Notes under the pieces: generated by a model | Told to the model about the DNA's origin: nothing | The model's database searches: none | The model's input: only the letters and a program-made list of their open reading frames with translations | In this document: positions 1 to 64,000 of the stretch, piece after piece | How positions within the stretch are numbered: position 1 is the stretch's first letter | Layout: each line of letters begins with the position of its first letter | Program-made: the position numbers and the translations under genes | Assembly: GCA_963818965.1 (NCBI GenBank) | Contig: CAWFUG010000012.1 | Coordinates: forward strand, 32,001 to 96,000 | Length of the DNA: 64,000 nt | Origin: an uncultured Verrucomicrobiae bacterium | GTDB lineage: Bacteria; Chlamydiota; Chlamydiia; Chlamydiales; Rhabdochlamydiaceae | Reading direction: 5' to 3'

Positions 1-894
1 CAAGCCGATGCCATGTCCCAAGGAGTGGACGTAGAGGGACTCGACGTCCTCTGCGCGGAAGACCTCGCGGACGGCGGCGTCGAGTGTGCCTAATTTTACT
101 CCGGGGCGGCAGAGCGAAAGCGCCTTTTTCTGCGCTTTTTGGATGAGGGTATAGAAGTGGTGGATCTTTCCCGTTTTTTGCGATGCGGGGAAGAAGACGC
201 GTGTCATGTCAGAGTGGTAGTAGTCCAAAACGACGCCGATATCGATCAGGACGGGATCTTCTTTGGTCAGGGGAATATCTTGGGGGTGATAATGGGGCAT
301 GGCGCCATTGGAACCGAAGGCGATGATCGGATCGAAAGAGAGGCAGTCCGCTCCACTTTGCAAGCAGAAGATCTCAAATCCCTTGGCGATCTCTTTTTCA
401 GTCACACCTACTTTTAAAGCAGAGAGGATCCATTCATAGCCCTTCCAAGCGAGGTGAGCTGATTGTTTCATCTTTTCAATTTCGCCGGCATCTTTGATGA
501 GGCGCAAGGTTTTGAAAAGGGAGGGTTCTGGGATCCACTGCATTTCAGCGTGTTTGTTAGAGAGATGGACAAATCGATCGTAGGAAGTGTGTTGGGCGTC
601 GAAGGCGATCTTTTGCAACGAGGCGCTTTTTAAAAAAGCGGTAATGGCAGCGGGGCTTTCGAGGGTTGCAGATACGGGGGCTCTTTCCTCTGCCACTTGG
701 ATGTATCTGCCGTCGACGAAGAGCTCCGCGTTTTCGGTACCTACAAAGAGGCGGCCGAGCGAGAGTTGCAATCCCGTCAAATAATAGAGATCGAGGGGGT
801 TTTCGATGAGACAACCGTCGATCTCTCGGGCCGCGATCCTTTTTTGCAGGTGTTTAATCCGCGCTAGATAGGGTGCTTCTGAATTTTTTTTCAA
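1..894 (-). CDS. pepP: Xaa-Pro aminopeptidase (M24 family), runs off the window start
   Basis: Not in the ORF track because it is open-ended. The minus frame reads ...ENPLDLYYLTG...LFVDGRY...YVHSLGHGIGL (M24 metal-binding motif). Probable TTG start at 894 with GAGGAGG upstream; follows mutL as in other chlamydiae. Confidence 0.9.
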   Translation of the reverse strand, partial: MKKNSEAPYLARIKHLQKRIAAREIDGCLIENPLDLYYLTGLQLSLGRLFVGTENAELFVDGRYIQVAEERAPVSATLESPAAITAFLKSASLQKIAFDAQHTSYDRFVHLSNKHAEMQWIPEPSLFKTLRLIKDAGEIEKMKQSAHLAWKGYEWILSALKVGVTEKEIAKGFEIFCLQSGADCLSFDPIIAFGSNGAMPHYHPQDIPLTKEDPVLIDIGVVLDYYHSDMTRVFFPASQKTGKIHHFYTLIQKAQKKALSLCRPGVKLGTLDAAVREVFRAEDVESLYVHSLGHGIGL

Positions 895-2554
895 GTTCTT
901 CCTCCTCTAGGTAATAGAGCGTCGCCTTACCTTGGGGGCAAAACGCTGTTTTATTTTCTTTCACAAGACGCAACGCCTCTTCCAAACTATACCGCCTCGC
1001 CTTGCGGCGCGCATGGCGGATGAGCGAGGTCGCTAAGCGACTTAATCTCTCTTCTTGCAATGAACGGTTACTCTCTTGCGCAATCCACTCGTGCAACACA
1101 CTTTCCAACTGATCTTGGTCGAGAAAAGGGGGCAATGCTTCAACCAGAAAAGCCCCTTCTGCGCTCTGGTGCATGAGGATGCCGAGCTTCTCCATCGCAG
1201 GGAGCAGCTCAGAGAGGGCTGCACTCTCTGTTTTGGAAAAACAGAGCGTTTTTGGAAAGAGCAGATACTGCGCTGCCACAGAAGTGCTCGTGTCGGCAAT
1301 CGGCTGCATCAGCGCCTCGAACCAAAGACTCGCTTGAATCGCCGGTAAATCGAAAAAACAGATCCCCTTTTTCGCTGAGACGGTAGAGGCGTCGACGAGG
1401 AGGTAATGGCCGAAAAGGCCGATGGGTTTGATGGCATCGGCAAAAATTTCTTGTCTTTCGGGAGGATCTTCTCGAAGCACAGACCGCTCTTCAAAGGGAG
1501 TGAAGTCTGTAAAAGGGAAGGGTGTAACGGAGGCGTGAGGTGTATATACCTCTAGGGGTACGGTGTGGCCGCTCACGAGAGCTTCGGTGACGACTTTATG
1601 CAGGCGAAATTTGAGGAGAGATTCTTCGTGTAGGCGTACTTCTTTTTTTTGGGGGTGTACATTGACATCGACCAAGGTGGGATCAATGGTGAGGTGGAGC
1701 AAGAAGACGGGGTGACGATCGGCATTGAGGCGCGTCGCGTAGGCTTCTCGGATTGCATACCCGATCGAAGGATAACTGACGGGGCGTCGGTTAATGACGA
1801 GGTGTTGGCCTGAGCGATTGGGGCGAGAGACAAGGGGGCTAGCGAGCCATCCTTCGATCTGAATACCTGGGTCTGTGCTTTGGATAGAAAAGCCCGTAGC
1901 GAGCCATTCTTTACCCAAGAGAACTTCTGCACGCCTTTTCAAGGTGTCGATCGGGGAGAAGGAAAAAATTTCTTTGTGTTGTTGGATCAGAGTGAATCCC
2001 ACGTCAGGGTGAGCGAGTGCGAGCTGGGTGACGCCTTTGGTGATCTCTGCGCTACTTGTGGAGGCGGTTTTTTGAAATTTCTTTCGGGCAGGGACATTGT
2101 AGAAAAGAGAGCGCACCTCTACCGTCGTCCCCTGTGATCTTGCGGCAGGCGCTACTTGGGTAATGACTCCCCCTTCTATCTCTAAGCGGGTTGTCTCTCC
2201 ATCGGCAGGTGCCGTAGTAAGCGTTATTTTGGAGATGGCCGCAATCGAAGCGAGGGCTTCTCCCCGAAACCCCATCGTCTGCAAGGAGAAGAGATCATCT
2301 GCACTCATAATCTTAGAAGTCGCATGCCTCTGAATCGAGAGGAGGGCGTCTTCTCTGTCCATCCCTCTTCCATCGTCGCTGATCTGGATCGATTGAAATC
2401 CCCCAGCCATCGTTTCGATCTGGACTTTGCGCGCTCCCGCATCGATGGCATTTTCCACTAACTCTTTGACGACAGAGGCGGGATTTTCGACCACTTCCCC
2501 AGCGGCGATTTGGTTGATCGTATGGTCAGAAAGGAGGTGGATTTTTGAGGACAT
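854..2554 (-). CDS. mutL: DNA mismatch repair protein MutL
   Basis: INQIAAGEVVE, KELVENAIDAGA, GFRGEALASI, VDVNVHPQK, C-terminal CPQG. Confidence 0.97.
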   Translation of the reverse strand: MSSKIHLLSDHTINQIAAGEVVENPASVVKELVENAIDAGARKVQIETMAGGFQSIQISDDGRGMDREDALLSIQRHATSKIMSADDLFSLQTMGFRGEALASIAAISKITLTTAPADGETTRLEIEGGVITQVAPAARSQGTTVEVRSLFYNVPARKKFQKTASTSSAEITKGVTQLALAHPDVGFTLIQQHKEIFSFSPIDTLKRRAEVLLGKEWLATGFSIQSTDPGIQIEGWLASPLVSRPNRSGQHLVINRRPVSYPSIGYAIREAYATRLNADRHPVFLLHLTIDPTLVDVNVHPQKKEVRLHEESLLKFRLHKVVTEALVSGHTVPLEVYTPHASVTPFPFTDFTPFEERSVLREDPPERQEIFADAIKPIGLFGHYLLVDASTVSAKKGICFFDLPAIQASLWFEALMQPIADTSTSVAAQYLLFPKTLCFSKTESAALSELLPAMEKLGILMHQSAEGAFLVEALPPFLDQDQLESVLHEWIAQESNRSLQEERLSRLATSLIRHARRKARRYSLEEALRLVKENKTAFCPQGKATLYYLEEEELEKKFRSTLSSAD

Positions 2555-2615
2555 AGCTTTCGAGTTTATTTGGATTTATGCTAACATTGAAAGACGTTTA
2601 TAGCGAAGTTTAAAG

Positions 2616-3839
2616 ATGCCTATACGCCCTCTTGCCACAGCGATCGTCAGAACCCTCCAGGAAGCGGGGCACATCGCCTATTTCGCAGGGGGATGGGTGC
2701 GCGATTATCTGTTACAACACCCTTCCGACGACATCGACATCGCGACCTCAGCTAAAGTAGAGGAAGTGCAACGCCTTTTTCCTAAGACAGTTCCCGTGGG
2801 GATCGCTTTTGGGATCATCATCGTGGTCGAACAAGGCCATCCCTTCGAGGTCGCGACCTTTCGCAAAGAGAGCGGGTATCTCGATGGAAGAAGGCCAACA
2901 GAGATCCAATCGGCCTCCCCAGAAGAGGATGCACTCCGCCGGGATTTTACGATTAATGGAATGTTCTGGGATCCGGTTAAAGAAATTCTCTTCGATTTTG
3001 TCGAGGGACAAAAGGATTTGCATAAGGGGATCATCCGCGCTATCGGCGATCCTCACGAGCGGTTTTTAGAGGATCGTTTGCGGATGATGCGCGCTGTTCG
3101 TTATTCGACCCGCTTTCATTTTCCCATCGATCCTCAAACAGAAGAAGCCATTGTGGCTCACGCAGGGGATCTCTTCCCCTCCGTTGCTATCGAAAGGGTC
3201 TGGCAAGAATTTAAAAAAATGGCGCAATTTGCCCATTTTGATCGAGGTCTCATCCAGCTCCACCGACTCCATCTCTTAGCGACGATCTTTCCGACGCTGA
3301 AAAATGTTTCTCTGGAAGAAGTCCGAGAGAGACTGAAACCCTTAAGTGCTTTTCCACGAGGTGCGCCGACGATCTTGGAGCTTTTGCCCCTCTTTCCCAA
3401 CTATTCTCAGCAAGAGGCGCTTGCCTTATGCGATAGGCTCAAACTCTCAGGCCAGGAGAAAAAAAGCGTCGAGCTGTTCTACCGAGCGAAAGCTCTTTTA
3501 GCCATCTCTGTAGAACCAGTCGATTGGGCGCATTTCTATGCAGAAGACCATGCGTTTTTAACCCTAGAAGTGCGCGCTGCTTTCTTACCCACAGAAGAAC
3601 AAAGGCCTTTTCTCTTAGAGCATAAAGAGAGAGAAGATCAGTTGCGCCGAGCGATCGTGCGCATCCGCGCAAAAGATCCCCTCGTGCGTGCAGAGCATCT
3701 GATCCAGGAGGGAATTTCTCCAGGCAAGAAAATGGGACTTCTCTTAAGAGAAGCAGAGAAAATCGGCATCAATCATGGACTGGAGACAAAGGAAGAAATC
3801 ATTCATTTCCTAAAAAAATCCACCCTGTGGCACAATTGA
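2616..3839 (+). CDS. cca: CCA tRNA nucleotidyltransferase (class II)
   Basis: GGWVRD..DIDIAT, RRDFTING and EDRLR motifs. Lacks the GRRF poly(A)-polymerase signature, so CCA-adding is favoured over PcnB. Confidence 0.85.
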   Translation: MPIRPLATAIVRTLQEAGHIAYFAGGWVRDYLLQHPSDDIDIATSAKVEEVQRLFPKTVPVGIAFGIIIVVEQGHPFEVATFRKESGYLDGRRPTEIQSASPEEDALRRDFTINGMFWDPVKEILFDFVEGQKDLHKGIIRAIGDPHERFLEDRLRMMRAVRYSTRFHFPIDPQTEEAIVAHAGDLFPSVAIERVWQEFKKMAQFAHFDRGLIQLHRLHLLATIFPTLKNVSLEEVRERLKPLSAFPRGAPTILELLPLFPNYSQQEALALCDRLKLSGQEKKSVELFYRAKALLAISVEPVDWAHFYAEDHAFLTLEVRAAFLPTEEQRPFLLEHKEREDQLRRAIVRIRAKDPLVRAEHLIQEGISPGKKMGLLLREAEKIGINHGLETKEEIIHFLKKSTLWHN

Positions 3840-4756
3840 TCCCGATGCTGAAAAAATTGTCCGTCGGATTTGCGCTTCTTCTCTTTGGTTTTTCCCTGTT
3901 TCTCGGGATCGATCGTTTCGTCCATCGCCAATCTACCCGCTTTGCCGCCGAGAAAATCACCTCGTATCAACCCTACTCTTCTGAATGGGAACTGCCCCAG
4001 CTCTCTGAAGAAGAGCTGAAGGAAGTCGATTCGATCTTAGATCAAAAATTCACCTACTACGGTAAGGGATCTCAAGCCTACGTCTTTATCTCAGAGGACA
4101 AACAGTTCATTTTAAAATTCTTAAAACAGACGAAATTGCGTCCTAAGAGCTGGCTTTCTGTCTTCCCCTTTTCTATGAATCCCTATTATCAAGAAAAGCT
4201 GATCAAACAAAAAAAAGCGGAAGCTACTTTTTTAGCGAGCAAAATTGCATTTGTCGAATTGAAAAAAGAGACGGGTCTGATCTATGCCCACCTCAATCGC
4301 GACGATAGCCTACAGAAAAAGGTAACCGTCTTCGATCGCTTTGGAGAGAAACATCTCATCGATGTCGGCAAGACGACATTTTACATCCAAAAACGCGCTC
4401 AACTCATTTATGCGCGGATCTCAGAGCTCATGCATCAGGGCGATCTGGAATCTGCAAAAAATGTCATCTCCTCCGTCTTCCAGCTCATCGATTTTCTAGG
4501 ACAAAAGGGGATAGTGGACAACGACCCCATCCTGCGAAAAAATTTCGGGTTGATCGAGGACATCGCTGTTCAAATCGATATCGGCAAAATGCGCATCGAT
4601 CCTGTCAGTCGAGAGACCCTCGCCTATAAGCAAGAAGTCGCGAGTATTACACATAGTTTCAGGACTTGGCTTAACAACAACTACCCCCCTCTGATCGAAC
4701 ACTTCGACACAGAACTGAGGGCGATCACCACAGAGATGAGAAAACACAGAGAATAA
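3827..4756 (+). CDS. Membrane-anchored protein-kinase-like hypothetical protein
   Basis: N-terminal TM segment; GKGSQAYV (Gly loop), ILKF (Lys), DNDPILRKNFG (catalytic-loop-like), IDIG (DFG-like). Paralog of 8023..8946. Confidence 0.6.
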   Translation: MAQLIPMLKKLSVGFALLLFGFSLFLGIDRFVHRQSTRFAAEKITSYQPYSSEWELPQLSEEELKEVDSILDQKFTYYGKGSQAYVFISEDKQFILKFLKQTKLRPKSWLSVFPFSMNPYYQEKLIKQKKAEATFLASKIAFVELKKETGLIYAHLNRDDSLQKKVTVFDRFGEKHLIDVGKTTFYIQKRAQLIYARISELMHQGDLESAKNVISSVFQLIDFLGQKGIVDNDPILRKNFGLIEDIAVQIDIGKMRIDPVSRETLAYKQEVASITHSFRTWLNNNYPPLIEHFDTELRAITTEMRKHRE

Positions 4757-4779
4757 ATTTTCCTCTCTGTGGTAAAATT
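4726..4779. repeat. CACAGAG-type palindromic repeat (partial), overlaps the 3' end of the upstream CDS
   Basis: CACCACAGAGATGAGAAAACACAGAGA...TTCCTCTCTGTGGT; same motif at 13620 and 15436. Confidence 0.75.
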
Positions 4780-4787
4780 ACTTATAT

Positions 4788-6086
4788 TCAGAACGGGGCG
4801 TTGCGGCCTGAATAGTGGGCTTTGGAGTCGAGGGCGTCTTCGATTTCGAGGAGGCGGTTGTACTTGGCGACGCGGTCTGTTCTTGAGAGTGAACCGGTTT
4901 TGATCTGGCCAGAAGAAGTAGCGACGCTCAAATCGGCAATCGTCGTGTCCTCTGTTTCCCCAGAGCGATGGGATAAGATCGTAGAGTAGTTGTGTTTTTT
5001 CGCGTGAGCGATCGTATCCAAGGTCTCAGAGAGGGTTCCGATTTGATTGGGTTTGATGAGAATAGCGTTGGCGATTTGTTCTCGAATCCCTCTGTCTAGA
5101 AATTTGAGATTAGTCACGAAGATATCGTCTCCGACGATCTGGATCTTGGATCCTAAACGTTTCGTGAGCAGCTTCCAGCCCTCCCAATCATTTTGATCGA
5201 GGGGATCTTCGATCGAGTCGATCGGGTATCGATCGCAGAGCGATTCCAGATAGATCGACTGAGCTTCTGCAGAGCGCATTTCAAAGGGTTGATTGACGAG
5301 AGCCTTTTTCTTCTCAAAATAGGAAGCGTTCGCGGGATCGAAAAATTCAGAGGCAGCGCAATCGAGTGCGATCGTCACATCCGATCCTGCTCGGTAGCCC
5401 GCCTTCTCGATCGCTCGGATAATGAAATCGAGCGCCTCTTCATTCGACGATAAACGCGGGGCAAAGCCCCCTTCATCTCCGACGGAAGTAACGTGACCAT
5501 TTTCTTGTAAGATTTTTTTTAGCGTGTGGAAAATTTCAGCACCACACCGAATCGCCTCTCGAAAAGAGGAAGCGCCGACTGGCCGAATCATGAATTCCTG
5601 AAAATCGAGGAGATTATCTGCATGCGCCCCTCCATTGATGATATTCATCATGGGACAGGGGAGGAGGACTGCAGATTCCCCTCCGAGGGAGCGATAGAGA
5701 GGGAGTTTGTGAGAATGCGCATGCGCTTTTGCAGCAGCGAGCGAAATGCCGAGAAGGGCATTCGCCCCAAAGTGGGATTTATTCGGCGTTCCATCTGTCT
5801 CGATGAGGCATTGATCCAATCCCCTCTGATCGGCTAGATCCCACCCCTTGACAGATTCAAACAGGGGCCCATTCACATGGGCAACCGCTTGTAATACTCC
5901 TTTGCCGCCATAGCGGTTGGGATCTTTATCGCGCAGTTCCACTGCTTCATGTTCTCCGGTCGAAGCTCCCGATGGTACAGAGGCCTTCCCGTAGGAGCCA
6001 TCGTCGGCGCGGACGACGACTTCTAGAGTCGGATTACCGCGGGAATCGAGAATCTCAAGAGCGTGGACGGTCTTTATCTTTGCCAT
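4788..6086 (-). CDS. eno: Enolase
   Basis: [56 protein letters not shown]. Confidence 0.99.
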
Positions 6087-6090
6087 AACC

Positions 6091-7218
6091 CTATCTCAGT
6101 CGGTGTTTTTCAGAAAGAGAGCTCATTAAAGCACAATAAGAGTGGAACCGTAAAGAAGAAATCTCCCCTTTTTCGACAGCCGCTTTCACCGCACACTCTG
6201 GCTCGTTCATATGAGCGCAATCGGGGTATTTACACTGAGAGGCTACGCTTTGAATCTCGGGATAGCCGGTGGCAAAATCGGAAACCTCGAGCTCCCACAC
6301 GCCAAAACTTTTGATCCCAGGTGTATCGATACAAAAGCCGCCTTTTTCTAAAGGGACGAGATGAGTCGTCGTCGTCGTGTGGGAGCCTTTTCGCGTGTGG
6401 TAGACAAGCCCTCCGGTTGCGAGATCTGTTCCCGTCATACAATTGATCAGAGAGGACTTGCCTACTCCCGACTGCCCTGAAAATACAGAAGTCTTGCCAG
6501 ACATCCATTTTTTGAGTGTTTCGATCCCCTCTCCCGTCACGATACTTACCGGCACGATCTTAAACCCTAGCGTTTCATAGGCGGCGAGAAATTCAGCGTA
6601 GAGCTCCTTTTGCTTTTCGAAAAAAACGGGGTCAATTTCGGGTGGGGGAGTCTGTAAAAGATCGATCTTATTGATCACGAGGATCGGCTCCATGTTCCCT
6701 TTAAGAGCTGCGATGATGTAGCGATCGATAAGGGCGGGTTTTAAGGGGGGGAGGACCACCGAAGCGGTGATGAGGACCTGATCGATATTGACGGCGATGA
6801 GCTGCTCTTTATTGCGCGAGAGGTTATCGGCGCGCGATAGGATGGAATGACGCGGCTCTACTTTTACAATCGTCGCTTCTTTCCCCTCTTCGACTTTTAC
6901 AAAATCTCCGACAGCGATGAGATTTTTTACTCGGCTCTTTTCTTGCTTCAGAGTCCCTTTTAATGTGCAAAACTGTTCATTATCTTCTAAAGCGACGATC
7001 ACTCCTTCTGGTAAAACCGCGAGGACGCGTCCCGTCCTCAGATGGGCCGTATCTTCATCTGACTGGAGTTCTAAGTGCTTTTTCTTTTGGTCTTGATCTG
7101 TTTTTTTAAACTGCGAACGGTCTTTATTCGTGATGATCTTTCGCTCTTTGCGAGAGGCTTTCCGATCTTTGGAATGAAACGCTTCTTCTAAGCACCAGAT
7201 GTCCTCTTCCTTACTCAT
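6091..7218 (-). CDS. rsgA: Ribosome small subunit-dependent GTPase A
   Basis: [23 protein letters not shown] and the CKYPDC-H-EPEC zinc finger. Start set at MSKEE. Confidence 0.96.
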
Positions 7219-7957
7219 ATTTAAGTGCACCTAAGCTAAACATTAAGATCGCCCCGGCGGTTGCGACATTGAGCGATTCCATTGCGCTGTGCATGGGGAT
7301 CGAAACAGCGAGCGCTTTTGTCCTCAAGGAGGGGCTCAGTCCCTGAGACTCATTGCCAAGAGCCAGCGCAAGCGGTGGGGTAACAGAGGTCTTTTGAACA
7401 GGTTTTCCCTTGGGATCCGCCGCCACCAAAGTCAGAGAGTTTTCTTGGAGAACTCTATCGAGTTCTTCCCAAGAACCACTCCGCCAGGAGATCTTGAATG
7501 TCGCCCCTTTTGCCGCGCTTAATGCCCTTTCATTATAGGGGTCTGTGCTCCCGGGCGTCAAAAACACTCCTTGCCAACCTAAACCCAGCGCCGTGCGCAT
7601 CAGGGTTCCGAGATTCCCTGGATCAGAGATCCCATCGAGAATCAGCAACAAGGAGATATTCTTTAATACAGCGGGGGCTGGCATTGCAATCTCAGCCGCC
7701 ATCCCTTCTGGTGAGGGGTGTCCGGTGATTTTCCTGAGAATGTTGGGGGAGACAACAACGGTTTTATTGGATAAAGCAGGAAGTGTACACCCCTCTTCCA
7801 GGATCAAAGTGCTCGAGGGAAATAGGGGAAGAAGCTCAGAAACCAGCTTTTTGCCACTAACGAGCACCTTGCCTTGCGCATAACGGTAGTGCCGGTCTTC
7901 TCTTAATTTGACCAAATGCTTGACAAGCGGATGTTGTAAGCTGGAAATTTCTCGCAT
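7211..7957 (-). CDS. TrmH/SpoU family RNA methyltransferase
   Basis: DPGNLGTLMR, LGNESQG, ESLNVA SPOUT motifs. Confidence 0.93.
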   Translation of the reverse strand: MREISSLQHPLVKHLVKLREDRHYRYAQGKVLVSGKKLVSELLPLFPSSTLILEEGCTLPALSNKTVVVSPNILRKITGHPSPEGMAAEIAMPAPAVLKNISLLLILDGISDPGNLGTLMRTALGLGWQGVFLTPGSTDPYNERALSAAKGATFKISWRSGSWEELDRVLQENSLTLVAADPKGKPVQKTSVTPPLALALGNESQGLSPSLRTKALAVSIPMHSAMESLNVATAGAILMFSLGALKYE

Positions 7958-8022
7958 GACCATTCGGATAAGGGTAACAAAATTAGCTATTGACTCTCAA
8001 CTAAATTTCTTGTTATGGTTCC

Positions 8023-8946
8023 ATGAATTTTTTCTATGTAGATTATACATCAATGCATTACCGACAAATACAGGTGCTTCTGCTGGCTCTCCTTTCTCTG
8101 GCTCCCCTTTTGCTGATGTGGATGGGGTTTTATTTTTTCTTCCAGCACACCGGCTTTACCATCGATAAGATCTCCTCAAAAATTGAATATAACCAAAACT
8201 GGAATCCTCTCCCCCTTTCCCGAGAAGATACCGACTTCCTCCTCCACGAAGTATTCAGTCAGCCCTACTATTACCTCGCCTCAGGCGGCCTTTGTTATGC
8301 CTTCTTGAGCCAAGACCAGCGATTTGTCATTAAATTTTTTAAAATGCAAAATCTCAATGCAAAGCGCAGCAGCCTTAAAAACCTGTTTTCTCGATCGGAA
8401 AATTCCTCAACCTCTTCACTGCTTTTCGAAAGAGTATTTACGAGCTATCTCGATGCCTACCAAGAATTAAGGGAGGAAACGGCACTCATCTACGTCCATT
8501 TCAATAAAACGCAGGATCTGAAGGCGAAAGTGACTCTCATCGATCACAAAGACAAAAGATACGCAATTGACCTCGATACAGTGGAATTCGTCGTCCAGCA
8601 AACAGCAGAGAAGATTTACGAACACCTCTTATCCCTTAAGCCAGAAGAGGCGCAGTGCGCCCTACGCTCCTTTTTCGATCTCATCGCCAATCGCTGCAAA
8701 AAGGGATTTTCCACACAAGAGCTCAGTTTGCGCAATAATTTTGGATTTTGCGGAAAAAAAGCGATCCAGATCGATTGTACCACCCTCATCCGCGATGATT
8801 CGATGAAATACCCACATAATTTCAGAGAGGAAGTGATGCTGATCGCGGAACGGCTCAATCAATGGGCACAGGTCGAAAACCCAGATCTTTGCGTTTTTAT
8901 TCAAGAAGAAGCCCAAAGGACGATTAACGAGAGAGGTTTTCCTTAA
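8023..8946 (+). CDS. Membrane-anchored kinase-like protein (degenerate motifs)
   Basis: N-terminal TM; LASGGLCYAF, VIKF, QELSLRNNFG, IQIDCT. Aligns by eye with 3827..4756 along its length. Confidence 0.6.
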   Translation: MNFFYVDYTSMHYRQIQVLLLALLSLAPLLLMWMGFYFFFQHTGFTIDKISSKIEYNQNWNPLPLSREDTDFLLHEVFSQPYYYLASGGLCYAFLSQDQRFVIKFFKMQNLNAKRSSLKNLFSRSENSSTSSLLFERVFTSYLDAYQELREETALIYVHFNKTQDLKAKVTLIDHKDKRYAIDLDTVEFVVQQTAEKIYEHLLSLKPEEAQCALRSFFDLIANRCKKGFSTQELSLRNNFGFCGKKAIQIDCTTLIRDDSMKYPHNFREEVMLIAERLNQWAQVENPDLCVFIQEEAQRTINERGFP

Positions 8947-10003
8947 AGACATCGACTTGCTGTCTAATGAAAAAACTCTGACCGCTCATCAGCGTCGTGT
9001 GTGCCGTGAGGGGCTGCATGGGTGTTTCGAGAGAGAGCTCGTAAACAGTACCAAACAAGTTCCCAACTTTAGAGACTAGATCCCCCTTCGTCACGTAGGA
9101 GATAAATCCTTTTTGCCGATTCTCTGGCAGAATCTGCCAGTCGTCGATTACTTGAGAAGAGACACCGGGGGCGTTGAAACAGAATGATCCCACAGAATCA
9201 ATCCAATCATTTTCATAGATAAAGGTATACGCAGCAAGGGCGCCTCCCAAACTAAATCCAAACACCCGCGCTTTGTGATTTTGCGCCTGCATCTTTTGCA
9301 ACCAAATACGTAATTTTTTCCGCGATTTCTCGAAAGCGGAAAGCCCAGGACCTGCGATATCCAAATCGCTCATCACAGAAGCCCAGCCCCTTTGAGAATC
9401 TAATGAGAGGTCTGTGCCCCGGAATACGAGCAAAGCCGGTACTCCTTTCTGCGAGGGCTTAAGGCCAAACGCCGGCATTCCATGCCACAAATCGAACACC
9501 TGGTCTACGACAAAAGACTCTACAGATGCTCTGCCCTCCTTCACTACGGGAATTTCAAATCTTTGCCCCACTTTCAAATCCCGATAGGCCAATACTTTTG
9601 TCAACACTTCTGCAACGACGAATGCAAGGACATCAGGATCTCTTATCTCTTCTGAAAATCGGCTTAAGAGGCAAGAGACGATTGCTAAATCTGCCGGAGC
9701 CGTGGAGACCTTACCCACGAGAGGATGAGCGATCGAAAAATAGCCATAGCGCTCGGCAAACGCCCGTAAATCGGAGAGATCGACAGTGATTTTCTCTTCA
9801 AAGACAGGTTGAAACAACGTGTAACGCTTTAAATGCCGACTCGAGCTCCAATTTAAGAATTGATCGAAATGCCTCAACGTCTTCACACGCATCTTCCCCT
9901 TCCAAGGGCTCTCCTTGATAAATGGGGGAAGACACTGATCCGCTGTCGCGTAGGAAAAAATTGTCCCGATGAGGAGAAAAGCGACACACCGAATGAACAA
10001 CAC
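8924..10003 (-). CDS. Class 3 lipase-like alpha/beta hydrolase, signal peptide
   Basis: LVFRGT, GFSLGG (GxSxG), FNAPG, DLVSKVG, distal His (TAH). Confidence 0.75.
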   Translation of the reverse strand: MLFIRCVAFLLIGTIFSYATADQCLPPFIKESPWKGKMRVKTLRHFDQFLNWSSSRHLKRYTLFQPVFEEKITVDLSDLRAFAERYGYFSIAHPLVGKVSTAPADLAIVSCLLSRFSEEIRDPDVLAFVVAEVLTKVLAYRDLKVGQRFEIPVVKEGRASVESFVVDQVFDLWHGMPAFGLKPSQKGVPALLVFRGTDLSLDSQRGWASVMSDLDIAGPGLSAFEKSRKKLRIWLQKMQAQNHKARVFGFSLGGALAAYTFIYENDWIDSVGSFCFNAPGVSSQVIDDWQILPENRQKGFISYVTKGDLVSKVGNLFGTVYELSLETPMQPLTAHTTLMSGQSFFIRQQVDVFKENLSR

Positions 10004-10008
10004 GCGTA

Positions 10009-11892
10009 TTACCTAATAAAAAATCGATCGAGAGCTGGGTCAAAACTGTCATGGATCACACAGCCTTCTCCGAAAAGATTCTCATCTTTACAATTTTTTG
10101 TCCCAAGAATTCGCAGCTTCGTCGCCTTAAAGATATCTTTGCCATTGTCGAATTCAGCAATCATTTTTTCACTCCCATTATGAATGCAAAATTGGAAGGG
10201 ATTACGACCCGCGTTAAAGCGCGCAACAATGGTATAGGGCCATCGATCGGTTTTAAAAATCGATTGCCCTTGCAAGATCCCCTCCATGAGATCTTCTCCC
10301 GTCAAATAATGAAAGATACTAGGGAAAATATCCATATGGCAACTCATGTGACACGGCTGTAAGCTAGAAAAACTCTCACCAAAGCGATAATAAAGAGGAA
10401 CGTGCATTTGCTGATGGCTTAAGTTCGAATTGTGAAAGATATTCCCCTGTTCGTAAAATTCCTCTCCATGATCTCCCGTAATCATGACGATCGCTTCCCT
10501 TCCCCTTTCTGAAGATGCGAGGTCAGAAAAGAATTTTCCCATTAGAGAATCGACAAAATAAAGAGCATTGCGGTACCGGTTTTTAATTCCATTCAGCCCT
10601 TTGTTAGACGTCGAGAGTTTAAAATAGTTAATCTTTTCTTCAAAAGGAACATAGCGACTCATCTCTGGAGGCCAGCTGTAATCGAAATGGGTTGCATCTA
10701 AAAAAGTGATAAAGACCCTGCCCGATTCCTCTTTTTGCATCTGGGCATGTAAGTGCTCCATCGCCTTTAAATCCCGTTGGTAATCCTCATTGGTCTCCTC
10801 GTCATCCGGTATAAAGAAAGAATGAGTCAAATGCGTCCCTTCCCCGAAGAGGATCCGATCCATCTGGTAATAACCCAAATGCGCGGAAGAAGAGACATAG
10901 ATCTTGTACCCCATTTTTTTCAGTAACCCCAAAGGGAGACTTCCCGGCTCAAGAGGTGCTGAGGCCCAATAAAAGGGAAATTGAGAGTGAAAAATGGAAA
11001 ACCAGGAAATTTGCGTCCCATTGGCATTAGACAATGCCAGAGGAAAAGAGACGTTATCTTTTTTAAATTGCGCCAAATGGGGCGTGACATCAGGCGTGAT
11101 GAAATCTTCCCTCAAAGATTCGATGATAAAGAGATAGATATCTGGCTGGTGACGCAGGGAAAAAACGCGCGAGTCTAGCTTTTGCAAAACCTCTTCTTGC
11201 GTCAGCAGAGGACTTAAGGGATTCTTTAATGAAATGAACTCTGTAGGTGGAGAGAAAAAGGTATTTTTCCAGGGGAGGGTTTTTTGGTATCGATCGAAGA
11301 ATAGCGCTGAGACATTTCGACGCACCCCATAGTCCCAGCTCAAGAGAAAGAGACAAACCGTGCCAGCTACTCCACCTAAAAACCGCAGAGAAATCGGACA
11401 AGGCCGACTCTTTGTGAACCGGTCCGTCAGATGGAATAAGAATACGCCTGAGGCCAGAAGCATAATGCACCCGAGTGCAGCAACGCCCCAGACTAAAAAA
11501 GAGACATTGCTCGCTAAGAGAAGCGCGATGAAATTTTCATAAGTTTCTTGAAGCACAAAATCCAAGGCATACCAAAATGACATATCCACCAATCTAATGA
11601 GAGGGAAGTCGATTAGATGGCTCAAGAACAAAAAGAAAACGCATAGAATGTAGAAATTCAAAAAGCGCGGGAGATACCGTTTAATGATTTCTGCACAGAA
11701 TAAAAGAACCAACGTCTCCAAAAAGCATTGAGAAAGCGCATAAACGGCAAAAAAACATCCCGAAAAAGAAAAAATCGATTCGATGAGAACCACATGAAAG
11801 ACGTGGAGAAGCGCCGTAAAACAAAAATAAAACCCGAAAAATATATAATTAATCGAGTTTTTTGGAGTCTCAAAAATTTCTAATTTTTTCAT
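10009..11892 (-). CDS. Membrane sulfatase/LTA-synthase-family protein (YejM/PbgA-like)
   Basis: About five N-terminal TMs; IIESLR, H-Y motif (THFDY), ITGDHGEEF, HVPL, HMDIFPSI. Confidence 0.8.
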   Translation of the reverse strand: MKKLEIFETPKNSINYIFFGFYFCFTALLHVFHVVLIESIFSFSGCFFAVYALSQCFLETLVLLFCAEIIKRYLPRFLNFYILCVFFLFLSHLIDFPLIRLVDMSFWYALDFVLQETYENFIALLLASNVSFLVWGVAALGCIMLLASGVFLFHLTDRFTKSRPCPISLRFLGGVAGTVCLFLLSWDYGVRRNVSALFFDRYQKTLPWKNTFFSPPTEFISLKNPLSPLLTQEEVLQKLDSRVFSLRHQPDIYLFIIESLREDFITPDVTPHLAQFKKDNVSFPLALSNANGTQISWFSIFHSQFPFYWASAPLEPGSLPLGLLKKMGYKIYVSSSAHLGYYQMDRILFGEGTHLTHSFFIPDDEETNEDYQRDLKAMEHLHAQMQKEESGRVFITFLDATHFDYSWPPEMSRYVPFEEKINYFKLSTSNKGLNGIKNRYRNALYFVDSLMGKFFSDLASSERGREAIVMITGDHGEEFYEQGNIFHNSNLSHQQMHVPLYYRFGESFSSLQPCHMSCHMDIFPSIFHYLTGEDLMEGILQGQSIFKTDRWPYTIVARFNAGRNPFQFCIHNGSEKMIAEFDNGKDIFKATKLRILGTKNCKDENLFGEGCVIHDSFDPALDRFFIR

Positions 11893-11896
11893 TTTT

Positions 11897-13564
11897 TTAC
11901 ATTAATGCGATGAGCAATCCTTCCCAATCTCTCTTTTCGATATAATGAGCCACCACCTCAGGATCGGCGTGGATCCATTCAGAAAATCCCGATACATATG
12001 GAAACAGGTTCCCATCTTCATATTCGAGCTTCATCCTCTTCGAAAATCCGTCGAGAAATCCATCCCATTTAAACGAGCTTTTCCGAATCGTGCGCATCGC
12101 CCTTTTCAATTCAGGAGAAGAGAAGATGTGCCCGATGAATCGCAGCGGATGGACGCCATTGACCCGTTTTCCTTTCTTTTCTAAGCTGCGCTTTTCAAAT
12201 GCCAGTTGGAAAACATTTTTTTCCGCCATTGTCAAGACGATCGCCTCGATCAGCTCCTTTTCCTTTTCGTTGATCGGCAAGTGGTAAAAGGGTCCCGTAT
12301 CCACACCGATCACAGCCACGCGATGGACAGGCAAATTTTTCGCAAAGCAAAATTCCCGATCCCCTTTTTGGTTCACCAACCTGACTTGAGAAGAATGCAT
12401 TCCAGAATCTCTTATATCTACAGGCCAATTGTCATCCTCTTCCTCTTCTTCATAATCTGCATAAAGAGCAGAAAGGGCATCGAGATGCTCGTGAAGCGCC
12501 CCAATCTTCTCTGCAGTTAAGATTTCCCCTTGAACATGAGAAGGGTAAACCAGATGGAGTCTATCATTTTCGCCGTTAAAAAAAGATTCGATCTGCGGAT
12601 TTAAATCTTCCAGCTCGATCCGATCGATAGTAGCATAGGACGTCTTTAAAAAATCCTCTTTTGCAAGAGAGGCATCCCGTCCCATTAGAAATTGATCGAC
12701 ATAATAGGCCGCTAAAAAAGGAGCATCGGGATAATTCACCTTAGAGGACAAGTATTGCAAACTCATTAACAAATTACGCTTGGCTACGTAAAACTCCTCT
12801 TCTGTAAAGCCCTCCATCGCCACGGCCTTTTTTTGCCATAATAAATAAGAGAGAAGCCCCTCTGAAACCTCTTCAGGAACCAAAGCATAACCAGACACAG
12901 GCTTTAAAAACCGAGGATAGGGATGCACCCACATCTCATCCTCAAACCGGGTACAACGCTCTAAGCGATTTTCAAAGAGATCCTCGATGAGATACTTAAC
13001 CCACAATTCCCCTTCAGTTGCGCTCTGTTCTGAAAAATGGGGAAAAGGCAGCTGCATCGCGACTTTAAACATCTTCTCATTTTGAGCGATGTGCAGCGAA
13101 GGACCAGATCGATCGCGACTCTTCAACTGAACTTTAGAAAAATGCCTCTGAATGATCTCTTGCATCCCTTCATTTGAAAAATCCCCGACCGCTACGATGG
13201 CGATCTCCTCAGATTCCTCATCGGGCAAAGGGAGAATGGAAGAGCAAAAATAAGAAGAGGATTCCCCAGCATCTATCCCTTTCATTTTTTCGCTGCAATA
13301 ATGGAAAAAATGGTCAGCTGAGTCTAAAGAATCGAAATACCCATCGTGCGCATAGAGGATTTGATCACAAGAAGGTTTGCGTAAGACAACACGTAGGCTA
13401 GCAAACCGCGCATCCTTCGTATTCTTCTGGATATAGGTCTTGACCCCATTGTGCAATGAGGCGATCTGCACTTCACTCTTATCTCCTTCAACACTCTGAG
13501 CCCCCTGATGATTCACAAGCCCCAGCATGACCGCCACAAACAATACCCACTGCTTCATTTGCAT
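11897..13564 (-). CDS. Exported hypothetical protein, degenerate M16-peptidase-like N-terminus
   Basis: Signal peptide; LHNGVKTYI and IVAVGDF resemble M16 segments but there is no HxxEH motif; acidic linker; separate C-terminal domain. Confidence 0.55.
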   Translation of the reverse strand: MQMKQWVLFVAVMLGLVNHQGAQSVEGDKSEVQIASLHNGVKTYIQKNTKDARFASLRVVLRKPSCDQILYAHDGYFDSLDSADHFFHYCSEKMKGIDAGESSSYFCSSILPLPDEESEEIAIVAVGDFSNEGMQEIIQRHFSKVQLKSRDRSGPSLHIAQNEKMFKVAMQLPFPHFSEQSATEGELWVKYLIEDLFENRLERCTRFEDEMWVHPYPRFLKPVSGYALVPEEVSEGLLSYLLWQKKAVAMEGFTEEEFYVAKRNLLMSLQYLSSKVNYPDAPFLAAYYVDQFLMGRDASLAKEDFLKTSYATIDRIELEDLNPQIESFFNGENDRLHLVYPSHVQGEILTAEKIGALHEHLDALSALYADYEEEEEDDNWPVDIRDSGMHSSQVRLVNQKGDREFCFAKNLPVHRVAVIGVDTGPFYHLPINEKEKELIEAIVLTMAEKNVFQLAFEKRSLEKKGKRVNGVHPLRFIGHIFSSPELKRAMRTIRKSSFKWDGFLDGFSKRMKLEYEDGNLFPYVSGFSEWIHADPEVVAHYIEKRDWEGLLIALM

Positions 13565-13619
13565 TTCCTTTCGTTAAAAAATTAGACCAGGAACCGGCGT
13601 TGTTGAAAGGAAAAATAAC

Positions 13620-13724
13620 AACCACAGAGAGGAGAAACCACAGAGAGAAAATTTATATTAGACTTCTTGTTCAGAAGAGCTGTTTAAAAAAAATTCCTCT
13701 CTGTGGTTTCCCCGCTCTGTGGTT
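13620..13724. repeat. CACAGAG-type palindromic repeat
   Basis: AACCACAGAGAGGAGAAACCACAGAGAG ... CTCTCTGTGGTTTCCCCGCTCTGTGGTT inverted pair. Confidence 0.85.
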
Positions 13725-13839
13725 ATTACTTGCCTTCTATGCAGCAACATCCCAGGGACTTATCCCAAAAAACGTATGTGTATAGTCAATCATTATTTAT
13801 GGCCGCAATCTTTTTTTTTCATTCCAAAAAAAATGCCTG

Positions 13840-15282
13840 ATGGTTAAACAAATTAGTATACCAAAGTGGAGCCGGCATATGACTAGAGTCCGATACGATC
13901 GCTTCCGCTTTAAATGGTGGGCACTCTTCGGTGTATCCCTGCTCGCTTTTACCGCATTTTTGGATGCGACGATCGTCAATACAGCACTTCCCTTTATTCA
14001 ATCTGCATTGCAAACGACCATCTTGCAACTGCAATGGATCGCAAACATCTTTACGATCATCTTGAGCATGACCATGATCGCTATCGGCAAATGCGCAGAT
14101 CTCTGGGGACGCAAAAAGGTGTTCTATTTTGGGGTGACTTTTTTCGCGATCGCCGCTTTAGGCGCAGGGTTTAGCAACACAGTCGAATTCTTGGTCTTTT
14201 TTCGCGGACTACAAGCCTTAGGAGCCTCGACTATTTTTATCGCCTCCGCAGCGCTGCTCTCCGATGTATTCCCAGAAAAAGAGCGCGTCCGAGCGATTAG
14301 CATTTACGGAGGAGTGACGGGATTTGGCCTCATGATCGGACCCTTTCTCGGCGGCATCTTAGTCGGCCTTTTAGGCTGGCGATGGGTCTTTTGGGTCAAT
14401 CTTCCCATCATCGCTGTAGGGCTTGCCGCCTGCTCTTTTAGTTTGAGAGGACACGCGCACGAGAAACCCGCCACCAAGGTCGATGGATGGGGACTTCTCC
14501 TGCTGATCTTCGGGCTCGGCACTCTCATGTATGGCATTACTGCAGCAGCTGAATCTAGCTGGTCATCTCCCATCGCCTGGACCTCATTAGTCGCGGGAAT
14601 CGCTGCCCTCGTTACATTGATCATCCTCGACAACTTCCGGAAGAACCCTCTCCTCGACCTCCATATTTTCAAGAAGAATCTCATCGTCCTCGCAGCACTC
14701 AGCTGTGCCTTAGCGGGTGTCGCTTCGACCGTCTTCATGTTCTTCGACCCGCTCTACTTGCGCATCTTACGCAAATTATCCCCTTTTCTCATCGGCCTTC
14801 TCATCGCCGTAATCCCCGCGGCACAAGCGATCATCTCCTTCTTTTTTAACCGATTGGTGCACCGGCTTGGCGTCACTCATCTCCTTTTCATCTCCGTCAT
14901 TGCCGCCACCCTCGCCGCCTTCCTCCATTGTTTCATCGGCCTCGATACCCCTCTTCTCTTCCTCATCCTTCCCTTTTTCCTCTTAGGGATCAACTGGGGT
15001 CTGAGCAATGCAGCGATGATCACAGCCGTGAATCAAGTCATCGCCCCCCGCGAAATTGGAGCAGCGATCGGCAGCATCGCCACCATTTGGAATGTCGCCG
15101 GCGCCATCATCTTAGCGGTGAGCACAGCCATCTTCTACTCCATTGAGACACAGAGTTCTTTCCTGCCCGCCTTTCATGGAGCTGTGAGTTTCAATACGGC
15201 CTTTGCAGCGCTCATGCTCATCGGCGCCATCTGGGTTTACGTCAAATTACAAAGATCCAAACAAAGATCCAAAAAGAAATAG
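13840..15282 (+). CDS. MFS transporter, DHA2 (14-TM) family
   Basis: LDATIVNTALP, GKCADLWGRKK, RGLQALG, GPFLGG. Confidence 0.92.
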   Translation: MVKQISIPKWSRHMTRVRYDRFRFKWWALFGVSLLAFTAFLDATIVNTALPFIQSALQTTILQLQWIANIFTIILSMTMIAIGKCADLWGRKKVFYFGVTFFAIAALGAGFSNTVEFLVFFRGLQALGASTIFIASAALLSDVFPEKERVRAISIYGGVTGFGLMIGPFLGGILVGLLGWRWVFWVNLPIIAVGLAACSFSLRGHAHEKPATKVDGWGLLLLIFGLGTLMYGITAAAESSWSSPIAWTSLVAGIAALVTLIILDNFRKNPLLDLHIFKKNLIVLAALSCALAGVASTVFMFFDPLYLRILRKLSPFLIGLLIAVIPAAQAIISFFFNRLVHRLGVTHLLFISVIAATLAAFLHCFIGLDTPLLFLILPFFLLGINWGLSNAAMITAVNQVIAPREIGAAIGSIATIWNVAGAIILAVSTAIFYSIETQSSFLPAFHGAVSFNTAFAALMLIGAIWVYVKLQRSKQRSKKK

Positions 15283-15354
15283 TTCTTAGTTGGGTTGGGC
15301 TTTGTTGCGTAATTCATGAGGACCTAATCCAGCTCCCCATCACTCCATTCTGAA

Positions 15355-15430
15355 TATACCGAACGTGACTCAAGAACCGGGATTGGGCCGATGTGAAAGC
15401 TCCCGCGGTTCTTGAGTCACGTTCGGTATA
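15355..15430. repeat. ERIC-like palindromic element, arm type C, internally deleted
   Basis: TATACCGAACGTGACTCAAGAACCG...GTGAAAGCTCC...CGGTTCTTGAGTCACGTTCGGTATA. Confidence 0.85.
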
Positions 15431-15435
15431 TATGC

Positions 15436-15523
15436 AATTTCACCACAGAGAGGGAAAACCACAGAGAGGAAGTTCCTATTTAAAAATTTCCTCTCTGTGG
15501 TTTTCTCTCTCTGTGGTGAAATT
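15436..15523. repeat. CACAGAG-type palindromic repeat
   Basis: AATTTCACCACAGAGAGGGAAAACCACAGAGAGGAA...TTCCTCTCTGTGGTTTTCTCTCTCTGTGGTGAAATT. Confidence 0.9.
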
Positions 15524-15545
15524 CAGCTATTTATGCAATAAAGCC

Positions 15546-15643
15546 GTTGGGTTGTATTGCACTAATACTACCCAACTTACGATCGTCGAATCGCGGCGGC
15601 TTTAACGCAGCTCTAATGCAGGTTACTTTAGATGATTGGTATT
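15546..15643. repeat. ERIC-like element, diverged half copy (arm type F)
   Basis: Loop GTTGGGTTGTATTGCACTAATACTACCCAAC, core GATCGTCGAATCGCGGCGGCTTTAAC, then a 37-nt arm ending GGTATT. Confidence 0.7.
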
Positions 15644-15705
15644 AGTTGTACTTAAAAACACATCTTTAATATACAGAAAATAAGAAACCAGATCTTGTAG
15701 AAAAA

Positions 15706-16098
15706 ATGTCTTTTAAAATATTCCTATTTGGAGAAGCGGAAAAAGGGGCCTTTTGCACTCCCCATTTGTGTCGCTCTCTTTCAGATCTCTCTGAGACTTT
15801 TGGAAACCCTCCTGAAGAGAGCGTCGGTCTGGTATACGCCGTTCAAGCCTTGCTTTATGAACGAGAACTGATCTATTTCCGCGTGCGCGAAGAGGGATTC
15901 AGCACCGCAGATTATATGAAAGGAATCCAACTTTTGGGAAAAAAAGGAGAGCTAGACGACCTGGCAGCGATTTGCATGCCAGGTGTCGGAAATGCAGATA
16001 TCCTCGAAGCGACAACGCCTCTTTGCTCTGTGCGGCGCACCTTGCTCATCACAACAGAAAAGGACCTCTATGATTATCTCACGCATCGAAATAAGTGA
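15706..16098 (+). CDS. Conserved chlamydial hypothetical protein
   Basis: Clean 130-aa ORF convergent with ahpC, an arrangement I recognise from chlamydial genomes; no function assignable. Confidence 0.75.
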   Translation: MSFKIFLFGEAEKGAFCTPHLCRSLSDLSETFGNPPEESVGLVYAVQALLYERELIYFRVREEGFSTADYMKGIQLLGKKGELDDLAAICMPGVGNADILEATTPLCSVRRTLLITTEKDLYDYLTHRNK

Positions 16099-16666
16099 CG
16101 ACCCCTTCTTGGGTGGGCTTCATCGCCTTTGCCCCTACTTTCCAATTTGCCGGGCACACTTCCCCATTACACTCAAAATAGATGAGAGCATCCAGCATGC
16201 GAAGCGCTTCATCCACAGAACGCCCCAGCGGCAAATCATTGACGAGCTGATGCCGCACAACGCCCTGTTTATCGATGAGGAATAATCCCCTAAAGGCGAT
16301 CCCCTCATCTTCTTTAAGCACATGGAAACTGCGAGAGATCTCCTTATTGAGATCGGAGACGAGAGGGTATTCGATCCCCTGAATACCGCCATTTTTCTTC
16401 GGCGTATTCCACCACGCCAAATGGGAAAACCAGCTATCGACAGAACAGCCGACGACTTGCGCCCCTCTTCCTTCAAACTGCTCTAATTTTTCTTGAAAAG
16501 CATGTAATTCTGTCGGGCAGACAAAAGTGAAATCCAACGGGTAGAAGAAAAAGACGACGTATTTCCCTAAAAAATCTTCCAAGGAAAACCCATCGAGCAC
16601 TTCCCCTTTACAAACTGCCTTCGATTTAAACTGGGGCGCTTTTTTCCCAACTAACAAACTATTCAT
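16079..16666 (-). CDS. ahpC: 2-Cys peroxiredoxin
   Basis: FYPLDFTFVCPTE and GEVCPANW. Confidence 0.97.
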   Translation of the reverse strand: MNSLLVGKKAPQFKSKAVCKGEVLDGFSLEDFLGKYVVFFFYPLDFTFVCPTELHAFQEKLEQFEGRGAQVVGCSVDSWFSHLAWWNTPKKNGGIQGIEYPLVSDLNKEISRSFHVLKEDEGIAFRGLFLIDKQGVVRHQLVNDLPLGRSVDEALRMLDALIYFECNGEVCPANWKVGAKAMKPTQEGVVTYFDA

Positions 16667-16675
16667 AGAATTACC

Positions 16676-17311
16676 TTAAGTGTTAAATCTTTCCTCTGCG
16701 TGGATGATCCACTTCTCCGCGCCGATAGTCGTCTCTTCTCCATGGCCCGGAAAAACACGCGTTTCTGGCGGCAGCTCAGCCAAATCTTTTAATGACTTCC
16801 ACATGAGCGCGCGGCGGTTCGTCGGAAGATCCAACCTGCCAATTGTCCCCTGAAAGAGAGTATCTCCTGAAAATAACATCTTTTCCTTAGGGAGATAAAA
16901 ACAAACGCCCCCGGGTGAGTGTCCTGGAGTATGAATGACGTGAATGCTCAAAGTGCCCACCGTAAGCACTTGACCATCCTCCAAGTAATCTTCTGGAATT
17001 ACCCCTTCGATTTCAAAAAACAACGGGAGACGATCAGAACCGGGATCTTCCACATTTCCCGCATCCTCTCGATGGACATAAACGGGAGCGTTTAGAGCAT
17101 TTTTAAGCCGCGCGAGATCTGCAGTATGGTCCCAATGAGAGTGGGTCAATAGAATTTTTTCGACATTCAAGGAGAGTTCGCGAGATCTACGCAAGACCCA
17201 ATCGGTACTTTTAAAAGGAGCATCGATGACAACAGCCCGTTTCGTTTCCGGACACCCTAATAGGTAGAGATTTGTGTCCGCTGGCCCAGAACAAAAACAA
17301 TCTAAGATCAT
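16676..17311 (-). CDS. MBL-fold metallo-hydrolase (glyoxalase II-like)
   Basis: THSHWDH, HTPGHSPG, SGDTLF, PGHG. Start is MILDC at 17311; the upstream extension in the ORF track is the tRNA. Confidence 0.92.
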   Translation of the reverse strand: MILDCFCSGPADTNLYLLGCPETKRAVVIDAPFKSTDWVLRRSRELSLNVEKILLTHSHWDHTADLARLKNALNAPVYVHREDAGNVEDPGSDRLPLFFEIEGVIPEDYLEDGQVLTVGTLSIHVIHTPGHSPGGVCFYLPKEKMLFSGDTLFQGTIGRLDLPTNRRALMWKSLKDLAELPPETRVFPGHGEETTIGAEKWIIHAEERFNT

Positions 17312-17330
17312 ACGGACACCTATCGAAAAA

Positions 17331-17404
17331 TGCACCGGAGAGGATTCGAACCTCCGACCTCCCGGTTCGTAGCCGGGTACTCTATCCAGCTGAGCTACCA
17401 GTGC
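17331..17404 (-). tRNA. tRNA-Arg (ACG), CCA not encoded
   Basis: GCACTGGTAGCTCAGCTGGATAGAGTACCCGGCT-ACG-AACCGGGAGGTCGGAGGTTCGAATCCTCTCCGGTGCA: acceptor, D, anticodon and T arms all pair. Confidence 0.98.
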
Positions 17405-17564
17405 ATAAGTCGTCCATGCTCTCATTTCAGAAGATTTTGCGCAAGCGCTCACTTCTACCCCATCCGTTTTCCCCTTCTGTGCGCGTCTTTTTTCATGCGT
17501 AAAACTGTATTCTATTATAAAAGGAAATCTAGGTTATAGACAGAATCTTATGGAGGAAAACGAG

Positions 17565-17717
17565 ATGATACGCAAGCTTAAGACAGGAATGTACCGCATC
17601 TATTCTCGATCGATCAATCCCAAAACAGGAAAACGCAGAAACCTGGGAACGTTTGAGACGCGTGAAGCGGCCCTTAAACACGAAAGAGAGATCCAGTATT
17701 TCAAGAGAAGGGGTTAA
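17565..17717 (+). CDS. Small basic 50-aa protein (AP2-like LGTF.T.E.A motif)
   Basis: Below the ORF-track cutoff; GGAGG RBS; MIRKLKTGMYRIYSRSINPKTGKRRNLGTFETREAALKHEREIQYFKRRG. Confidence 0.8.
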   Translation: MIRKLKTGMYRIYSRSINPKTGKRRNLGTFETREAALKHEREIQYFKRRG

Positions 17718-17906
17718 TTTTCTTCTTATGTTCCTTATTTTGTTCCTTATTTTGTCTTAGGGATCGTCCACGGACGCCCCCACCTGTCTATAACCGTCTC
17801 ATTATAAGCCTCTTAGGAATATACCACTTTCCACGTAAAAAGAATTTAAATAAATTAATAATTAATGATATAATAATAGTAATATCATATTAAACAAAAG
17901 ATAATT

Positions 17907-19508
17907 ATGACAACTGGAATAACAGCAACTAAAGTATCCCCTCCCATGGAACCATGGACGTCTGCCCATGAAACAAAAGAATTATTTACAGGATTCTTTC
18001 CCCCTGTTTTAGCAGATACTGCCGATCAAGAATTCACCTATGATACGCCTCAGGATTTTGGAAAAGAGATCAAGAAACTCTTCGTCCATTATTCTTTAAA
18101 AAAATTCAGCTCTCGACTTTGTAAAAACCTGAGATCCATTGCAGATAGAGAAGGTTTTGATTTACGTTACACTAAGTCACACTACTACACTCGCGACCCA
18201 ATGTTCGTTAAAGACAATTCAAAAACGATCATCTCCACTCTGGTAACTTCCCACACAAAAATAGGGAGGAAATTAAAAAACCATATAGACATTTACAGAA
18301 ACCACCCATTTAGTATTACTCAACTTTATCCGACTGCAATTTTTCAAAGTACTTTGGGTGCCGTAGGCGAACGCCGTCAAACTTTACTGATAGCAAAAGA
18401 AATAGATCCTGCGATTACAAAAAAAGTGCGTCTCTATGCAGAAGGTGGCAATCTTTTTCGTATAAATAACAGGTACAACTTGCCTCAATGTGTTGTAGGC
18501 GAAGATTTAGCTCTCGCAACACTTCATTCTTTATATTCTGAAGGATGGTTTGATCCACCTGATCCAGCCTCTCGCATTTTCCAAGAAGAAGAGAACGTCT
18601 ATTCTAAAAGAGGAGATCCTTTGAGTCCGTTATTCCTCGAAGGAAAAATCCCACAAATAATCGACGAAATCGCCCCCTCATTCTCTTTTCTGACACTGAA
18701 AGAAGTCGAAGACGCCCTGGTGGAGATCATAAGAAATGAAAAGCCCTCGCTAAAAACGCAGATGATAAAGGATCAATTAGACAAAATCCACATAGATGCC
18801 ACAGACGCAAAAACAACAGCTATGCGCTATATGGCTACGCTGGAATTTATAAAAAACAGACTCTTTCCAACTGAGTTAGAAGTATCTCCCGAAGACATTT
18901 GTTTTATACAGCAACCTGGATACCATATCGATCTATTTATTTCCCCTGGACCAAAAGGTTCTGTATTTGTCCAAGATTACGCTCTCGCTCTCAGTGTTTT
19001 AAAAACAATTGAAAAAAACAAACACCTTCTAAATTTAAGCGACGCGGAAATTGAAACTTTAAATTCTCTCATTTCCATTACGAAGGAAATCGGTTTGCTT
19101 TTGGAAAATACAATGGATATTATTCGCAACCAATTGGAACAATCTGGTTTTATCGTAATCCCCACACCGGGGGTATTTTTTGGATACGACAAGGGGTTTT
19201 CTGACAAAGAATTTTATAGTATTAATTTCATGAACTCTATCACTGGATTCTCTCCTAAAAATCAGCATTACTATTATATTACGGGTGGTGCCCAAGGGCG
19301 TTTAGGTAAAATCCTCATGGATGTTTTTGCTGAGTTCATCGGCTCTCAGTGTGAAAATACTGTGATCTACTATACAGGGAGAAAGGGCAAAGACCCCACC
19401 GACTTCCAAGAAGCCTTTACAAATCTCAATCAACAGCACTGTGGTGTCCACTGCTTGACTAATGAATTAGAAACGAAAATGCATGTCGCAGGCGCTACCC
19501 ATCCTTAA
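17907..19508 (+). CDS. Pentein (guanidino-modifying) superfamily protein, arginine/peptidyl-arginine deiminase-like
   Basis: Ordered motifs YTRD, EGGN, YHIDLF, NFMN and C-terminal GVHCLT; AT-rich relative to flanks. Confidence 0.7.
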   Translation: MTTGITATKVSPPMEPWTSAHETKELFTGFFPPVLADTADQEFTYDTPQDFGKEIKKLFVHYSLKKFSSRLCKNLRSIADREGFDLRYTKSHYYTRDPMFVKDNSKTIISTLVTSHTKIGRKLKNHIDIYRNHPFSITQLYPTAIFQSTLGAVGERRQTLLIAKEIDPAITKKVRLYAEGGNLFRINNRYNLPQCVVGEDLALATLHSLYSEGWFDPPDPASRIFQEEENVYSKRGDPLSPLFLEGKIPQIIDEIAPSFSFLTLKEVEDALVEIIRNEKPSLKTQMIKDQLDKIHIDATDAKTTAMRYMATLEFIKNRLFPTELEVSPEDICFIQQPGYHIDLFISPGPKGSVFVQDYALALSVLKTIEKNKHLLNLSDAEIETLNSLISITKEIGLLLENTMDIIRNQLEQSGFIVIPTPGVFFGYDKGFSDKEFYSINFMNSITGFSPKNQHYYYITGGAQGRLGKILMDVFAEFIGSQCENTVIYYTGRKGKDPTDFQEAFTNLNQQHCGVHCLTNELETKMHVAGATHP

Positions 19509-19517
19509 AAAACATCT

Positions 19518-19573
19518 TATACCCCGCGCGCTTAGGAATGGTGCATTTGAGCGCGTGAAAGCCCCGAGATTCT
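19518..19573. repeat. ERIC-like element, partial (arm type B)
   Basis: TATACCCCGCGCGCTTAGGAATGGTGCATTTGAGCGC-GTGAAAGCCCCGAGATTC, near-identical to the left arm at 44253. Confidence 0.85.
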
Positions 19574-19634
19574 GGGGTCGTATTCCTCTCTTTTTTAGGG
19601 TTAAAAACCCGTTTCTGTGGTATCCTCTTTCTCT

Positions 19635-20252
19635 ATGAAAGAGCACGATTCAGTGGATTGGCACGCGCAGTGGGAGCAGTTTGCGCCCGGATTTCAAAAG
19701 GGACTAGCCCATGTAGACCTCGCGGCCTATGGGGGGCCTGTGCTGCGCATGAAGCCGGGTGCCGGCTTTGGGGATTTTTCCCATCCGACGACCCGATTAG
19801 CGCTTAGCTTGATGAGCCCAATGGCACGAGAACACCAGGTGATCGACATCGGCTGTGGTAGCGGGGTTTTGTCTGTAGCGGCAGCGCTTTTGGGATCCGC
19901 TGGAGTGGTCGGAATTGACATTGAGAGCGAGGCCCTCCAACACTCTGAAGAAAATGCGCGATTGAATGGAGTGGAAGATCGGGTGGCTTTCACAGCTCAG
20001 ATCGATTCCCTCGACAAAAATAACGCTTATTTGATCGTGATGAATATGATCCTCTGCGAACAAAAGAGCGCCTGGGAGTCTTTGCCCTTGCTCCACGATC
20101 TTAAAGCTACGATCGTCACCTCGGGGATCTTGACGCAGGATCGCGAGATCTACTTAAACCTAACGAGGGAATGGAACTGGACTTTACTTCGAGAATCTCA
20201 AGAAGGCGAGTGGTCTGGATTCACGTTCTTACAAATTAACAATCATCTATAG
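19635..20252 (+). CDS. prmA: Ribosomal protein L11 methyltransferase-like (PrmA catalytic domain)
   Basis: PGAGFGDFSHPTT, DIGCGSGVLS, GIDIE. Confidence 0.75.
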   Translation: MKEHDSVDWHAQWEQFAPGFQKGLAHVDLAAYGGPVLRMKPGAGFGDFSHPTTRLALSLMSPMAREHQVIDIGCGSGVLSVAAALLGSAGVVGIDIESEALQHSEENARLNGVEDRVAFTAQIDSLDKNNAYLIVMNMILCEQKSAWESLPLLHDLKATIVTSGILTQDREIYLNLTREWNWTLLRESQEGEWSGFTFLQINNHL

Positions 20253-21150
20253 AAGTTGACTGACCTTCGATGTCTTCTGGATACTCTCCAAATTCTATGC
20301 GGAGGATGTTCCATTCTGGCAAGTAATAGTCGCGTAAATAGTTGCGACAGGGGATGTAGCTGGGATGGATCCATTGATCGGGGGCGATCACGATCTTAGC
20401 GCAGTTTCGATTGAGGTAAGCCCCCCACCAAGAAAAGGTGGAAGCTCCCATGATCATGTGTTTCATTCGGGACATCAAGTAAAGATCCGCAATGTGATCG
20501 TTACCTTCAATAAAGACGACATTTTTGCACAATTGAGAAAAGTGTTTTTTACACCACTCAATCCGATCAGAGAAGACCACAAAAAGGGCATCTTCGGGGA
20601 AGTAGCCGATCGCTTCCTTGTAATAATCAAGACCTACGAAAGGATGTGTATTCGTCTCATGTTTCCAGCGCGAATAGGTGCGCACATGGAGTGCCACCGT
20701 ATAGGGATGAGCGAGGAGATCTCCGTACTTGTTCTCTAAATAAGTCGTATAGACGTCAGATGGCGCAAAAAGATCTAAGATCTTTTCTCGATGGTGGTGA
20801 AAGTACTTCCACGACTGCAGATACCCGTAGAGATAGAGATCGGAAAGCTCTGGGATCGGCTCGAAACCTTGGGGAGCGGATTGAGCAAATTGGTGAGAAT
20901 GGGCTCGCGGAGGTGAGGAAGCGTCGAGTCGAAAAAACATATGCTCTCGATTATGAGGGATGTTGTACCACTCTGAGTGCAAATCGGGAAAAAAAGCGTG
21001 CACGTCGTGATCCCAAGCATAAGACTGTATTGTCGCAATCTGGAACAGCTGGTTTCCGAGTTGTCCCATGACATTTCCCGTCACAAAGGAAGTGTTTGCG
21101 TGGCAAAAGGATAATCCGCATAGCAATAGGCAAATGAGCTCCTTGAACAT
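20236..21150 (-). CDS. Alpha-1,2-fucosyltransferase (GT11), signal peptide
   Basis: GQLGNQLF, GYLQSWKYF, LHVR, FSD, STFSWWGAYL. Confidence 0.9.
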   Translation of the reverse strand: MFKELICLLLCGLSFCHANTSFVTGNVMGQLGNQLFQIATIQSYAWDHDVHAFFPDLHSEWYNIPHNREHMFFRLDASSPPRAHSHQFAQSAPQGFEPIPELSDLYLYGYLQSWKYFHHHREKILDLFAPSDVYTTYLENKYGDLLAHPYTVALHVRTYSRWKHETNTHPFVGLDYYKEAIGYFPEDALFVVFSDRIEWCKKHFSQLCKNVVFIEGNDHIADLYLMSRMKHMIMGASTFSWWGAYLNRNCAKIVIAPDQWIHPSYIPCRNYLRDYYLPEWNILRIEFGEYPEDIEGQSTSIDDC

Positions 21151-21165
21151 GACTCTCTCCTTTTT

Positions 21166-22080
21166 TTAACCATCATCCCAAGAAGCTGACGGACCATCGA
21201 TGTCAGCGGGATACTCCCCAAATTCTATGGGGATGATTTTCCATTCGGGCAAATAATAGTCGCGTAAATAGTTGCGACAAGGGATGTAGGCGGGATGCAT
21301 CCACTGATCGGGAGCGATGATGATCTTATGGCGATTTCGGTTGAGGTAAGCTCCCCACCAAGAAAAGGTCGAAGCTCCCATGATCATGTGTTTCATTCGG
21401 GACATAAGATACAGATCGGCGATATGATCGTTGCCTTCGATAAAGACGACATTTTTGCACAATTGGGAGAAATGTTTTTTACACCAGTGGATCCGATCGG
21501 AGAAGACGACAAAAAGAGTGTCTTCTGGGAAGTAGCTAATCGCTTTCTTGTAATAATCCAAGCCTATAAAGCCATGTACATTCATTTCATGCTTCCAACG
21601 CGAATAGGTCCGCACATGCAGTGCCACTGTGTTGGGATGAGCGAGGAGATCTCCATATTTATTTTCTAAGTAGCTCGTATAAGCATCAGAAGGAGCAAAA
21701 AGCTCCAAGATCTTTTCTCGATGGTGGTGAAAATACCTCCACGACTGAAAATACCCACGGAGATAGAGATCGGGAAGCTCTGAAATGACATCGAAACTCA
21801 AGGGGGTCGATTGATTAAATTCGTGAGAATAGGCTCGTGGAAGCGGAGAAGCGTTGACCCGAAAGAAAATGTGTTCCCGATTATAAGGTATGTTATACCA
21901 ATCTAAGTGCAATTCAGGAAAAAAAGCAGGCACATTGTGATCCCAAGCATAAGACTGTATCGCTGCAATCGCAAATAACTGATTCCCGAGTTGTCCCATG
22001 AGACTGCCTGTGACGAAAGAAGTGTTTGCCTGGCAAATGGACATTCCACATAGCAATAGAAAAATGAGTTTCTTGAACAC
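21166..22080 (-). CDS. Alpha-1,2-fucosyltransferase (GT11), tandem paralog, signal peptide
   Basis: Same GT11 motifs. GTG start at 22080 inferred by alignment with the paralog (MFKKLIFLLLCG). Confidence 0.9.
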   Translation of the reverse strand: MFKKLIFLLLCGMSICQANTSFVTGSLMGQLGNQLFAIAAIQSYAWDHNVPAFFPELHLDWYNIPYNREHIFFRVNASPLPRAYSHEFNQSTPLSFDVISELPDLYLRGYFQSWRYFHHHREKILELFAPSDAYTSYLENKYGDLLAHPNTVALHVRTYSRWKHEMNVHGFIGLDYYKKAISYFPEDTLFVVFSDRIHWCKKHFSQLCKNVVFIEGNDHIADLYLMSRMKHMIMGASTFSWWGAYLNRNRHKIIIAPDQWMHPAYIPCRNYLRDYYLPEWKIIPIEFGEYPADIDGPSASWDDG

Positions 22081-22150
22081 CGCTCTCTCTGCTTTAAAAA
22101 TTTTAAAGAGCAGAGCATAAGTGACTAAAAACCAAAAAATCAAGAACTAT

Positions 22151-22186
22151 AAAAAAAACCTCCTCAGGTTTCCCGAGGAGGTTTTT
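22151..22186. terminator. Rho-independent terminator of groEL (bidirectional shape)
   Basis: AAAAAAACCTCCTC-AGGTTTCCC-GAGGAGGTTTTTT. Confidence 0.85.
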
Positions 22187-22214
22187 TGAAGACAATGGAA
22201 AAGAAGGGCGATGA

Positions 22215-23900
<1,686 letters not shown>

Positions 23901-23905
23901 CTAAA

Positions 23906-24208
23906 TTATACTAAAACGCCGAGAATATCTTCTTCTGACAAGATGAGGTATTCTCCTTGATCATCTTCAGTCTTTACTTCTGTCCCTGCATAAGAGGAGA
24001 ACAACACTTGATCTCCGACAGTGACGGACAGCTTCTTGAGCTCACCTTTTTCATCCCGTTTTCCAGGCCCTACCGCGAGAACTTCTCCTTGTCTGGGTTT
24101 CTCTTTTGCCGTATCTGGAAGAATGATTCCCCCCTTACTCACTTTTTTTTCTAAGCGCTTGATAAGGACGCGATCGCCGAGAGGTTGGATGTGTTGTGTT
24201 GCTGACAT
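23906..24208 (-). CDS. groES: Co-chaperonin GroES
   Basis: [28 protein letters not shown]. Confidence 0.98.
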
Positions 24209-24241
24209 AATTTCTCCTTAAACTTGGATTTGAAAGTTCCC

Positions 24242-24271
24242 ATCGTAGCCTAGGGAAAAGATTCTTGTCAA
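24242..24271 (-). promoter_or_regulatory. Sigma70-type promoter of groES-groEL
   Basis: TTGACA-N18-TACGAT on the minus strand, 33 nt upstream of the groES start. Confidence 0.7.
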
Positions 24272-24288
24272 GGGAATAGGGTTTGTTT

Positions 24289-24315
24289 TTAGCAAAAAAG
24301 AGCCTGGAGTGCTAA
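24289..24315 (-). promoter_or_regulatory. CIRCE-like (HrcA) operator
   Basis: TTAGCACTC-N9-TTTTGCTAA versus consensus TTAGCACTC-N9-GAGTGCTAA: one perfect half-site, exact spacing. Confidence 0.8.
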
Positions 24316-25548
24316 TTACTCTGAATAGAGGAGGTAGGGCTTCCTCTCCCGCCGAAACCGCTCCCGCCTCCCTTTCTGGTGCTCGATCAATTTCCAGGCA
24401 ATGTACTTCTCTTTCTGGATCCATTCGAACATCTCTTCATTCCCATTCGCTTTGCAGAATAAATTTTTCTTTGCAGGATCCAAATTTTTGAGCTTTTCAG
24501 AGACTTGCTTAGGATAGAAATTTTTTAAGATCCCCAAGATCATGTATTGCGTTGTAACGGGTCGGTAGATCTTGGGATCTGTGACGAGAATCATCACGCC
24601 CTGACAATCTTTTCCTTTATAGAGACCGTAAAAGGGACGGTAATGGAAAGGGAGAAATTTGACTCCGGGGAGCTTTTGTTCATTTAATTTTTGAGCAAAG
24701 GGGGCAGCGACAATCCACGGAGCTCCGATCACTTTGAAGGGGAGCGTGTATCCGATGCCGATGTTCACAAGGCTAATTTCCCCTAAAATACCCGAAGTGG
24801 CGTAGTAAAGAGGCGTATCGGCTTCAGGGATATGCGGACTCGTCGGAATCCACTGCAACCCCGTGTCCGCGTAACTCATCGACCTCTTCCATCCTTTCAT
24901 GGGGATGACTTTCAACTGACAGCCCACCTGGTATTTGTCATTGAAATAGCGCGCCAACTCTCCCACTGTCATCCCATGACAATAGGGAATATCGATGTGG
25001 CCGATGAAAGAGCGCCAGTTTTCTTCCATCATCGGGCCATCGATCGTGAGTCCATTGATGGGATTGGGACGATCGAAGACGATCACGGGAATCTGATACT
25101 TAGCTGCTTCCTCCATCATATAAAATAGAGTCGTCGTGTAGGTATAAGTGCGACATCCGATATCTTGGATGTCATAGAGGATCACATCGATTCCCTTTAA
25201 CATCTCCTGACTCGGGCGTCGGTACTTACCCTGTAGGTTGTAAACTGGAATCCCTTCTGGCCCCCACTTTTCTTTACCCTCTTCAAAGGCGTAGAAATGG
25301 CCTGTCAGCCCATGTTCAGGAGAGAAGAGAGTGACGAGTTTCAGCGCTTTGGCACAGAGATCGATCGTGGAGCGCATCTCTTTGTTCACCCCTGTGTGAT
25401 TTGTCACAAGAGCGACGCGCTTACCTCTAAGCTCTTCGACCATTTTCCCTTCAAAAAACTGATCCACCCCCAACTCTACGGCACCGTGAACCGTCGGGAT
25501 GATGCTCATTAAGAGCATGAACATAAAAATCTTAAGTAGCCCACCCAT
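24316..25548 (-). CDS. namZ: Exo-beta-N-acetylmuramidase NamZ/YbbC (DUF1343)
   Basis: LVTNHTG, LFSPEHG, YDIQDIGCRTYTY, DRPNP, HGMTVGELA. Start at 25548 or 25563; the longer ORF in the track is read-through of the palindrome. Confidence 0.9.
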   Translation of the reverse strand: MGGLLKIFMFMLLMSIIPTVHGAVELGVDQFFEGKMVEELRGKRVALVTNHTGVNKEMRSTIDLCAKALKLVTLFSPEHGLTGHFYAFEEGKEKWGPEGIPVYNLQGKYRRPSQEMLKGIDVILYDIQDIGCRTYTYTTTLFYMMEEAAKYQIPVIVFDRPNPINGLTIDGPMMEENWRSFIGHIDIPYCHGMTVGELARYFNDKYQVGCQLKVIPMKGWKRSMSYADTGLQWIPTSPHIPEADTPLYYATSGILGEISLVNIGIGYTLPFKVIGAPWIVAAPFAQKLNEQKLPGVKFLPFHYRPFYGLYKGKDCQGVMILVTDPKIYRPVTTQYMILGILKNFYPKQVSEKLKNLDPAKKNLFCKANGNEEMFEWIQKEKYIAWKLIEHQKGRRERFRRERKPYLLYSE

Positions 25549-25623
25549 CTTCCACGACTCCATTCTTTTCCCAAAAATATACGCAAGCGCTAATAATATT
25601 GGCACGGAAATACTTGAGCAGTT

Positions 25624-25790
25624 TATACTGCAATCGGTTGAAAAGCTGCAATTTGGCCATGTCAAAGCCTCAGGGTTCGACGATTGAAAGTGGGGGTAGT
25701 ATTGATGAGATACAACCCCCACTTTCAATCGTCGAACCGCGAGGACTTTCACACAAGCCAAATTGCAGCTTTTCAACCAATTGCAGTATA
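25624..25790. mobile_element. Full-length 167-bp ERIC-like palindromic element (putative MITE), arm type A
   Basis: TATACTGCAATCGGTTGAAAAGCTGCAATTTGGC...GCCAAATTGCAGCTTTTCAACCAATTGCAGTATA enclosing the core GTCAAAGCCTCAGGGTTCGACGATTGAAAGTGGGGGT-loop-inverse. Mobility is inferred. Confidence 0.85.
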
Positions 25791-25803
25791 AAATCCCGTT
25801 CCC

Positions 25804-27933
25804 ATGCAAACGACGCAACTCAACCCAGAACAGCAAAGAGCTGTCGACCACATCGAAGGCCCCCTCCTCGTGTTAGCCGGAGCCGGTTCGGGCAAGACCC
25901 GCATCGTCACGCATCGCATTGCCCACCTGCTTGAAATTGGCGTCCCCTCTCACGAAATTTTGGGTTTGACCTTCACGAATAAGGCTGCAGATGAAATGCG
26001 CCATCGAGTGCTCCATCTCACCCATCAGTCTGTGTTGACTTGCACTTTCCACAGCCTGTGTGCGCGGATCTTGAGAGAATCGATCGGCGTCATCGGCTAT
26101 ACGCGCGACTTTACCATCTACGACGAAGAGGACAGTGAAAAAGCGCTCAAGCAGTGTTTTCTCCTCGCTAACTTAAAAGAAGAAAAAGCCCAGGTCAAAA
26201 AGATACGCGCCCAAATCTCTCAAGCCAAAAACAGCCTGCTCGGGCCCGATGAGATAGAGGAAGAAGAGCCCGATTTCAAACAACTCTATTCCCTCTATCA
26301 GCAAAAGCTAAAAGAGTACAATGCCCTCGATTTCGATGATTTGCTCTTCCTCACGGTCAAACTCTTCAAATCCTCTCCTGAAATTCTAGAGATCTATCAA
26401 CAGCGGTGGCGCTTCATCCTCATCGACGAATACCAAGACACCAACGCTGCGCAATATACGATCACAAAACTGCTCGCTGAAAAACACCACAACGTCTTTG
26501 CCGTCGGAGATCCCGACCAATCGATCTATTCGTGGCGCGGAGCCGACATCCAAAATATTTTGAACTTCGAAAAGGACTTCCCCGGCGCTGAAGTGATCCC
26601 CCTCGAACAAAATTACCGCAGCCGCAGCAACATCCTAGAAGCCGCCAATGCTTTGATCCGCCACAATGCCTCTCGCTATGAAAAAAACTTGTGGAGCGAT
26701 CGCGGTCCTGGAGAAAAAATCGCCTGCCATATCGCTGAAGATGATCACAGGGAGGCAGACTTCGTTGTCAAACAGCTTTACAAGCTCCATCGAGAACGCG
26801 GCGTGCCATTACGAGACTGCGCGATCTTTTACCGCACCAATTTCCAATCCCGCATCTTTGAAGATCACCTCTTAAGAGAAAGAGTCCCTTACGTCATCGT
26901 CGGAGGCGTCTCCTTTTACCAAAGACGAGAAATCAAAGATGTTCTCAGCCTGATGCGCATGGTCCTCTCAGGAACCGACAACCTCTCCTTCTTGCGTACG
27001 ATCAATCTCCCCAAAAGAGGTTTGGGAGAAGCCACTTTAGAGAGATTGCAAGAACTCGCAGCCGAAAGAGGAGAGAGCCTCTTCGATACTTGTACGGCAA
27101 TCGTCGAAGAGAGAGCCTCCTTTAAACTCAGTCAAAAGCAGGCGGAAGGGTTGAAAAACTACACCCACACCATTGCGACTTTAAGAGAGATGCTCAAACA
27201 AAATTGCACCTTGCATGAAGTAATCAGCGAGGCGATGGCGCGCTCTCGCTATTTAGAGTATCTCAAAGAAGACCCTGAGAGTTATGAAGAGAGGCGCGGT
27301 AACCTCGAAGAATTGATTAACAAAGCGCGCGAGTGGGAACAGGAAGTCGACAGTCCTACGCTCGCTCTTTTTTTAGAGGAGCTCACCCTCAAGTCTAACC
27401 CTGAAAAAGACGATGGCCTACAAGATCAAGTGCGGATGATGACGCTCCACAACGGAAAGGGGTTGGAGTTCACGGCCGTCTTCCTCGTCGGACTCGAAGA
27501 AGAACTGCTCCCCCACATCAACTCTCTCCACGAACCAGAAGCTGTCGAAGAGGAGCGCCGCCTGTGCTATGTCGGAATGACGCGCGCTAAAGAGTTTCTC
27601 TTTCTATCCGCTTCTGCTTATCGCTACCTCTTCGGCATGCCCCGCTTCATGCGGCCAAGCCGCTTCCTCAAAGAAATCCCCGAAGAATACCTCCACAAAT
27701 CCCGTTCCAATGGAGTGAGTGGCTCTTGGAATGAAACAGAGACTTTAGAGGGATTCTCCTCTTCCACTTTCACAGAGGGGGACATCGTCGCCCATAAGGA
27801 CTTCGGCATGGGCATTGTACAGAAAAGCTACAACACCTCCCTAGGGCTTACTTATGACGTCTGCTTTCCCAAACTTAACGCCGTGCGTTCTCTGGTCGCT
27901 AAGTTCGCGAAACTGAGAAAGCTCGAGGAGTAG
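25804..27933 (+). CDS. uvrD: ATP-dependent DNA helicase UvrD/PcrA
   Basis: AGAGSGKT, LIDEYQDTN, VGDPDQSIY, QNYRS, EEERRLCYVGMTRA. Confidence 0.97.
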   Translation: MQTTQLNPEQQRAVDHIEGPLLVLAGAGSGKTRIVTHRIAHLLEIGVPSHEILGLTFTNKAADEMRHRVLHLTHQSVLTCTFHSLCARILRESIGVIGYTRDFTIYDEEDSEKALKQCFLLANLKEEKAQVKKIRAQISQAKNSLLGPDEIEEEEPDFKQLYSLYQQKLKEYNALDFDDLLFLTVKLFKSSPEILEIYQQRWRFILIDEYQDTNAAQYTITKLLAEKHHNVFAVGDPDQSIYSWRGADIQNILNFEKDFPGAEVIPLEQNYRSRSNILEAANALIRHNASRYEKNLWSDRGPGEKIACHIAEDDHREADFVVKQLYKLHRERGVPLRDCAIFYRTNFQSRIFEDHLLRERVPYVIVGGVSFYQRREIKDVLSLMRMVLSGTDNLSFLRTINLPKRGLGEATLERLQELAAERGESLFDTCTAIVEERASFKLSQKQAEGLKNYTHTIATLREMLKQNCTLHEVISEAMARSRYLEYLKEDPESYEERRGNLEELINKAREWEQEVDSPTLALFLEELTLKSNPEKDDGLQDQVRMMTLHNGKGLEFTAVFLVGLEEELLPHINSLHEPEAVEEERRLCYVGMTRAKEFLFLSASAYRYLFGMPRFMRPSRFLKEIPEEYLHKSRSNGVSGSWNETETLEGFSSSTFTEGDIVAHKDFGMGIVQKSYNTSLGLTYDVCFPKLNAVRSLVAKFAKLRKLEE

Positions 27934-28074
27934 GTCCTCCCCTAAATAAAATTTTAATTATCTACGCCCAACTTTTCAGCTCATTTGGGCAGACATAGCT
28001 CTGAGAGGAGTTTTTTTAATAAGAACTCTAGATCAATATGTTACATTACACCTCAGACATGTTTACTATTTAAA

Positions 28075-28103
28075 TTGACATATAGTGTAATATAAACTAT
28101 AAC
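28075..28103 (+). promoter_or_regulatory. Near-consensus sigma70 promoter
   Basis: TTGACA-N17-TATAAC followed by a GGAG RBS and ATG at 28147. Confidence 0.7.
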
Positions 28104-28188
28104 ATAACTAAAAAGCGAAAAATCGCTTCTAAAAACGGAGATTTATATGTTACCCGTAGCAAGAACACCCCCAACTCCGCAACCAGGG

Positions 28189-28270
28189 GAAATACTACCC
28201 TCATTTCCGATCGTCGAACCCCGGGGCTTTGACATGGCCCAATCCCGATTCTTGAGTCACGTTCGGTATA
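28189..28270. repeat. ERIC-like element, half copy (arm type C), overlapping the GT9 3' end
   Basis: Minus strand: TATACCGAACGTGACTCAAGAATCGGGATTGGGCCAT-GTCAAAGCCCCGGGGTTCGACGATCGGAAATGAGGGTAGTATT. Confidence 0.9.
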
Positions 28271-29181
28271 ACCACAGCTTGAAAAGCTTGGATGACGCGC
28301 CGGACGCTGATCCAGCGCTTCCACTGCTTATCGCGCCAACGCAGCCCCTTGAGATTGGGAATCCACGCAGAGGGTGTAACGACCTTGCCTGGGGCCCATG
28401 CAGGGCGCCAGAATTGAGAGGCTTGCCGGCTGCGGCAAATGGTCACGGTAGGAAGCCCAAGGCAAGAGGCGAGGTGTCCGATCCCCGAATCGTTTCCGAT
28501 CATGTATCCCGATTCACACACCATGCGGGCCATGTCTGATAAGGTAGGAAGATCAGGGGCCTCGATTCCCCACCGCACCCGTTCTTCTTGAGTCAGCAAT
28601 AAAAGGGGCTCAAACCCTTTTTTTTCTAGCTTGCTTTTTAGTGCGAGGTATTTCTCTTTCGGCCAATTTTTCCCCTCTCGGGAACTCTCTGGATGGAAGA
28701 TAATTCTGCTTAAGTGTTTTCTCGGTAAGACCCCTTCTGGAACGCAGATCCCATTCGAGCGCGTCACCACCTTCAATCCTAAACCTTCGCTGCAAAATCG
28801 AAGGAGATTCTCCACAAAGGTTCGGTGTCCTTCGAAGCGCCCTCCTGACCAGTAAGCATAGTCGCGTCTTTTCGTCGCAATCGGATTGAGAACGATTGTC
28901 TTTTCAGGGTAGTGCTTTTGGCAATAAGAGAGGACCGCTTGCATCTTTTCAGACTTTTCATAGATGACAAAATAGCGATCGTATTCTGCGAGCAGGGTTT
29001 CGAGTGCGTTTACGGAAGGCAAAGCTAAGAGCGGAAGATGGGGAAACCACTCCTGCAATCCCTGCAAAAAGGGGTGGTAAGTCGTGACAGAATAACCATT
29101 GAGGTGGAGATTATTGGAGAGAACAAGAGCAATAAGTCCATCTCCCAATCCCATACAACTGAAAACAGCGCATCTTTTCAT
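28201..29181 (-). CDS. Glycosyltransferase family 9 (heptosyltransferase-like)
   Basis: GLGD, HP...KNWP, IGNDSGIGHLASCLGLPTV. Confidence 0.85.
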   Translation of the reverse strand: MKRCAVFSCMGLGDGLIALVLSNNLHLNGYSVTTYHPFLQGLQEWFPHLPLLALPSVNALETLLAEYDRYFVIYEKSEKMQAVLSYCQKHYPEKTIVLNPIATKRRDYAYWSGGRFEGHRTFVENLLRFCSEGLGLKVVTRSNGICVPEGVLPRKHLSRIIFHPESSREGKNWPKEKYLALKSKLEKKGFEPLLLLTQEERVRWGIEAPDLPTLSDMARMVCESGYMIGNDSGIGHLASCLGLPTVTICRSRQASQFWRPAWAPGKVVTPSAWIPNLKGLRWRDKQWKRWISVRRVIQAFQAVVIPNVTQESGLGHVKAPGFDDRK

Positions 29182-29234
29182 GCCTCGGATATATACCATA
29201 CTTCTCGCTACAGTTCAATGCAGAGAAAAATTTA

Positions 29235-29298
29235 TTGACGTGCAAAAAGAGCCGCGCATACAATTCTCTGCGCGAGAACCTACGAAAGGTTCTCGCGC
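29235..29298 (+). promoter_or_regulatory. Promoter plus 5'-leader hairpin
   Basis: TTGACG-N18-TACAAT followed by a perfect 12-bp stem GCGCGAGAACCT-ACGAA-AGGTTCTCGCGC. Confidence 0.55.
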
Positions 29299-29326
29299 TA
29301 CAAAATCTCTATAAAGGAGAAGTCTT

Positions 29327-29683
29327 ATGAAATACTGTCTTTCTTTTCTATTATGTGTCTCTCTGTGGATCAATTGTTTTGCAGGCTGTCCTTGTTCAAA
29401 AGGCAAAGGGAAAGTGCGCTTTTCCGAGTGTCCAAAGACCTATGTCACACCTGATCAAATCGATTTGCATGAGGATGGAATTTTCGTGCGGATTAACGAT
29501 AGAATCGTCCAAACAGAGAGCCTTAGCACCGATACCCAAGGAGTCTATTTTCAAAATGTAAAAGATGGTTGTGGCCCCTCCCAGTGGAGATGCTTCCGCG
29601 TCTTAAGTAACGGAATGGTCTGTGAGACGTGTAACTGGGACTGGAACTATAGCTGTTCTTATTGTGGAAAAGACAAACGATGA
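29327..29683 (+). CDS. Small exported Cys-rich protein
   Basis: AAGGAG RBS, signal peptide, C-terminal C..CxxC..CxxC cluster; ATGA overlap with the next gene. Confidence 0.8.
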   Translation: MKYCLSFLLCVSLWINCFAGCPCSKGKGKVRFSECPKTYVTPDQIDLHEDGIFVRINDRIVQTESLSTDTQGVYFQNVKDGCGPSQWRCFRVLSNGMVCETCNWDWNYSCSYCGKDKR

Positions 29684-30885
29684 ACATTTCTGGACTTGCG
29701 ACGGGAAAAAATTTGGCTTTTTGGGGAAAGATCGATTGTACTCAATCCTTTTCCCATTCGATCGATAAAATTGCACTGGGTGCACTGAAGGCTGGGTCGT
29801 ATCTCACCGATCCAGTCTGTAGAGTTAGAGAATGTTATCAGCGCATGCGCTATGTCGATACGTGTAATCCTGAGGCAACTCCGCTTTGGAATGCGATCCA
29901 AAAGGTGTCTCTTTGTATCGGGATGCTGGGATGGTTTTCCCTTTCTCTTTTTTCGACGTTGCCTGGGATGGCCTTAAGAACTTTGGGCTCTTATCTCATG
30001 AGAAATTCCTTCCTCTATATGCAGGGAGATGCACAGGAAAAGAAATTGCCCTCAAATGGCTCTTTTTCCTTACTCTCCTGGAATATCTGTGGAGTCAATG
30101 CGGGCTATTCCATCACGGATGGCGGTGTTTTGCCTTGGCGCTTTCGGATCGATGCCATCCTGGATAAGATGATACAAAAAAAGGCCGATGTCAACTGCCT
30201 GTATGAGGTCTTCGATATCAATACCGCCACTTACATTTGTGAAAAATTAAAACAAAAAGGCTATAATCACTTCTATTTCAACATCGGGCCCAAAGTCATC
30301 GGCGTCCCCTCTGGAATCTTGGTTGCGAGTAAATTTAAGGTTCAAAACCCTGAATTCACCCCCTTTCCCCAAGAGACCCTTCTGGGGCTGGCAAAACATT
30401 CCGCAAAAGGAGACTTCGCGTTCGATCTCGCAAGCCGAGGGCACAGCTTTGCGAGAATCCACGCTACCCATCTTCTCAATTCAAAAGAGCCCCAATTTCC
30501 TAAAGCAGAAGAGATCGAAGCGAGAAGGCAACAGATGAAAATCATCGTCAATAAAATGAAGAAAACCAAAAAACGGTGTGTCGAAGTCGTAACAGGAGAT
30601 CTCAATTTAGATGGTAAAGAACGTCGTTCCGCGTTCTGGAACAACCTGTTTTCCGGAAGAGATTTCTTCCACGGTCATAAAACCTGGGGCGGAGAGAAAT
30701 GCACGGCTCAGTTCCGTCCCTCCCATCCCTTAAATTTAGATCATACGATGGTCCTCAAAAAAACCGCGCGCTCCATCTGCACTAAGCTTGTGAAAACGGG
30801 CTTTGATCGTGGCGTTTTGAAGCCAGAGGCCCTTTCCGACCACGGGGGATTGGCCAGCAAGATTCGCGTAAGAAAAGGCGCCTAA
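29680..30885 (+). CDS. Endonuclease/exonuclease/phosphatase (EEP) family, sphingomyelinase-like
   Basis: LSWNI, CLYEVF, THL, GDLN, LDH, SDH. Confidence 0.85.
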   Translation: MNISGLATGKNLAFWGKIDCTQSFSHSIDKIALGALKAGSYLTDPVCRVRECYQRMRYVDTCNPEATPLWNAIQKVSLCIGMLGWFSLSLFSTLPGMALRTLGSYLMRNSFLYMQGDAQEKKLPSNGSFSLLSWNICGVNAGYSITDGGVLPWRFRIDAILDKMIQKKADVNCLYEVFDINTATYICEKLKQKGYNHFYFNIGPKVIGVPSGILVASKFKVQNPEFTPFPQETLLGLAKHSAKGDFAFDLASRGHSFARIHATHLLNSKEPQFPKAEEIEARRQQMKIIVNKMKKTKKRCVEVVTGDLNLDGKERRSAFWNNLFSGRDFFHGHKTWGGEKCTAQFRPSHPLNLDHTMVLKKTARSICTKLVKTGFDRGVLKPEALSDHGGLASKIRVRKGA

Positions 30886-30903
30886 AAACAACTTTTAGGC
30901 GCC
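30877..30903. terminator. Hairpin between convergent genes
   Basis: GGCGCCTAAAA-ACAAC-TTTTAGGCGCC; no clear U-tract. Confidence 0.5.
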
Positions 30904-30917
30904 AGGTTATTAGGGGC

Positions 30918-31289
30918 TTATCCCCACCGACAAGCCTCGTCAAAACCTGAGGCTTGAACGGCTATTGTCATTTTTTTCTGTTCCAATCCTTCGAGCTGAG
31001 TGCTGCACAGAAGTCTACCTCCTGTGGTTTTACTCACAACCTCGTTGATCTTTTTTAACTCTTCGCAGCAACGCGTTAAGCTCCAGTCTGGAGAGACCCT
31101 AATCTCCCAGGGAAAATGAAACACATCTTTTCCCTTTAAGACAGAGCTTACCTCTGTCAAACAAACACGGACAGCGCAGCTCCAATCCTTGCAGACAAGG
31201 CGAAACCGAAGATTTTGCGGATCTGTTTTACGCACGATTTCCCAGACCATTTCTGGGGGTAAATTTGAAAAAGTAACTTGACTACTCAT
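30918..31289 (-). CDS. Short F-box-like protein
   Basis: FSNLPPEMVWEIV...FRLVCKDW; AGGAG RBS. Confidence 0.75.
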   Translation of the reverse strand: MSSQVTFSNLPPEMVWEIVRKTDPQNLRFRLVCKDWSCAVRVCLTEVSSVLKGKDVFHFPWEIRVSPDWSLTRCCEELKKINEVVSKTTGGRLLCSTQLEGLEQKKMTIAVQASGFDEACRWG

Positions 31290-31391
31290 ATAAAAAATCT
31301 CCTAAATAAAAAATTTAAATAAAAACTATGCAGCCCAAAAAATAGGGGGATGCAAAAAAACAAACTTAAAAACTAAAGAAAAAAGGGAATA

Positions 31392-31490
31392 TTAATAGAT
31401 ATAATAAGAACGGAAGGAAGGAACAGAAACGAACAGAGCGCGATCTGACAGAGCAGAAAGCAACGGTTTAAAGTTTAACTGAACACACAT
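31392..31490 (-). CDS. Putative 32-aa peptide
   Basis: GGAGG 5 nt before the ATG; MCVQLNFKPLLSALSDRALFVSVPSFRSYYIY. Confidence 0.4.
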   Translation of the reverse strand: MCVQLNFKPLLSALSDRALFVSVPSFRSYYIY

Positions 31491-31682
31491 AAATACCTCC
31501 TATGGTTGTGCTCACGACAGTGATTCTATCAAACAGGGAGTGTTTTTTTACAGAAAAATCTTCCTCACTTCGAATAGCAATAACATCTATCTGAAAGTAA
31601 GCATTTTAAGAATACTTATAAATATGTAGACAAAATAAAATAAATTAATTATACAAACAAATAAAACAAAACAGTAAGAGCT

Positions 31683-33035
31683 ATGAGCCGGTTTTATTTA
31701 GGACAGGAAATAAAAACTTCGTTGCAACAAAGTCAGCAACTAATGATGAATTTAGCGATGAGACAGGCTCTTCACGTCCTTCAACTGCCCCAAATAGAGC
31801 TCGCCGAGTGGTTAGTACAAGAGATTGAAGCCAATCCGATTTTAGAAATCGACTTCCCCGAGGAGCCGTTTAAGGAATCCCTAAACCAGGGTTCCTATCT
31901 CTTATCCGATAAGGTCCAACAAGAGGCTGAGAGGCGTAAAAGGGACCATCAGGAGAGCATGCTCAAGGCAAACGTCTCTCTGTACGAACATTTAATGCAA
32001 CAAGCGCCCCTCGTCTTTGAAAATGCGGCAGATCTACAGCTAGCGGAGTGGATCATCGGCCATTTAAATGAAAAAGGGTTCTTAGACGTTCCCCTTTCTG
32101 AGCTCGCAGGACCCGTTCCCTTGTGCCGGTTAGAGGCGATTTTAAAGCAGGTCCAGACTTTCGATCCTCCAGGCATCGCTGCCACTTCTTTAAGAGAATC
32201 TCTACTCCTCCAGCTCGATCTATCTCTTAAAAAAGCCCCCCTTGCCAAAAAGATCCTCTCTGAGCATTTCGATGATCTACTTCACAATCGACTCTCCAGT
32301 ATTGCCAAACACCTCAAGGAGGATGTGGCGCAAATCGCAAAGGTGATTAAAGAAGATATACTTCCGCTCGATCTCCATCCGGGATATCGGTTTTCAGCCC
32401 AGCCTATCTCAGCGATCGTCCCCGATCTCTTTTTTCTCCACCACGATGGCAAATGGAAGGTGGAGGTCAACACCTCTTATCTTCCGAGCTTTCATATCGC
32501 ACACACCTATTCCCAGGCGCTGCAAAACAGCTCTTTAAAAAAAGAGGAGCTCTTTTACCTCCGCAGGCAGCTAACAGGGGGGAGATGGTTAAAGAAAATC
32601 GTCCGCCGCAGGAGTGAGACGTTAATCGCTATCGGCAATTTCATCTTAAAGACGCAAATGCCCTTTTTTAATCATGAGTCAAAGAGCTTGATTTCGATAA
32701 CCATGCAACAAGCAGCTTCTGAACTTGACATTCACGAATCTACTGTCGCACGGGCTGTCGGGAACAAATACGTCGCCTGTCCAGAGGGGCTTTTTTCCTT
32801 AAGAGCCTTCTTCAGTCAAGGCATCTCGACACAAAGTGGAGAAAAGATGTCCAACCACTCCGCTAAAGAGATTCTCAAAAAGATGATCGCAGTAGAAGAT
32901 CGGCACGCCCCCCTTTCTGATGAAGCTCTTTCGCTTCAATTCAAAAAACGGGGGATCCATTGCGCGCGCCGAACCGTCGCCAAATACCGCTCTACCCTCA
33001 GGATCGCCCCCGCCTCACAGCGTAAAAAATTCTAG
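31683..33035 (+). CDS. rpoN: RNA polymerase sigma-54 factor
   Basis: Gln/Leu-rich region I, HESTVARAV, RpoN box ARRTVAKYR. Confidence 0.97.
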   Translation: MSRFYLGQEIKTSLQQSQQLMMNLAMRQALHVLQLPQIELAEWLVQEIEANPILEIDFPEEPFKESLNQGSYLLSDKVQQEAERRKRDHQESMLKANVSLYEHLMQQAPLVFENAADLQLAEWIIGHLNEKGFLDVPLSELAGPVPLCRLEAILKQVQTFDPPGIAATSLRESLLLQLDLSLKKAPLAKKILSEHFDDLLHNRLSSIAKHLKEDVAQIAKVIKEDILPLDLHPGYRFSAQPISAIVPDLFFLHHDGKWKVEVNTSYLPSFHIAHTYSQALQNSSLKKEELFYLRRQLTGGRWLKKIVRRRSETLIAIGNFILKTQMPFFNHESKSLISITMQQAASELDIHESTVARAVGNKYVACPEGLFSLRAFFSQGISTQSGEKMSNHSAKEILKKMIAVEDRHAPLSDEALSLQFKKRGIHCARRTVAKYRSTLRIAPASQRKKF

Positions 33036-33794
33036 GAAAATCTGACGCCAACGGATGCTGTGAAGGGTGGTCTCTTCTTTTTGGTAGGAGAGCATCGCTT
33101 CGAGAATTTCAGAAGAGGAAGCTTTTGCAAATTTCTGAATTTCTGCGTCTGTAAGACGGATAGCCATAGACAGAGGGTCTTTTCCTTCTCTAATGATCTC
33201 TTTTAAATTTGCCAGACACTTCTGAAAAGTTCTTTGTAGAACAAAAAGTCTTAACGAACATCCCGCGATAAAGAGAATGGGTAAAAAGAGAAAATAAAAG
33301 CCTCCTATATCCCAGTCGAAGAGAATTTCTGTTAGAGCCAAGGACCAACTGAAGAGGACGAAAGAGAGGAAAACTTTCGGTTCATAAGTTTTGAGAAAAA
33401 GAGGCCCTAAATAGCGCCTGATGGGATGAGAGGCAGTTTGATACGCCAAAATCTCTTCAAAATAGGGTTCCTCAAACCCCATCCGCACTGCATGGACCAT
33501 TTCATGGGCGAGGACTGAGCTTTTGGAGTGTCTGGGATGGATCTGAATCTGACAGTCGATCTTTCCCTGTTCCAACTCTTCGATCCACGTCGCTGCTGCC
33601 TCCCAAAGATGGAGATTTTTAGAGCTCTTTTGGATCTTAATCCAGTGGGGGGTCATTTGGAAAAGAGAGGGAACAAGCGCGTCTGAAGAAATAGAACCAC
33701 TCTCCGCGCGTTGCAAAAACCCAGAAACTGATTCTCTCGGGCCGGGGAAAATCCCATATTCTCCCCACCTCAATAGCTCCCTGTCTGAAATCAC
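33015..33794 (-). CDS. Membrane protein with HExxH motif (putative Zn metalloprotease)
   Basis: LAHEMVHAVR...FEEILA, followed by two TM segments. Confidence 0.6.
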   Translation of the reverse strand: MISDRELLRWGEYGIFPGPRESVSGFLQRAESGSISSDALVPSLFQMTPHWIKIQKSSKNLHLWEAAATWIEELEQGKIDCQIQIHPRHSKSSVLAHEMVHAVRMGFEEPYFEEILAYQTASHPIRRYLGPLFLKTYEPKVFLSFVLFSWSLALTEILFDWDIGGFYFLFLPILFIAGCSLRLFVLQRTFQKCLANLKEIIREGKDPLSMAIRLTDAEIQKFAKASSSEILEAMLSYQKEETTLHSIRWRQIFLEFFTL

Positions 33795-34900
33795 TCTTCA
33801 CCTGGTTGGAACCGATTCGACTCCGCTATCTTGCGAGAGATGCACCTGTTTATCCAAACGCCTAATCCGATCAAACCGATGAAATTCAAGACGACACTCA
33901 TTCCAAGATAGAGCAGCAACCGGTTACTTTTTTTGCTGAGGAGCATCAGCCGCTCGCGCACCATCTTTTCAAAGGGGGACTCCGTCTCATGCCACGTACC
34001 GGCATACTTGTGCTGCGCATAGATCGCCAGCTCCTCTTTAGGAGCGTCGAAGAAGTAGGCGGGAAAGACGATATCGCGATTACCGTCTTGGTTGTTCGCT
34101 TCTCGAAATGCCTCTGCGAACAGCCAAAAGGTGCGGTGCAATACGCGATTGAGCGTCGTATCGCGATCGACCCCAGGATAGTCCGCTTGAATCTGATCCC
34201 ATTTCTCTGCGACAGAGTGTCTATAGGCCTGCAAAATGGGGTGATGAGGACGCGCGCCGATGAGATTATTCGTCGTATGCACACAAGAGGACAAGCTGCT
34301 CGTATGCGGCATATCGATGCCGCAGTAAAAATCAAAAGTCTCATTGAGAGGCGCGAACGATTTTAAGCATTTGACATCGTGATCGACATACACTCCCCCC
34401 TCTTGGTAGAGAATCACGCAACGGAGCAGATCTGATTTCTCTGCATAATTATCCGCCTTTGCAAAGCAACCCTGCAAGTCGTCCAACTCTAAATCATGCA
34501 CCCACCTCAGCTGCATCCCAGGACACGGCAAAGGGCGAGCCTGATCGGTCCAAAAACAAAAGGTCCAATCGGGATTTTTCGCCATCCACGTCCGCACATT
34601 TTCCACCGACTCCAAAGGGAAAGGACGAGGGCCCAACCAGATGAAGTGGACGACTTTGGGAATATGCATCTCTTTGTGTGAAAGAGACAGCAACCCCTTG
34701 TTTGAATCGTAGATCCCCTCATAAAGCCTAAGCGCTTCAAAATCCTGTTTAGTTTGCACATACTGCCAAGAGGGGAGCTCCTTTCCCGTAAGACTTGCAA
34801 AATCATCGGAAGAGGGTTTCTGGTACGTCTTTTTCTTAGCGCATCCAAATCCCAAAAACAAACAAGCCAAGATTAATAGCCTTACGATCAATAGTCTCAT
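33791..34900 (-). CDS. GT32 (DxD sugar-binding) glycosyltransferase, lipoprotein-like signal, C-terminal TM
   Basis: IPKVVHFIWLGP, SDLLR, GGVYVDHD; LGFGC lipobox-like. Confidence 0.85.
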   Translation of the reverse strand: MRLLIVRLLILACLFLGFGCAKKKTYQKPSSDDFASLTGKELPSWQYVQTKQDFEALRLYEGIYDSNKGLLSLSHKEMHIPKVVHFIWLGPRPFPLESVENVRTWMAKNPDWTFCFWTDQARPLPCPGMQLRWVHDLELDDLQGCFAKADNYAEKSDLLRCVILYQEGGVYVDHDVKCLKSFAPLNETFDFYCGIDMPHTSSLSSCVHTTNNLIGARPHHPILQAYRHSVAEKWDQIQADYPGVDRDTTLNRVLHRTFWLFAEAFREANNQDGNRDIVFPAYFFDAPKEELAIYAQHKYAGTWHETESPFEKMVRERLMLLSKKSNRLLLYLGMSVVLNFIGLIGLGVWINRCISRKIAESNRFQPGEE

Positions 34901-35922
34901 GTGCGTCTCCTCAGAAGCGTGCAGAAAAAAATGAGGTTCATCCCCACTAGTACTTTGAGAAAGAGTGCCAAGTTTTTATTTTTTTGAGCAACTTTTCCCA
35001 AAGATTTTTCCACTTTTTTTTCGAAAAGGGATTTTTTGTCCTTAGACTCATCCCACGCTGTCGCATAAAAATGCTGCGAGTAAAGAGAAGGAATTCCCGA
35101 CTTTGAGAAAAAATAGGCAGCCGGCAATAGGATATCGACATTGCCTTTCTGGTCGATCGTCTCAAATAGAGAGTCTGAGAGCGCGATGTAAGTGCGTTGC
35201 ATGACGACCTCAGCGCGGGAATAATCATCTCTTCCTCGGTACCGCGCCCCAATCGCATCCCATCTTTCTGCAATGAGATCGAGCACTTTTTCCACAGTCG
35301 GGTGGTGGGAGCGGGAACCGATCACTCCATTGCCGCAGGTGATGTTCCTGCCGACAAAGGGCTCGTGGGGCGTCTCTAGACAACAAAATAAGTCAAAACC
35401 CCGATGCATCCCCTCAAAAGGACGCAGACAGTTGGCATCGTGATCGACATAGACACCCCCTTGATCATAGAGAATCTCATATCGCAGAATGTCTGATTTT
35501 TCTCCCCAATTCGCAGACTCCTCATAACATCTCTCGAGTTTGGCAAAGGAAAAATCGGAGACCAAAATCGTCTCCATTCCCTCACAGGGAGGTTCCCTCT
35601 CTCGATCTGTCCAAAATTTCACCTTCCACTCTGGATTTTGAGCGATCCAGGTACGGACGTTTTCAACTGATTGGGGCGGAAAAGAGCGAGGCCCTAGCCA
35701 AATGAAATGGATGACAGGGGGGATCTTATAAGATGTGGCTTCTGAAAACTGCTCCTTTTCGTTCTTCTCATACAGCGCTTTTGCTAGCTGGAGAAATGCG
35801 AGATCTTTAGGCTGCGATACAAAGCGAAAATGGGGCGTCTCTTTCCCCATGAGCTGGTAGAAATCCTCAGACTCTCCAAAGAGCGCGGCCAGCGGAAAAA
35901 GCAAAAGGAGAAGTGTTTTCAC
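34897..35922 (-). CDS. GT32 glycosyltransferase, signal peptide, C-terminal TM
   Basis: IPPVIHFIWLGP, SDILRYEIL, GGVYVDHD. Confidence 0.85.
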   Translation of the reverse strand: MKTLLLLLFPLAALFGESEDFYQLMGKETPHFRFVSQPKDLAFLQLAKALYEKNEKEQFSEATSYKIPPVIHFIWLGPRSFPPQSVENVRTWIAQNPEWKVKFWTDREREPPCEGMETILVSDFSFAKLERCYEESANWGEKSDILRYEILYDQGGVYVDHDANCLRPFEGMHRGFDLFCCLETPHEPFVGRNITCGNGVIGSRSHHPTVEKVLDLIAERWDAIGARYRGRDDYSRAEVVMQRTYIALSDSLFETIDQKGNVDILLPAAYFFSKSGIPSLYSQHFYATAWDESKDKKSLFEKKVEKSLGKVAQKNKNLALFLKVLVGMNLIFFCTLLRRRT

Positions 35923-36879
35923 TTAAAACCTCCTCTTTCTAAAAAAAAGGATCCCAAGACAGAGATTAAAACCCGTTAACCCCAAAATGATCCCCAAATT
36001 CTGCGTCTGATCCTTTGTTATCCGCAACAACAGCTCTTCTACCTTCATTTCTGCCTCAGAACTGCGCGTGTACCACGTGCCTAAATGGCTGTGTCGCGCG
36101 TACTGACCTTCCCCCTTCTCTTGTAAACTGAAGAAATGGGGAGGAAATACGACATCACAGCGCCCTTCCTGGCCGTGCGATTCTCTGATCCCCATATCCA
36201 GCGCGCGAAAACTGCGGTGCTGCACGCGATTGAAAAGAGCAGAAGAGTCTCCTCCTGGATATACCCTCTCCAATCGATCCCATTCCCTCTGGAGCCATTC
36301 GATCGCCGATCTCAAAATGGGATGAGACGGTGCAGCACCGACGAGATGGGGGGAAGGGTTAACCGAAGAGCTCAAGACAGTAGTACCGAAACGCTCCATG
36401 CCGCAAAAAAAATCGCAAGATGTCTGAATCGGATCAATGGCTCGCAAACACTCTACATCGTGGTCAACGTAGACACCGCCTTCGCTCGAAAGGACAGCGT
36501 AGCGCAATAAAAGCGAACGCTCCCCGAAGTTGTCGCACTGAAAGTATTGATCTTCCAGTCTCGTTAAAGGAAAATCTTTAAAGAAGAGTGTCTTTGCCCC
36601 CAAACCGGAAAGAGCCTCTTTCCCATCTGTCCAAAATTTAACTGTCCAATCGGGATGCAAGCGGATCCAGCCCTGGATATTTTTCACCGAATCAGAGGTT
36701 AAAGGCTTGGGGCCCAACCAGATAAAGTGAAGTGTCTTCGGGATGGTTCCTCTTTCTGGTCCCTCTTTTTGTCTTAAACTATTGTAGAACTCCAGTCGCT
36801 GTACATCTTCAAGTGTCTGTATATAATCGGCATGGACACAAAAAGAAAGCGTCAAAAAAAGAATAATAAAACGTTTCAT
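35923..36879 (-). CDS. GT32 glycosyltransferase, signal peptide, C-terminal TM
   Basis: IPKTLHFIWLGP, SLLLRY, GGVYVDHD. Start set at MKRFII. Confidence 0.85.
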   Translation of the reverse strand: MKRFIILFLTLSFCVHADYIQTLEDVQRLEFYNSLRQKEGPERGTIPKTLHFIWLGPKPLTSDSVKNIQGWIRLHPDWTVKFWTDGKEALSGLGAKTLFFKDFPLTRLEDQYFQCDNFGERSLLLRYAVLSSEGGVYVDHDVECLRAIDPIQTSCDFFCGMERFGTTVLSSSVNPSPHLVGAAPSHPILRSAIEWLQREWDRLERVYPGGDSSALFNRVQHRSFRALDMGIRESHGQEGRCDVVFPPHFFSLQEKGEGQYARHSHLGTWYTRSSEAEMKVEELLLRITKDQTQNLGIILGLTGFNLCLGILFFRKRRF

Positions 36880-36905
36880 AGGCCTTGAGATTACATCCAA
36901 ACAAT

Positions 36906-37880
36906 TTAATAAACAACATTTTCATTTCTTAAGATCTCATTCATCCTAGCGTTCACCCAATCAAAATCGAACTGTTTCTCTTTAAACTGCAAATAGTGGT
37001 CTCGGATGGCCACATTCAATATGAGCGCCGTATTTGTATACCACTGATTGTCCCATAGGGCTAAATGGGTATACAGAGTCAGATAGTCATAAGGGTCTTG
37101 AGAAATTTTGTACGGAAACTCCTTGAGATTATGGACGAGATCTTGTCTGACAAAGGTGAGATTTCCCGTATAGGAAACAGGGATATACCCCTTCGTAAGA
37201 CCTAGTCGCACTGTTGAGATAAAACTAGAACCTGCGCCCACTTTTCCTGGGAACCATTCCCGCAGCGGATCGATGCGGTACTCTTTTTGGGGAGCGCTTG
37301 GAAGCTCTTCAATAATAGGATCTCTATAGGGATTTGTCTCAATGATGACAATTTTCGGAGAAAATTCAGTTAACTTTTCCCAGACGTAATAGTCGTCACA
37401 ATCGATATCAATGGAGAGAATGTCTAGGTCATAAGGCAATTGTCCTCTTTTGAGCCAGGCATTCAGATCGTTTTTAGCATCTTTGTAATCTACAGCCCCT
37501 TGAAAGACCCGTACATTGGGAAAATCCCGATAATTAATTGCACACTCTTGCGCTTTAGATGCATCTAATTCAATGGCTATCCCAGTGAAGCCATAATTTT
37601 TAATCAAGTTGTAGGTATTGCTAGAGTAGATCCCGTTATGGGCGCCAAACTCACAAAAAGTTCCCCGCGTGATGTGCAGCTCTGCTAACAGCTGTTGTAA
37701 AATCCCGTCCTCCCCATTTTGGGGGTAGATGTTCTTGCAATATTGATGATATGTGTTGTCCGGTAACTCATAGTGAAACGGGAGGATATTATCTGTCGGA
37801 AAAGGGTCGAACAGTGCTGAGTGGACACCAATGACTGCACCTAAAACCACTACAAAAAAAAATCGAATTACGCTTGTCAT
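36906..37880 (-). CDS. FkbM-like SAM-dependent methyltransferase, N-terminal hydrophobic signal
   Basis: PQNGEDG, CEFGAHNG..SNT, DILSIDID, PKIVIIE. Confidence 0.75.
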   Translation of the reverse strand: MTSVIRFFFVVVLGAVIGVHSALFDPFPTDNILPFHYELPDNTYHQYCKNIYPQNGEDGILQQLLAELHITRGTFCEFGAHNGIYSSNTYNLIKNYGFTGIAIELDASKAQECAINYRDFPNVRVFQGAVDYKDAKNDLNAWLKRGQLPYDLDILSIDIDCDDYYVWEKLTEFSPKIVIIETNPYRDPIIEELPSAPQKEYRIDPLREWFPGKVGAGSSFISTVRLGLTKGYIPVSYTGNLTFVRQDLVHNLKEFPYKISQDPYDYLTLYTHLALWDNQWYTNTALILNVAIRDHYLQFKEKQFDFDWVNARMNEILRNENVVY

Positions 37881-37961
37881 CTATTTCCCTCTAGAAAAAA
37901 TTTGAAAGAGTATTAGAGCCTAAACTGCCAAGAACAGTCAAGGAAAAATTTCATTAAGACA

Positions 37962-38028
37962 GCGCCCGGTCAGGAATTGCGAATTTGAATTTTTGATCAG
38001 CTCCTGCAATTCCTCACCGGGCGCAGTA
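37962..38028. repeat. ERIC-like element, arm type D, core deleted
   Basis: GCGCCCGGTCAGGAATTGC...GCAATTCCTCACCGGGCGC; same arm as the 62065..62146 copy. Confidence 0.8.
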
Positions 38029-38175
38029 GGGATTCTTCAGGAGGAAAACGGCGTACCGCCACAGAATTCTCTTGATTTTGTGGGGTATTCCCTTTAATCT
38101 GCCATTTTTGCGTGTTTTTTATACCTCGTTTTTATACAACTAATCGTGTACTTCTCACCATTGAGGAATTAGTAA

Positions 38176-40769
38176 ATGGCCAAGACACTTCATCATCGTC
38201 GAGTCTCCTTCAAAAATGAAGACCCTAAAAAAATTTTTGGGGCCCAATTATATTTTTGAATCTTCGATCGGGCATATCCGAGACCTGCCTCAAAAGGGTT
38301 TTGGGATCGATGTCGAAAACGATTTTGAACCCACCTATGCCATCCTGCCCGACAAGAAAGACGTGATCGCTAAACTAAAAAAAGCGGCTAGCCAAGTCGA
38401 TATGGTCTACCTTTCCCCTGACCCCGACCGCGAAGGAGAAGCCATCGCGTGGCACATCGCCTCAATCCTCCCTAGTGGAACGAAATACCAACGGGTCACT
38501 TTCAATGCCTTCACTAAAGAGTCGGTATTAGAAGCTTTAAAACATCCGCGCGAGATCGATCAGTCCCTCGTCGACGCACAACAGGCGCGCCGTCTTCTAG
38601 ACAGGATCGTAGGCTACAAAATCTCCCCGATTCTAACCCGCAGAGTACAAGGGGCGCGCGATGGGGGCCTTTCCGCTGGAAGGGTGCAATCGGTCGCTCT
38701 TAAACTCGTCGTCGATCGAGAAAAAGAGATCGAAGCCTTCGTCCCTGTCGAATACTGGAATATCCAAGCCTCTCTTCAAGGGAAGAAAAATCAGAATTCC
38801 TTTTTCGCGTTTCTCCATTCTGTAAATGGGAAAAAGGTGGAAAAGGAAGCTATTCCTGGAAAAGAGTGCTTTCTCATTTCCGACGAGAAGACGGCACGAG
38901 AGGTCGTCGAAAAATTACAAAATTCTAGCTATACCGTCCAATCGGTTGAAAAAAAGGAAAAGAAACGCAACCCCGTTGCCCCCTTTATCACTTCGACGCT
39001 CCAGCAAGAAGCGAGCCGCCACTATGGATTTTCCGCATCCCGTACGATGAATATCGCTCAAGGGCTCTACGAAGGGATCGATTTGGGCAACGTGGGAACA
39101 GAGGGTTTGATCACCTATATGCGTACCGATTCTGTCCGGATCGCGCCTGAAGTGCTTCCGCTCGCTCGTGCCTACATCCAAAAAACTTATGGAAAAGAGT
39201 TCCTCCCCGCCGAAGGAAAGCAGTATCTTCGAAAAAGAGCGCTCAAGATGCGCACGAAGCGATCCGGCCAACAAACTTGGAACACTCCCCTGAAAAAATC
39301 AAAGAATACCTCACCGTCGATCAGTTCAAACTCTACCAATTGATCTGGAGGCGTTTTTTAGCCTCGCAGATGAATCCTGCGATTTACGACACAGTCTCTT
39401 GTGACATCAGACAAATCAAGACATGATGCTCCGAGCGACGGGATCTGTCATCAAGTTCTCTGGGTTTTTAGCTGTCTACGAAGAAAAAGAAGATAGGACG
39501 GAAGGAGAAGAAAAGGAGGGACAAGATAAGATTTTACCTCCTCTAGACGAAGGGCAATTGCTCCAACTGCTCGAGGTCCAATCGGATCAGGCCTTTACGC
39601 GTCCCCCTCCCCGTTTTACAGAAGCTTCGCTGGTAAAAGAGCTAGAAAAATCGGGAATCGGGCGCCCGTCGACCTACGCGTCGATCATGGGTAAGATCCA
39701 GAGCCGTGACTACACGACAAAGGAAAAAGGGACACTCAAACCCACAGAGTTAGGATGCGTCATCGCGCGGATGCTCGAAGATAGCTTCCCGATGATCATG
39801 GATGTCGGATTTACAGCAGCGATGGAAGATGAGCTCGAGTTCGTGGCTGAGCATCAAAGAGAGTGGAAGGAAATCATCCGCGACTTTTGGAAAAAATTCA
39901 TCCCCTTCGTCGAAACGGCGGAAAAGGATGCGTTCGTCCCAAAGTCGAAACAGATATCACTTGTCCCGACTGCGGCCACAAATTGCAAAAAATCTGGTCT
40001 CGTAGGAAATATTTCTACGGCTGCTCCAACTTATCCAGAATGTAAATTCACAGCTCCTATAGAAGCGCTCGATTTCAAAAAAGAAGATTACGATCCCAAT
40101 TTCGATTGGGATCAGCACTGTCCCAAATGCGGCAGCGCCATGAAAGTGCGGTACGGACGATTTGGCGCGTTTTTAGGGTGCACGAACTACCCTGAATGTC
40201 GCGGGATCGTCAATATCCCCAAAAAAGATGACATCCCCGCAAAAGAGATGCCGACTTGCCCCGCATTGGGTTGTGATGGGAAGATGGCCCAGAGGCGTTC
40301 GCGCTTTGGAAAACCCTTCTTCTCCTGTTCGAATATCCCGATTGCGACGTCATCGTCAATAACCTCGAAGACCTAGAAGAGAAGTACCAAGACCACCCTA
40401 AAACACCCTATGTCGCTAAACCTAAAAAAGGGGGAAAGAAAGGCGCCGCTACAAAAGCAGAAAAGGGAAAAACAAAAGCTAAAACAAAGCTAAAGCGGGC
40501 ACCAAAGCTAAAGCAAAACCCAAAACTGCTGCAAAAAAACAAGCAGGGTAAAACTCTCTCCCGAACTACAAAAAATCGTCGGAGAAGCAGAGCTTTCACG
40601 CCCTGAAGTGGTAAAAAAAGTCTGGGACTACATCAAAGAACATAAGTGCCAAGACCCAAAAAAGAAGCGGATGATCGTGCCCGATGAAAACCTAGCCAAA
40701 GTCTTCGGCTCCAAAACACCGATCGATATGCTTCAACTCGCCGGCATCTTGAGCAAACATCTCGGGTAA
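38176..40769 (+). CDS. topA: DNA topoisomerase I with zinc ribbons and SWIB domain; multiple frameshifts in this sequence
   Basis: MAKT/LIIVESP, DPDREGE, SAGRVQS, LITYMRTDS, AQDAHEAIRPT, GIGRPSTY, C4 ribbons and SWIB (VVKKVWDYIK). Frame changes near 38190, 39227, 39408, 39941, 40030, 40335 and again around 40500-40550. Confidence 0.93.
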
Positions 40770-40794
40770 AAATGAGGGGATAGTGCGTTGTGAA

Positions 40795-42537
40795 TTATTT
40801 TTTTGGCAAGGATTTTGACAAATCTAAGGCCAATCGGGCATAAAAGGCACCTACATAACTCGGCAATAAAGCGATCGATTCTTGGATAGAACGTTCGAAT
40901 CGCTCATCCAGTAACCAATTGAATTCGATAGGCATTGCAGGCTGTAGAACAAACTGCGTAGTTACATCGGCGTCAAGCAGTTCCACATGAGCAACCAACA
41001 GCGCACAAGGGGGAAGGGTTGTCAGAGGCCCATAGCCTAGAGAGGGGTGAATAAATAGCATCCGTTTTTCCCCAATGCACATTCCTTGTAATCCCTGTTG
41101 GAAACCCTGAATTGTCTCTGACAAATGGATCCACGTATCATTATTCGCAAACAGGATATTTCCAGAAATGTCTTCAATGACATACTTGAGACGCACGTGA
41201 TTCACACCTTCTATACTTTTGCCAGAACCTTCTTGCACTATTTTGGCATAGAGATGATCGGGAACTACAACCCAAACTGTTTGGTCTTTAGACAGGTTCA
41301 TGCATTCATTTTGGGCAGCTAAAAAATTGTCTTTAGCTTTTTGCAGGCCCCGAAGCATTTCCCGCGAGGCGCTCATCATGGGTGGGGGGGACGGTAAAGA
41401 AGAAGATGCAATGAGTGCTTGTCTAAACATTTTTTCGTCTTGTGCGTCTGTAAAACGACGCGCTACTCCTTCTAAAATGTACGACCATGTCGCCTCTGTA
41501 TTTTCTATGAAAGACCATACCGATTTTTGTACGGGGGACCGATTGCAGGTGATGCGGGGTTTCTTACCCCCGATGATCTCTAGAACTTTTTCTAGCAGAT
41601 GATTCTCTCTGAGCAATGCTTTGGTTTGCTTTTGCGCTTTTTGTAGAGAATGAAAGAGCACATGATTAGGATCTCCCCCCTTAAACGCATTAAAAATAAA
41701 ACGAGGTTGCTCCGTGTACAGGGATTCGGGGAGCTGTTCTGATTTTGACTTTAGGGTAGAAATTTCATCTTGGATTGCATCGAACCCAAAACCCGGACGC
41801 AGAGAACTCGCTTTCCTTCTAAATAAAGAATCGTTCCCTCCTGCATGTTCCAAATAATATGTTCCATACATCCACCAACTATCTTCTCCTTGCAAAAGCG
41901 TACTTTTGGGCAAGAAAGGCGCATTGTCTTTAGAGATGGACAAACGATCAATCGTTTCTAAACGTCCGCCGACAATGCTATTATGAGAGCCGAAGCCCAA
42001 AATAATTCCTATTAGAGTGAGATCATCCTGTAGCACATCCATAAACCGTTCATTAGAATAGGCCAATTTGTTAACCAGTTCGTCAACCTCAACCGCTGAC
42101 CCTAAGACATATCTGAATAAGTGGATATTTTCACAAATAACCTCTCTCAATTTGGGCAGATGGATAAATTGCACTTCGAACCCGCAGACCCTATCTTCCT
42201 TTTCGATGACAGGGATGGCCTTGAGGGCAAATCGATCTTGCTGCGAACACAACTTGTTCCATATTTGAATAGCTTCACGCACCAAAACCGTTTTCTTAAA
42301 CTCATTCTCTGAAACTTCCAAATCTCTCATAGGAAATACATCCAGAGGATAAAACTGTCTTATCGATAATGGTTTTACTCCATTCAAAACATAGCCATAT
42401 TCTTCTTCGAGGATGGTCATCTTAAAGAACAAGTCCAACACTTCGTAATCCCTGCGTTCTTGCACATGGATACATACAGGGTTAGCAAACAGCCCATACC
42501 CGTTCACAAGACAAAAAACTGCCAAAATCCAACGCAT
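40795..42537 (-). CDS. Exported protein with a C-terminal FKBP-type PPIase domain
   Basis: Signal peptide; TIQGFQQGLQGMCIGEKRMLFIHPSLGYG...VELL. Confidence 0.75.
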   Translation of the reverse strand: MRWILAVFCLVNGYGLFANPVCIHVQERRDYEVLDLFFKMTILEEEYGYVLNGVKPLSIRQFYPLDVFPMRDLEVSENEFKKTVLVREAIQIWNKLCSQQDRFALKAIPVIEKEDRVCGFEVQFIHLPKLREVICENIHLFRYVLGSAVEVDELVNKLAYSNERFMDVLQDDLTLIGIILGFGSHNSIVGGRLETIDRLSISKDNAPFLPKSTLLQGEDSWWMYGTYYLEHAGGNDSLFRRKASSLRPGFGFDAIQDEISTLKSKSEQLPESLYTEQPRFIFNAFKGGDPNHVLFHSLQKAQKQTKALLRENHLLEKVLEIIGGKKPRITCNRSPVQKSVWSFIENTEATWSYILEGVARRFTDAQDEKMFRQALIASSSLPSPPPMMSASREMLRGLQKAKDNFLAAQNECMNLSKDQTVWVVVPDHLYAKIVQEGSGKSIEGVNHVRLKYVIEDISGNILFANNDTWIHLSETIQGFQQGLQGMCIGEKRMLFIHPSLGYGPLTTLPPCALLVAHVELLDADVTTQFVLQPAMPIEFNWLLDERFERSIQESIALLPSYVGAFYARLALDLSKSLPKK

Positions 42538-42884
42538 TATTTTAGATTCCATAACTTACAATGACGTACATAGTAAATGCATCCCTGTCTATGACATAAT
42601 TGACATCCACCGCAAAGATTATGACCCATTTGACAATACCCAGCAGACGCCACTTGAACTCTCCACTGATTTCCACTCCTTTGCAAGGCCTGCACAGGGA
42701 ATGAATGGTCATCAATCACAACCATCATTTCATCATTTTCAAAATATAAATCTTGAGTGGAGACAACGAAGCTCGTCTCATGAGTATGAAGTTCTACTTC
42801 TTCTGAAGCCGCGCATTGCTCCATATGACCTAAGCCAAACAAACTGACAAACCCTAAACAAGCCACATAAATCAACTCTCTCAT
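42537..42884 (-). CDS. Small exported Cys/His-rich protein
   Basis: GGAGG RBS, signal peptide, C-terminal CQMGHNLCGGCQLCHRQGC; TAATG coupling to the next gene. Confidence 0.8.
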   Translation of the reverse strand: MRELIYVACLGFVSLFGLGHMEQCAASEEVELHTHETSFVVSTQDLYFENDEMMVVIDDHSFPVQALQRSGNQWRVQVASAGYCQMGHNLCGGCQLCHRQGCIYYVRHCKLWNLK

Positions 42885-42927
42885 CTTAGACCTCCAAGGT
42901 ACGAAGTTATTGTATACCCAACTTTTC

Positions 42928-44250
42928 TTAGACAGCCGTTATAGCAACTGTTTTCTTTTTTGCAAAGTTTCTCCCCGAAGCCAATACATACCCGACGCCG
43001 AGGGCCATATGCAGCCAGACGTAGTTGCGGAAGAGGCCTTGATTGAATTGCAGGCAGAAGAGCATGACGAGTAAAGAGAGGAACAGGGCAAAAATTTCGA
43101 TCCTCTGTTCCAAGGGGATCTCCCGGGTGAGTGCATTGCGAAAGAGGGAATAGATCGCATAGAGAAAGGCACCCCAGGCACAAAATCCCAAAAGACCGAG
43201 GCTTCCCAGAAGTTCAAAGAGAACATTTTTCGGATCGAGCAGGGTAAACTGCTCGATAGCGGGATTGTCCAATACCGCTTTTTCAAAGAGATACAGGTTT
43301 TGCAAGTAGACGAGGGGACCGACACCTCCTAACCCCACGCCGAAAAGAGGGTGGGCGCAAAAGATGTGCCACGCATTTACAATCGCCTCCCAGCGCTCTA
43401 AGAAAGATCCTTGCGCCAGTCCAATAGCGAAGAACTTGTAAAAGGTCGTTACAAAAAGCTGATAGAAACAGAGAGCAAACCCAGCGAACAATCCAAAAAA
43501 GATCCATCCCATCCGCACTGTCTTCTGAACTAATCCAGCAATAAAGGGGCGCATCCACGCACCACGCGCGAGAAAAGGGAATGCGATGAGAAAAAACACA
43601 TACCCAAAAAGGGCGCCTGTAGACGTCGATGCGATGAGTAAAAAATTGACTAGAAGGAGGGGCACGAGCGTTTTTAAGCGAAAAAAAGAGCCTTCTTGCA
43701 ACACTTTTTTCGTGTTGTAATACATGACAGGGGCGATCGCATACAGCGCATAATAGGAAGGTTCATAAGAGAGCCCCTGCCCGCGAGCGATGAAACCGAG
43801 CACTCTCTGGCGCACCAGAGGATCTTCAAAACCAAAAAAAGAAAAGACAAATTGCAATGCTGCATAAGAGCCGATGCATAAAAAACTGCCGAAATAGAGT
43901 TTTAAAATTTTTTGCCGATCGAAGAAAAACATCCATTGTATAGGCAATAAGAAGAAGAGTAGTACGGTAACACCGTTTGCTACGACGTATCCCAAAGAAC
44001 GGGAGAAGCATGGGCTGAAGAAGGAAGAGATCAGTTGGGAGAAGAAAAGAAAGAAAAGAGGGTAGATCACTCGTTTTGGAAAAAAACAGCACTGGCTCGA
44101 AAAAAAGGTGAGGGGGAGTAGGAGCAACGCGAGGATATGATTGAGCTTCGGCTTAAAGAGATAGACCTCTACAAAGAGCAATTCTGCAGAGACCGTGAGG
44201 AAATAAAGAAAAATCAGTCCATAAAAAAATATGTTGGGGCCTGTCGTCAA
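42928..44250 (-). CDS. O-antigen ligase/polymerase (Wzy/WaaL-like) membrane protein
   Basis: Multi-TM; R..G...EPS, HPLFGVGLG. Start uncertain: TTG at 44250 just outside the palindrome, or GTG at 44409 inside it. Confidence 0.75.
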   Translation of the reverse strand: MTTGPNIFFYGLIFLYFLTVSAELLFVEVYLFKPKLNHILALLLLPLTFFSSQCCFFPKRVIYPLFFLFFSQLISSFFSPCFSRSLGYVVANGVTVLLFFLLPIQWMFFFDRQKILKLYFGSFLCIGSYAALQFVFSFFGFEDPLVRQRVLGFIARGQGLSYEPSYYALYAIAPVMYYNTKKVLQEGSFFRLKTLVPLLLVNFLLIASTSTGALFGYVFFLIAFPFLARGAWMRPFIAGLVQKTVRMGWIFFGLFAGFALCFYQLFVTTFYKFFAIGLAQGSFLERWEAIVNAWHIFCAHPLFGVGLGGVGPLVYLQNLYLFEKAVLDNPAIEQFTLLDPKNVLFELLGSLGLLGFCAWGAFLYAIYSLFRNALTREIPLEQRIEIFALFLSLLVMLFCLQFNQGLFRNYVWLHMALGVGYVLASGRNFAKKKTVAITAV

Positions 44251-44252
44251 GT

Positions 44253-44419
44253 TATACCCCGTGTGCTTAGGAATGGTGCATTTGAGCGCGTCAAAGCCCC
44301 GGGGTTCGACGATCGGAAATGGGGGTTGTATTTCATCAGTACTACCCCCATTTCCGATCGTCGAATCCCGGGAGCTTTCACGCGGCTCAAATACACCATT
44401 CCTAAGCACACGGGGTATA
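44253..44419. mobile_element. Full-length 167-bp ERIC-like palindromic element (putative MITE), arm type B
   Basis: TATACCCCGTGTGCTTAGGAATGGTGCATTTGAGC...GCTCAAATACACCATTCCTAAGCACACGGGGTATA with the same core as 25624..25790. Confidence 0.85.
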
Positions 44420-44426
44420 AACTTCT

Positions 44427-44524
44427 GTCGATTTTCGGGTTCTTTTGGAGGGGTAATATACGCATGTTGATATTACCCCTCCCAAAAGAATCGAAAATTG
44501 GCCAAAATAATCCCGAAAATCGAC
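44427..44524. repeat. Nested inverted repeat of a third type
   Basis: GTCGATTTTCGGG..TTCTTTTGGAGGGGTAATAT-loop-ATATTACCCCTCCCAAAAGAA..CCCGAAAATCGAC. Confidence 0.75.
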
Positions 44525-44547
44525 CAAGCTCAATTTGATGGCAGGCC

Positions 44548-45936
44548 CTAAATCCTTTCATAGATGTCACTTAAGCGTACGATGTCATCCTCGCCGACAT
44601 ACTCTCCGACTTGCACCTCGATGAGCTCTAAGGGGACTTTACCTGGGTTTTCCAATCGGTGGACTTGCGATTTCGAGATATAGATCCCTTCATTTTCGTG
44701 GATCAATTGCTCTTCTTCTCCAATTGTGACTTTCGCTGTGCCTTTGACCACAACCCAGTGCTCGCTGCGGTGGTAGTGCATCTGCAAACTGAGGCGCTGT
44801 TGAGGGAGCACGACGATCCGTTTGATCTTATAGCGCTCCCCTTCTTCGAGAACGGTGAAGCTTCCCCAAGGGCGGTGGCTCGTCACATGTTCTGAGGACT
44901 CTTTTGCATTTTTCTCTTTGAGCGCATCGACGAGTTGTTTGACTCTCTGCGACTCCCCTTTTTTGCCGATAAAAAGCGCATCATCTGTCTCGATGATCAA
45001 GAGATCTTCGAGGCCGATCGTCGCGATCAATCGCTTTCCGCCTAAAATCAGACACTGTTTCGTGTCGATGTCTAGGATATTTCCTCTTTTCACATTGAGA
45101 TTCTCATCTTTTTCCAAAGCATCGTAGACACTGTCCCAAGAGCCGATATCTGACCAATTGATTTCGAGGGGGATGACGAATGCACGTGCCGTTTTCTCCA
45201 AAAGGGCGTAGTCGATCGAGATGTCTGGCATCTCTCCGAAGTGGGAGAGCATCTCTTGAAAAGAGTTGGAATAGTGCTTCATGATCTCAGGACAAAATTG
45301 TTCCATCTCTTTTAAAAAAGAAGAGATCTGAAAGAAAAAGATCCCTGAATTCCAGAGATAAGAGCCGCTCTCGACGTATTCTTTTGCACGAGCATAATCG
45401 GGTTTTTCGACAAAAGCTTCGACCTTTGCGGGGGTGTTTATTTGTGGATTTTCTACCTTGATGTAGCCGTAACCTGTCTCCGGTTTTTGGGGACGGATGC
45501 CGAAGACCATGTGATGGCCCAATCGCGCGTTTTCTTCTGCTTCTTTGAGTGTTTGTAAAAAGAGGTCTTCTGGGAAAATGAGGTGGTCAGAAGAGGAGAC
45601 GAGAAAACACTCAGAGGGGTCGACCCCACACTTTTCTTCGAGGTATTTGACTCCTAAACAGATCGCAGGTGCTGTGTTTTTGCGATCGGGCTCGATGAGG
45701 ATCTGCTTTTCTAGAGTGGGATCGAGAAGACTCACCTGGGATTTAACGAGGTGAAAATAATTTTGGTTAGTGATGATGAGGAGATCGGACGGGGGAACTA
45801 AAAGCAGATAGCGCTGGATCGTCTTTTGCAAAAGGGAGTACTTCTCGCCAAAATGCAAAAACTGCTTAGGAAAGGATTGACGCGAAATCGGCCACAAGCG
45901 CGTTCCGCTGCCGCCGGCAAGAATGATGATTTTCAT
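44548..45936 (-). CDS. manC: Mannose-1-phosphate guanylyltransferase/mannose-6-phosphate isomerase
   Basis: ILAGGSGTRLWP..PKQF, ETGYGYI, WSDIGSW, cupin LSLQMHYHRSEHW. Confidence 0.96.
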   Translation of the reverse strand: MKIIILAGGSGTRLWPISRQSFPKQFLHFGEKYSLLQKTIQRYLLLVPPSDLLIITNQNYFHLVKSQVSLLDPTLEKQILIEPDRKNTAPAICLGVKYLEEKCGVDPSECFLVSSSDHLIFPEDLFLQTLKEAEENARLGHHMVFGIRPQKPETGYGYIKVENPQINTPAKVEAFVEKPDYARAKEYVESGSYLWNSGIFFFQISSFLKEMEQFCPEIMKHYSNSFQEMLSHFGEMPDISIDYALLEKTARAFVIPLEINWSDIGSWDSVYDALEKDENLNVKRGNILDIDTKQCLILGGKRLIATIGLEDLLIIETDDALFIGKKGESQRVKQLVDALKEKNAKESSEHVTSHRPWGSFTVLEEGERYKIKRIVVLPQQRLSLQMHYHRSEHWVVVKGTAKVTIGEEEQLIHENEGIYISKSQVHRLENPGKVPLELIEVQVGEYVGEDDIVRLSDIYERI

Positions 45937-47023
45937 GATGTTCCTCCCATTTTCTTTCGACTAGTGCTTTCCATTCTAATTGAAATCTCTTTCGATTAAA
46001 GTAGGCAGCGTGTCTTTGCAACACTTTTGGATCGAACTCTTTTTTCTCGAACGCTCGGATCGCATCGATTAAAGAAGCCAGACTCTGCTCTTTAAAGAAA
46101 ATGCCTGTCTTTCCTTCGACGACCGTTTCCAAGGCACCCCCCTTTCCAAAAGCAATGACAGGAGTTCCCGCTGCCTGCGCCTCGAGGACGACGATCCCAA
46201 AATCTTCTTCCGCCGCAAAAATAAATCCCTTGGCGCGCGCTAAATAATCATGAACCACCGCATCGCTCTGGCGTCCTAAGAGCTCCACATTCATACCTGC
46301 CTTTGCCCGGATCTTCTTCATCTCAGGCCCATCCCCGATCACGACGAGGCGTTTATCAGGAAGATGAGAAAATGCTTCGACGATGAGATCGATTTTCTTA
46401 TAAGGGACCATCCGAGACACTGTGAGATAGAAAGAATCTTTTTTCTCTCGGAAAGGGATCAGGTGCGTGTCGACTGGAGGATAGATGACCTCTGCTTTTC
46501 TTCCGTAATTTTTCTCGATTCGGCGTGCGATGTAATGGGAGATCGCTATAAAGGAATCGACTCGAGAGACGGAAGCGCTATCCCATAGGCGTAAATAGTG
46601 AAGAGCCATTTTAGCAGGTAACTTTTGCCATTTAGAAATACCTGCGAGATAGCTATGCGTCAAGTCCCAAGCGTAGCGCATTGGCGTGAAGCAATAGCAA
46701 AGGTGCAATTGCTCTGAATGGGTCAATGCTCCCTTAGCAACCGCATGCGATGTCGACAAGACCACATCGTATTCTCTTAAATCGAATTGCTCAATTGCAA
46801 GGGGAAAGAAGGGAAGATAATGGCGATAGAATTGCTTGGAAAAGGGACATTTTTGCAAAAAAGAGGTGTGGATTTTTTGATTGAAAACGCAGGCGGGAGG
46901 GACAGCTTTGGGATCGTGAACGAGCGTGTAAATGGGTGCAGGGAATGACTCGACGAGCGCCGAAAGTACTCTTTCTCCCCCTCCCAAAGTGGTCAACCAA
47001 TCGTAGACATGGGCCATTTTCAT
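45866..47023 (-). CDS. GT4 glycosyltransferase (WbaZ-like mannosyltransferase)
   Basis: GGGERV, TPMRYAWD, EEDFGIVVLEAQAAGTPV. Start set at MKMAHV. Confidence 0.9.
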   Translation of the reverse strand: MKMAHVYDWLTTLGGGERVLSALVESFPAPIYTLVHDPKAVPPACVFNQKIHTSFLQKCPFSKQFYRHYLPFFPLAIEQFDLREYDVVLSTSHAVAKGALTHSEQLHLCYCFTPMRYAWDLTHSYLAGISKWQKLPAKMALHYLRLWDSASVSRVDSFIAISHYIARRIEKNYGRKAEVIYPPVDTHLIPFREKKDSFYLTVSRMVPYKKIDLIVEAFSHLPDKRLVVIGDGPEMKKIRAKAGMNVELLGRQSDAVVHDYLARAKGFIFAAEEDFGIVVLEAQAAGTPVIAFGKGGALETVVEGKTGIFFKEQSLASLIDAIRAFEKKEFDPKVLQRHAAYFNRKRFQLEWKALVERKWEEHHENHHSCRRQRNALVADFASILS

Positions 47024-48115
47024 TGCTGCACCAATTGTTCGATGACTCTCAGGTGCGCATCCGCGCAACGCTTCCACTCATATTTGTGGCTCTGCTCCTC
47101 TCCCTTTATTTTTAAGGCATCTCTGAGAGGAGGACTCTGAAGGACTTTCTCAATAGCAGAGACGATCGTCTCAGGAGAATGGGGATCGATGTAAAGCACA
47201 GAGTCTCCACATACCTCTGGCAAAGCCCCCTTGCACGAGGCGATGACAGGGCAGCCCAAATGCATCGCCTCGATAGGAGGAAATCCAAACCCCTCATAAA
47301 GAGAGGGGAAAATCAGGTGCGATCGCGCGCCGATAAGCGAGGGAGAGAAAGGAATCTGAGACATTTTCTAAGAAATGGATCTGATTTTGTAACCCGTGAT
47401 CGGAAAAAAGAGCGGCGCGATCCTCCACATGCCTCAATCCCTCATTTTTTCCGATGATGACCAGATCGATCTTTTCTGAATGAGAAAGGGTTCTAAAAGC
47501 CTGTAAGAGAGCCTTTAGGTTTTTATGGGGTTTTAAACTGCCCACAAAAAGGAGAAATTTTTCAGGAAGCGCAGGAAAGCTATGCTGCATCGCGCTCTTT
47601 TCTCGAAATCCCCGATGATTTCCCCCTGAATAGATCACTTCGATTTTCCCCTCTTTCACAGCGACGTATTTCTCCAACTCATTTTTAGAAAAATGGGAGA
47701 CGGTGACGATTTTATCTGCATAACGGACAGCAGAGCGCATCATCTGACGAGCATACCATTTTTCCATGGGCGTGAGCAAATGATAAAAGGCCAAATGGTA
47801 GACATCGTGAATCGTCGTCATCCGCTTGCGCGCCCGAATGCGGCCGAGAGGAATATTGTAATGAGTCGACCAAAAGAGATCGCAAGGAGGAATGTTTCGC
47901 GGAAGAACCCACTGCTCTTTTAAAGAATAGATCGGCGCATCGATCACGATCGGTTCAATCCCATCCCAATCCCTTTTCTGACTCAAGAGATGGTTTCTAT
48001 GGACCAAAGCGAAGATTTTTAGGCTAGCTTGTTTTAAATAGTAGAGGAGATTGTCGATATAGGTCCCAATCCCTCCACAACCCAATAAGCGCGCATCGAT
48101 ACAGATCGTCTTCAT
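47020..48115 (-). CDS. GT4 glycosyltransferase, frameshift near 47315
   Basis: Two track ORFs join: ...VGSLKPHKNL...RRAIA / LIFPSLYEGFGFPPIEAMHLGCPV. Confidence 0.85.
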
Positions 48116-49350
48116 TTTGAGTATACGACTAATTCATCAAAAACCTGAAGATACCTCTCGGCCGCCATATCCCACGTGTAACGACACATCGCTTTTCGCG
48201 AATGGATTGCATTTTCGCGCATCAGCTCTGGATTGTCGAGAAGGTAAGCGATCTTATCCGCCATGTCGTAAATAGTGTGTGGATCAAAGACCGCTGCTTT
48301 GACATCGTGAAAGCGCAGGTGCTCTAGAAAAGGAGCGAGATTCGACATCGCGACGGGAACTCCCCGAATCCACGCGTCAAATCCCGGGCAATTGCCCCCT
48401 TCGTAAAGGGAAGGATTAACGACCATCCTAGCTCCCTGAATCAACGCTTCGATCTCTGTATGTGTCACATAACCGAGCCCAAAGACATCCTGAGGAACAG
48501 ATCCCCTCTCCATTCCTTCGACACAGGCTTTTCCATTATAGCTCTCTGTCCCAGAACCGACGAAAACAAGTGATGGAGCATAGCCTCTTTTTTTTAACTC
48601 TGCAAAAGCAGACATCAACATCCCTGAATTTTTATGGACCGAATGGTTCGTCGGCACGAGGAGATACTCTTTGGAGAGGTTGAATTTTTTCAGGACAGCT
48701 CGCACTGTCTCTTCAGAAAGAGGCTCTGGACTCGCTGGGGCTGCCACTTCGATGATGCGCGCTTTGTCCTTTGCTTCGGGGTAAAATTTCTCTAATTCAG
48801 AGCGCATGTATTCGGTCAAGACGATCGGCGTCATCTTCTCGAGAAGAATCGGCGTCTCTCGCATTAAAAATTCATAAACCCAAGGGGCCAGCGGACCTGC
48901 TCCAAAAAAGTAACGGAAATTAAAATCGTGAAAAATCCCCACCATGGGACACTCTAAATGAGGACACTTGAGGTGGAAAGGCCAAGTGAAAAGAGCGAGG
49001 TCATATCCCTTGATTTTCTCCTCTAACTCCTTGTGCAACTGCCCAGAAAAGCCATAGGAAAAGTGGGAAACCCACCTTTCAAACTTCCTCTGTAAAAGCG
49101 AGATAATATGCCGACTTCCCCGAATTTTGAAGATGTCTTTTCCCGCTAAAGCCATCGAAGAGAGCGTCTTCAACTCAATCCCTGCACTTTCAGCGAGCCC
49201 TTCAAGCCCTTCTCGCTCAATGCCATGTTTTGCTCCGTAAAAAGTGATCTCTAAATCAGGTCTCACTCTTTTTAAAGCAGCGAGAAGAGAGCGCACGACG
49301 CGCGCACCACCGCCAGGGTTGATGATATGATCGATGACTGCAATTTTCAT
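48112..49350 (-). CDS. GT4 glycosyltransferase
   Basis: GGGARV, HKN, PSLYEG...DAW..GVPV. Confidence 0.85.
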   Translation of the reverse strand: MKIAVIDHIINPGGGARVVRSLLAALKRVRPDLEITFYGAKHGIEREGLEGLAESAGIELKTLSSMALAGKDIFKIRGSRHIISLLQRKFERWVSHFSYGFSGQLHKELEEKIKGYDLALFTWPFHLKCPHLECPMVGIFHDFNFRYFFGAGPLAPWVYEFLMRETPILLEKMTPIVLTEYMRSELEKFYPEAKDKARIIEVAAPASPEPLSEETVRAVLKKFNLSKEYLLVPTNHSVHKNSGMLMSAFAELKKRGYAPSLVFVGSGTESYNGKACVEGMERGSVPQDVFGLGYVTHTEIEALIQGARMVVNPSLYEGGNCPGFDAWIRGVPVAMSNLAPFLEHLRFHDVKAAVFDPHTIYDMADKIAYLLDNPELMRENAIHSRKAMCRYTWDMAAERYLQVFDELVVYSK

Positions 49351-50757
49351 GTAATTCTAATTTCTTTTGCTACTCGTATAGGCACACAACTTAACCCAAG
49401 AATGGAAAAAAAGACAATCCTAAGTTTGGCATTTTCAAGCAAGTACATGTCGCAGCCCCCGATTAAAATCAGCCCGAGGAGTAGAGAGATAAAAAGGCTC
49501 CTTTCTAAACTCTTAGGCGCTTTGAAAAGTTTTACCAACAAATCCCCTAAAAAGAGTAGAAAACACGCTGCCCCTAAGATTCCCGTTTCTGCGAGAATGA
49601 GGAGAAAAATATTGTGGACTTTGTAAATTAGTCCGGTCGGTCCTGTGTATTTCTCAATGTGAAATTGAAAATTATTAAAGCCCACTCCCAACCAGGGATG
49701 TTCTTTTTCCATTGCGATTGCAGCCTTCTGGTAGGTAACCCTCTCCTGATCTGCCATCTGAACATGAGATGTGTAATTGACAATGCCGCCCCGCGCAAAG
49801 ATCTGCGCAGAGAAAAGAAAAAAACAGACCCCAGCGCTACAAACGAGGATCGAAAATAACTGCACGATTTTTTTAGGAGCTTCTCTAACCCACAAAAACG
49901 ACAAAACCGCCGTTGCCACAATCAATGCTAAAAGAGCAGAACGAGAATAAGTAGTTACAAGGGTGAAGCATTGCAAAAAAATACCAGCGCCTAAAAACAG
50001 CGCACAGGCCCTTCTCGTTTCACTCAAGTAAAGGTAAAAAGTGAACAGAAGGGAGATGAATAAAAAACCGCCAAACGCATTAGGGTGGTAAAACGTCGAA
50101 CAGGAGCGCAGAAGAGAGGGAAATTGCGCAGCTGTCGCGAAATACCCATCGAAAAACCACCGTTTTTGGGAAGGGTTTAAGAACAAAAAGCCCCGAGTGG
50201 TGCTCTCTCCCAAACCCCTTAAGCCCACCTCTGTTTGTAAGAAAATACTGTCCAATGCCAATCAGAGAGACGATACACGCTGCACCTAGAAAGATCCAGG
50301 CGATCCGACGGATCAGAGAAACTCCTTCCTGCGGAGAAAAGCTGATACGCAAGGCAAAAAAAAGGAGAAAAGATAGAGAGAACTTCAAGAGCCAAACGTA
50401 CTGAAAGAGATGCCCACCCCATTCCGACATTACGATGGAAAAGGCGCTTACCGCTAAAAATAAAGAGAGAAACTTCGAGGACCCCTCCCAAAAAAGTAAA
50501 CGCAACGAAACCCGAAATCGAAACAACAAAAGAAAAAGAATTCCTAAGAGAAAAAAATCGGAATACTCCAAGGTCAACGTCTTAGAAAATGCGCTGGGAA
50601 AAGAGATCTCTGCCGCATACATCTTCTTAAAAAATGCTTTTCCCAGTCCCCTTTGTCGGTGTTGAAACGGAAAGAGAAGAAAGAGCGCCAAAAACAAAAA
50701 GGAGAGGCCTCTCCCGAATCGCGACTCTGGAATGTATCTTTGCAAAAATCCCTTCAT
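49347..50757 (-). CDS. O-antigen ligase-like membrane protein, frameshift near 50235
   Basis: Two track ORFs join; HPNAFG, TYSRS, HPWLGVG, HNIFLLILAETG. Confidence 0.8.
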
Positions 50758-52737
50758 TCTAAAATCCTCAGCGTTTCGTAGTGCTGCATGAGATCGCGGA
50801 AGTGAGCAGCATCTTCAAAACGCAGCTCCTTGGCACATTTGCGCATCTCTGTCTCACACTCTTTAATCTTCTCTTCGATCTCAGCTGCGGTCAAATGAGA
50901 AGGGCTTTTAGCCTCTTCTTGAAGCACAGCTGCCGCTTCTCCAAATGTTTCCACAAGACCTTCTACGCGCTCTCTTTTGGCACTACGCGGCGTGATCCCA
51001 TGCTTTTCATTGTAGGCCATGCTGGACCGAACGACGCTGCCCTGTGACTTCGATCGTCTTTGTGATCGAAGGGGTCATTCTATCTGCGTACATGATCACT
51101 CGCCCATGGACATTGCGCGCCGCTCTTCCACAGGTCTGGATGAGTGCCGTGTAGGAGCGCAAAAAACCCTCTTTATCGGCATCGAGAATGCAGACAAGGG
51201 AGACCTCAGGCAGATCTAGGCCCTCTCTCAACAGATTGATCCCCACTAAGACGTCGAAGAGCCCCTTGCGCAAGTCATTGAGAATCTGCACCCGTTCGAG
51301 CGTTTCGATATCGGAATGCAAATACTTCGCTCTCACCCCGATTTCATTGAGGTATTTCGTGAGATCCTCAGAGAGTTTTTTCGTCAGCGTCGTCACGAGG
51401 ACCCGGGCATTTTTTTCCGTTTCAAGGCGAATTTGCTCTAGACAGTCGTCGATTTGATTAGTCGCTGGTCTCACTTCGATCATCGGGTCGAGAAGTCCTG
51501 TGGGACGGATGATCTGCTCAGCGACATCTCCATGAGCCTCGTGCACTTCCCATTCTCCTGGCGTCGCAGAGACGTAGACGACCTGTTTGAATTTGCGATA
51601 ACTCTCTTCGAACTTCAAAGGGCGGTTGTCGAAAGCAGAGGGGAGGCGAAAGCCAAATGTGACAAGAGACTCCTTCCGCGCACGGTCTCCATTGTACATC
51701 GCGTGCAATTGAGGTAGCGTCTGATGAGACTCATCGATGAAAATCAGAAAATCCTCTGGGAAATAATCGAGCAAGCAGGGGGGAGGGTCTCCAGGAAGGC
51801 GGCCGCTAAAATGGCGAGAATAATTCTCGATCCCTTTGCAAAATCCGATCTCTTTGATCATTTCGAGATCGTAAAACGTCCGTTGCCGAATCCGCTGCAT
51901 CTCAACCAGCTGATTTTCTTTCTCAAAAAAAGCGATGCGCTCTTTTAATTCCGCTCGAATCGTCTCTAAAGCGTTTAAGCGCACTGACTCTGGTGTGACG
52001 TGGTGGGATCCCGGATAGATCGTAATTGTTTCCAAGCGCCGCTTTACCCTTCCCGTCAGCGGATCGATCTCGCTGAGCCTCTCGATCTCATCCCCGAAAA
52101 ATTCGATCCGATAGCCCAAAGACTCCTCATAGGCCGGCATCACCTCAAGGACATCCCCCCTTCCGCGAAACGTCGCTCGCATCAAATCGAAATCATTGCG
52201 CTTGTAATGCATTTCGACGAGGTGGAGGAGCACCTCATCCCGCCGCCTCTTCTGCCCTACCGCCAAAGAAAGGAGCATCTGGCTGTAGTATTCAGGCAGT
52301 CCCAAGCCGTAAATGCAAGAGACAGAGGCCACGATGATCACATCCTCTCTCTCGATCAATGAGCGGGTCGCACTCAAGCGCATCCGATCGATCTGATCGT
52401 TGATCGCGAGATCCTTTTCGATATAGGTATCCGTGCGAGCGATATAGGCTTCTGGCTGGTAGTAATCGTAGTAAGAAACGAAATATTCGACCGCGTTTTC
52501 AGGGAAAAACGCTTTGAACTCCTGATACAATTGGGCAGCTAGCGTTTTGTTATGCGCGATGATCAACGTGGGGCGGTTCACGCGAGCGATCACATTGGCC
52601 ATGGTGAACGTCTTTCCCGATCCCGTAACACCCAAAAGCACTTGCGCTTTTTTTTTCTGTTCGAGCCCCGTGACGAGCTTCTCGATGGCACCGGGCTGGT
52701 CTCCACAGGGCAAAAAATCAGTTCTTAAGTGAAACAA
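50754..52737 (-). CDS. uvrB: Excinuclease ABC subunit B, frameshift near 51021
   Basis: [29 protein letters not shown]; the C-terminal UVR coiled coil (FEDAAHFRD) is in the second frame. Confidence 0.96.
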
Positions 52738-52738
52738 A

Positions 52739-53965
52739 TTATTTCCAAGGATTGGTATTAATTCCCATCATGCTGGCGATTTGAACGGCCATGATCAGAA
52801 GGGCAAAGAGAAAAATCGCCACCAAAGAGACCCTTCCTCCCGGTAACGCGTAAGAAGTGCTGATCTTCTTGCGATAACGCCCGACCCAGATCGTCGCAAC
52901 AGGGAGAAATCCGAATAAAATGGTCGTACATATCCCCCCAGCAAAATTCAATGCTTTAAAAAACAGCTGCGGATAGATCGCCGACAAAATCAATGGAGGA
53001 AGCAGTGCCGTCATACACAAAATGCCACTTTCCTCCTTCTTGTAGCTGAGCTTAAAACCATCTGCCAAAAAATGGACAAGGCCGAGCGCCTGTGCCAGAA
53101 AGGAGGTGAGAAGGGCGAAAAACGCAAGCCCCTGAGAAAAGGTGCGCACCCAGGGGGACCCGAGTATCATCGCAATCGATTGCGATGCCTCTCGGTCCGT
53201 TTTCAGACTCATGAGCAATCCATTTTCTCCTTCTAAAGGAACGATCCCTAGAACGAGGAGCTCCCAAATCAGATAGATCGCCAAGACCATTAAACTCCCA
53301 CCGAGAATCGTGACGCGGATCCGCTTGAGATCCCCTTTGAGATAATGGCTCAAACTCGGAATCATGTTGTGAAACCCAAAGGCAATCACAAGTAGAGGGA
53401 GGGCCGAAAGGGCATAAGAGGGATCTGATCGAGTCAAAAGCGGCATCTCGATGTATTGCGACCCAATCAAGACGAGGAGGAGGAAAAATCCGATTTTGCC
53501 GATCATCAAACCGCGATTGAAGAGATCGACTCGACGTGTTCCCAAATAGATCACCCAGCCAAACAATAGCACGAAAAATAAAGCGCCTAAAGAGGGGGGC
53601 AAATCGATCTGGAATGTCAATTTAAAAAACGTATGACAAAGCCCCCCGATCCCTGAGACGTAGGCGACGAGAAGCGCATAGAAAAGAAAGAGGTAGGTCA
53701 CCCAACAGGTCCGTTTCCCCCAATTGCCTAATGAGTAGGAGAAAATCGAAAGCAAATTGACCTTTTGGGAAGAAAACCAAGCATTGGCTTCGACAACCAG
53801 AAACGCTGTCGCCGTCATAAAGAGCCATCCTAAAAAGAGGAGTCCCAAAGAGGGGAAAAAGCCGGAGAGTCCGGTTACGATCGGCAAACCGAGCATCCCT
53901 GCACCGATACAGCTCCCTGCGATCAGCAGGACCCCTCCAAAAACGCTCCCCTTTCTCTCGCTCAC
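52739..53965 (-). CDS. tyrP: Aromatic amino acid permease (TyrP/HAAAP family)
   Basis: [28 protein letters not shown]. Confidence 0.88.
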
Positions 53966-55605
53966 TTGTACTCTAGCCTCTTTTCTACGATCCGGATCTC
54001 TTGTCCCAGACGTCCCAATTCATATCCCTCGTAGTCGACGAATTTGAAGAATTTCTCAAAACAGGGAAATACTTTAGAGATTTGTTTCGCAAACTCTTGC
54101 GCGATAAACCGATAGGTCGGATGACCGGCCGGCGAAGAGCGCAATTCGCAAAGCCACTGTAGAGCGCGTAAATTCACATGGAAATACCAATGCATGTTGT
54201 AAGCCATCGGCACAGCATATTGCGCTTCTTCTGGCAATTCCTCTGCGATCGATTCGTACACCTTTTTCGCCTCATCCATCGCTTCGCGATACTTAGACTC
54301 GAGATCCGTATTTAAAATTTCCGTTGGAATGAAATACCCAAAATCACATGTCAATAGCTGCCGCTCTTGCGTGAGCATCCGGTGACGCTGTAAGTCTCGA
54401 TAGACCCCAAAATCGGCAACCACTTCAAATGTAAAAGTCGCATGTTCTAAAGCCCGAGGAGATTTGTGCCGCCTATTTTCGCGGAAATTCGCCGCTGAAT
54501 CGAGGATCCGATTGAGCTCCTCCTCAGACAATTGTCGACACAGCTCTTGAGTTTCATAGAGCCCCGCCTGAGAATGCTCAAAGAGAAGAGCTGCTGCGAC
54601 TTTATAGGGTGCCTCGCTGTCGTAATTGATCAGCCGTACTCCAGGATTTTCCATCTTGCCGACAGAAGAAGCATGCCGATCCGACAAGAGTTTGATATCA
54701 TTCGACATCTGTTCTGAATATTGAGCAAAGGCACGTTGGTACTTGTGCGCAGGATCTCCTCGACGAATGAAAGAAGGGATCACCTTCGAGAGCTCCTGAA
54801 AAGACTTCCGGCCGATGTCCTGCATTTCGACGAGATTGTGAGCATTGAGCTTCTGAATCAAACACTCGAAAAAGCGCCCGTTCCCATACACACCCATATT
54901 CGTCAACGCACTCGCAGGTAAAAGTCCTCGCAAACAATCGAGCACTTTTGCGCGCAGCGCTGCCGTATAAGCGATCTTCGAGACATCGTGTTCTCTCGGT
55001 GTCTTCTTCTCCATGAGATCCATCAAAGGAGGGACGAGCGCCGAGTAGGTTTCAAAGAGAAAATTGCACGTCTTTAAATAGGCCTCTCGATAAGCAGAGG
55101 TCATCAAGATCGGCTCTCGATAGAAGAGATACTCCCCATTGACCTTCTGATCGAAATAGATATAGCGGGTCGACTTTTCCAAGGGAGATCCCCCGATCCG
55201 ACAGTCTTCGATGATCTTCGCTGCGATCATCGAGACATTTTCGATCGCCAAATGCGCTCCACCCAATTCCCCAATCGAGTCATCTCCATACCCATCGAGG
55301 ATCCGGTCGTAGAAATTCTGCGCCTTCTTGATCGCCATGATCTGATCTTCGAGATCGACATCTTCCGCTTCCTTCACCATCTGCGCTCCAGAAATCGCGC
55401 TGAAAGCCGTCTCCTCATTCAAAATAAAATCTTTGAGCAATAAAGAGCGTAGCCCTAAGCTCGACCGCGAGTACCGGGAAAACAAAGCTCCCTTAATTAC
55501 CTCTGGCAAGTTGCGCAGCGCAAAGATATTGCCAGAAGTATTCGTCACATACCGCTGTAAAATTTTGATCTGGCTCTCGTTGAATTCTTCATATTCTTCA
55601 ATCAT
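53962..55605 (-). CDS. thyX: Flavin-dependent thymidylate synthase, chlamydia-type double Thy1 domain
   Basis: EKSTRY, RGLLP, DLQRHR..TQ, NLRAL..LR. Start set at MIEEY (55605). Confidence 0.9.
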   Translation of the reverse strand: MIEEYEEFNESQIKILQRYVTNTSGNIFALRNLPEVIKGALFSRYSRSSLGLRSLLLKDFILNEETAFSAISGAQMVKEAEDVDLEDQIMAIKKAQNFYDRILDGYGDDSIGELGGAHLAIENVSMIAAKIIEDCRIGGSPLEKSTRYIYFDQKVNGEYLFYREPILMTSAYREAYLKTCNFLFETYSALVPPLMDLMEKKTPREHDVSKIAYTAALRAKVLDCLRGLLPASALTNMGVYGNGRFFECLIQKLNAHNLVEMQDIGRKSFQELSKVIPSFIRRGDPAHKYQRAFAQYSEQMSNDIKLLSDRHASSVGKMENPGVRLINYDSEAPYKVAAALLFEHSQAGLYETQELCRQLSEEELNRILDSAANFRENRRHKSPRALEHATFTFEVVADFGVYRDLQRHRMLTQERQLLTCDFGYFIPTEILNTDLESKYREAMDEAKKVYESIAEELPEEAQYAVPMAYNMHWYFHVNLRALQWLCELRSSPAGHPTYRFIAQEFAKQISKVFPCFEKFFKFVDYEGYELGRLGQEIRIVEKRLEYK

Positions 55606-55732
55606 TCCCTGACCCATTTTTCCATGTATGCTTTCATGCATGCTTTCTAGAAAAATACCCGAACGGGCGATTTTTGGCATGACCCAAATTTTTCCAGTCG
55701 AGAAGAAATTTGATTTATTATATCCCTGAGTC

Positions 55733-56614
55733 ATGAAACTCCCACACCTAAGCCTCGCCCTTTTAGTCGTTTTTATTTGGGGAATGAACCTCATCGTCGC
55801 CCGTTGGGCACTGAACGATTTTCCTCCCCTTTTCTTGGTTTTCAGCCGATTTTTTTTGGTGAGCATTCCGGCTATTTTCTTCATAAAACGACCAAAGGTC
55901 CACTGGAGGCTCCTTTTCTCCTATGCAATGTTCATGTTTCTCCTCACCTTTTCCCTCTCCTTCTTTGGAATCCAACAAGGTGTCGCCCCCGACTTAGCCT
56001 CGATCCTCCTGCAATCCCAAGCCTTCTTCACGGTGTTCATCGGCTGGGCTTTTTTAAAGGAAAAAATCCACATCTGGCAACTGCTCGGAGGGTTAGTCGG
56101 ATTAGCGGGCATCGCCTTTATCGGAGTAAAAACGCAAGGAACTGCGACAACAGAAGGAGTCGTTCTCATCATGCTCGGGGCTCTGACTTGGGGGATCGGC
56201 AATGGGATTACAAAAAAAATACGCACTGCTAATTTCGTCAGTGTGATCGTCTGGGCGGCATGCCTCTGCACTCCTCTCTCATTCCTCCTCTCTTATTTTT
56301 TAGAAGGCCCTGAGAAAATCTCCACCTCCCTACAAAATTTAAACCTGGCCGATATAGGAGTCCTCCTCTACCTCTCCTACGGTTCCATCCTACTGACCTT
56401 CATCTGTTGGAGTTACCTGTTGCGCAGTTACCCACTGGCGACGATCTCCCCACTGACATTTGCCTGCCCCCTCATTGCAATGGCAGGCGCCACCCTCTTT
56501 CTGGGAGAGCCCCTCGAATCCTGGAAACTCATCGCCGCCGGCGTCATCCTCTTTGGCCTCGCCATCGACTTCGTCGGGACCCGCTTCTTTTTGCCCAAGA
56601 CTGAAAAGTTTTAA
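55733..56614 (+). CDS. EamA/DMT family transporter
   Basis: 10 TM; IWGMN, PP...SRF, LKEKI, LGEPL. Confidence 0.9.
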   Translation: MKLPHLSLALLVVFIWGMNLIVARWALNDFPPLFLVFSRFFLVSIPAIFFIKRPKVHWRLLFSYAMFMFLLTFSLSFFGIQQGVAPDLASILLQSQAFFTVFIGWAFLKEKIHIWQLLGGLVGLAGIAFIGVKTQGTATTEGVVLIMLGALTWGIGNGITKKIRTANFVSVIVWAACLCTPLSFLLSYFLEGPEKISTSLQNLNLADIGVLLYLSYGSILLTFICWSYLLRSYPLATISPLTFACPLIAMAGATLFLGEPLESWKLIAAGVILFGLAIDFVGTRFFLPKTEKF

Positions 56615-56671
56615 GTTGAAAATTTCATGTAATCCCAAATAAGCTATGCCCAAAACTGATAATGGGTCACC

Positions 56672-57685
56672 ATGTCCACACTTCTCCCCGCAACATCTCC
56701 TCTTCTCAGAGAGCTCTTGTCACGACCGCGACGCAACCGTAAAACAATCGCGATCCGCTCGCTCGTTGAAGAGACTACCCTCAAGCCACAAGATCTCGTC
56801 GCTCCTTTTTTCGTCATCGCCGGTCACGAAAGAAGAGAAGCAATCCCCACCATGCCGGGGATCGAGCGTCTCTCGATCGATCTCTTGCTAAAAGAAGCGG
56901 AAGCGCTGCACAAAAGTGGGATCCTCGCCATCGGCCTGTTTCCCGTTGTCCCCGCAGATAAGAAAGACCCCCAAGGCTCTTATGCTCTCAATCCTGAAGG
57001 GATCATCCCACAAGCCGTGCGCCTTCTCAAAAAAGAGATTCCCTCTCTCTGCGTTATCACAGATATCGCTCTCGACCCCTTCACAAGTCATGGACACGAT
57101 GGAATGGTCAACGAAGCAGGCGAAGTGTTGAATGATGAGACGGTCTCGATTTTGGAGCAGATGGCACTCGTGCTCGCAGAGGCGGGCACAGATATCGTAG
57201 CCCCAAGCGACATGATGGACGGCAGAATCCAAGCGATCCGCCGGTATCTCGATCGCCACCACCACAAAAACACGAGCATTTTGTCCTATGCTGCAAAATA
57301 CGCCTCTGCCCTCTATGGCCCTTTTCGAGACACGATCGGCTCCCACCTCAAATTCGGCGACAAAAAGGGATACCAGATGAACCCCGCCAACATCCGAGAA
57401 GCGCTCTGGGAAGGAGCCTTAGATGAAGCAGAAGGTGCCGACATGCTCATGGTCAAGCCCGCCCTGTTTTACCTCGACGTCATCGCCAAACTAAAAGAGC
57501 AATCGCGCCTTCCCATCTGCGCCTACCACGTCAGTGGAGAATACGCCATGGTCATGGCAGCAGAAGAGCGAGGCATGCTCGACGCCTCTCGCGTCTTCCT
57601 GGAAGGCCTCATCAGCATCAAACGCGCCGGCGCCGACTTCATCTTCACATACGCGACAGCGCGCGTGCTTCCTCTGCTGCGTTAG
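56672..57685 (+). CDS. hemB: Porphobilinogen synthase
   Basis: RPRRNR, APSDMMDGRI, YGPFRD, MVKPA, YHVSGEYAM. Confidence 0.97.
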   Translation: MSTLLPATSPLLRELLSRPRRNRKTIAIRSLVEETTLKPQDLVAPFFVIAGHERREAIPTMPGIERLSIDLLLKEAEALHKSGILAIGLFPVVPADKKDPQGSYALNPEGIIPQAVRLLKKEIPSLCVITDIALDPFTSHGHDGMVNEAGEVLNDETVSILEQMALVLAEAGTDIVAPSDMMDGRIQAIRRYLDRHHHKNTSILSYAAKYASALYGPFRDTIGSHLKFGDKKGYQMNPANIREALWEGALDEAEGADMLMVKPALFYLDVIAKLKEQSRLPICAYHVSGEYAMVMAAEERGMLDASRVFLEGLISIKRAGADFIFTYATARVLPLLR

Positions 57686-57770
57686 AGATGCTGCGATTTA
57701 AGCTATTTTTAACTTGCGCGTATGAGCACCTATAATTAGACTGCTCCGCCAATAACATTCCAAGGAAATT

Positions 57771-57968
57771 ATGTTAGCTCTTGCGGCACTGATGTATGCC
57801 GCAGCTGAGGTCCGTAAAGAAACAGCAAAAGAAATAGGAGAACTTCAAGCAGCGCTTTACGCGATTTACAGTCGGCACAAAAACTTCATTGTCGTACCTG
57901 GGGATATGACTCCCAAGGAAAGGGCTGATTTTATTCTCGAACACATCGCCAGGATGGAAGCCCAGTAA
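57771..57968 (+). CDS. Hypothetical 65-aa protein
   Basis: AAGGA RBS, fills an intergenic gap; no recognisable family. Confidence 0.45.
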   Translation: MLALAALMYAAAEVRKETAKEIGELQAALYAIYSRHKNFIVVPGDMTPKERADFILEHIARMEAQ

Positions 57969-58006
57969 TCCAAGTGGGCGGGGTATAGCTTCTAGTGAAA
58001 CATCTA

Positions 58007-59398
58007 TTAGGTCATCTCTTGACCGTCACTGGATTTTAGTCTTAAAAAGATAAACGCTGATGAGCAAACAATACAACCCATGACGAGAAAAGCATAGCGG
58101 AATGGAATGGGGTCATTGAATACAAGCTGATGATCCCAACCCACAAAAAATTGTAGCACCAGCGCGCTCAGCGTGATTCCCAAACCCATTGAGAGCTGTT
58201 GTAATGTACTAGAAATACTCGTTGCATGGCTCATCTCGACTTCGGGCACATCTACGTAATACAAAAGATTCATCCCCAAAAACTGCAATGAAGCGATTAC
58301 TCCATTAATAAAAACTAACGACACAATAAAAGCCGCATCAATTTTTGTGATTAACGAAAAAGAACTTATGGTTACACCTGTTAGTAACGAGGTAGTAGCC
58401 AATATCTTTCGGAATCCCCATCGATGTAAGATGCTTCTATTCATGAACTTCATACTGATCATCCCTACCGCCCAGCCACATGTGAGAAGCCCTGAATGAA
58501 ACGGCGACACCCCGTAACCAATCTGAAAAAACAACGGCAGTAAAAAAGAGAGCCCACTCAGACCCAATCGACTCCACAAATTGCCCACTGCAGCAACCAA
58601 AAAGGTACGTAGGGAAAACAGCTTTAAATTGAGTACCGGATATTTGGTTTTTCGATAATGCCCATAAAATATCAAAAAGCCCAGTACTGATCCTACAAAA
58701 ACCAAGATCCTTAAAAGTCTCGATACAGCGACTGTATCCACTGCTTCAAACACAAAAAAAAGTCCTGCTAAACTCGAGCCAAAAAGAAGAAAACCTATCG
58801 CATCAAACGGACGTAAGAGTTGACTTTTGGTGTTTTTCATATAACGGAGCGCAGTGAAAACGCCTAAAAGCCCAATGGGAACATTGACGTAAAAAATCCA
58901 TGGCCACGAATAATAGGTGGTAATAAATCCACCGATCACAGGACCTAATAGAGGGCCGATCAATGGAGGTGTCGTCATAAAGTTTGTAGCGCGAACCAAT
59001 TCAGATTTGTGAAAAGTGCGCAACATGATTAAACGTCCCACTGGCATCATAAATGATCCGCCCACCCCCTGTAAAATACGAGAGATCACTAACTCTGACA
59101 GGGACTGGGCCATTCCACATCCGATAGAACTGAGGGTGAATATAGATAATGCGAAAATAAAAGTTTTTTGCGTTCCCCATCTATCTGCCACCCAACCGCT
59201 GATAGGAATAAATAAAGCGAGACTTAATAGATAACTGGTCAAAGCCAACTTTAACTGAACCGGATCGACTCCAAAGCTTAAAGCCATGTCAGGGATGGCT
59301 GTACCAATGATCGTAATATCCAATGTCTCCATGAACAAAGCTGTAGCAATGATCCATGGAATGACTTTTTTAGCACTGGTATTATCGTTTACTGTCAC
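58007..59398 (-). CDS. MFS transporter, DHA2 family
   Basis: FMETLDITII, SGWVADRWG, RILQGVGG, PVGRL. Confidence 0.92.
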   Translation of the reverse strand: MTVNDNTSAKKVIPWIIATALFMETLDITIIGTAIPDMALSFGVDPVQLKLALTSYLLSLALFIPISGWVADRWGTQKTFIFALSIFTLSSIGCGMAQSLSELVISRILQGVGGSFMMPVGRLIMLRTFHKSELVRATNFMTTPPLIGPLLGPVIGGFITTYYSWPWIFYVNVPIGLLGVFTALRYMKNTKSQLLRPFDAIGFLLFGSSLAGLFFVFEAVDTVAVSRLLRILVFVGSVLGFLIFYGHYRKTKYPVLNLKLFSLRTFLVAAVGNLWSRLGLSGLSFLLPLFFQIGYGVSPFHSGLLTCGWAVGMISMKFMNRSILHRWGFRKILATTSLLTGVTISSFSLITKIDAAFIVSLVFINGVIASLQFLGMNLLYYVDVPEVEMSHATSISSTLQQLSMGLGITLSALVLQFFVGWDHQLVFNDPIPFRYAFLVMGCIVCSSAFIFLRLKSSDGQEMT

Positions 59399-59484
59399 AA
59401 AAATCCCCTTCCCAAAGGAAGAACGTCTTGATACAACGTCGTTACATAAAAATTAACAGGCTCTAATGTCCTGCTAATTTTATT

Positions 59485-59557
59485 TATACCACAGTCGGCT
59501 TGAAACTTCGAATTTGGACAGCGCGAAAGCTCCTGCGATTGAGGTGGAAGGGGTATA
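59485..59557. repeat. ERIC-like element, deleted copy (arm type E)
   Basis: TATACCACAGTCGGCTTGAAACTTCGAATTTGGACAGC (38 nt) + GCGAAAGCTCCTGCGATT ... GGGGTATA. Confidence 0.7.
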
Positions 59558-59568
59558 GATCCTGCTTG

Positions 59569-60048
59569 TCAAATTCCCGATTCTTCAAGGTGTTTCGGTA
59601 TCATCCCCTCATTTAAAGATAAGTCTAGAGAGGCTTTCGTCCATGAGGAGGGTGACACAAAGTCATGTATCGTAATGGCGATGTCGGTGAGAGGACAGCA
59701 AATACGGGTTACAGCAGGATGATGGTAAAATACATTTGTCTGGGGTCCTAGTTCAAATAGGGCGGGATCTTCACTATGAAGAAAGATCTTCTTTCCAGTT
59801 GCGATCGCAAACCCCAACTCGAGATGCGTTCCGTATCCTCCAGGGAGAAGGACAACGACAAAATCAGTTTTTGAAATACCTTCTAATTCGAGAACCGCGA
59901 CTTCCCGCAACCGCTCTTTGCTGACCGATTTTACGCTTCCATGTACTGTCCAGTCATAGGCAATTTCGTGGCCTAGCGTCTTCAGCGCCTCTCTCACTAG
60001 ATTATGGGCGGCCATTCTCAAAAGAGATGTTGCAATGTAATATTTCAT
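59569..60048 (-). CDS. Nucleoside 2-deoxyribosyltransferase-like protein
   Basis: KYYIA, YDW, DFVVVLLPGGYGTHLELGFAIATGKKI; AGGAG RBS. Confidence 0.7.
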   Translation of the reverse strand: MKYYIATSLLRMAAHNLVREALKTLGHEIAYDWTVHGSVKSVSKERLREVAVLELEGISKTDFVVVLLPGGYGTHLELGFAIATGKKIFLHSEDPALFELGPQTNVFYHHPAVTRICCPLTDIAITIHDFVSPSSWTKASLDLSLNEGMIPKHLEESGI

Positions 60049-60149
60049 GTAACTCCTAAAGCTCGTAACGGTTCAATGACTTGCATTGAAAAAATAAGTC
60101 TATCGATGATCAGAAATTTTTCCTAATCAAAAATTGAAAAATCGGTACC

Positions 60150-60255
60150 ATGCTCCGCGCGCTATAGGAATGGTGCGAGGGGGTATAAAAACTGTTCTTT
60201 TCTTTGGAGGTAAATTTTGGTAAGGTCCACATGTTATACCCCGCGCGTTTAGAAA
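60150..60255. repeat. Two decayed arm-type-B fragments
   Basis: CCGCGCGCTATAGGAATGGTGC...GGGGTATA and TATACCCCGCGCGTTTAGAAAGG. Confidence 0.55.
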
Positions 60256-60298
60256 GGCTAGGTCATTGTTATGGAAATGGGGAAATAGGATTGGACTC

Positions 60299-61702
60299 AT
60301 GATTTCTGCACTTAACAATTTGAACTTTTATATATTTGCTGCAGTGATCGGACTTTTACTTGGCGTGGGTATCTATAAAACAAGACATATCCAGTTAGAA
60401 TCCTCATATCTTTTTGCAGAAAGAAAGACCTCCTGGGGTGCTCTCACTGCAACCTTAGTAATGACTGAGTTCAATAGCGCAACGCTCCTCTCTTTTTGTT
60501 CTTTGGGATATGTGGCTGGATTTTGGGCGCTCATTTTACCTGCCATTTTTCTTATCGGACTCTTGTTTTATGCCTTAACGGTAGCAGAAAAATGGAAACG
60601 TTTCGATGGCTTTTCTGTCGCAGGGTTTTTCAGAGAGAAATATGGAAACAAGATAGGTGTTTTTGCAAGTTCATTGCTTTTGCTATCGATGCTTGGATTT
60701 AGCGCCGCTTACATTAAATCTCTTGCCCTTTTATTTCAGCCTCTTTTCCCTCAGCTTAATCTTTGGATTATCAGCGCAACTCTTGTAGGAACAATCCTAG
60801 CAATGATGCTAAAAGGCGGTCTTACTGCCATTATCCGTACGGATATATTAAGCTTTTTCATGACATTGTTATTTATACCTCTGATGATTTTTTTTGTTTG
60901 GAACCTGCCAACAGAAGAAATTCTTCCATTTTCTTTAGCGCAAGGGCAGGAAATTTTGCCGATCCATTTTGTCTTTTCTTTGACTATTTTAACGATGTTT
61001 ACCTATATTTTAGCCCCTTGGTACGGACAAAAAATTTTTGCTGCTCAATCTGCTAAGACTGCTTACTGGGCAGTTTTTTCAGCAGCAGTTTTTGTCTTTT
61101 TCTTGTACGGAGCAGCGATCTTTGCAACAGCTCTTCTCAAACAAAAGGGAATAGAATGTTCTTCTGCCGAGCAAGCTTTGCCACAATTGATTAATCAATT
61201 CTTCCCGCTAGGGTTTAAAGGTTTCGCTTTTGCGATCCTCTTCACTACTTCAGCGACCACCTTGACGGGGGTCTGGAGTGCCATGACGGCAATGCTCATA
61301 GGGGATTTTCTTAAACCAAAAATCGCCAGTCGCAATCGACCTATTTGGATAACAACATGTTTTGCTGTGCTTTCTTACCTTTTAGCTAATTCCTTAGTCG
61401 ACCATGTTTTTGATAAGCTGATTTTAGCTAACATTCCTGTAGCGGCCCTCTCTTTTGGATTGCTTGCGGGCTTTTATTGGCAGAAAGTAACCCGCCTCGG
61501 CGTCTATTTAAGCATCATAGTGGGATGTATGTGTGGAGTAGGTTCCTACCTCCGATTCGGCGAATCAGGAGGGTACACCTGGTATTGGGCTGTCTATGGA
61601 ATCCCGCTTTCATTTTTGGCTGGAGTTATAGGCTCTTACGGAAGTTTAAAGCTGCGGAATCGATACAATAGCGATCTCCCGTCGGTGGAGGGCCATCTTT
61701 AA
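60299..61702 (+). CDS. Sodium:solute symporter family transporter
   Basis: About 13 TM; YLFAER, GGLTAIIRTD, YWQKVT..G. Confidence 0.8.
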   Translation: MISALNNLNFYIFAAVIGLLLGVGIYKTRHIQLESSYLFAERKTSWGALTATLVMTEFNSATLLSFCSLGYVAGFWALILPAIFLIGLLFYALTVAEKWKRFDGFSVAGFFREKYGNKIGVFASSLLLLSMLGFSAAYIKSLALLFQPLFPQLNLWIISATLVGTILAMMLKGGLTAIIRTDILSFFMTLLFIPLMIFFVWNLPTEEILPFSLAQGQEILPIHFVFSLTILTMFTYILAPWYGQKIFAAQSAKTAYWAVFSAAVFVFFLYGAAIFATALLKQKGIECSSAEQALPQLINQFFPLGFKGFAFAILFTTSATTLTGVWSAMTAMLIGDFLKPKIASRNRPIWITTCFAVLSYLLANSLVDHVFDKLILANIPVAALSFGLLAGFYWQKVTRLGVYLSIIVGCMCGVGSYLRFGESGGYTWYWAVYGIPLSFLAGVIGSYGSLKLRNRYNSDLPSVEGHL

Positions 61703-62762
61703 ATAGATCTCCAAGATGTCCATTGCACCGACTGCATTTAGCTTCCTTACCTGAAGAAAAAGGGTTCCATTTTGATTCAAGGGTTACGTTTTCAGGACAA
61801 ATAGGAGCCTTAAAACTGGGCCATCCAGTGCCCGAGTCAAACTTTGCCGCTGAACTGAAAAGAGGAAGGGCGCAACCAGCACACTCATAAATGCCCGCCT
61901 TTTTGTTGTCGAAATAGGCATTTTTAAAGGGAGCTTCTGTTCCCCCTTTTCTTAAAATCTTAAATTGTTCGGGCGTGAGTTTCTCTTTCCATTGTTCTTC
62001 TGTCAGAATGAGTTTTTTTCCATCAAATCGATAATTTGAAGGGCAATCGCTAATTTTTTGTAAGGAAATACAGGCCCCCTTTTCGATCGTGGAGTCCCGG
62101 GGCTTTGACGCGCTCAAATTCGCAATTCTTGACCGGGCGCAGGATAAGAGAGAAATTTTGGATGAGCCCCACACTTCTTTGAGTCTTTTATCCCTTCCAC
62201 AACGCATTCGATAAAATTTATATTTAATCGGGTTTTTTTTATAATATTTCTGGTGATATTCTTCGGCAGGGTAAAACGTGTTTATAGGCAGGATTTCTAC
62301 TAAAATAGGCTTTACTTGATTCGCTTTAATTAACTCTTCTTTTGAGGCTTCTGCTTCCCTTTTTTGGGTGTCTGTCGAATAAAAGATCACTGGGCGGTAT
62401 TGATCTCCGGTATCGCAAAATTGCCCGTCATTACGTGTGGGATCAATATTATGCCAATAAAAATCTAGCAATTGAGCATAGGTGACTTTTCGGGGATCAA
62501 ACACTACACGTACAGATTCTAAATGGCCAGTTCCTCCTGCAGACACTTCCTCATAGGTCGGATTTTTAGTATTTCCACCAGCATATCCAGCAGTAGTAGA
62601 TATCACCCCTGGGACTCGATCAAAATCATGCTGAAGACACCAAAAACATCCACCTGCGAAAATCGCTGTCTCCGTGTTTTCGGAACTAAATAAATTCGAA
62701 GTCATTAAAAACATTCCAATGACAATCTTGACAAACAATCTAGGATATGAGAATACGATCAT
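61626..62762 (-). CDS. msrAB: Bifunctional methionine sulfoxide reductase MsrA-MsrB, probable signal peptide
   Basis: FAGGCFW, AEEYHQKY; KFDSGTGWPSF, GHLG..F.DGP, RYCIDS. Start uncertain. Confidence 0.93.
   Translation of the reverse strand: MIVFSYPRLFVKIVIGMFLMTSNLFSSENTETAIFAGGCFWCLQHDFDRVPGVISTTAGYAGGNTKNPTYEEVSAGGTGHLESVRVVFDPRKVTYAQLLDFYWHNIDPTRNDGQFCDTGDQYRPVIFYSTDTQKREAEASKEELIKANQVKPILVEILPINTFYPAEEYHQKYYKKNPIKYKFYRMRCGRDKRLKEVWGSSKISLLSCARSRIANLSASKPRDSTIEKGACISLQKISDCPSNYRFDGKKLILTEEQWKEKLTPEQFKILRKGGTEAPFKNAYFDNKKAGIYECAGCALPLFSSAAKFDSGTGWPSFKAPICPENVTLESKWNPFSSGKEAKCSRCNGHLGDLFKDGPPPTGDRYCIDSAALNFRKSL
62065..62146. repeat. ERIC-like element, half copy (arm type D), inside the msrAB linker
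   Basis: Minus strand: TATCCTGCGCCCGGTCAAGAATTGCGAATTTGAGCGC-GTCAAAGCCCCGGGACTCCACGATCGAAAAGGGGGCCTGTATTTC. Confidence 0.88.
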
Positions 62763-62791
62763 AATCTTGTTATTAACGCATGAAGTGGGCA

Positions 62792-64000
62792 ATGTCAATA
62801 TCAAATTTCTATTCTCTTGTAGTTATTGGAGCGGGCGCCGGAGGGCTTGTCGTTGCAATTGGATTTGCAAAAGCTGGTAAAAAGGTTCTCCTTATCGAAA
62901 ATGGGAATTATGGCGGCGACTGCACAAATTTCGGATGTATTCCAAGTAAAACGCTCATTGGTCTTGCTGAGCATCAAAAAAAAGACCTTTCTTTCGTGCG
63001 TCAAATTGTCCAGGAAGTCAGGGCTCATGAAGAACCAGTATCACTAAATAAACTCGGCGTCGAAACATTAACAGCACAAGCATCTTTTCTTGAACCTCAC
63101 GTAATTCTCGCAAAAGAGAAGTCTGGAAAAACGGTTCAAGTTCAGGCCAAAAAAATTGTAATTGCGACGGGTTCTTCTCCTCAAATCCCTCCTATTCCAG
63201 GTCTTAATGAAACCCCTTTTCTGACTAATGAAAGCATTTTCAATCTCGAACAGATACCCAAGAGTTTGATAGTTTTAGGAGGAGGACCCATTGGATCTGA
63301 GCTTGCGCAAGCATTTCAGCGTTTAGGTACTGCGGTCCATTTGATTCACTCACATTCAGAAATTTTAGCGAGAGAATCAAAAGAAGCTAGTAACATCCTT
63401 ATTGAACAGTTTAGAAAAGAGGGGATGACTCTTCATTTAAATTCTAAAATTGAGAGGATTGAATATAAATCCTCTAGCTTTAAGGTGGTATTATCTGACA
63501 AAACTGTCGAAGCGGAAAGGCTTCTTGTCGCTACAGGTAGAAAACCTCACATAAACGAGCTTCAATTAGAAAAAGCGGGAGTGGCTTTTACTGATAAAGG
63601 AGTGATTGTAGATGCCTTTGGAAGAACCTCTCAAAAACATATCTTTGCCATTGGCGATGCTACAGGGCCTCCCTTTTTTACTCATCTGGCGGAGAGTCGA
63701 GGTCGAACTGTATTAACAACGTTGCTGCTATCTCCCTTTTTTAAAAAGAAAATCGATCGACAAGCGATTCCCCGTGTTACTTACACTGATCCTGAGATTG
63801 CTTCCATTGGCTTATCAGAAGAGGAAGCTTTTGAAACATATGGGCAAAAAAAGATTGCGGTGTACTTAGTTCCTATGTCGGAAGTCGACCGCGCCATTAC
63901 GCAGGGCCGCACTGAAGGTTTTGTGAAAATTGTCACCAAGCGGTGGAGTAGCCATATTTTAGGCGCTACCATCATTTGCCCTCGTGCGGGGGAGATGCTC
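62792..64000 (+). CDS. Class I pyridine nucleotide-disulfide oxidoreductase (mercuric reductase/Lpd-like), runs off the window end
   Basis: Not in the ORF track; VVIGAGAGG, GGDCTNFGCIPSK, IATGS, GGGPIGSE, FAIGD. Confidence 0.9.
   Translation, partial: MSISNFYSLVVIGAGAGGLVVAIGFAKAGKKVLLIENGNYGGDCTNFGCIPSKTLIGLAEHQKKDLSFVRQIVQEVRAHEEPVSLNKLGVETLTAQASFLEPHVILAKEKSGKTVQVQAKKIVIATGSSPQIPPIPGLNETPFLTNESIFNLEQIPKSLIVLGGGPIGSELAQAFQRLGTAVHLIHSHSEILARESKEASNILIEQFRKEGMTLHLNSKIERIEYKSSSFKVVLSDKTVEAERLLVATGRKPHINELQLEKAGVAFTDKGVIVDAFGRTSQKHIFAIGDATGPPFFTHLAESRGRTVLTTLLLSPFFKKKIDRQAIPRVTYTDPEIASIGLSEEEAFETYGQKKIAVYLVPMSEVDRAITQGRTEGFVKIVTKRWSSHILGATIICPRAGEML

Follow-up and report, generated by a model that had tools for sequence, protein, structure and literature searches.

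The RPE of Rickettsia are palindromic repeats of about 150 bp, which lie in frame inside unrelated genes (PMC10969869). For the Correia elements (CREE/nemis), a TA target duplication and full and internally deleted classes are described and no transposase is given as known in PMC2649163, whereas inverted-repeat ends, a directional core and a reported inversion are described in PMC2649163 and PMC10969869. The ERIC/IRU sequences are presented in PMC10969869 as imperfect palindromes of 100–170 bp, which are dispersed and sometimes intragenic. No published description of the family analysed here, in chlamydiae or elsewhere, was found in literature searches, in agreement with an earlier interpretation of this DNA (the sequence-only reading), which knew of none in chlamydiae. 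ERIC has a length of about 127 bp and, according to the sequence-only reading, would end in TATAC, NCBIfam includes RPE models, and the pneumococcal RUP is an example of a MITE derived from IS630/Tc1-mariner. Elements of the IS200/IS605 and REP/RAYT types make no target duplication, and they are inserted beside a short motif with a single orientation.

The loci of the present family probably represent a non-autonomous DNA transposon (MITE), present as copies and as remnants, with a nearly self-complementary body of 163 nt that is flanked by TA and adds a net 165 nt. The general features of such elements were found, namely, small size, multiple copies, no transposase gene, terminal inverted repeats, TA flanks and empty sites. 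In the window, i.e., the whole 64-kb stretch of DNA that was analysed, the ten loci previously named as a dispersed, structured and MITE-like palindromic family were all real and formed one repeat family in a repeat search, which connected them by the direct families D2, D4, D8, D10, D12 and D17 and by the inverted pairs I1–I5, I8–I11, I14, I15, I18 and I19 (Table 1). Nine of the ten were matched at E ≤ 0.01 by an nhmmer profile built from 23 full copies; the locus at 60229–60255 came from repeat family D10, and the piece at ~60150 was identified by eye. Two loci were complete, and the other eight were short forms, halves or fragments. The complete copies measure 169 nt each if the usual outer T and A are counted. 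The copy at 25624–25790 lies between a NamZ-like gene (- strand) and a UvrD/PcrA-like helicase gene (Pfam), and its strand assignment places the GTGAAAGC-type module on the left. Genome-wide, 129 loci were detected by nhmmer in 2.24 Mb of an assembly that is 87.85% complete, with 40 loci of at least 145 nt and 89 partial ones, and the locus density in the window was ~2.7 times the genome average. The full copies carry no gene. The genome contains 228 termini, and the nearest inverted pairs are 160–179 nt apart in 40 cases and 60–109 nt apart in 24.

Table 1. Element loci in the window and the gene fusion that contains one of them.
Feature	Position	Strand	Evidence
Complete element, 167 nt, TATAC to GTATA (body of 163 nt with flanking TAs)	25624..25790	-	nhmmer E 1.8e-32
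Complete element, 167 nt	44253..44419	-	sequence, fold, empty site, Pfam neighbours
77-nt short form, core deleted, both termini and a single module retained	15355..15431		I18, I10, sequence
Degenerate partial: loop, right inner stem, module, decayed right arm	15546..15644		nhmmer model positions 21-98
Short degenerate form: left arm and module, then decayed right end	19517..19585		D8, D10, I4, I11, nhmmer
Half-element, loop to one terminus	28189..28270		D2, I3, I5, I10, nhmmer model positions 2-85
Short degenerate form: arm, TTTGATCAG-type module, opposite arm	37958..38028		I19, nhmmer
Short form, ~74 nt, both termini retained	59484..59557		nhmmer model positions 1-57
Two terminal fragments, ~60150-60195 and 60233-60255	60150..60255		D10, by eye
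Half-element ending at loop	62061..62148	-	nhmmer model positions 83-168
Host ORF, msrA-msrB fusion, 392 aa	61626..62804	-	PMSR residues 46-196, SelR 276-389 (Pfam)

The presence/absence polymorphism that the sequence-only reading would lead one to expect was found in 11 empty-site comparisons, in which the 163-nt body was inserted at a TA, with TA flanking it on both sides. Each insertion added a net 165 nt (55 codons), whereas this value was 168 nt for one subfamily; the body had 163 nt in 18 of the 34 parsed copies and 166 nt in one subfamily. The empty site of the copy at 44253–44419 was provided by contig C5 (flanks 94% identical), which reads CATTTAAGC where the window reads AAGTTA[TAC..GTA]TAAAC. 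The short form at 15355–15431 was nested within a copy of a second MITE family (~15299–15545), and nine other copies of this second family were empty at the exact TA used, reading CTGAATATATGCAA where the window at 15355 reads CTGAATA[TAC..GTA]TATATGCAA. Moreover, a paralogue reads GATTTTAAGGAT and the filled gene GATTTTA[TAC..GTA]TAAGAAC, with exactly 55 codons gained. The target is TA, with a pyrimidine preferred immediately before it (T or C in 54 of 72 flanks), and insertions had either orientation and lay in coding as well as in 5' and 3' contexts. The copies on contigs C7, C8 and C2 differ at 1–2 positions in 171, indicating recent movement. As seen from the filled and empty sites, the nested insertion and the near-identical copies, the element is or was mobile, and it decays to short forms with internal deletions and to halves that stop at the loop. 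A genome of the same genus (G001) was rejected as a source of empty sites, with ~70–73% coding identity and synteny broken at both full copies. By sequence alone, a duplication of TA would look the same as an ATAC..GTAT unit placed between T and A. The TA target, inverted-repeat ends, directional core, full and deleted size classes, inversion and absence of any transposase found are shared with the Correia elements. However, CREE, with a 26-bp repeat, an IHF site and RNase III processing, are reported only in Neisseria, whereas the host here is chlamydial, the palindrome is full-length and in-frame coding copies are common. The TA target duplication and the pyrimidine-TA-purine preference are also those of MITEs derived from IS630/Tc1-mariner.

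With TA at both ends, a staggered-cut transposase is a better fit than an HUH enzyme. The element may have been moved in trans by a transposase with a 2-nt staggered cut at TA, for which an IS630/Tc1-mariner-like enzyme would be the best guess, and this enzyme could be absent from the 88%-complete assembly or reside on another replicon. The enzyme would read the TAC termini together with the conserved asymmetric module, GTGAAAGCTCCCGCG opposite CCCGGGGCTTTGAC. A transposase carrying the same ends, which the sequence-only reading had considered, was found neither in the own 87.85%-complete assembly nor at 12 IS630 loci of relatives, which have no ends in common with the element; in this respect, the family differs from IS630-derived MITEs. 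PF13358 (IS630 DDE_3) had 0 matches in the own genome (87.85% complete). Among 41 relatives, DDE_3 was present in 13 and the element in 17, both occurred in 6 as against 5.4 expected by chance, and the copy-rich genomes G007, G032 and G017 were without DDE_3. With none in the own genome, no association in relatives and unrelated ends, IS630 was rejected as the partner. The PF01609 candidates of the own genome, an IS4-like element (3 copies) and one IS5-like element, were likewise rejected for their unrelated ends. PF01359 (mariner) had 0 matches in the own genome, but the control was also without a match, so this result was uninformative. No element with the termini of this family was found to enclose a gene in the genome, although 18 end pairs have a spacing of more than 1 kb. 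Three end pairs were opened (two of more than 1 kb, one of 256 nt); they were unrelated fragments and enclosed no transposase, and two of them enclosed host genes. On contig C4, an apparent element with cargo, with termini 2.4 kb apart around HigA/Doc-like genes, was rejected because the whole contig is a palindrome (624–22227 against itself, 99.5%) and the second end is a mirror image.

Each complete copy was confirmed to fold, as single-stranded DNA, into one long hairpin (-75.9 kcal/mol, z -19.9 for 25624–25790; -88.7 kcal/mol, z -21.7 for 44253–44419), and 0 of 200 shuffles folded as well for either copy. The inverted repeat spans the whole element, with the termini TAC(C/T)..(G/A)GTA, and its arms are asymmetric, with GTCAAAGC-CCCGGGG on one arm versus GTGAAAGCTCCCGCGG on the other. 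The conservation of ends and asymmetries, seen before in the window copies, extends to copies from other genera and, among the 36 aligned full copies, to nearly all. Of the 2448 stem cells, 98.3% were paired, a level that 0 of 500 shuffles reached, and slid controls paired at 34–46%. Two-sided changes occurred in 46 of the 68 stem pairs (412 cells), and the bulge and C.C mismatch module was preserved in all subfamilies and across families. Spread may be limited to source copies that are almost perfect palindromes, a restriction that would account for the two-sided changes between subfamilies, and the loops may flip via recombination or template switching between the arms. The designation 'ERIC-like' was apt for the general architecture, a dispersed imperfect palindrome that is sometimes intragenic, but not for the sequence: no match was found in 5,426 complete E. 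coli genomes (20,395 records; blastn, word size 11), and the element has 165 nt and belongs to another taxon. As anticipated, no Rfam family was matched. In the window, a tRNA alone matched, and for 5 copies, all 24 hits were sub-threshold (best 45.1 bits versus a gathering score of 90) and belonged to long-stem families, namely, those of microRNA precursors and a single viral replication element. By eye, the core had seemed to resemble the tRNA T-arm, which received no support from Rfam, and a TTGACG...TATAA promoter, also noticed by eye, was dismissed because its 32-nt spacing does not fit. Between genera, the best-conserved part was internal and not the sub-terminal arm. This internal peak, which would be unusual if terminal repeats alone mattered, counts against the MITE interpretation.

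The structural features could also point to structure-driven mobility, in which a folded single strand or an extruded cruciform is recognised by its shape and not by a DDE transposase that binds terminal repeats; the enzyme could be of the HUH/Y1 type, another hairpin-binding protein, or host replication/repair factors. This possibility was judged unlikely. It would suit a hairpin that takes up the entire length, and stems that change on both sides yet keep the bulge and C.C mismatch across families. The G.T mismatches (26) in the stems were no commoner than A.C (26), hence the complementarity is kept as Watson-Crick DNA pairing and not as RNA wobble, which again favours this possibility, as do the uncoupled orientations of loop and module (19 versus 17 of 36), the chimeric halves (e.g., C8:186940) and the failure to find a transposase partner. 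However, the HUH gene once considered was not present in the own 87.85%-complete assembly, where PF01797 (Y1_Tnp, HUH) had 0 matches, as had PF07282 (TnpB), and TA occurs here at both ends and in both orientations, unlike in IS200/IS605 PATE or REP/RAYT systems. Furthermore, the stems co-vary, but across families the asymmetric module shows strong conservation of its sequence and not of its shape alone, and the earlier proposal of recognition by structure rather than by sequence was not supported. The fixed length, taken at that time as a sign of such recognition, has a simpler reason in a length of 165 nt (55 codons) or 168 nt with four open frames and in-frame copies. It also seems improbable that no dedicated transposase is needed, with the bulged palindrome spreading via host replication/repair or a hairpin-reading enzyme and the source copies being selected as translatable.

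In 24 intact copies, the six frames were open in 19, 19, 16, 11, 5 and 0 copies, i.e., an element usually has four of its six frames open, and the chance of 55 random codons without a stop is ~0.07 by our own calculation. Given a length that is a multiple of three and four open frames, insertions in genes add ~55 residues and the gene is not destroyed. The peptide IPRPVRNCEFELRESSRDSTIEKGASIEEIQAPFSIVESRGFDALKFAIPDRAGY and its variants recur in long ORFs, with one reading frame used repeatedly. At least 7 host proteins with the peptide were found by protein search, 5 of them from the own genome (within the limit of the word index), and the peptide is part of called proteins with methyltransferase/TRAM, MR_MLE_C and Sulfate_transp domains. 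The usual frame of the copy at 44253–44419, on the - strand, is stop-free into a Wzy_C-like membrane-protein ORF (42928–44409). Half-elements can turn into linkers or C-termini. The half-element at 62061–62148 is in frame and forms residues 218–246, the linker joining the MsrA and MsrB domains, and msrA and msrB are separate genes in relatives; the half-element at 28189–28270 gives the last ~23 codons and the stop of a glycosyltransferase-9 ORF (28201–29199, - strand). The element resembles RPE in being a palindrome of an obligate intracellular host with an open frame and in-frame copies that add a conserved peptide. It differs from RPE in its phylum, in its TA target and insertion geometry defined by empty sites, in its single full-length hairpin with conserved asymmetric modules, in its spread over many families of an order, and in its peptides, four of which matched no NCBIfam or Pfam model at E ≤ 1.

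It is very unlikely that host use, as mRNA-stability or RNase III hairpins, promoters, protein-binding sites or a peptide module, maintains the family and that mobility was ancient and incidental. Such roles are reported for other MITEs, Correia and ERIC among them, in PMC10969869 and PMC2649163. Many copies lie directly upstream of long ORFs, e.g., 13 nt before the helicase ATG at 25804, and the conservation of the module across families of the order and the repeated use of one frame in genes would agree with a function. By contrast, the occurrence of both orientations and of varied contexts (coding, 5' and 3'), the decay of most loci (89 of 129 partial), the recent spread of near-identical copies, the near absence of copies from the same-genus G001 (2 BLAST matches) and the lack of a G.T excess over A.C mismatches speak against it.

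By a covariance model, the check proposed earlier, full-length copies were found in 50 of the 151 genomes of the order sample; these copies were present in 39 of its 111 genera and spanned many families. In the small-genome family, 0 of 27 genomes had a full-length match by this model, and no match to the element was found in plasmids. In most descriptions of environmental chlamydiae, insertion sequences and gene loss are what shaped them. In the Waddlia genome paper, the count of repeats was restricted to those over 200 bp.

No earlier report of an order-wide small palindromic element was found in chlamydiae, and the present one occurs in a third of the sampled genomes and at more than 100 loci here. 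The family breaks assemblies and misleads gene callers through N- and C-terminal extensions and 55-residue inserts, and it could serve as a strain-typing marker. Its defined target geometry, recent activity and presence in many genomes aid the hunt for a mobilising enzyme, which is still sought for RPE, Correia and ERIC. Besides Rickettsia, this is a second lineage with mobile palindromes in frame inside genes, so that such insertions as a general outcome of intracellular life become testable. If the element does spread without a dedicated transposase, it would be a standing generator of protein loops, termini and gene fusions such as msrA-msrB across environmental chlamydiae, and a second independent case of selfish DNA within the genes of obligate intracellular bacteria.

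Comparisons of filled and empty sites indicate that the palindromic element is mobile and that its insertion site is TA. Empty sites of three independent kinds were found, with TA flanking both sides, and the presence/absence polymorphism sought by the sequence-only reading was thereby found. Contig C5 of the same genome carries a second version of window positions ~38061-45669 (94–96% identical) without the element at 44253-44419, and its empty site reads CATTTAAGC, whereas the filled site in the window reads AAGTTA[TAC...GTA]TAAAC. The short form at 15355-15431 is nested within a member of another repeat family, of which nine further copies run through the exact insertion point without interruption; these read CTGAATATATGCAA, and the filled copy reads CTGAATA[TAC...GTA]TATATGCAA. 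A full copy was located within an 834-residue gene on contig C1, a paralogue of which is empty there (GATTTTAAGGAT versus GATTTTA[TAC...GTA]TAAGAAC), and exactly 55 codons were gained. All three kinds are as expected if a body of 163 nt inserted at TA and came to be flanked by TA left and right; the sequences would fit an ATAC...GTAT unit placed between T and A equally well. T or C preceded TA in 54 of 72 flanks. Moreover, copies from three different contigs showed 1–2 differences per 171 positions; hence, at least one subfamily had spread recently.

The ten window loci proposed as related do form one repeat family, as nine were contained in nhmmer profile matches and the tenth in repeat family D10, and a repeat search of the whole window connected these positions via several direct and inverted repeat families. 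Their completeness differed, with two complete and eight incomplete copies. The length of 167 nt from TATAC to GTATA was confirmed in the sequence of both complete copies, and each folded as single-stranded DNA into one long hairpin with an energy equalled by 0 of 200 shuffles. The copies are listed below together with those of a second family.

Palindromic repeat copies located in the window
Feature	Position	Ends	ssDNA fold
Complete copy	25623-25791	TTATAC...GTATAA	-75.9 kcal/mol, z -19.9
Complete copy	44252-44420	TTATAC...GTATAA	-88.7 kcal/mol, z -21.7
Short form, core absent	15355-15431	both kept	
Short form, core absent	19517-19585	both kept	
Short form, core absent	37958-38028	both kept	
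Short form, core absent	59484-59557	both kept	
Half-element stopping at loop	28189-28270		
Half-element stopping at loop	62061-62148		
Decayed partial copy	15546-15644		
End fragments	near 60150 and 60233		
Second MITE family, hosting nested short form	~15299-15545		
Second MITE family	13613-13731		
Second MITE family	4725-4795		

The genome containing the window (12 contigs, 2.24 Mb, 87.85% complete) was searched with the two complete copies by BLAST, giving 250 alignments merged into 99 loci, and with an nhmmer profile of 23 full copies, giving 247 hits merged into 129 loci, 40 of which were at least 145 nt long. The distances between nearest inverted ends among 228 termini fell into two size classes, with 40 pairs at 160–179 nt, 24 pairs at 60–109 nt and only four pairs at 110–159 nt.

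The anatomy of the element was evaluated in an alignment of 36 full copies, each placed so that its GTGAAAGCTCCCGCG-type module lay to the left. The element is modular and runs from constant termini, TATAC(C/T), through an outer arm, then an asymmetric module and an inner stem, to a small loop. At least six sequence types of the outer arm and several of the inner stem occurred, and every arm type was paired with its own complement on the opposite side. Standard pairs made up 98.3% of 2448 cells in 68 stem pairs, and two-sided changes were present in 46 of these pairs (412 cells). These values were matched by 0 of 500 column shuffles, and pairing fell to 34–46% once the partner was slid by 1–3 columns. 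The stem mismatches comprised 26 G.T, 26 A.C and 16 others; wobble pairs were thus not favoured, and the spectrum is what perfect DNA palindromes decaying at random are predicted to give. These counts, in which copies were oriented by the module irrespective of transcription direction, show no sign of selection at the RNA level. The asymmetry between the arms reported from sequence was conserved and, amid co-varying stems, never repaired: AGCT-CCCGCG on one arm faced CCCGGG-GCT on the other, so that the hairpin contains a bulged T together with a C.C mismatch. This module was also the best-conserved part among copies of other genera and families, and the adjoining 7–8 nt took four alternative forms, some incapable of pairing. 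The loop and one adjoining mismatch faced either way with respect to the module (19 versus 17 of 36), even inside one subfamily, and a chimeric copy (C8:186940) consisted of halves of two different subfamilies joined at the loop. The loop flips and the chimera alike would follow from recombination or template switching, between the two arms as well as from copy to copy.

The fixed length described earlier was retained as a net insertion of 165 nt in the main group (163-nt body in 18 of 34 parsed copies). Recognition by structure had been suggested from it; the data point instead to a length that is a multiple of three, to open frames and to in-frame copies. One subfamily had a net insertion of 168 nt, also a multiple of three; its body measured 166 nt in three of the parsed copies, and it includes two further copies whose start was mis-set by the parsing pattern at TATATAC. 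Among 24 intact copies, the six frames were free of stops in 19, 19, 16, 11, 5 and 0 copies; by calculation, a random 55-codon stretch is open ~7% of the time. About 10 of the 40 full copies in the genome were embedded in the interior of long open frames. The intragenic full copies used the same frames, and their 55-residue peptides were closely related. Proteins with the peptide were called by gene callers, and a word-index search, which gives no full count, returned seven database matches. Five were from the own genome, three of which carry methyltransferase/TRAM, MR_MLE_C and Sulfate_transp domains.

Window copies also contribute to genes. The half-element at 62061-62148 encodes residues 218–246 of an ORF of 392 residues, in which a PMSR domain spans 46–196 and a SelR domain 276–389. 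In the relatives G011 and G014, msrA and msrB are separate, adjacent and divergently oriented; hence, the half-element bridges a gene fusion that required an inversion. The msrA genes of these relatives end directly past ...RLK.LWG, where the element-derived residues start in the window ORF, and the msrB frame of the same-genus genome G001 is open across only 178 residues. The fusion breakpoint may have lain at the centre of the palindrome. A glycosyltransferase-9 gene takes its final ~23 codons and its stop from the half-element at 28189-28270. The full copy at 44253-44419 is in frame with a downstream Wzy_C-like ORF, with no intervening stop, and that at 25624-25790 ends 13 nt upstream of the start codon (ATG) of a UvrD/PcrA-like helicase gene.

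A search for a transposase or HUH gene carrying the element's ends had been suggested, and none was found in the own genome, where DDE_3 (IS630), Y1_Tnp and TnpB had no match. A mariner-family search of this genome carries no weight because its control was without a match anywhere. No transposase lay between family termini in the end pairs opened (two of >1 kb and one of 256 nt). The transposons identified were three IS4-like copies (99.9% identical), two IS110-family copies and one IS5-like copy, none of which had ends in common with the family. IS630 was considered as a partner and rejected: among 41 relatives, DDE_3 occurred in 13 and the element in 17 (BLAST), and both were found together in six, with 5.4 expected by chance; DDE_3 was absent from the copy-rich relatives, and the fetched IS630 copies had other ends. 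Given the TA geometry, our best guess is still a DDE transposase that cuts at TA and acts in trans. For the Correia element of Neisseria, which shares the TA target and the size classes, no mobilising enzyme is known either (PMC2649163).

Other repeats were also observed. The second MITE family (~170 nt, at least 12 copies) is a CACCACAGAGAGG-rich palindrome, with its loop likewise in both orientations. Its ends (GGCGTTGTTGCRTAA...) match the terminal repeats of the single IS5-like element (C9:266872-268011), which has a 344-residue DDE_Tnp_1 ORF. The two IS110-family copies (C2:48810-50536 and C9:448489-450216) are 99.65% identical, and this element is inserted within a copy of the second family. 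A third palindromic repeat (ATTTTCGGGTTCTTTTGGAGGGGTAATAT..., window 44431-44529) adjoins the full element at 44253-44419 and has ~18 matches in G001. It is missing from the 9.8-kb contig C5, which thus lacks both palindromic insertions; this contig's repetition of window ~38061-45669 reflects either a mixture of strains in the assembly or a genuine duplication. Contig C4 (624-22227) is a whole-contig palindrome (99.5% identity) with HigA/Doc-like toxin–antitoxin genes near the axis; this contig could be either an artefact of fold-back in the assembly or a genuine hairpin replicon. Contig C11 (973-26136) starts with a ~25-kb diverged palindrome (78–86% identity). In window 33791-37880, four paralogous ORFs of 369, 341, 325 and 324 aa stand in tandem, with repeats at a period of ~1 kb (families D3, D9 and D11), and 20236-22143 holds two adjacent paralogous ORFs with a common 300-nt stretch (87% identity, family D1).

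With a covariance model of 37 copies, full-length matches (165–169 nt) were obtained in an order sample for 50 of its 151 genomes and for 39 of its 111 genera. In a second sample, labelled phylum yet with members marked as same order or same family only, 46 of 151 genomes matched at E ≤ 1e-5. None of the 27 sampled genomes from a family of 1.0–1.2 Mb genomes matched this model. The exact two-motif module pattern (25 specified bases) occurred in at least 118 stretches of public genomes, and the matches listed included MAGs labelled Parachlamydiaceae, Waddliaceae, Rhabdochlamydiaceae, Simkaniaceae and Protochlamydia. A few matches listed (L083, L084, L109 and others) were in MAGs labelled Verrucomicrobiae, Acidobacteriota or archaeon, reflecting either mislabelling or occurrence outside chlamydiae.

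No Rfam family matched the element at the gathering score, and the prospect of an already described family there was not realized; sub-threshold matches were to generic long-stem families only (microRNA precursors and one viral replication element). A tRNA gene at 17331-17404 (-) was the sole Rfam match at this score in the window. The element peptides matched no Pfam or NCBIfam model. The likeness to ERIC held for the palindromic architecture and not for the sequence, which had no match among 20,395 E. coli records, nor among 72,556 plasmids. In agreement with the sequence-only reading, full-text searches and passages from openly accessible papers yielded no account of an element of this kind from chlamydiae. 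In their accessible text, the hydra-symbiont and Rhabdochlamydia papers treat transposases only, the Waddlia genome paper limits its repeat count to >200 bp, the Estrella paper mentions repeats solely regarding assembly, and a 2024 review of prokaryotic MITEs (PMC10969869) nowhere contains "chlamyd". The element belongs to neither RPE (Rickettsia palindromic elements) nor ERIC by sequence or taxon, nor to CREE (Correia) by taxon. Its in-frame insertion within genes matches the behaviour described for RPE in the accessible part of that review (PMC10969869), and the TA target and size classes are common to the Correia element, as described in the accessible text (PMC2649163). By analogy, the element is a TA-targeting palindromic MITE, RPE-like in genes and Correia-like in its target and size classes.
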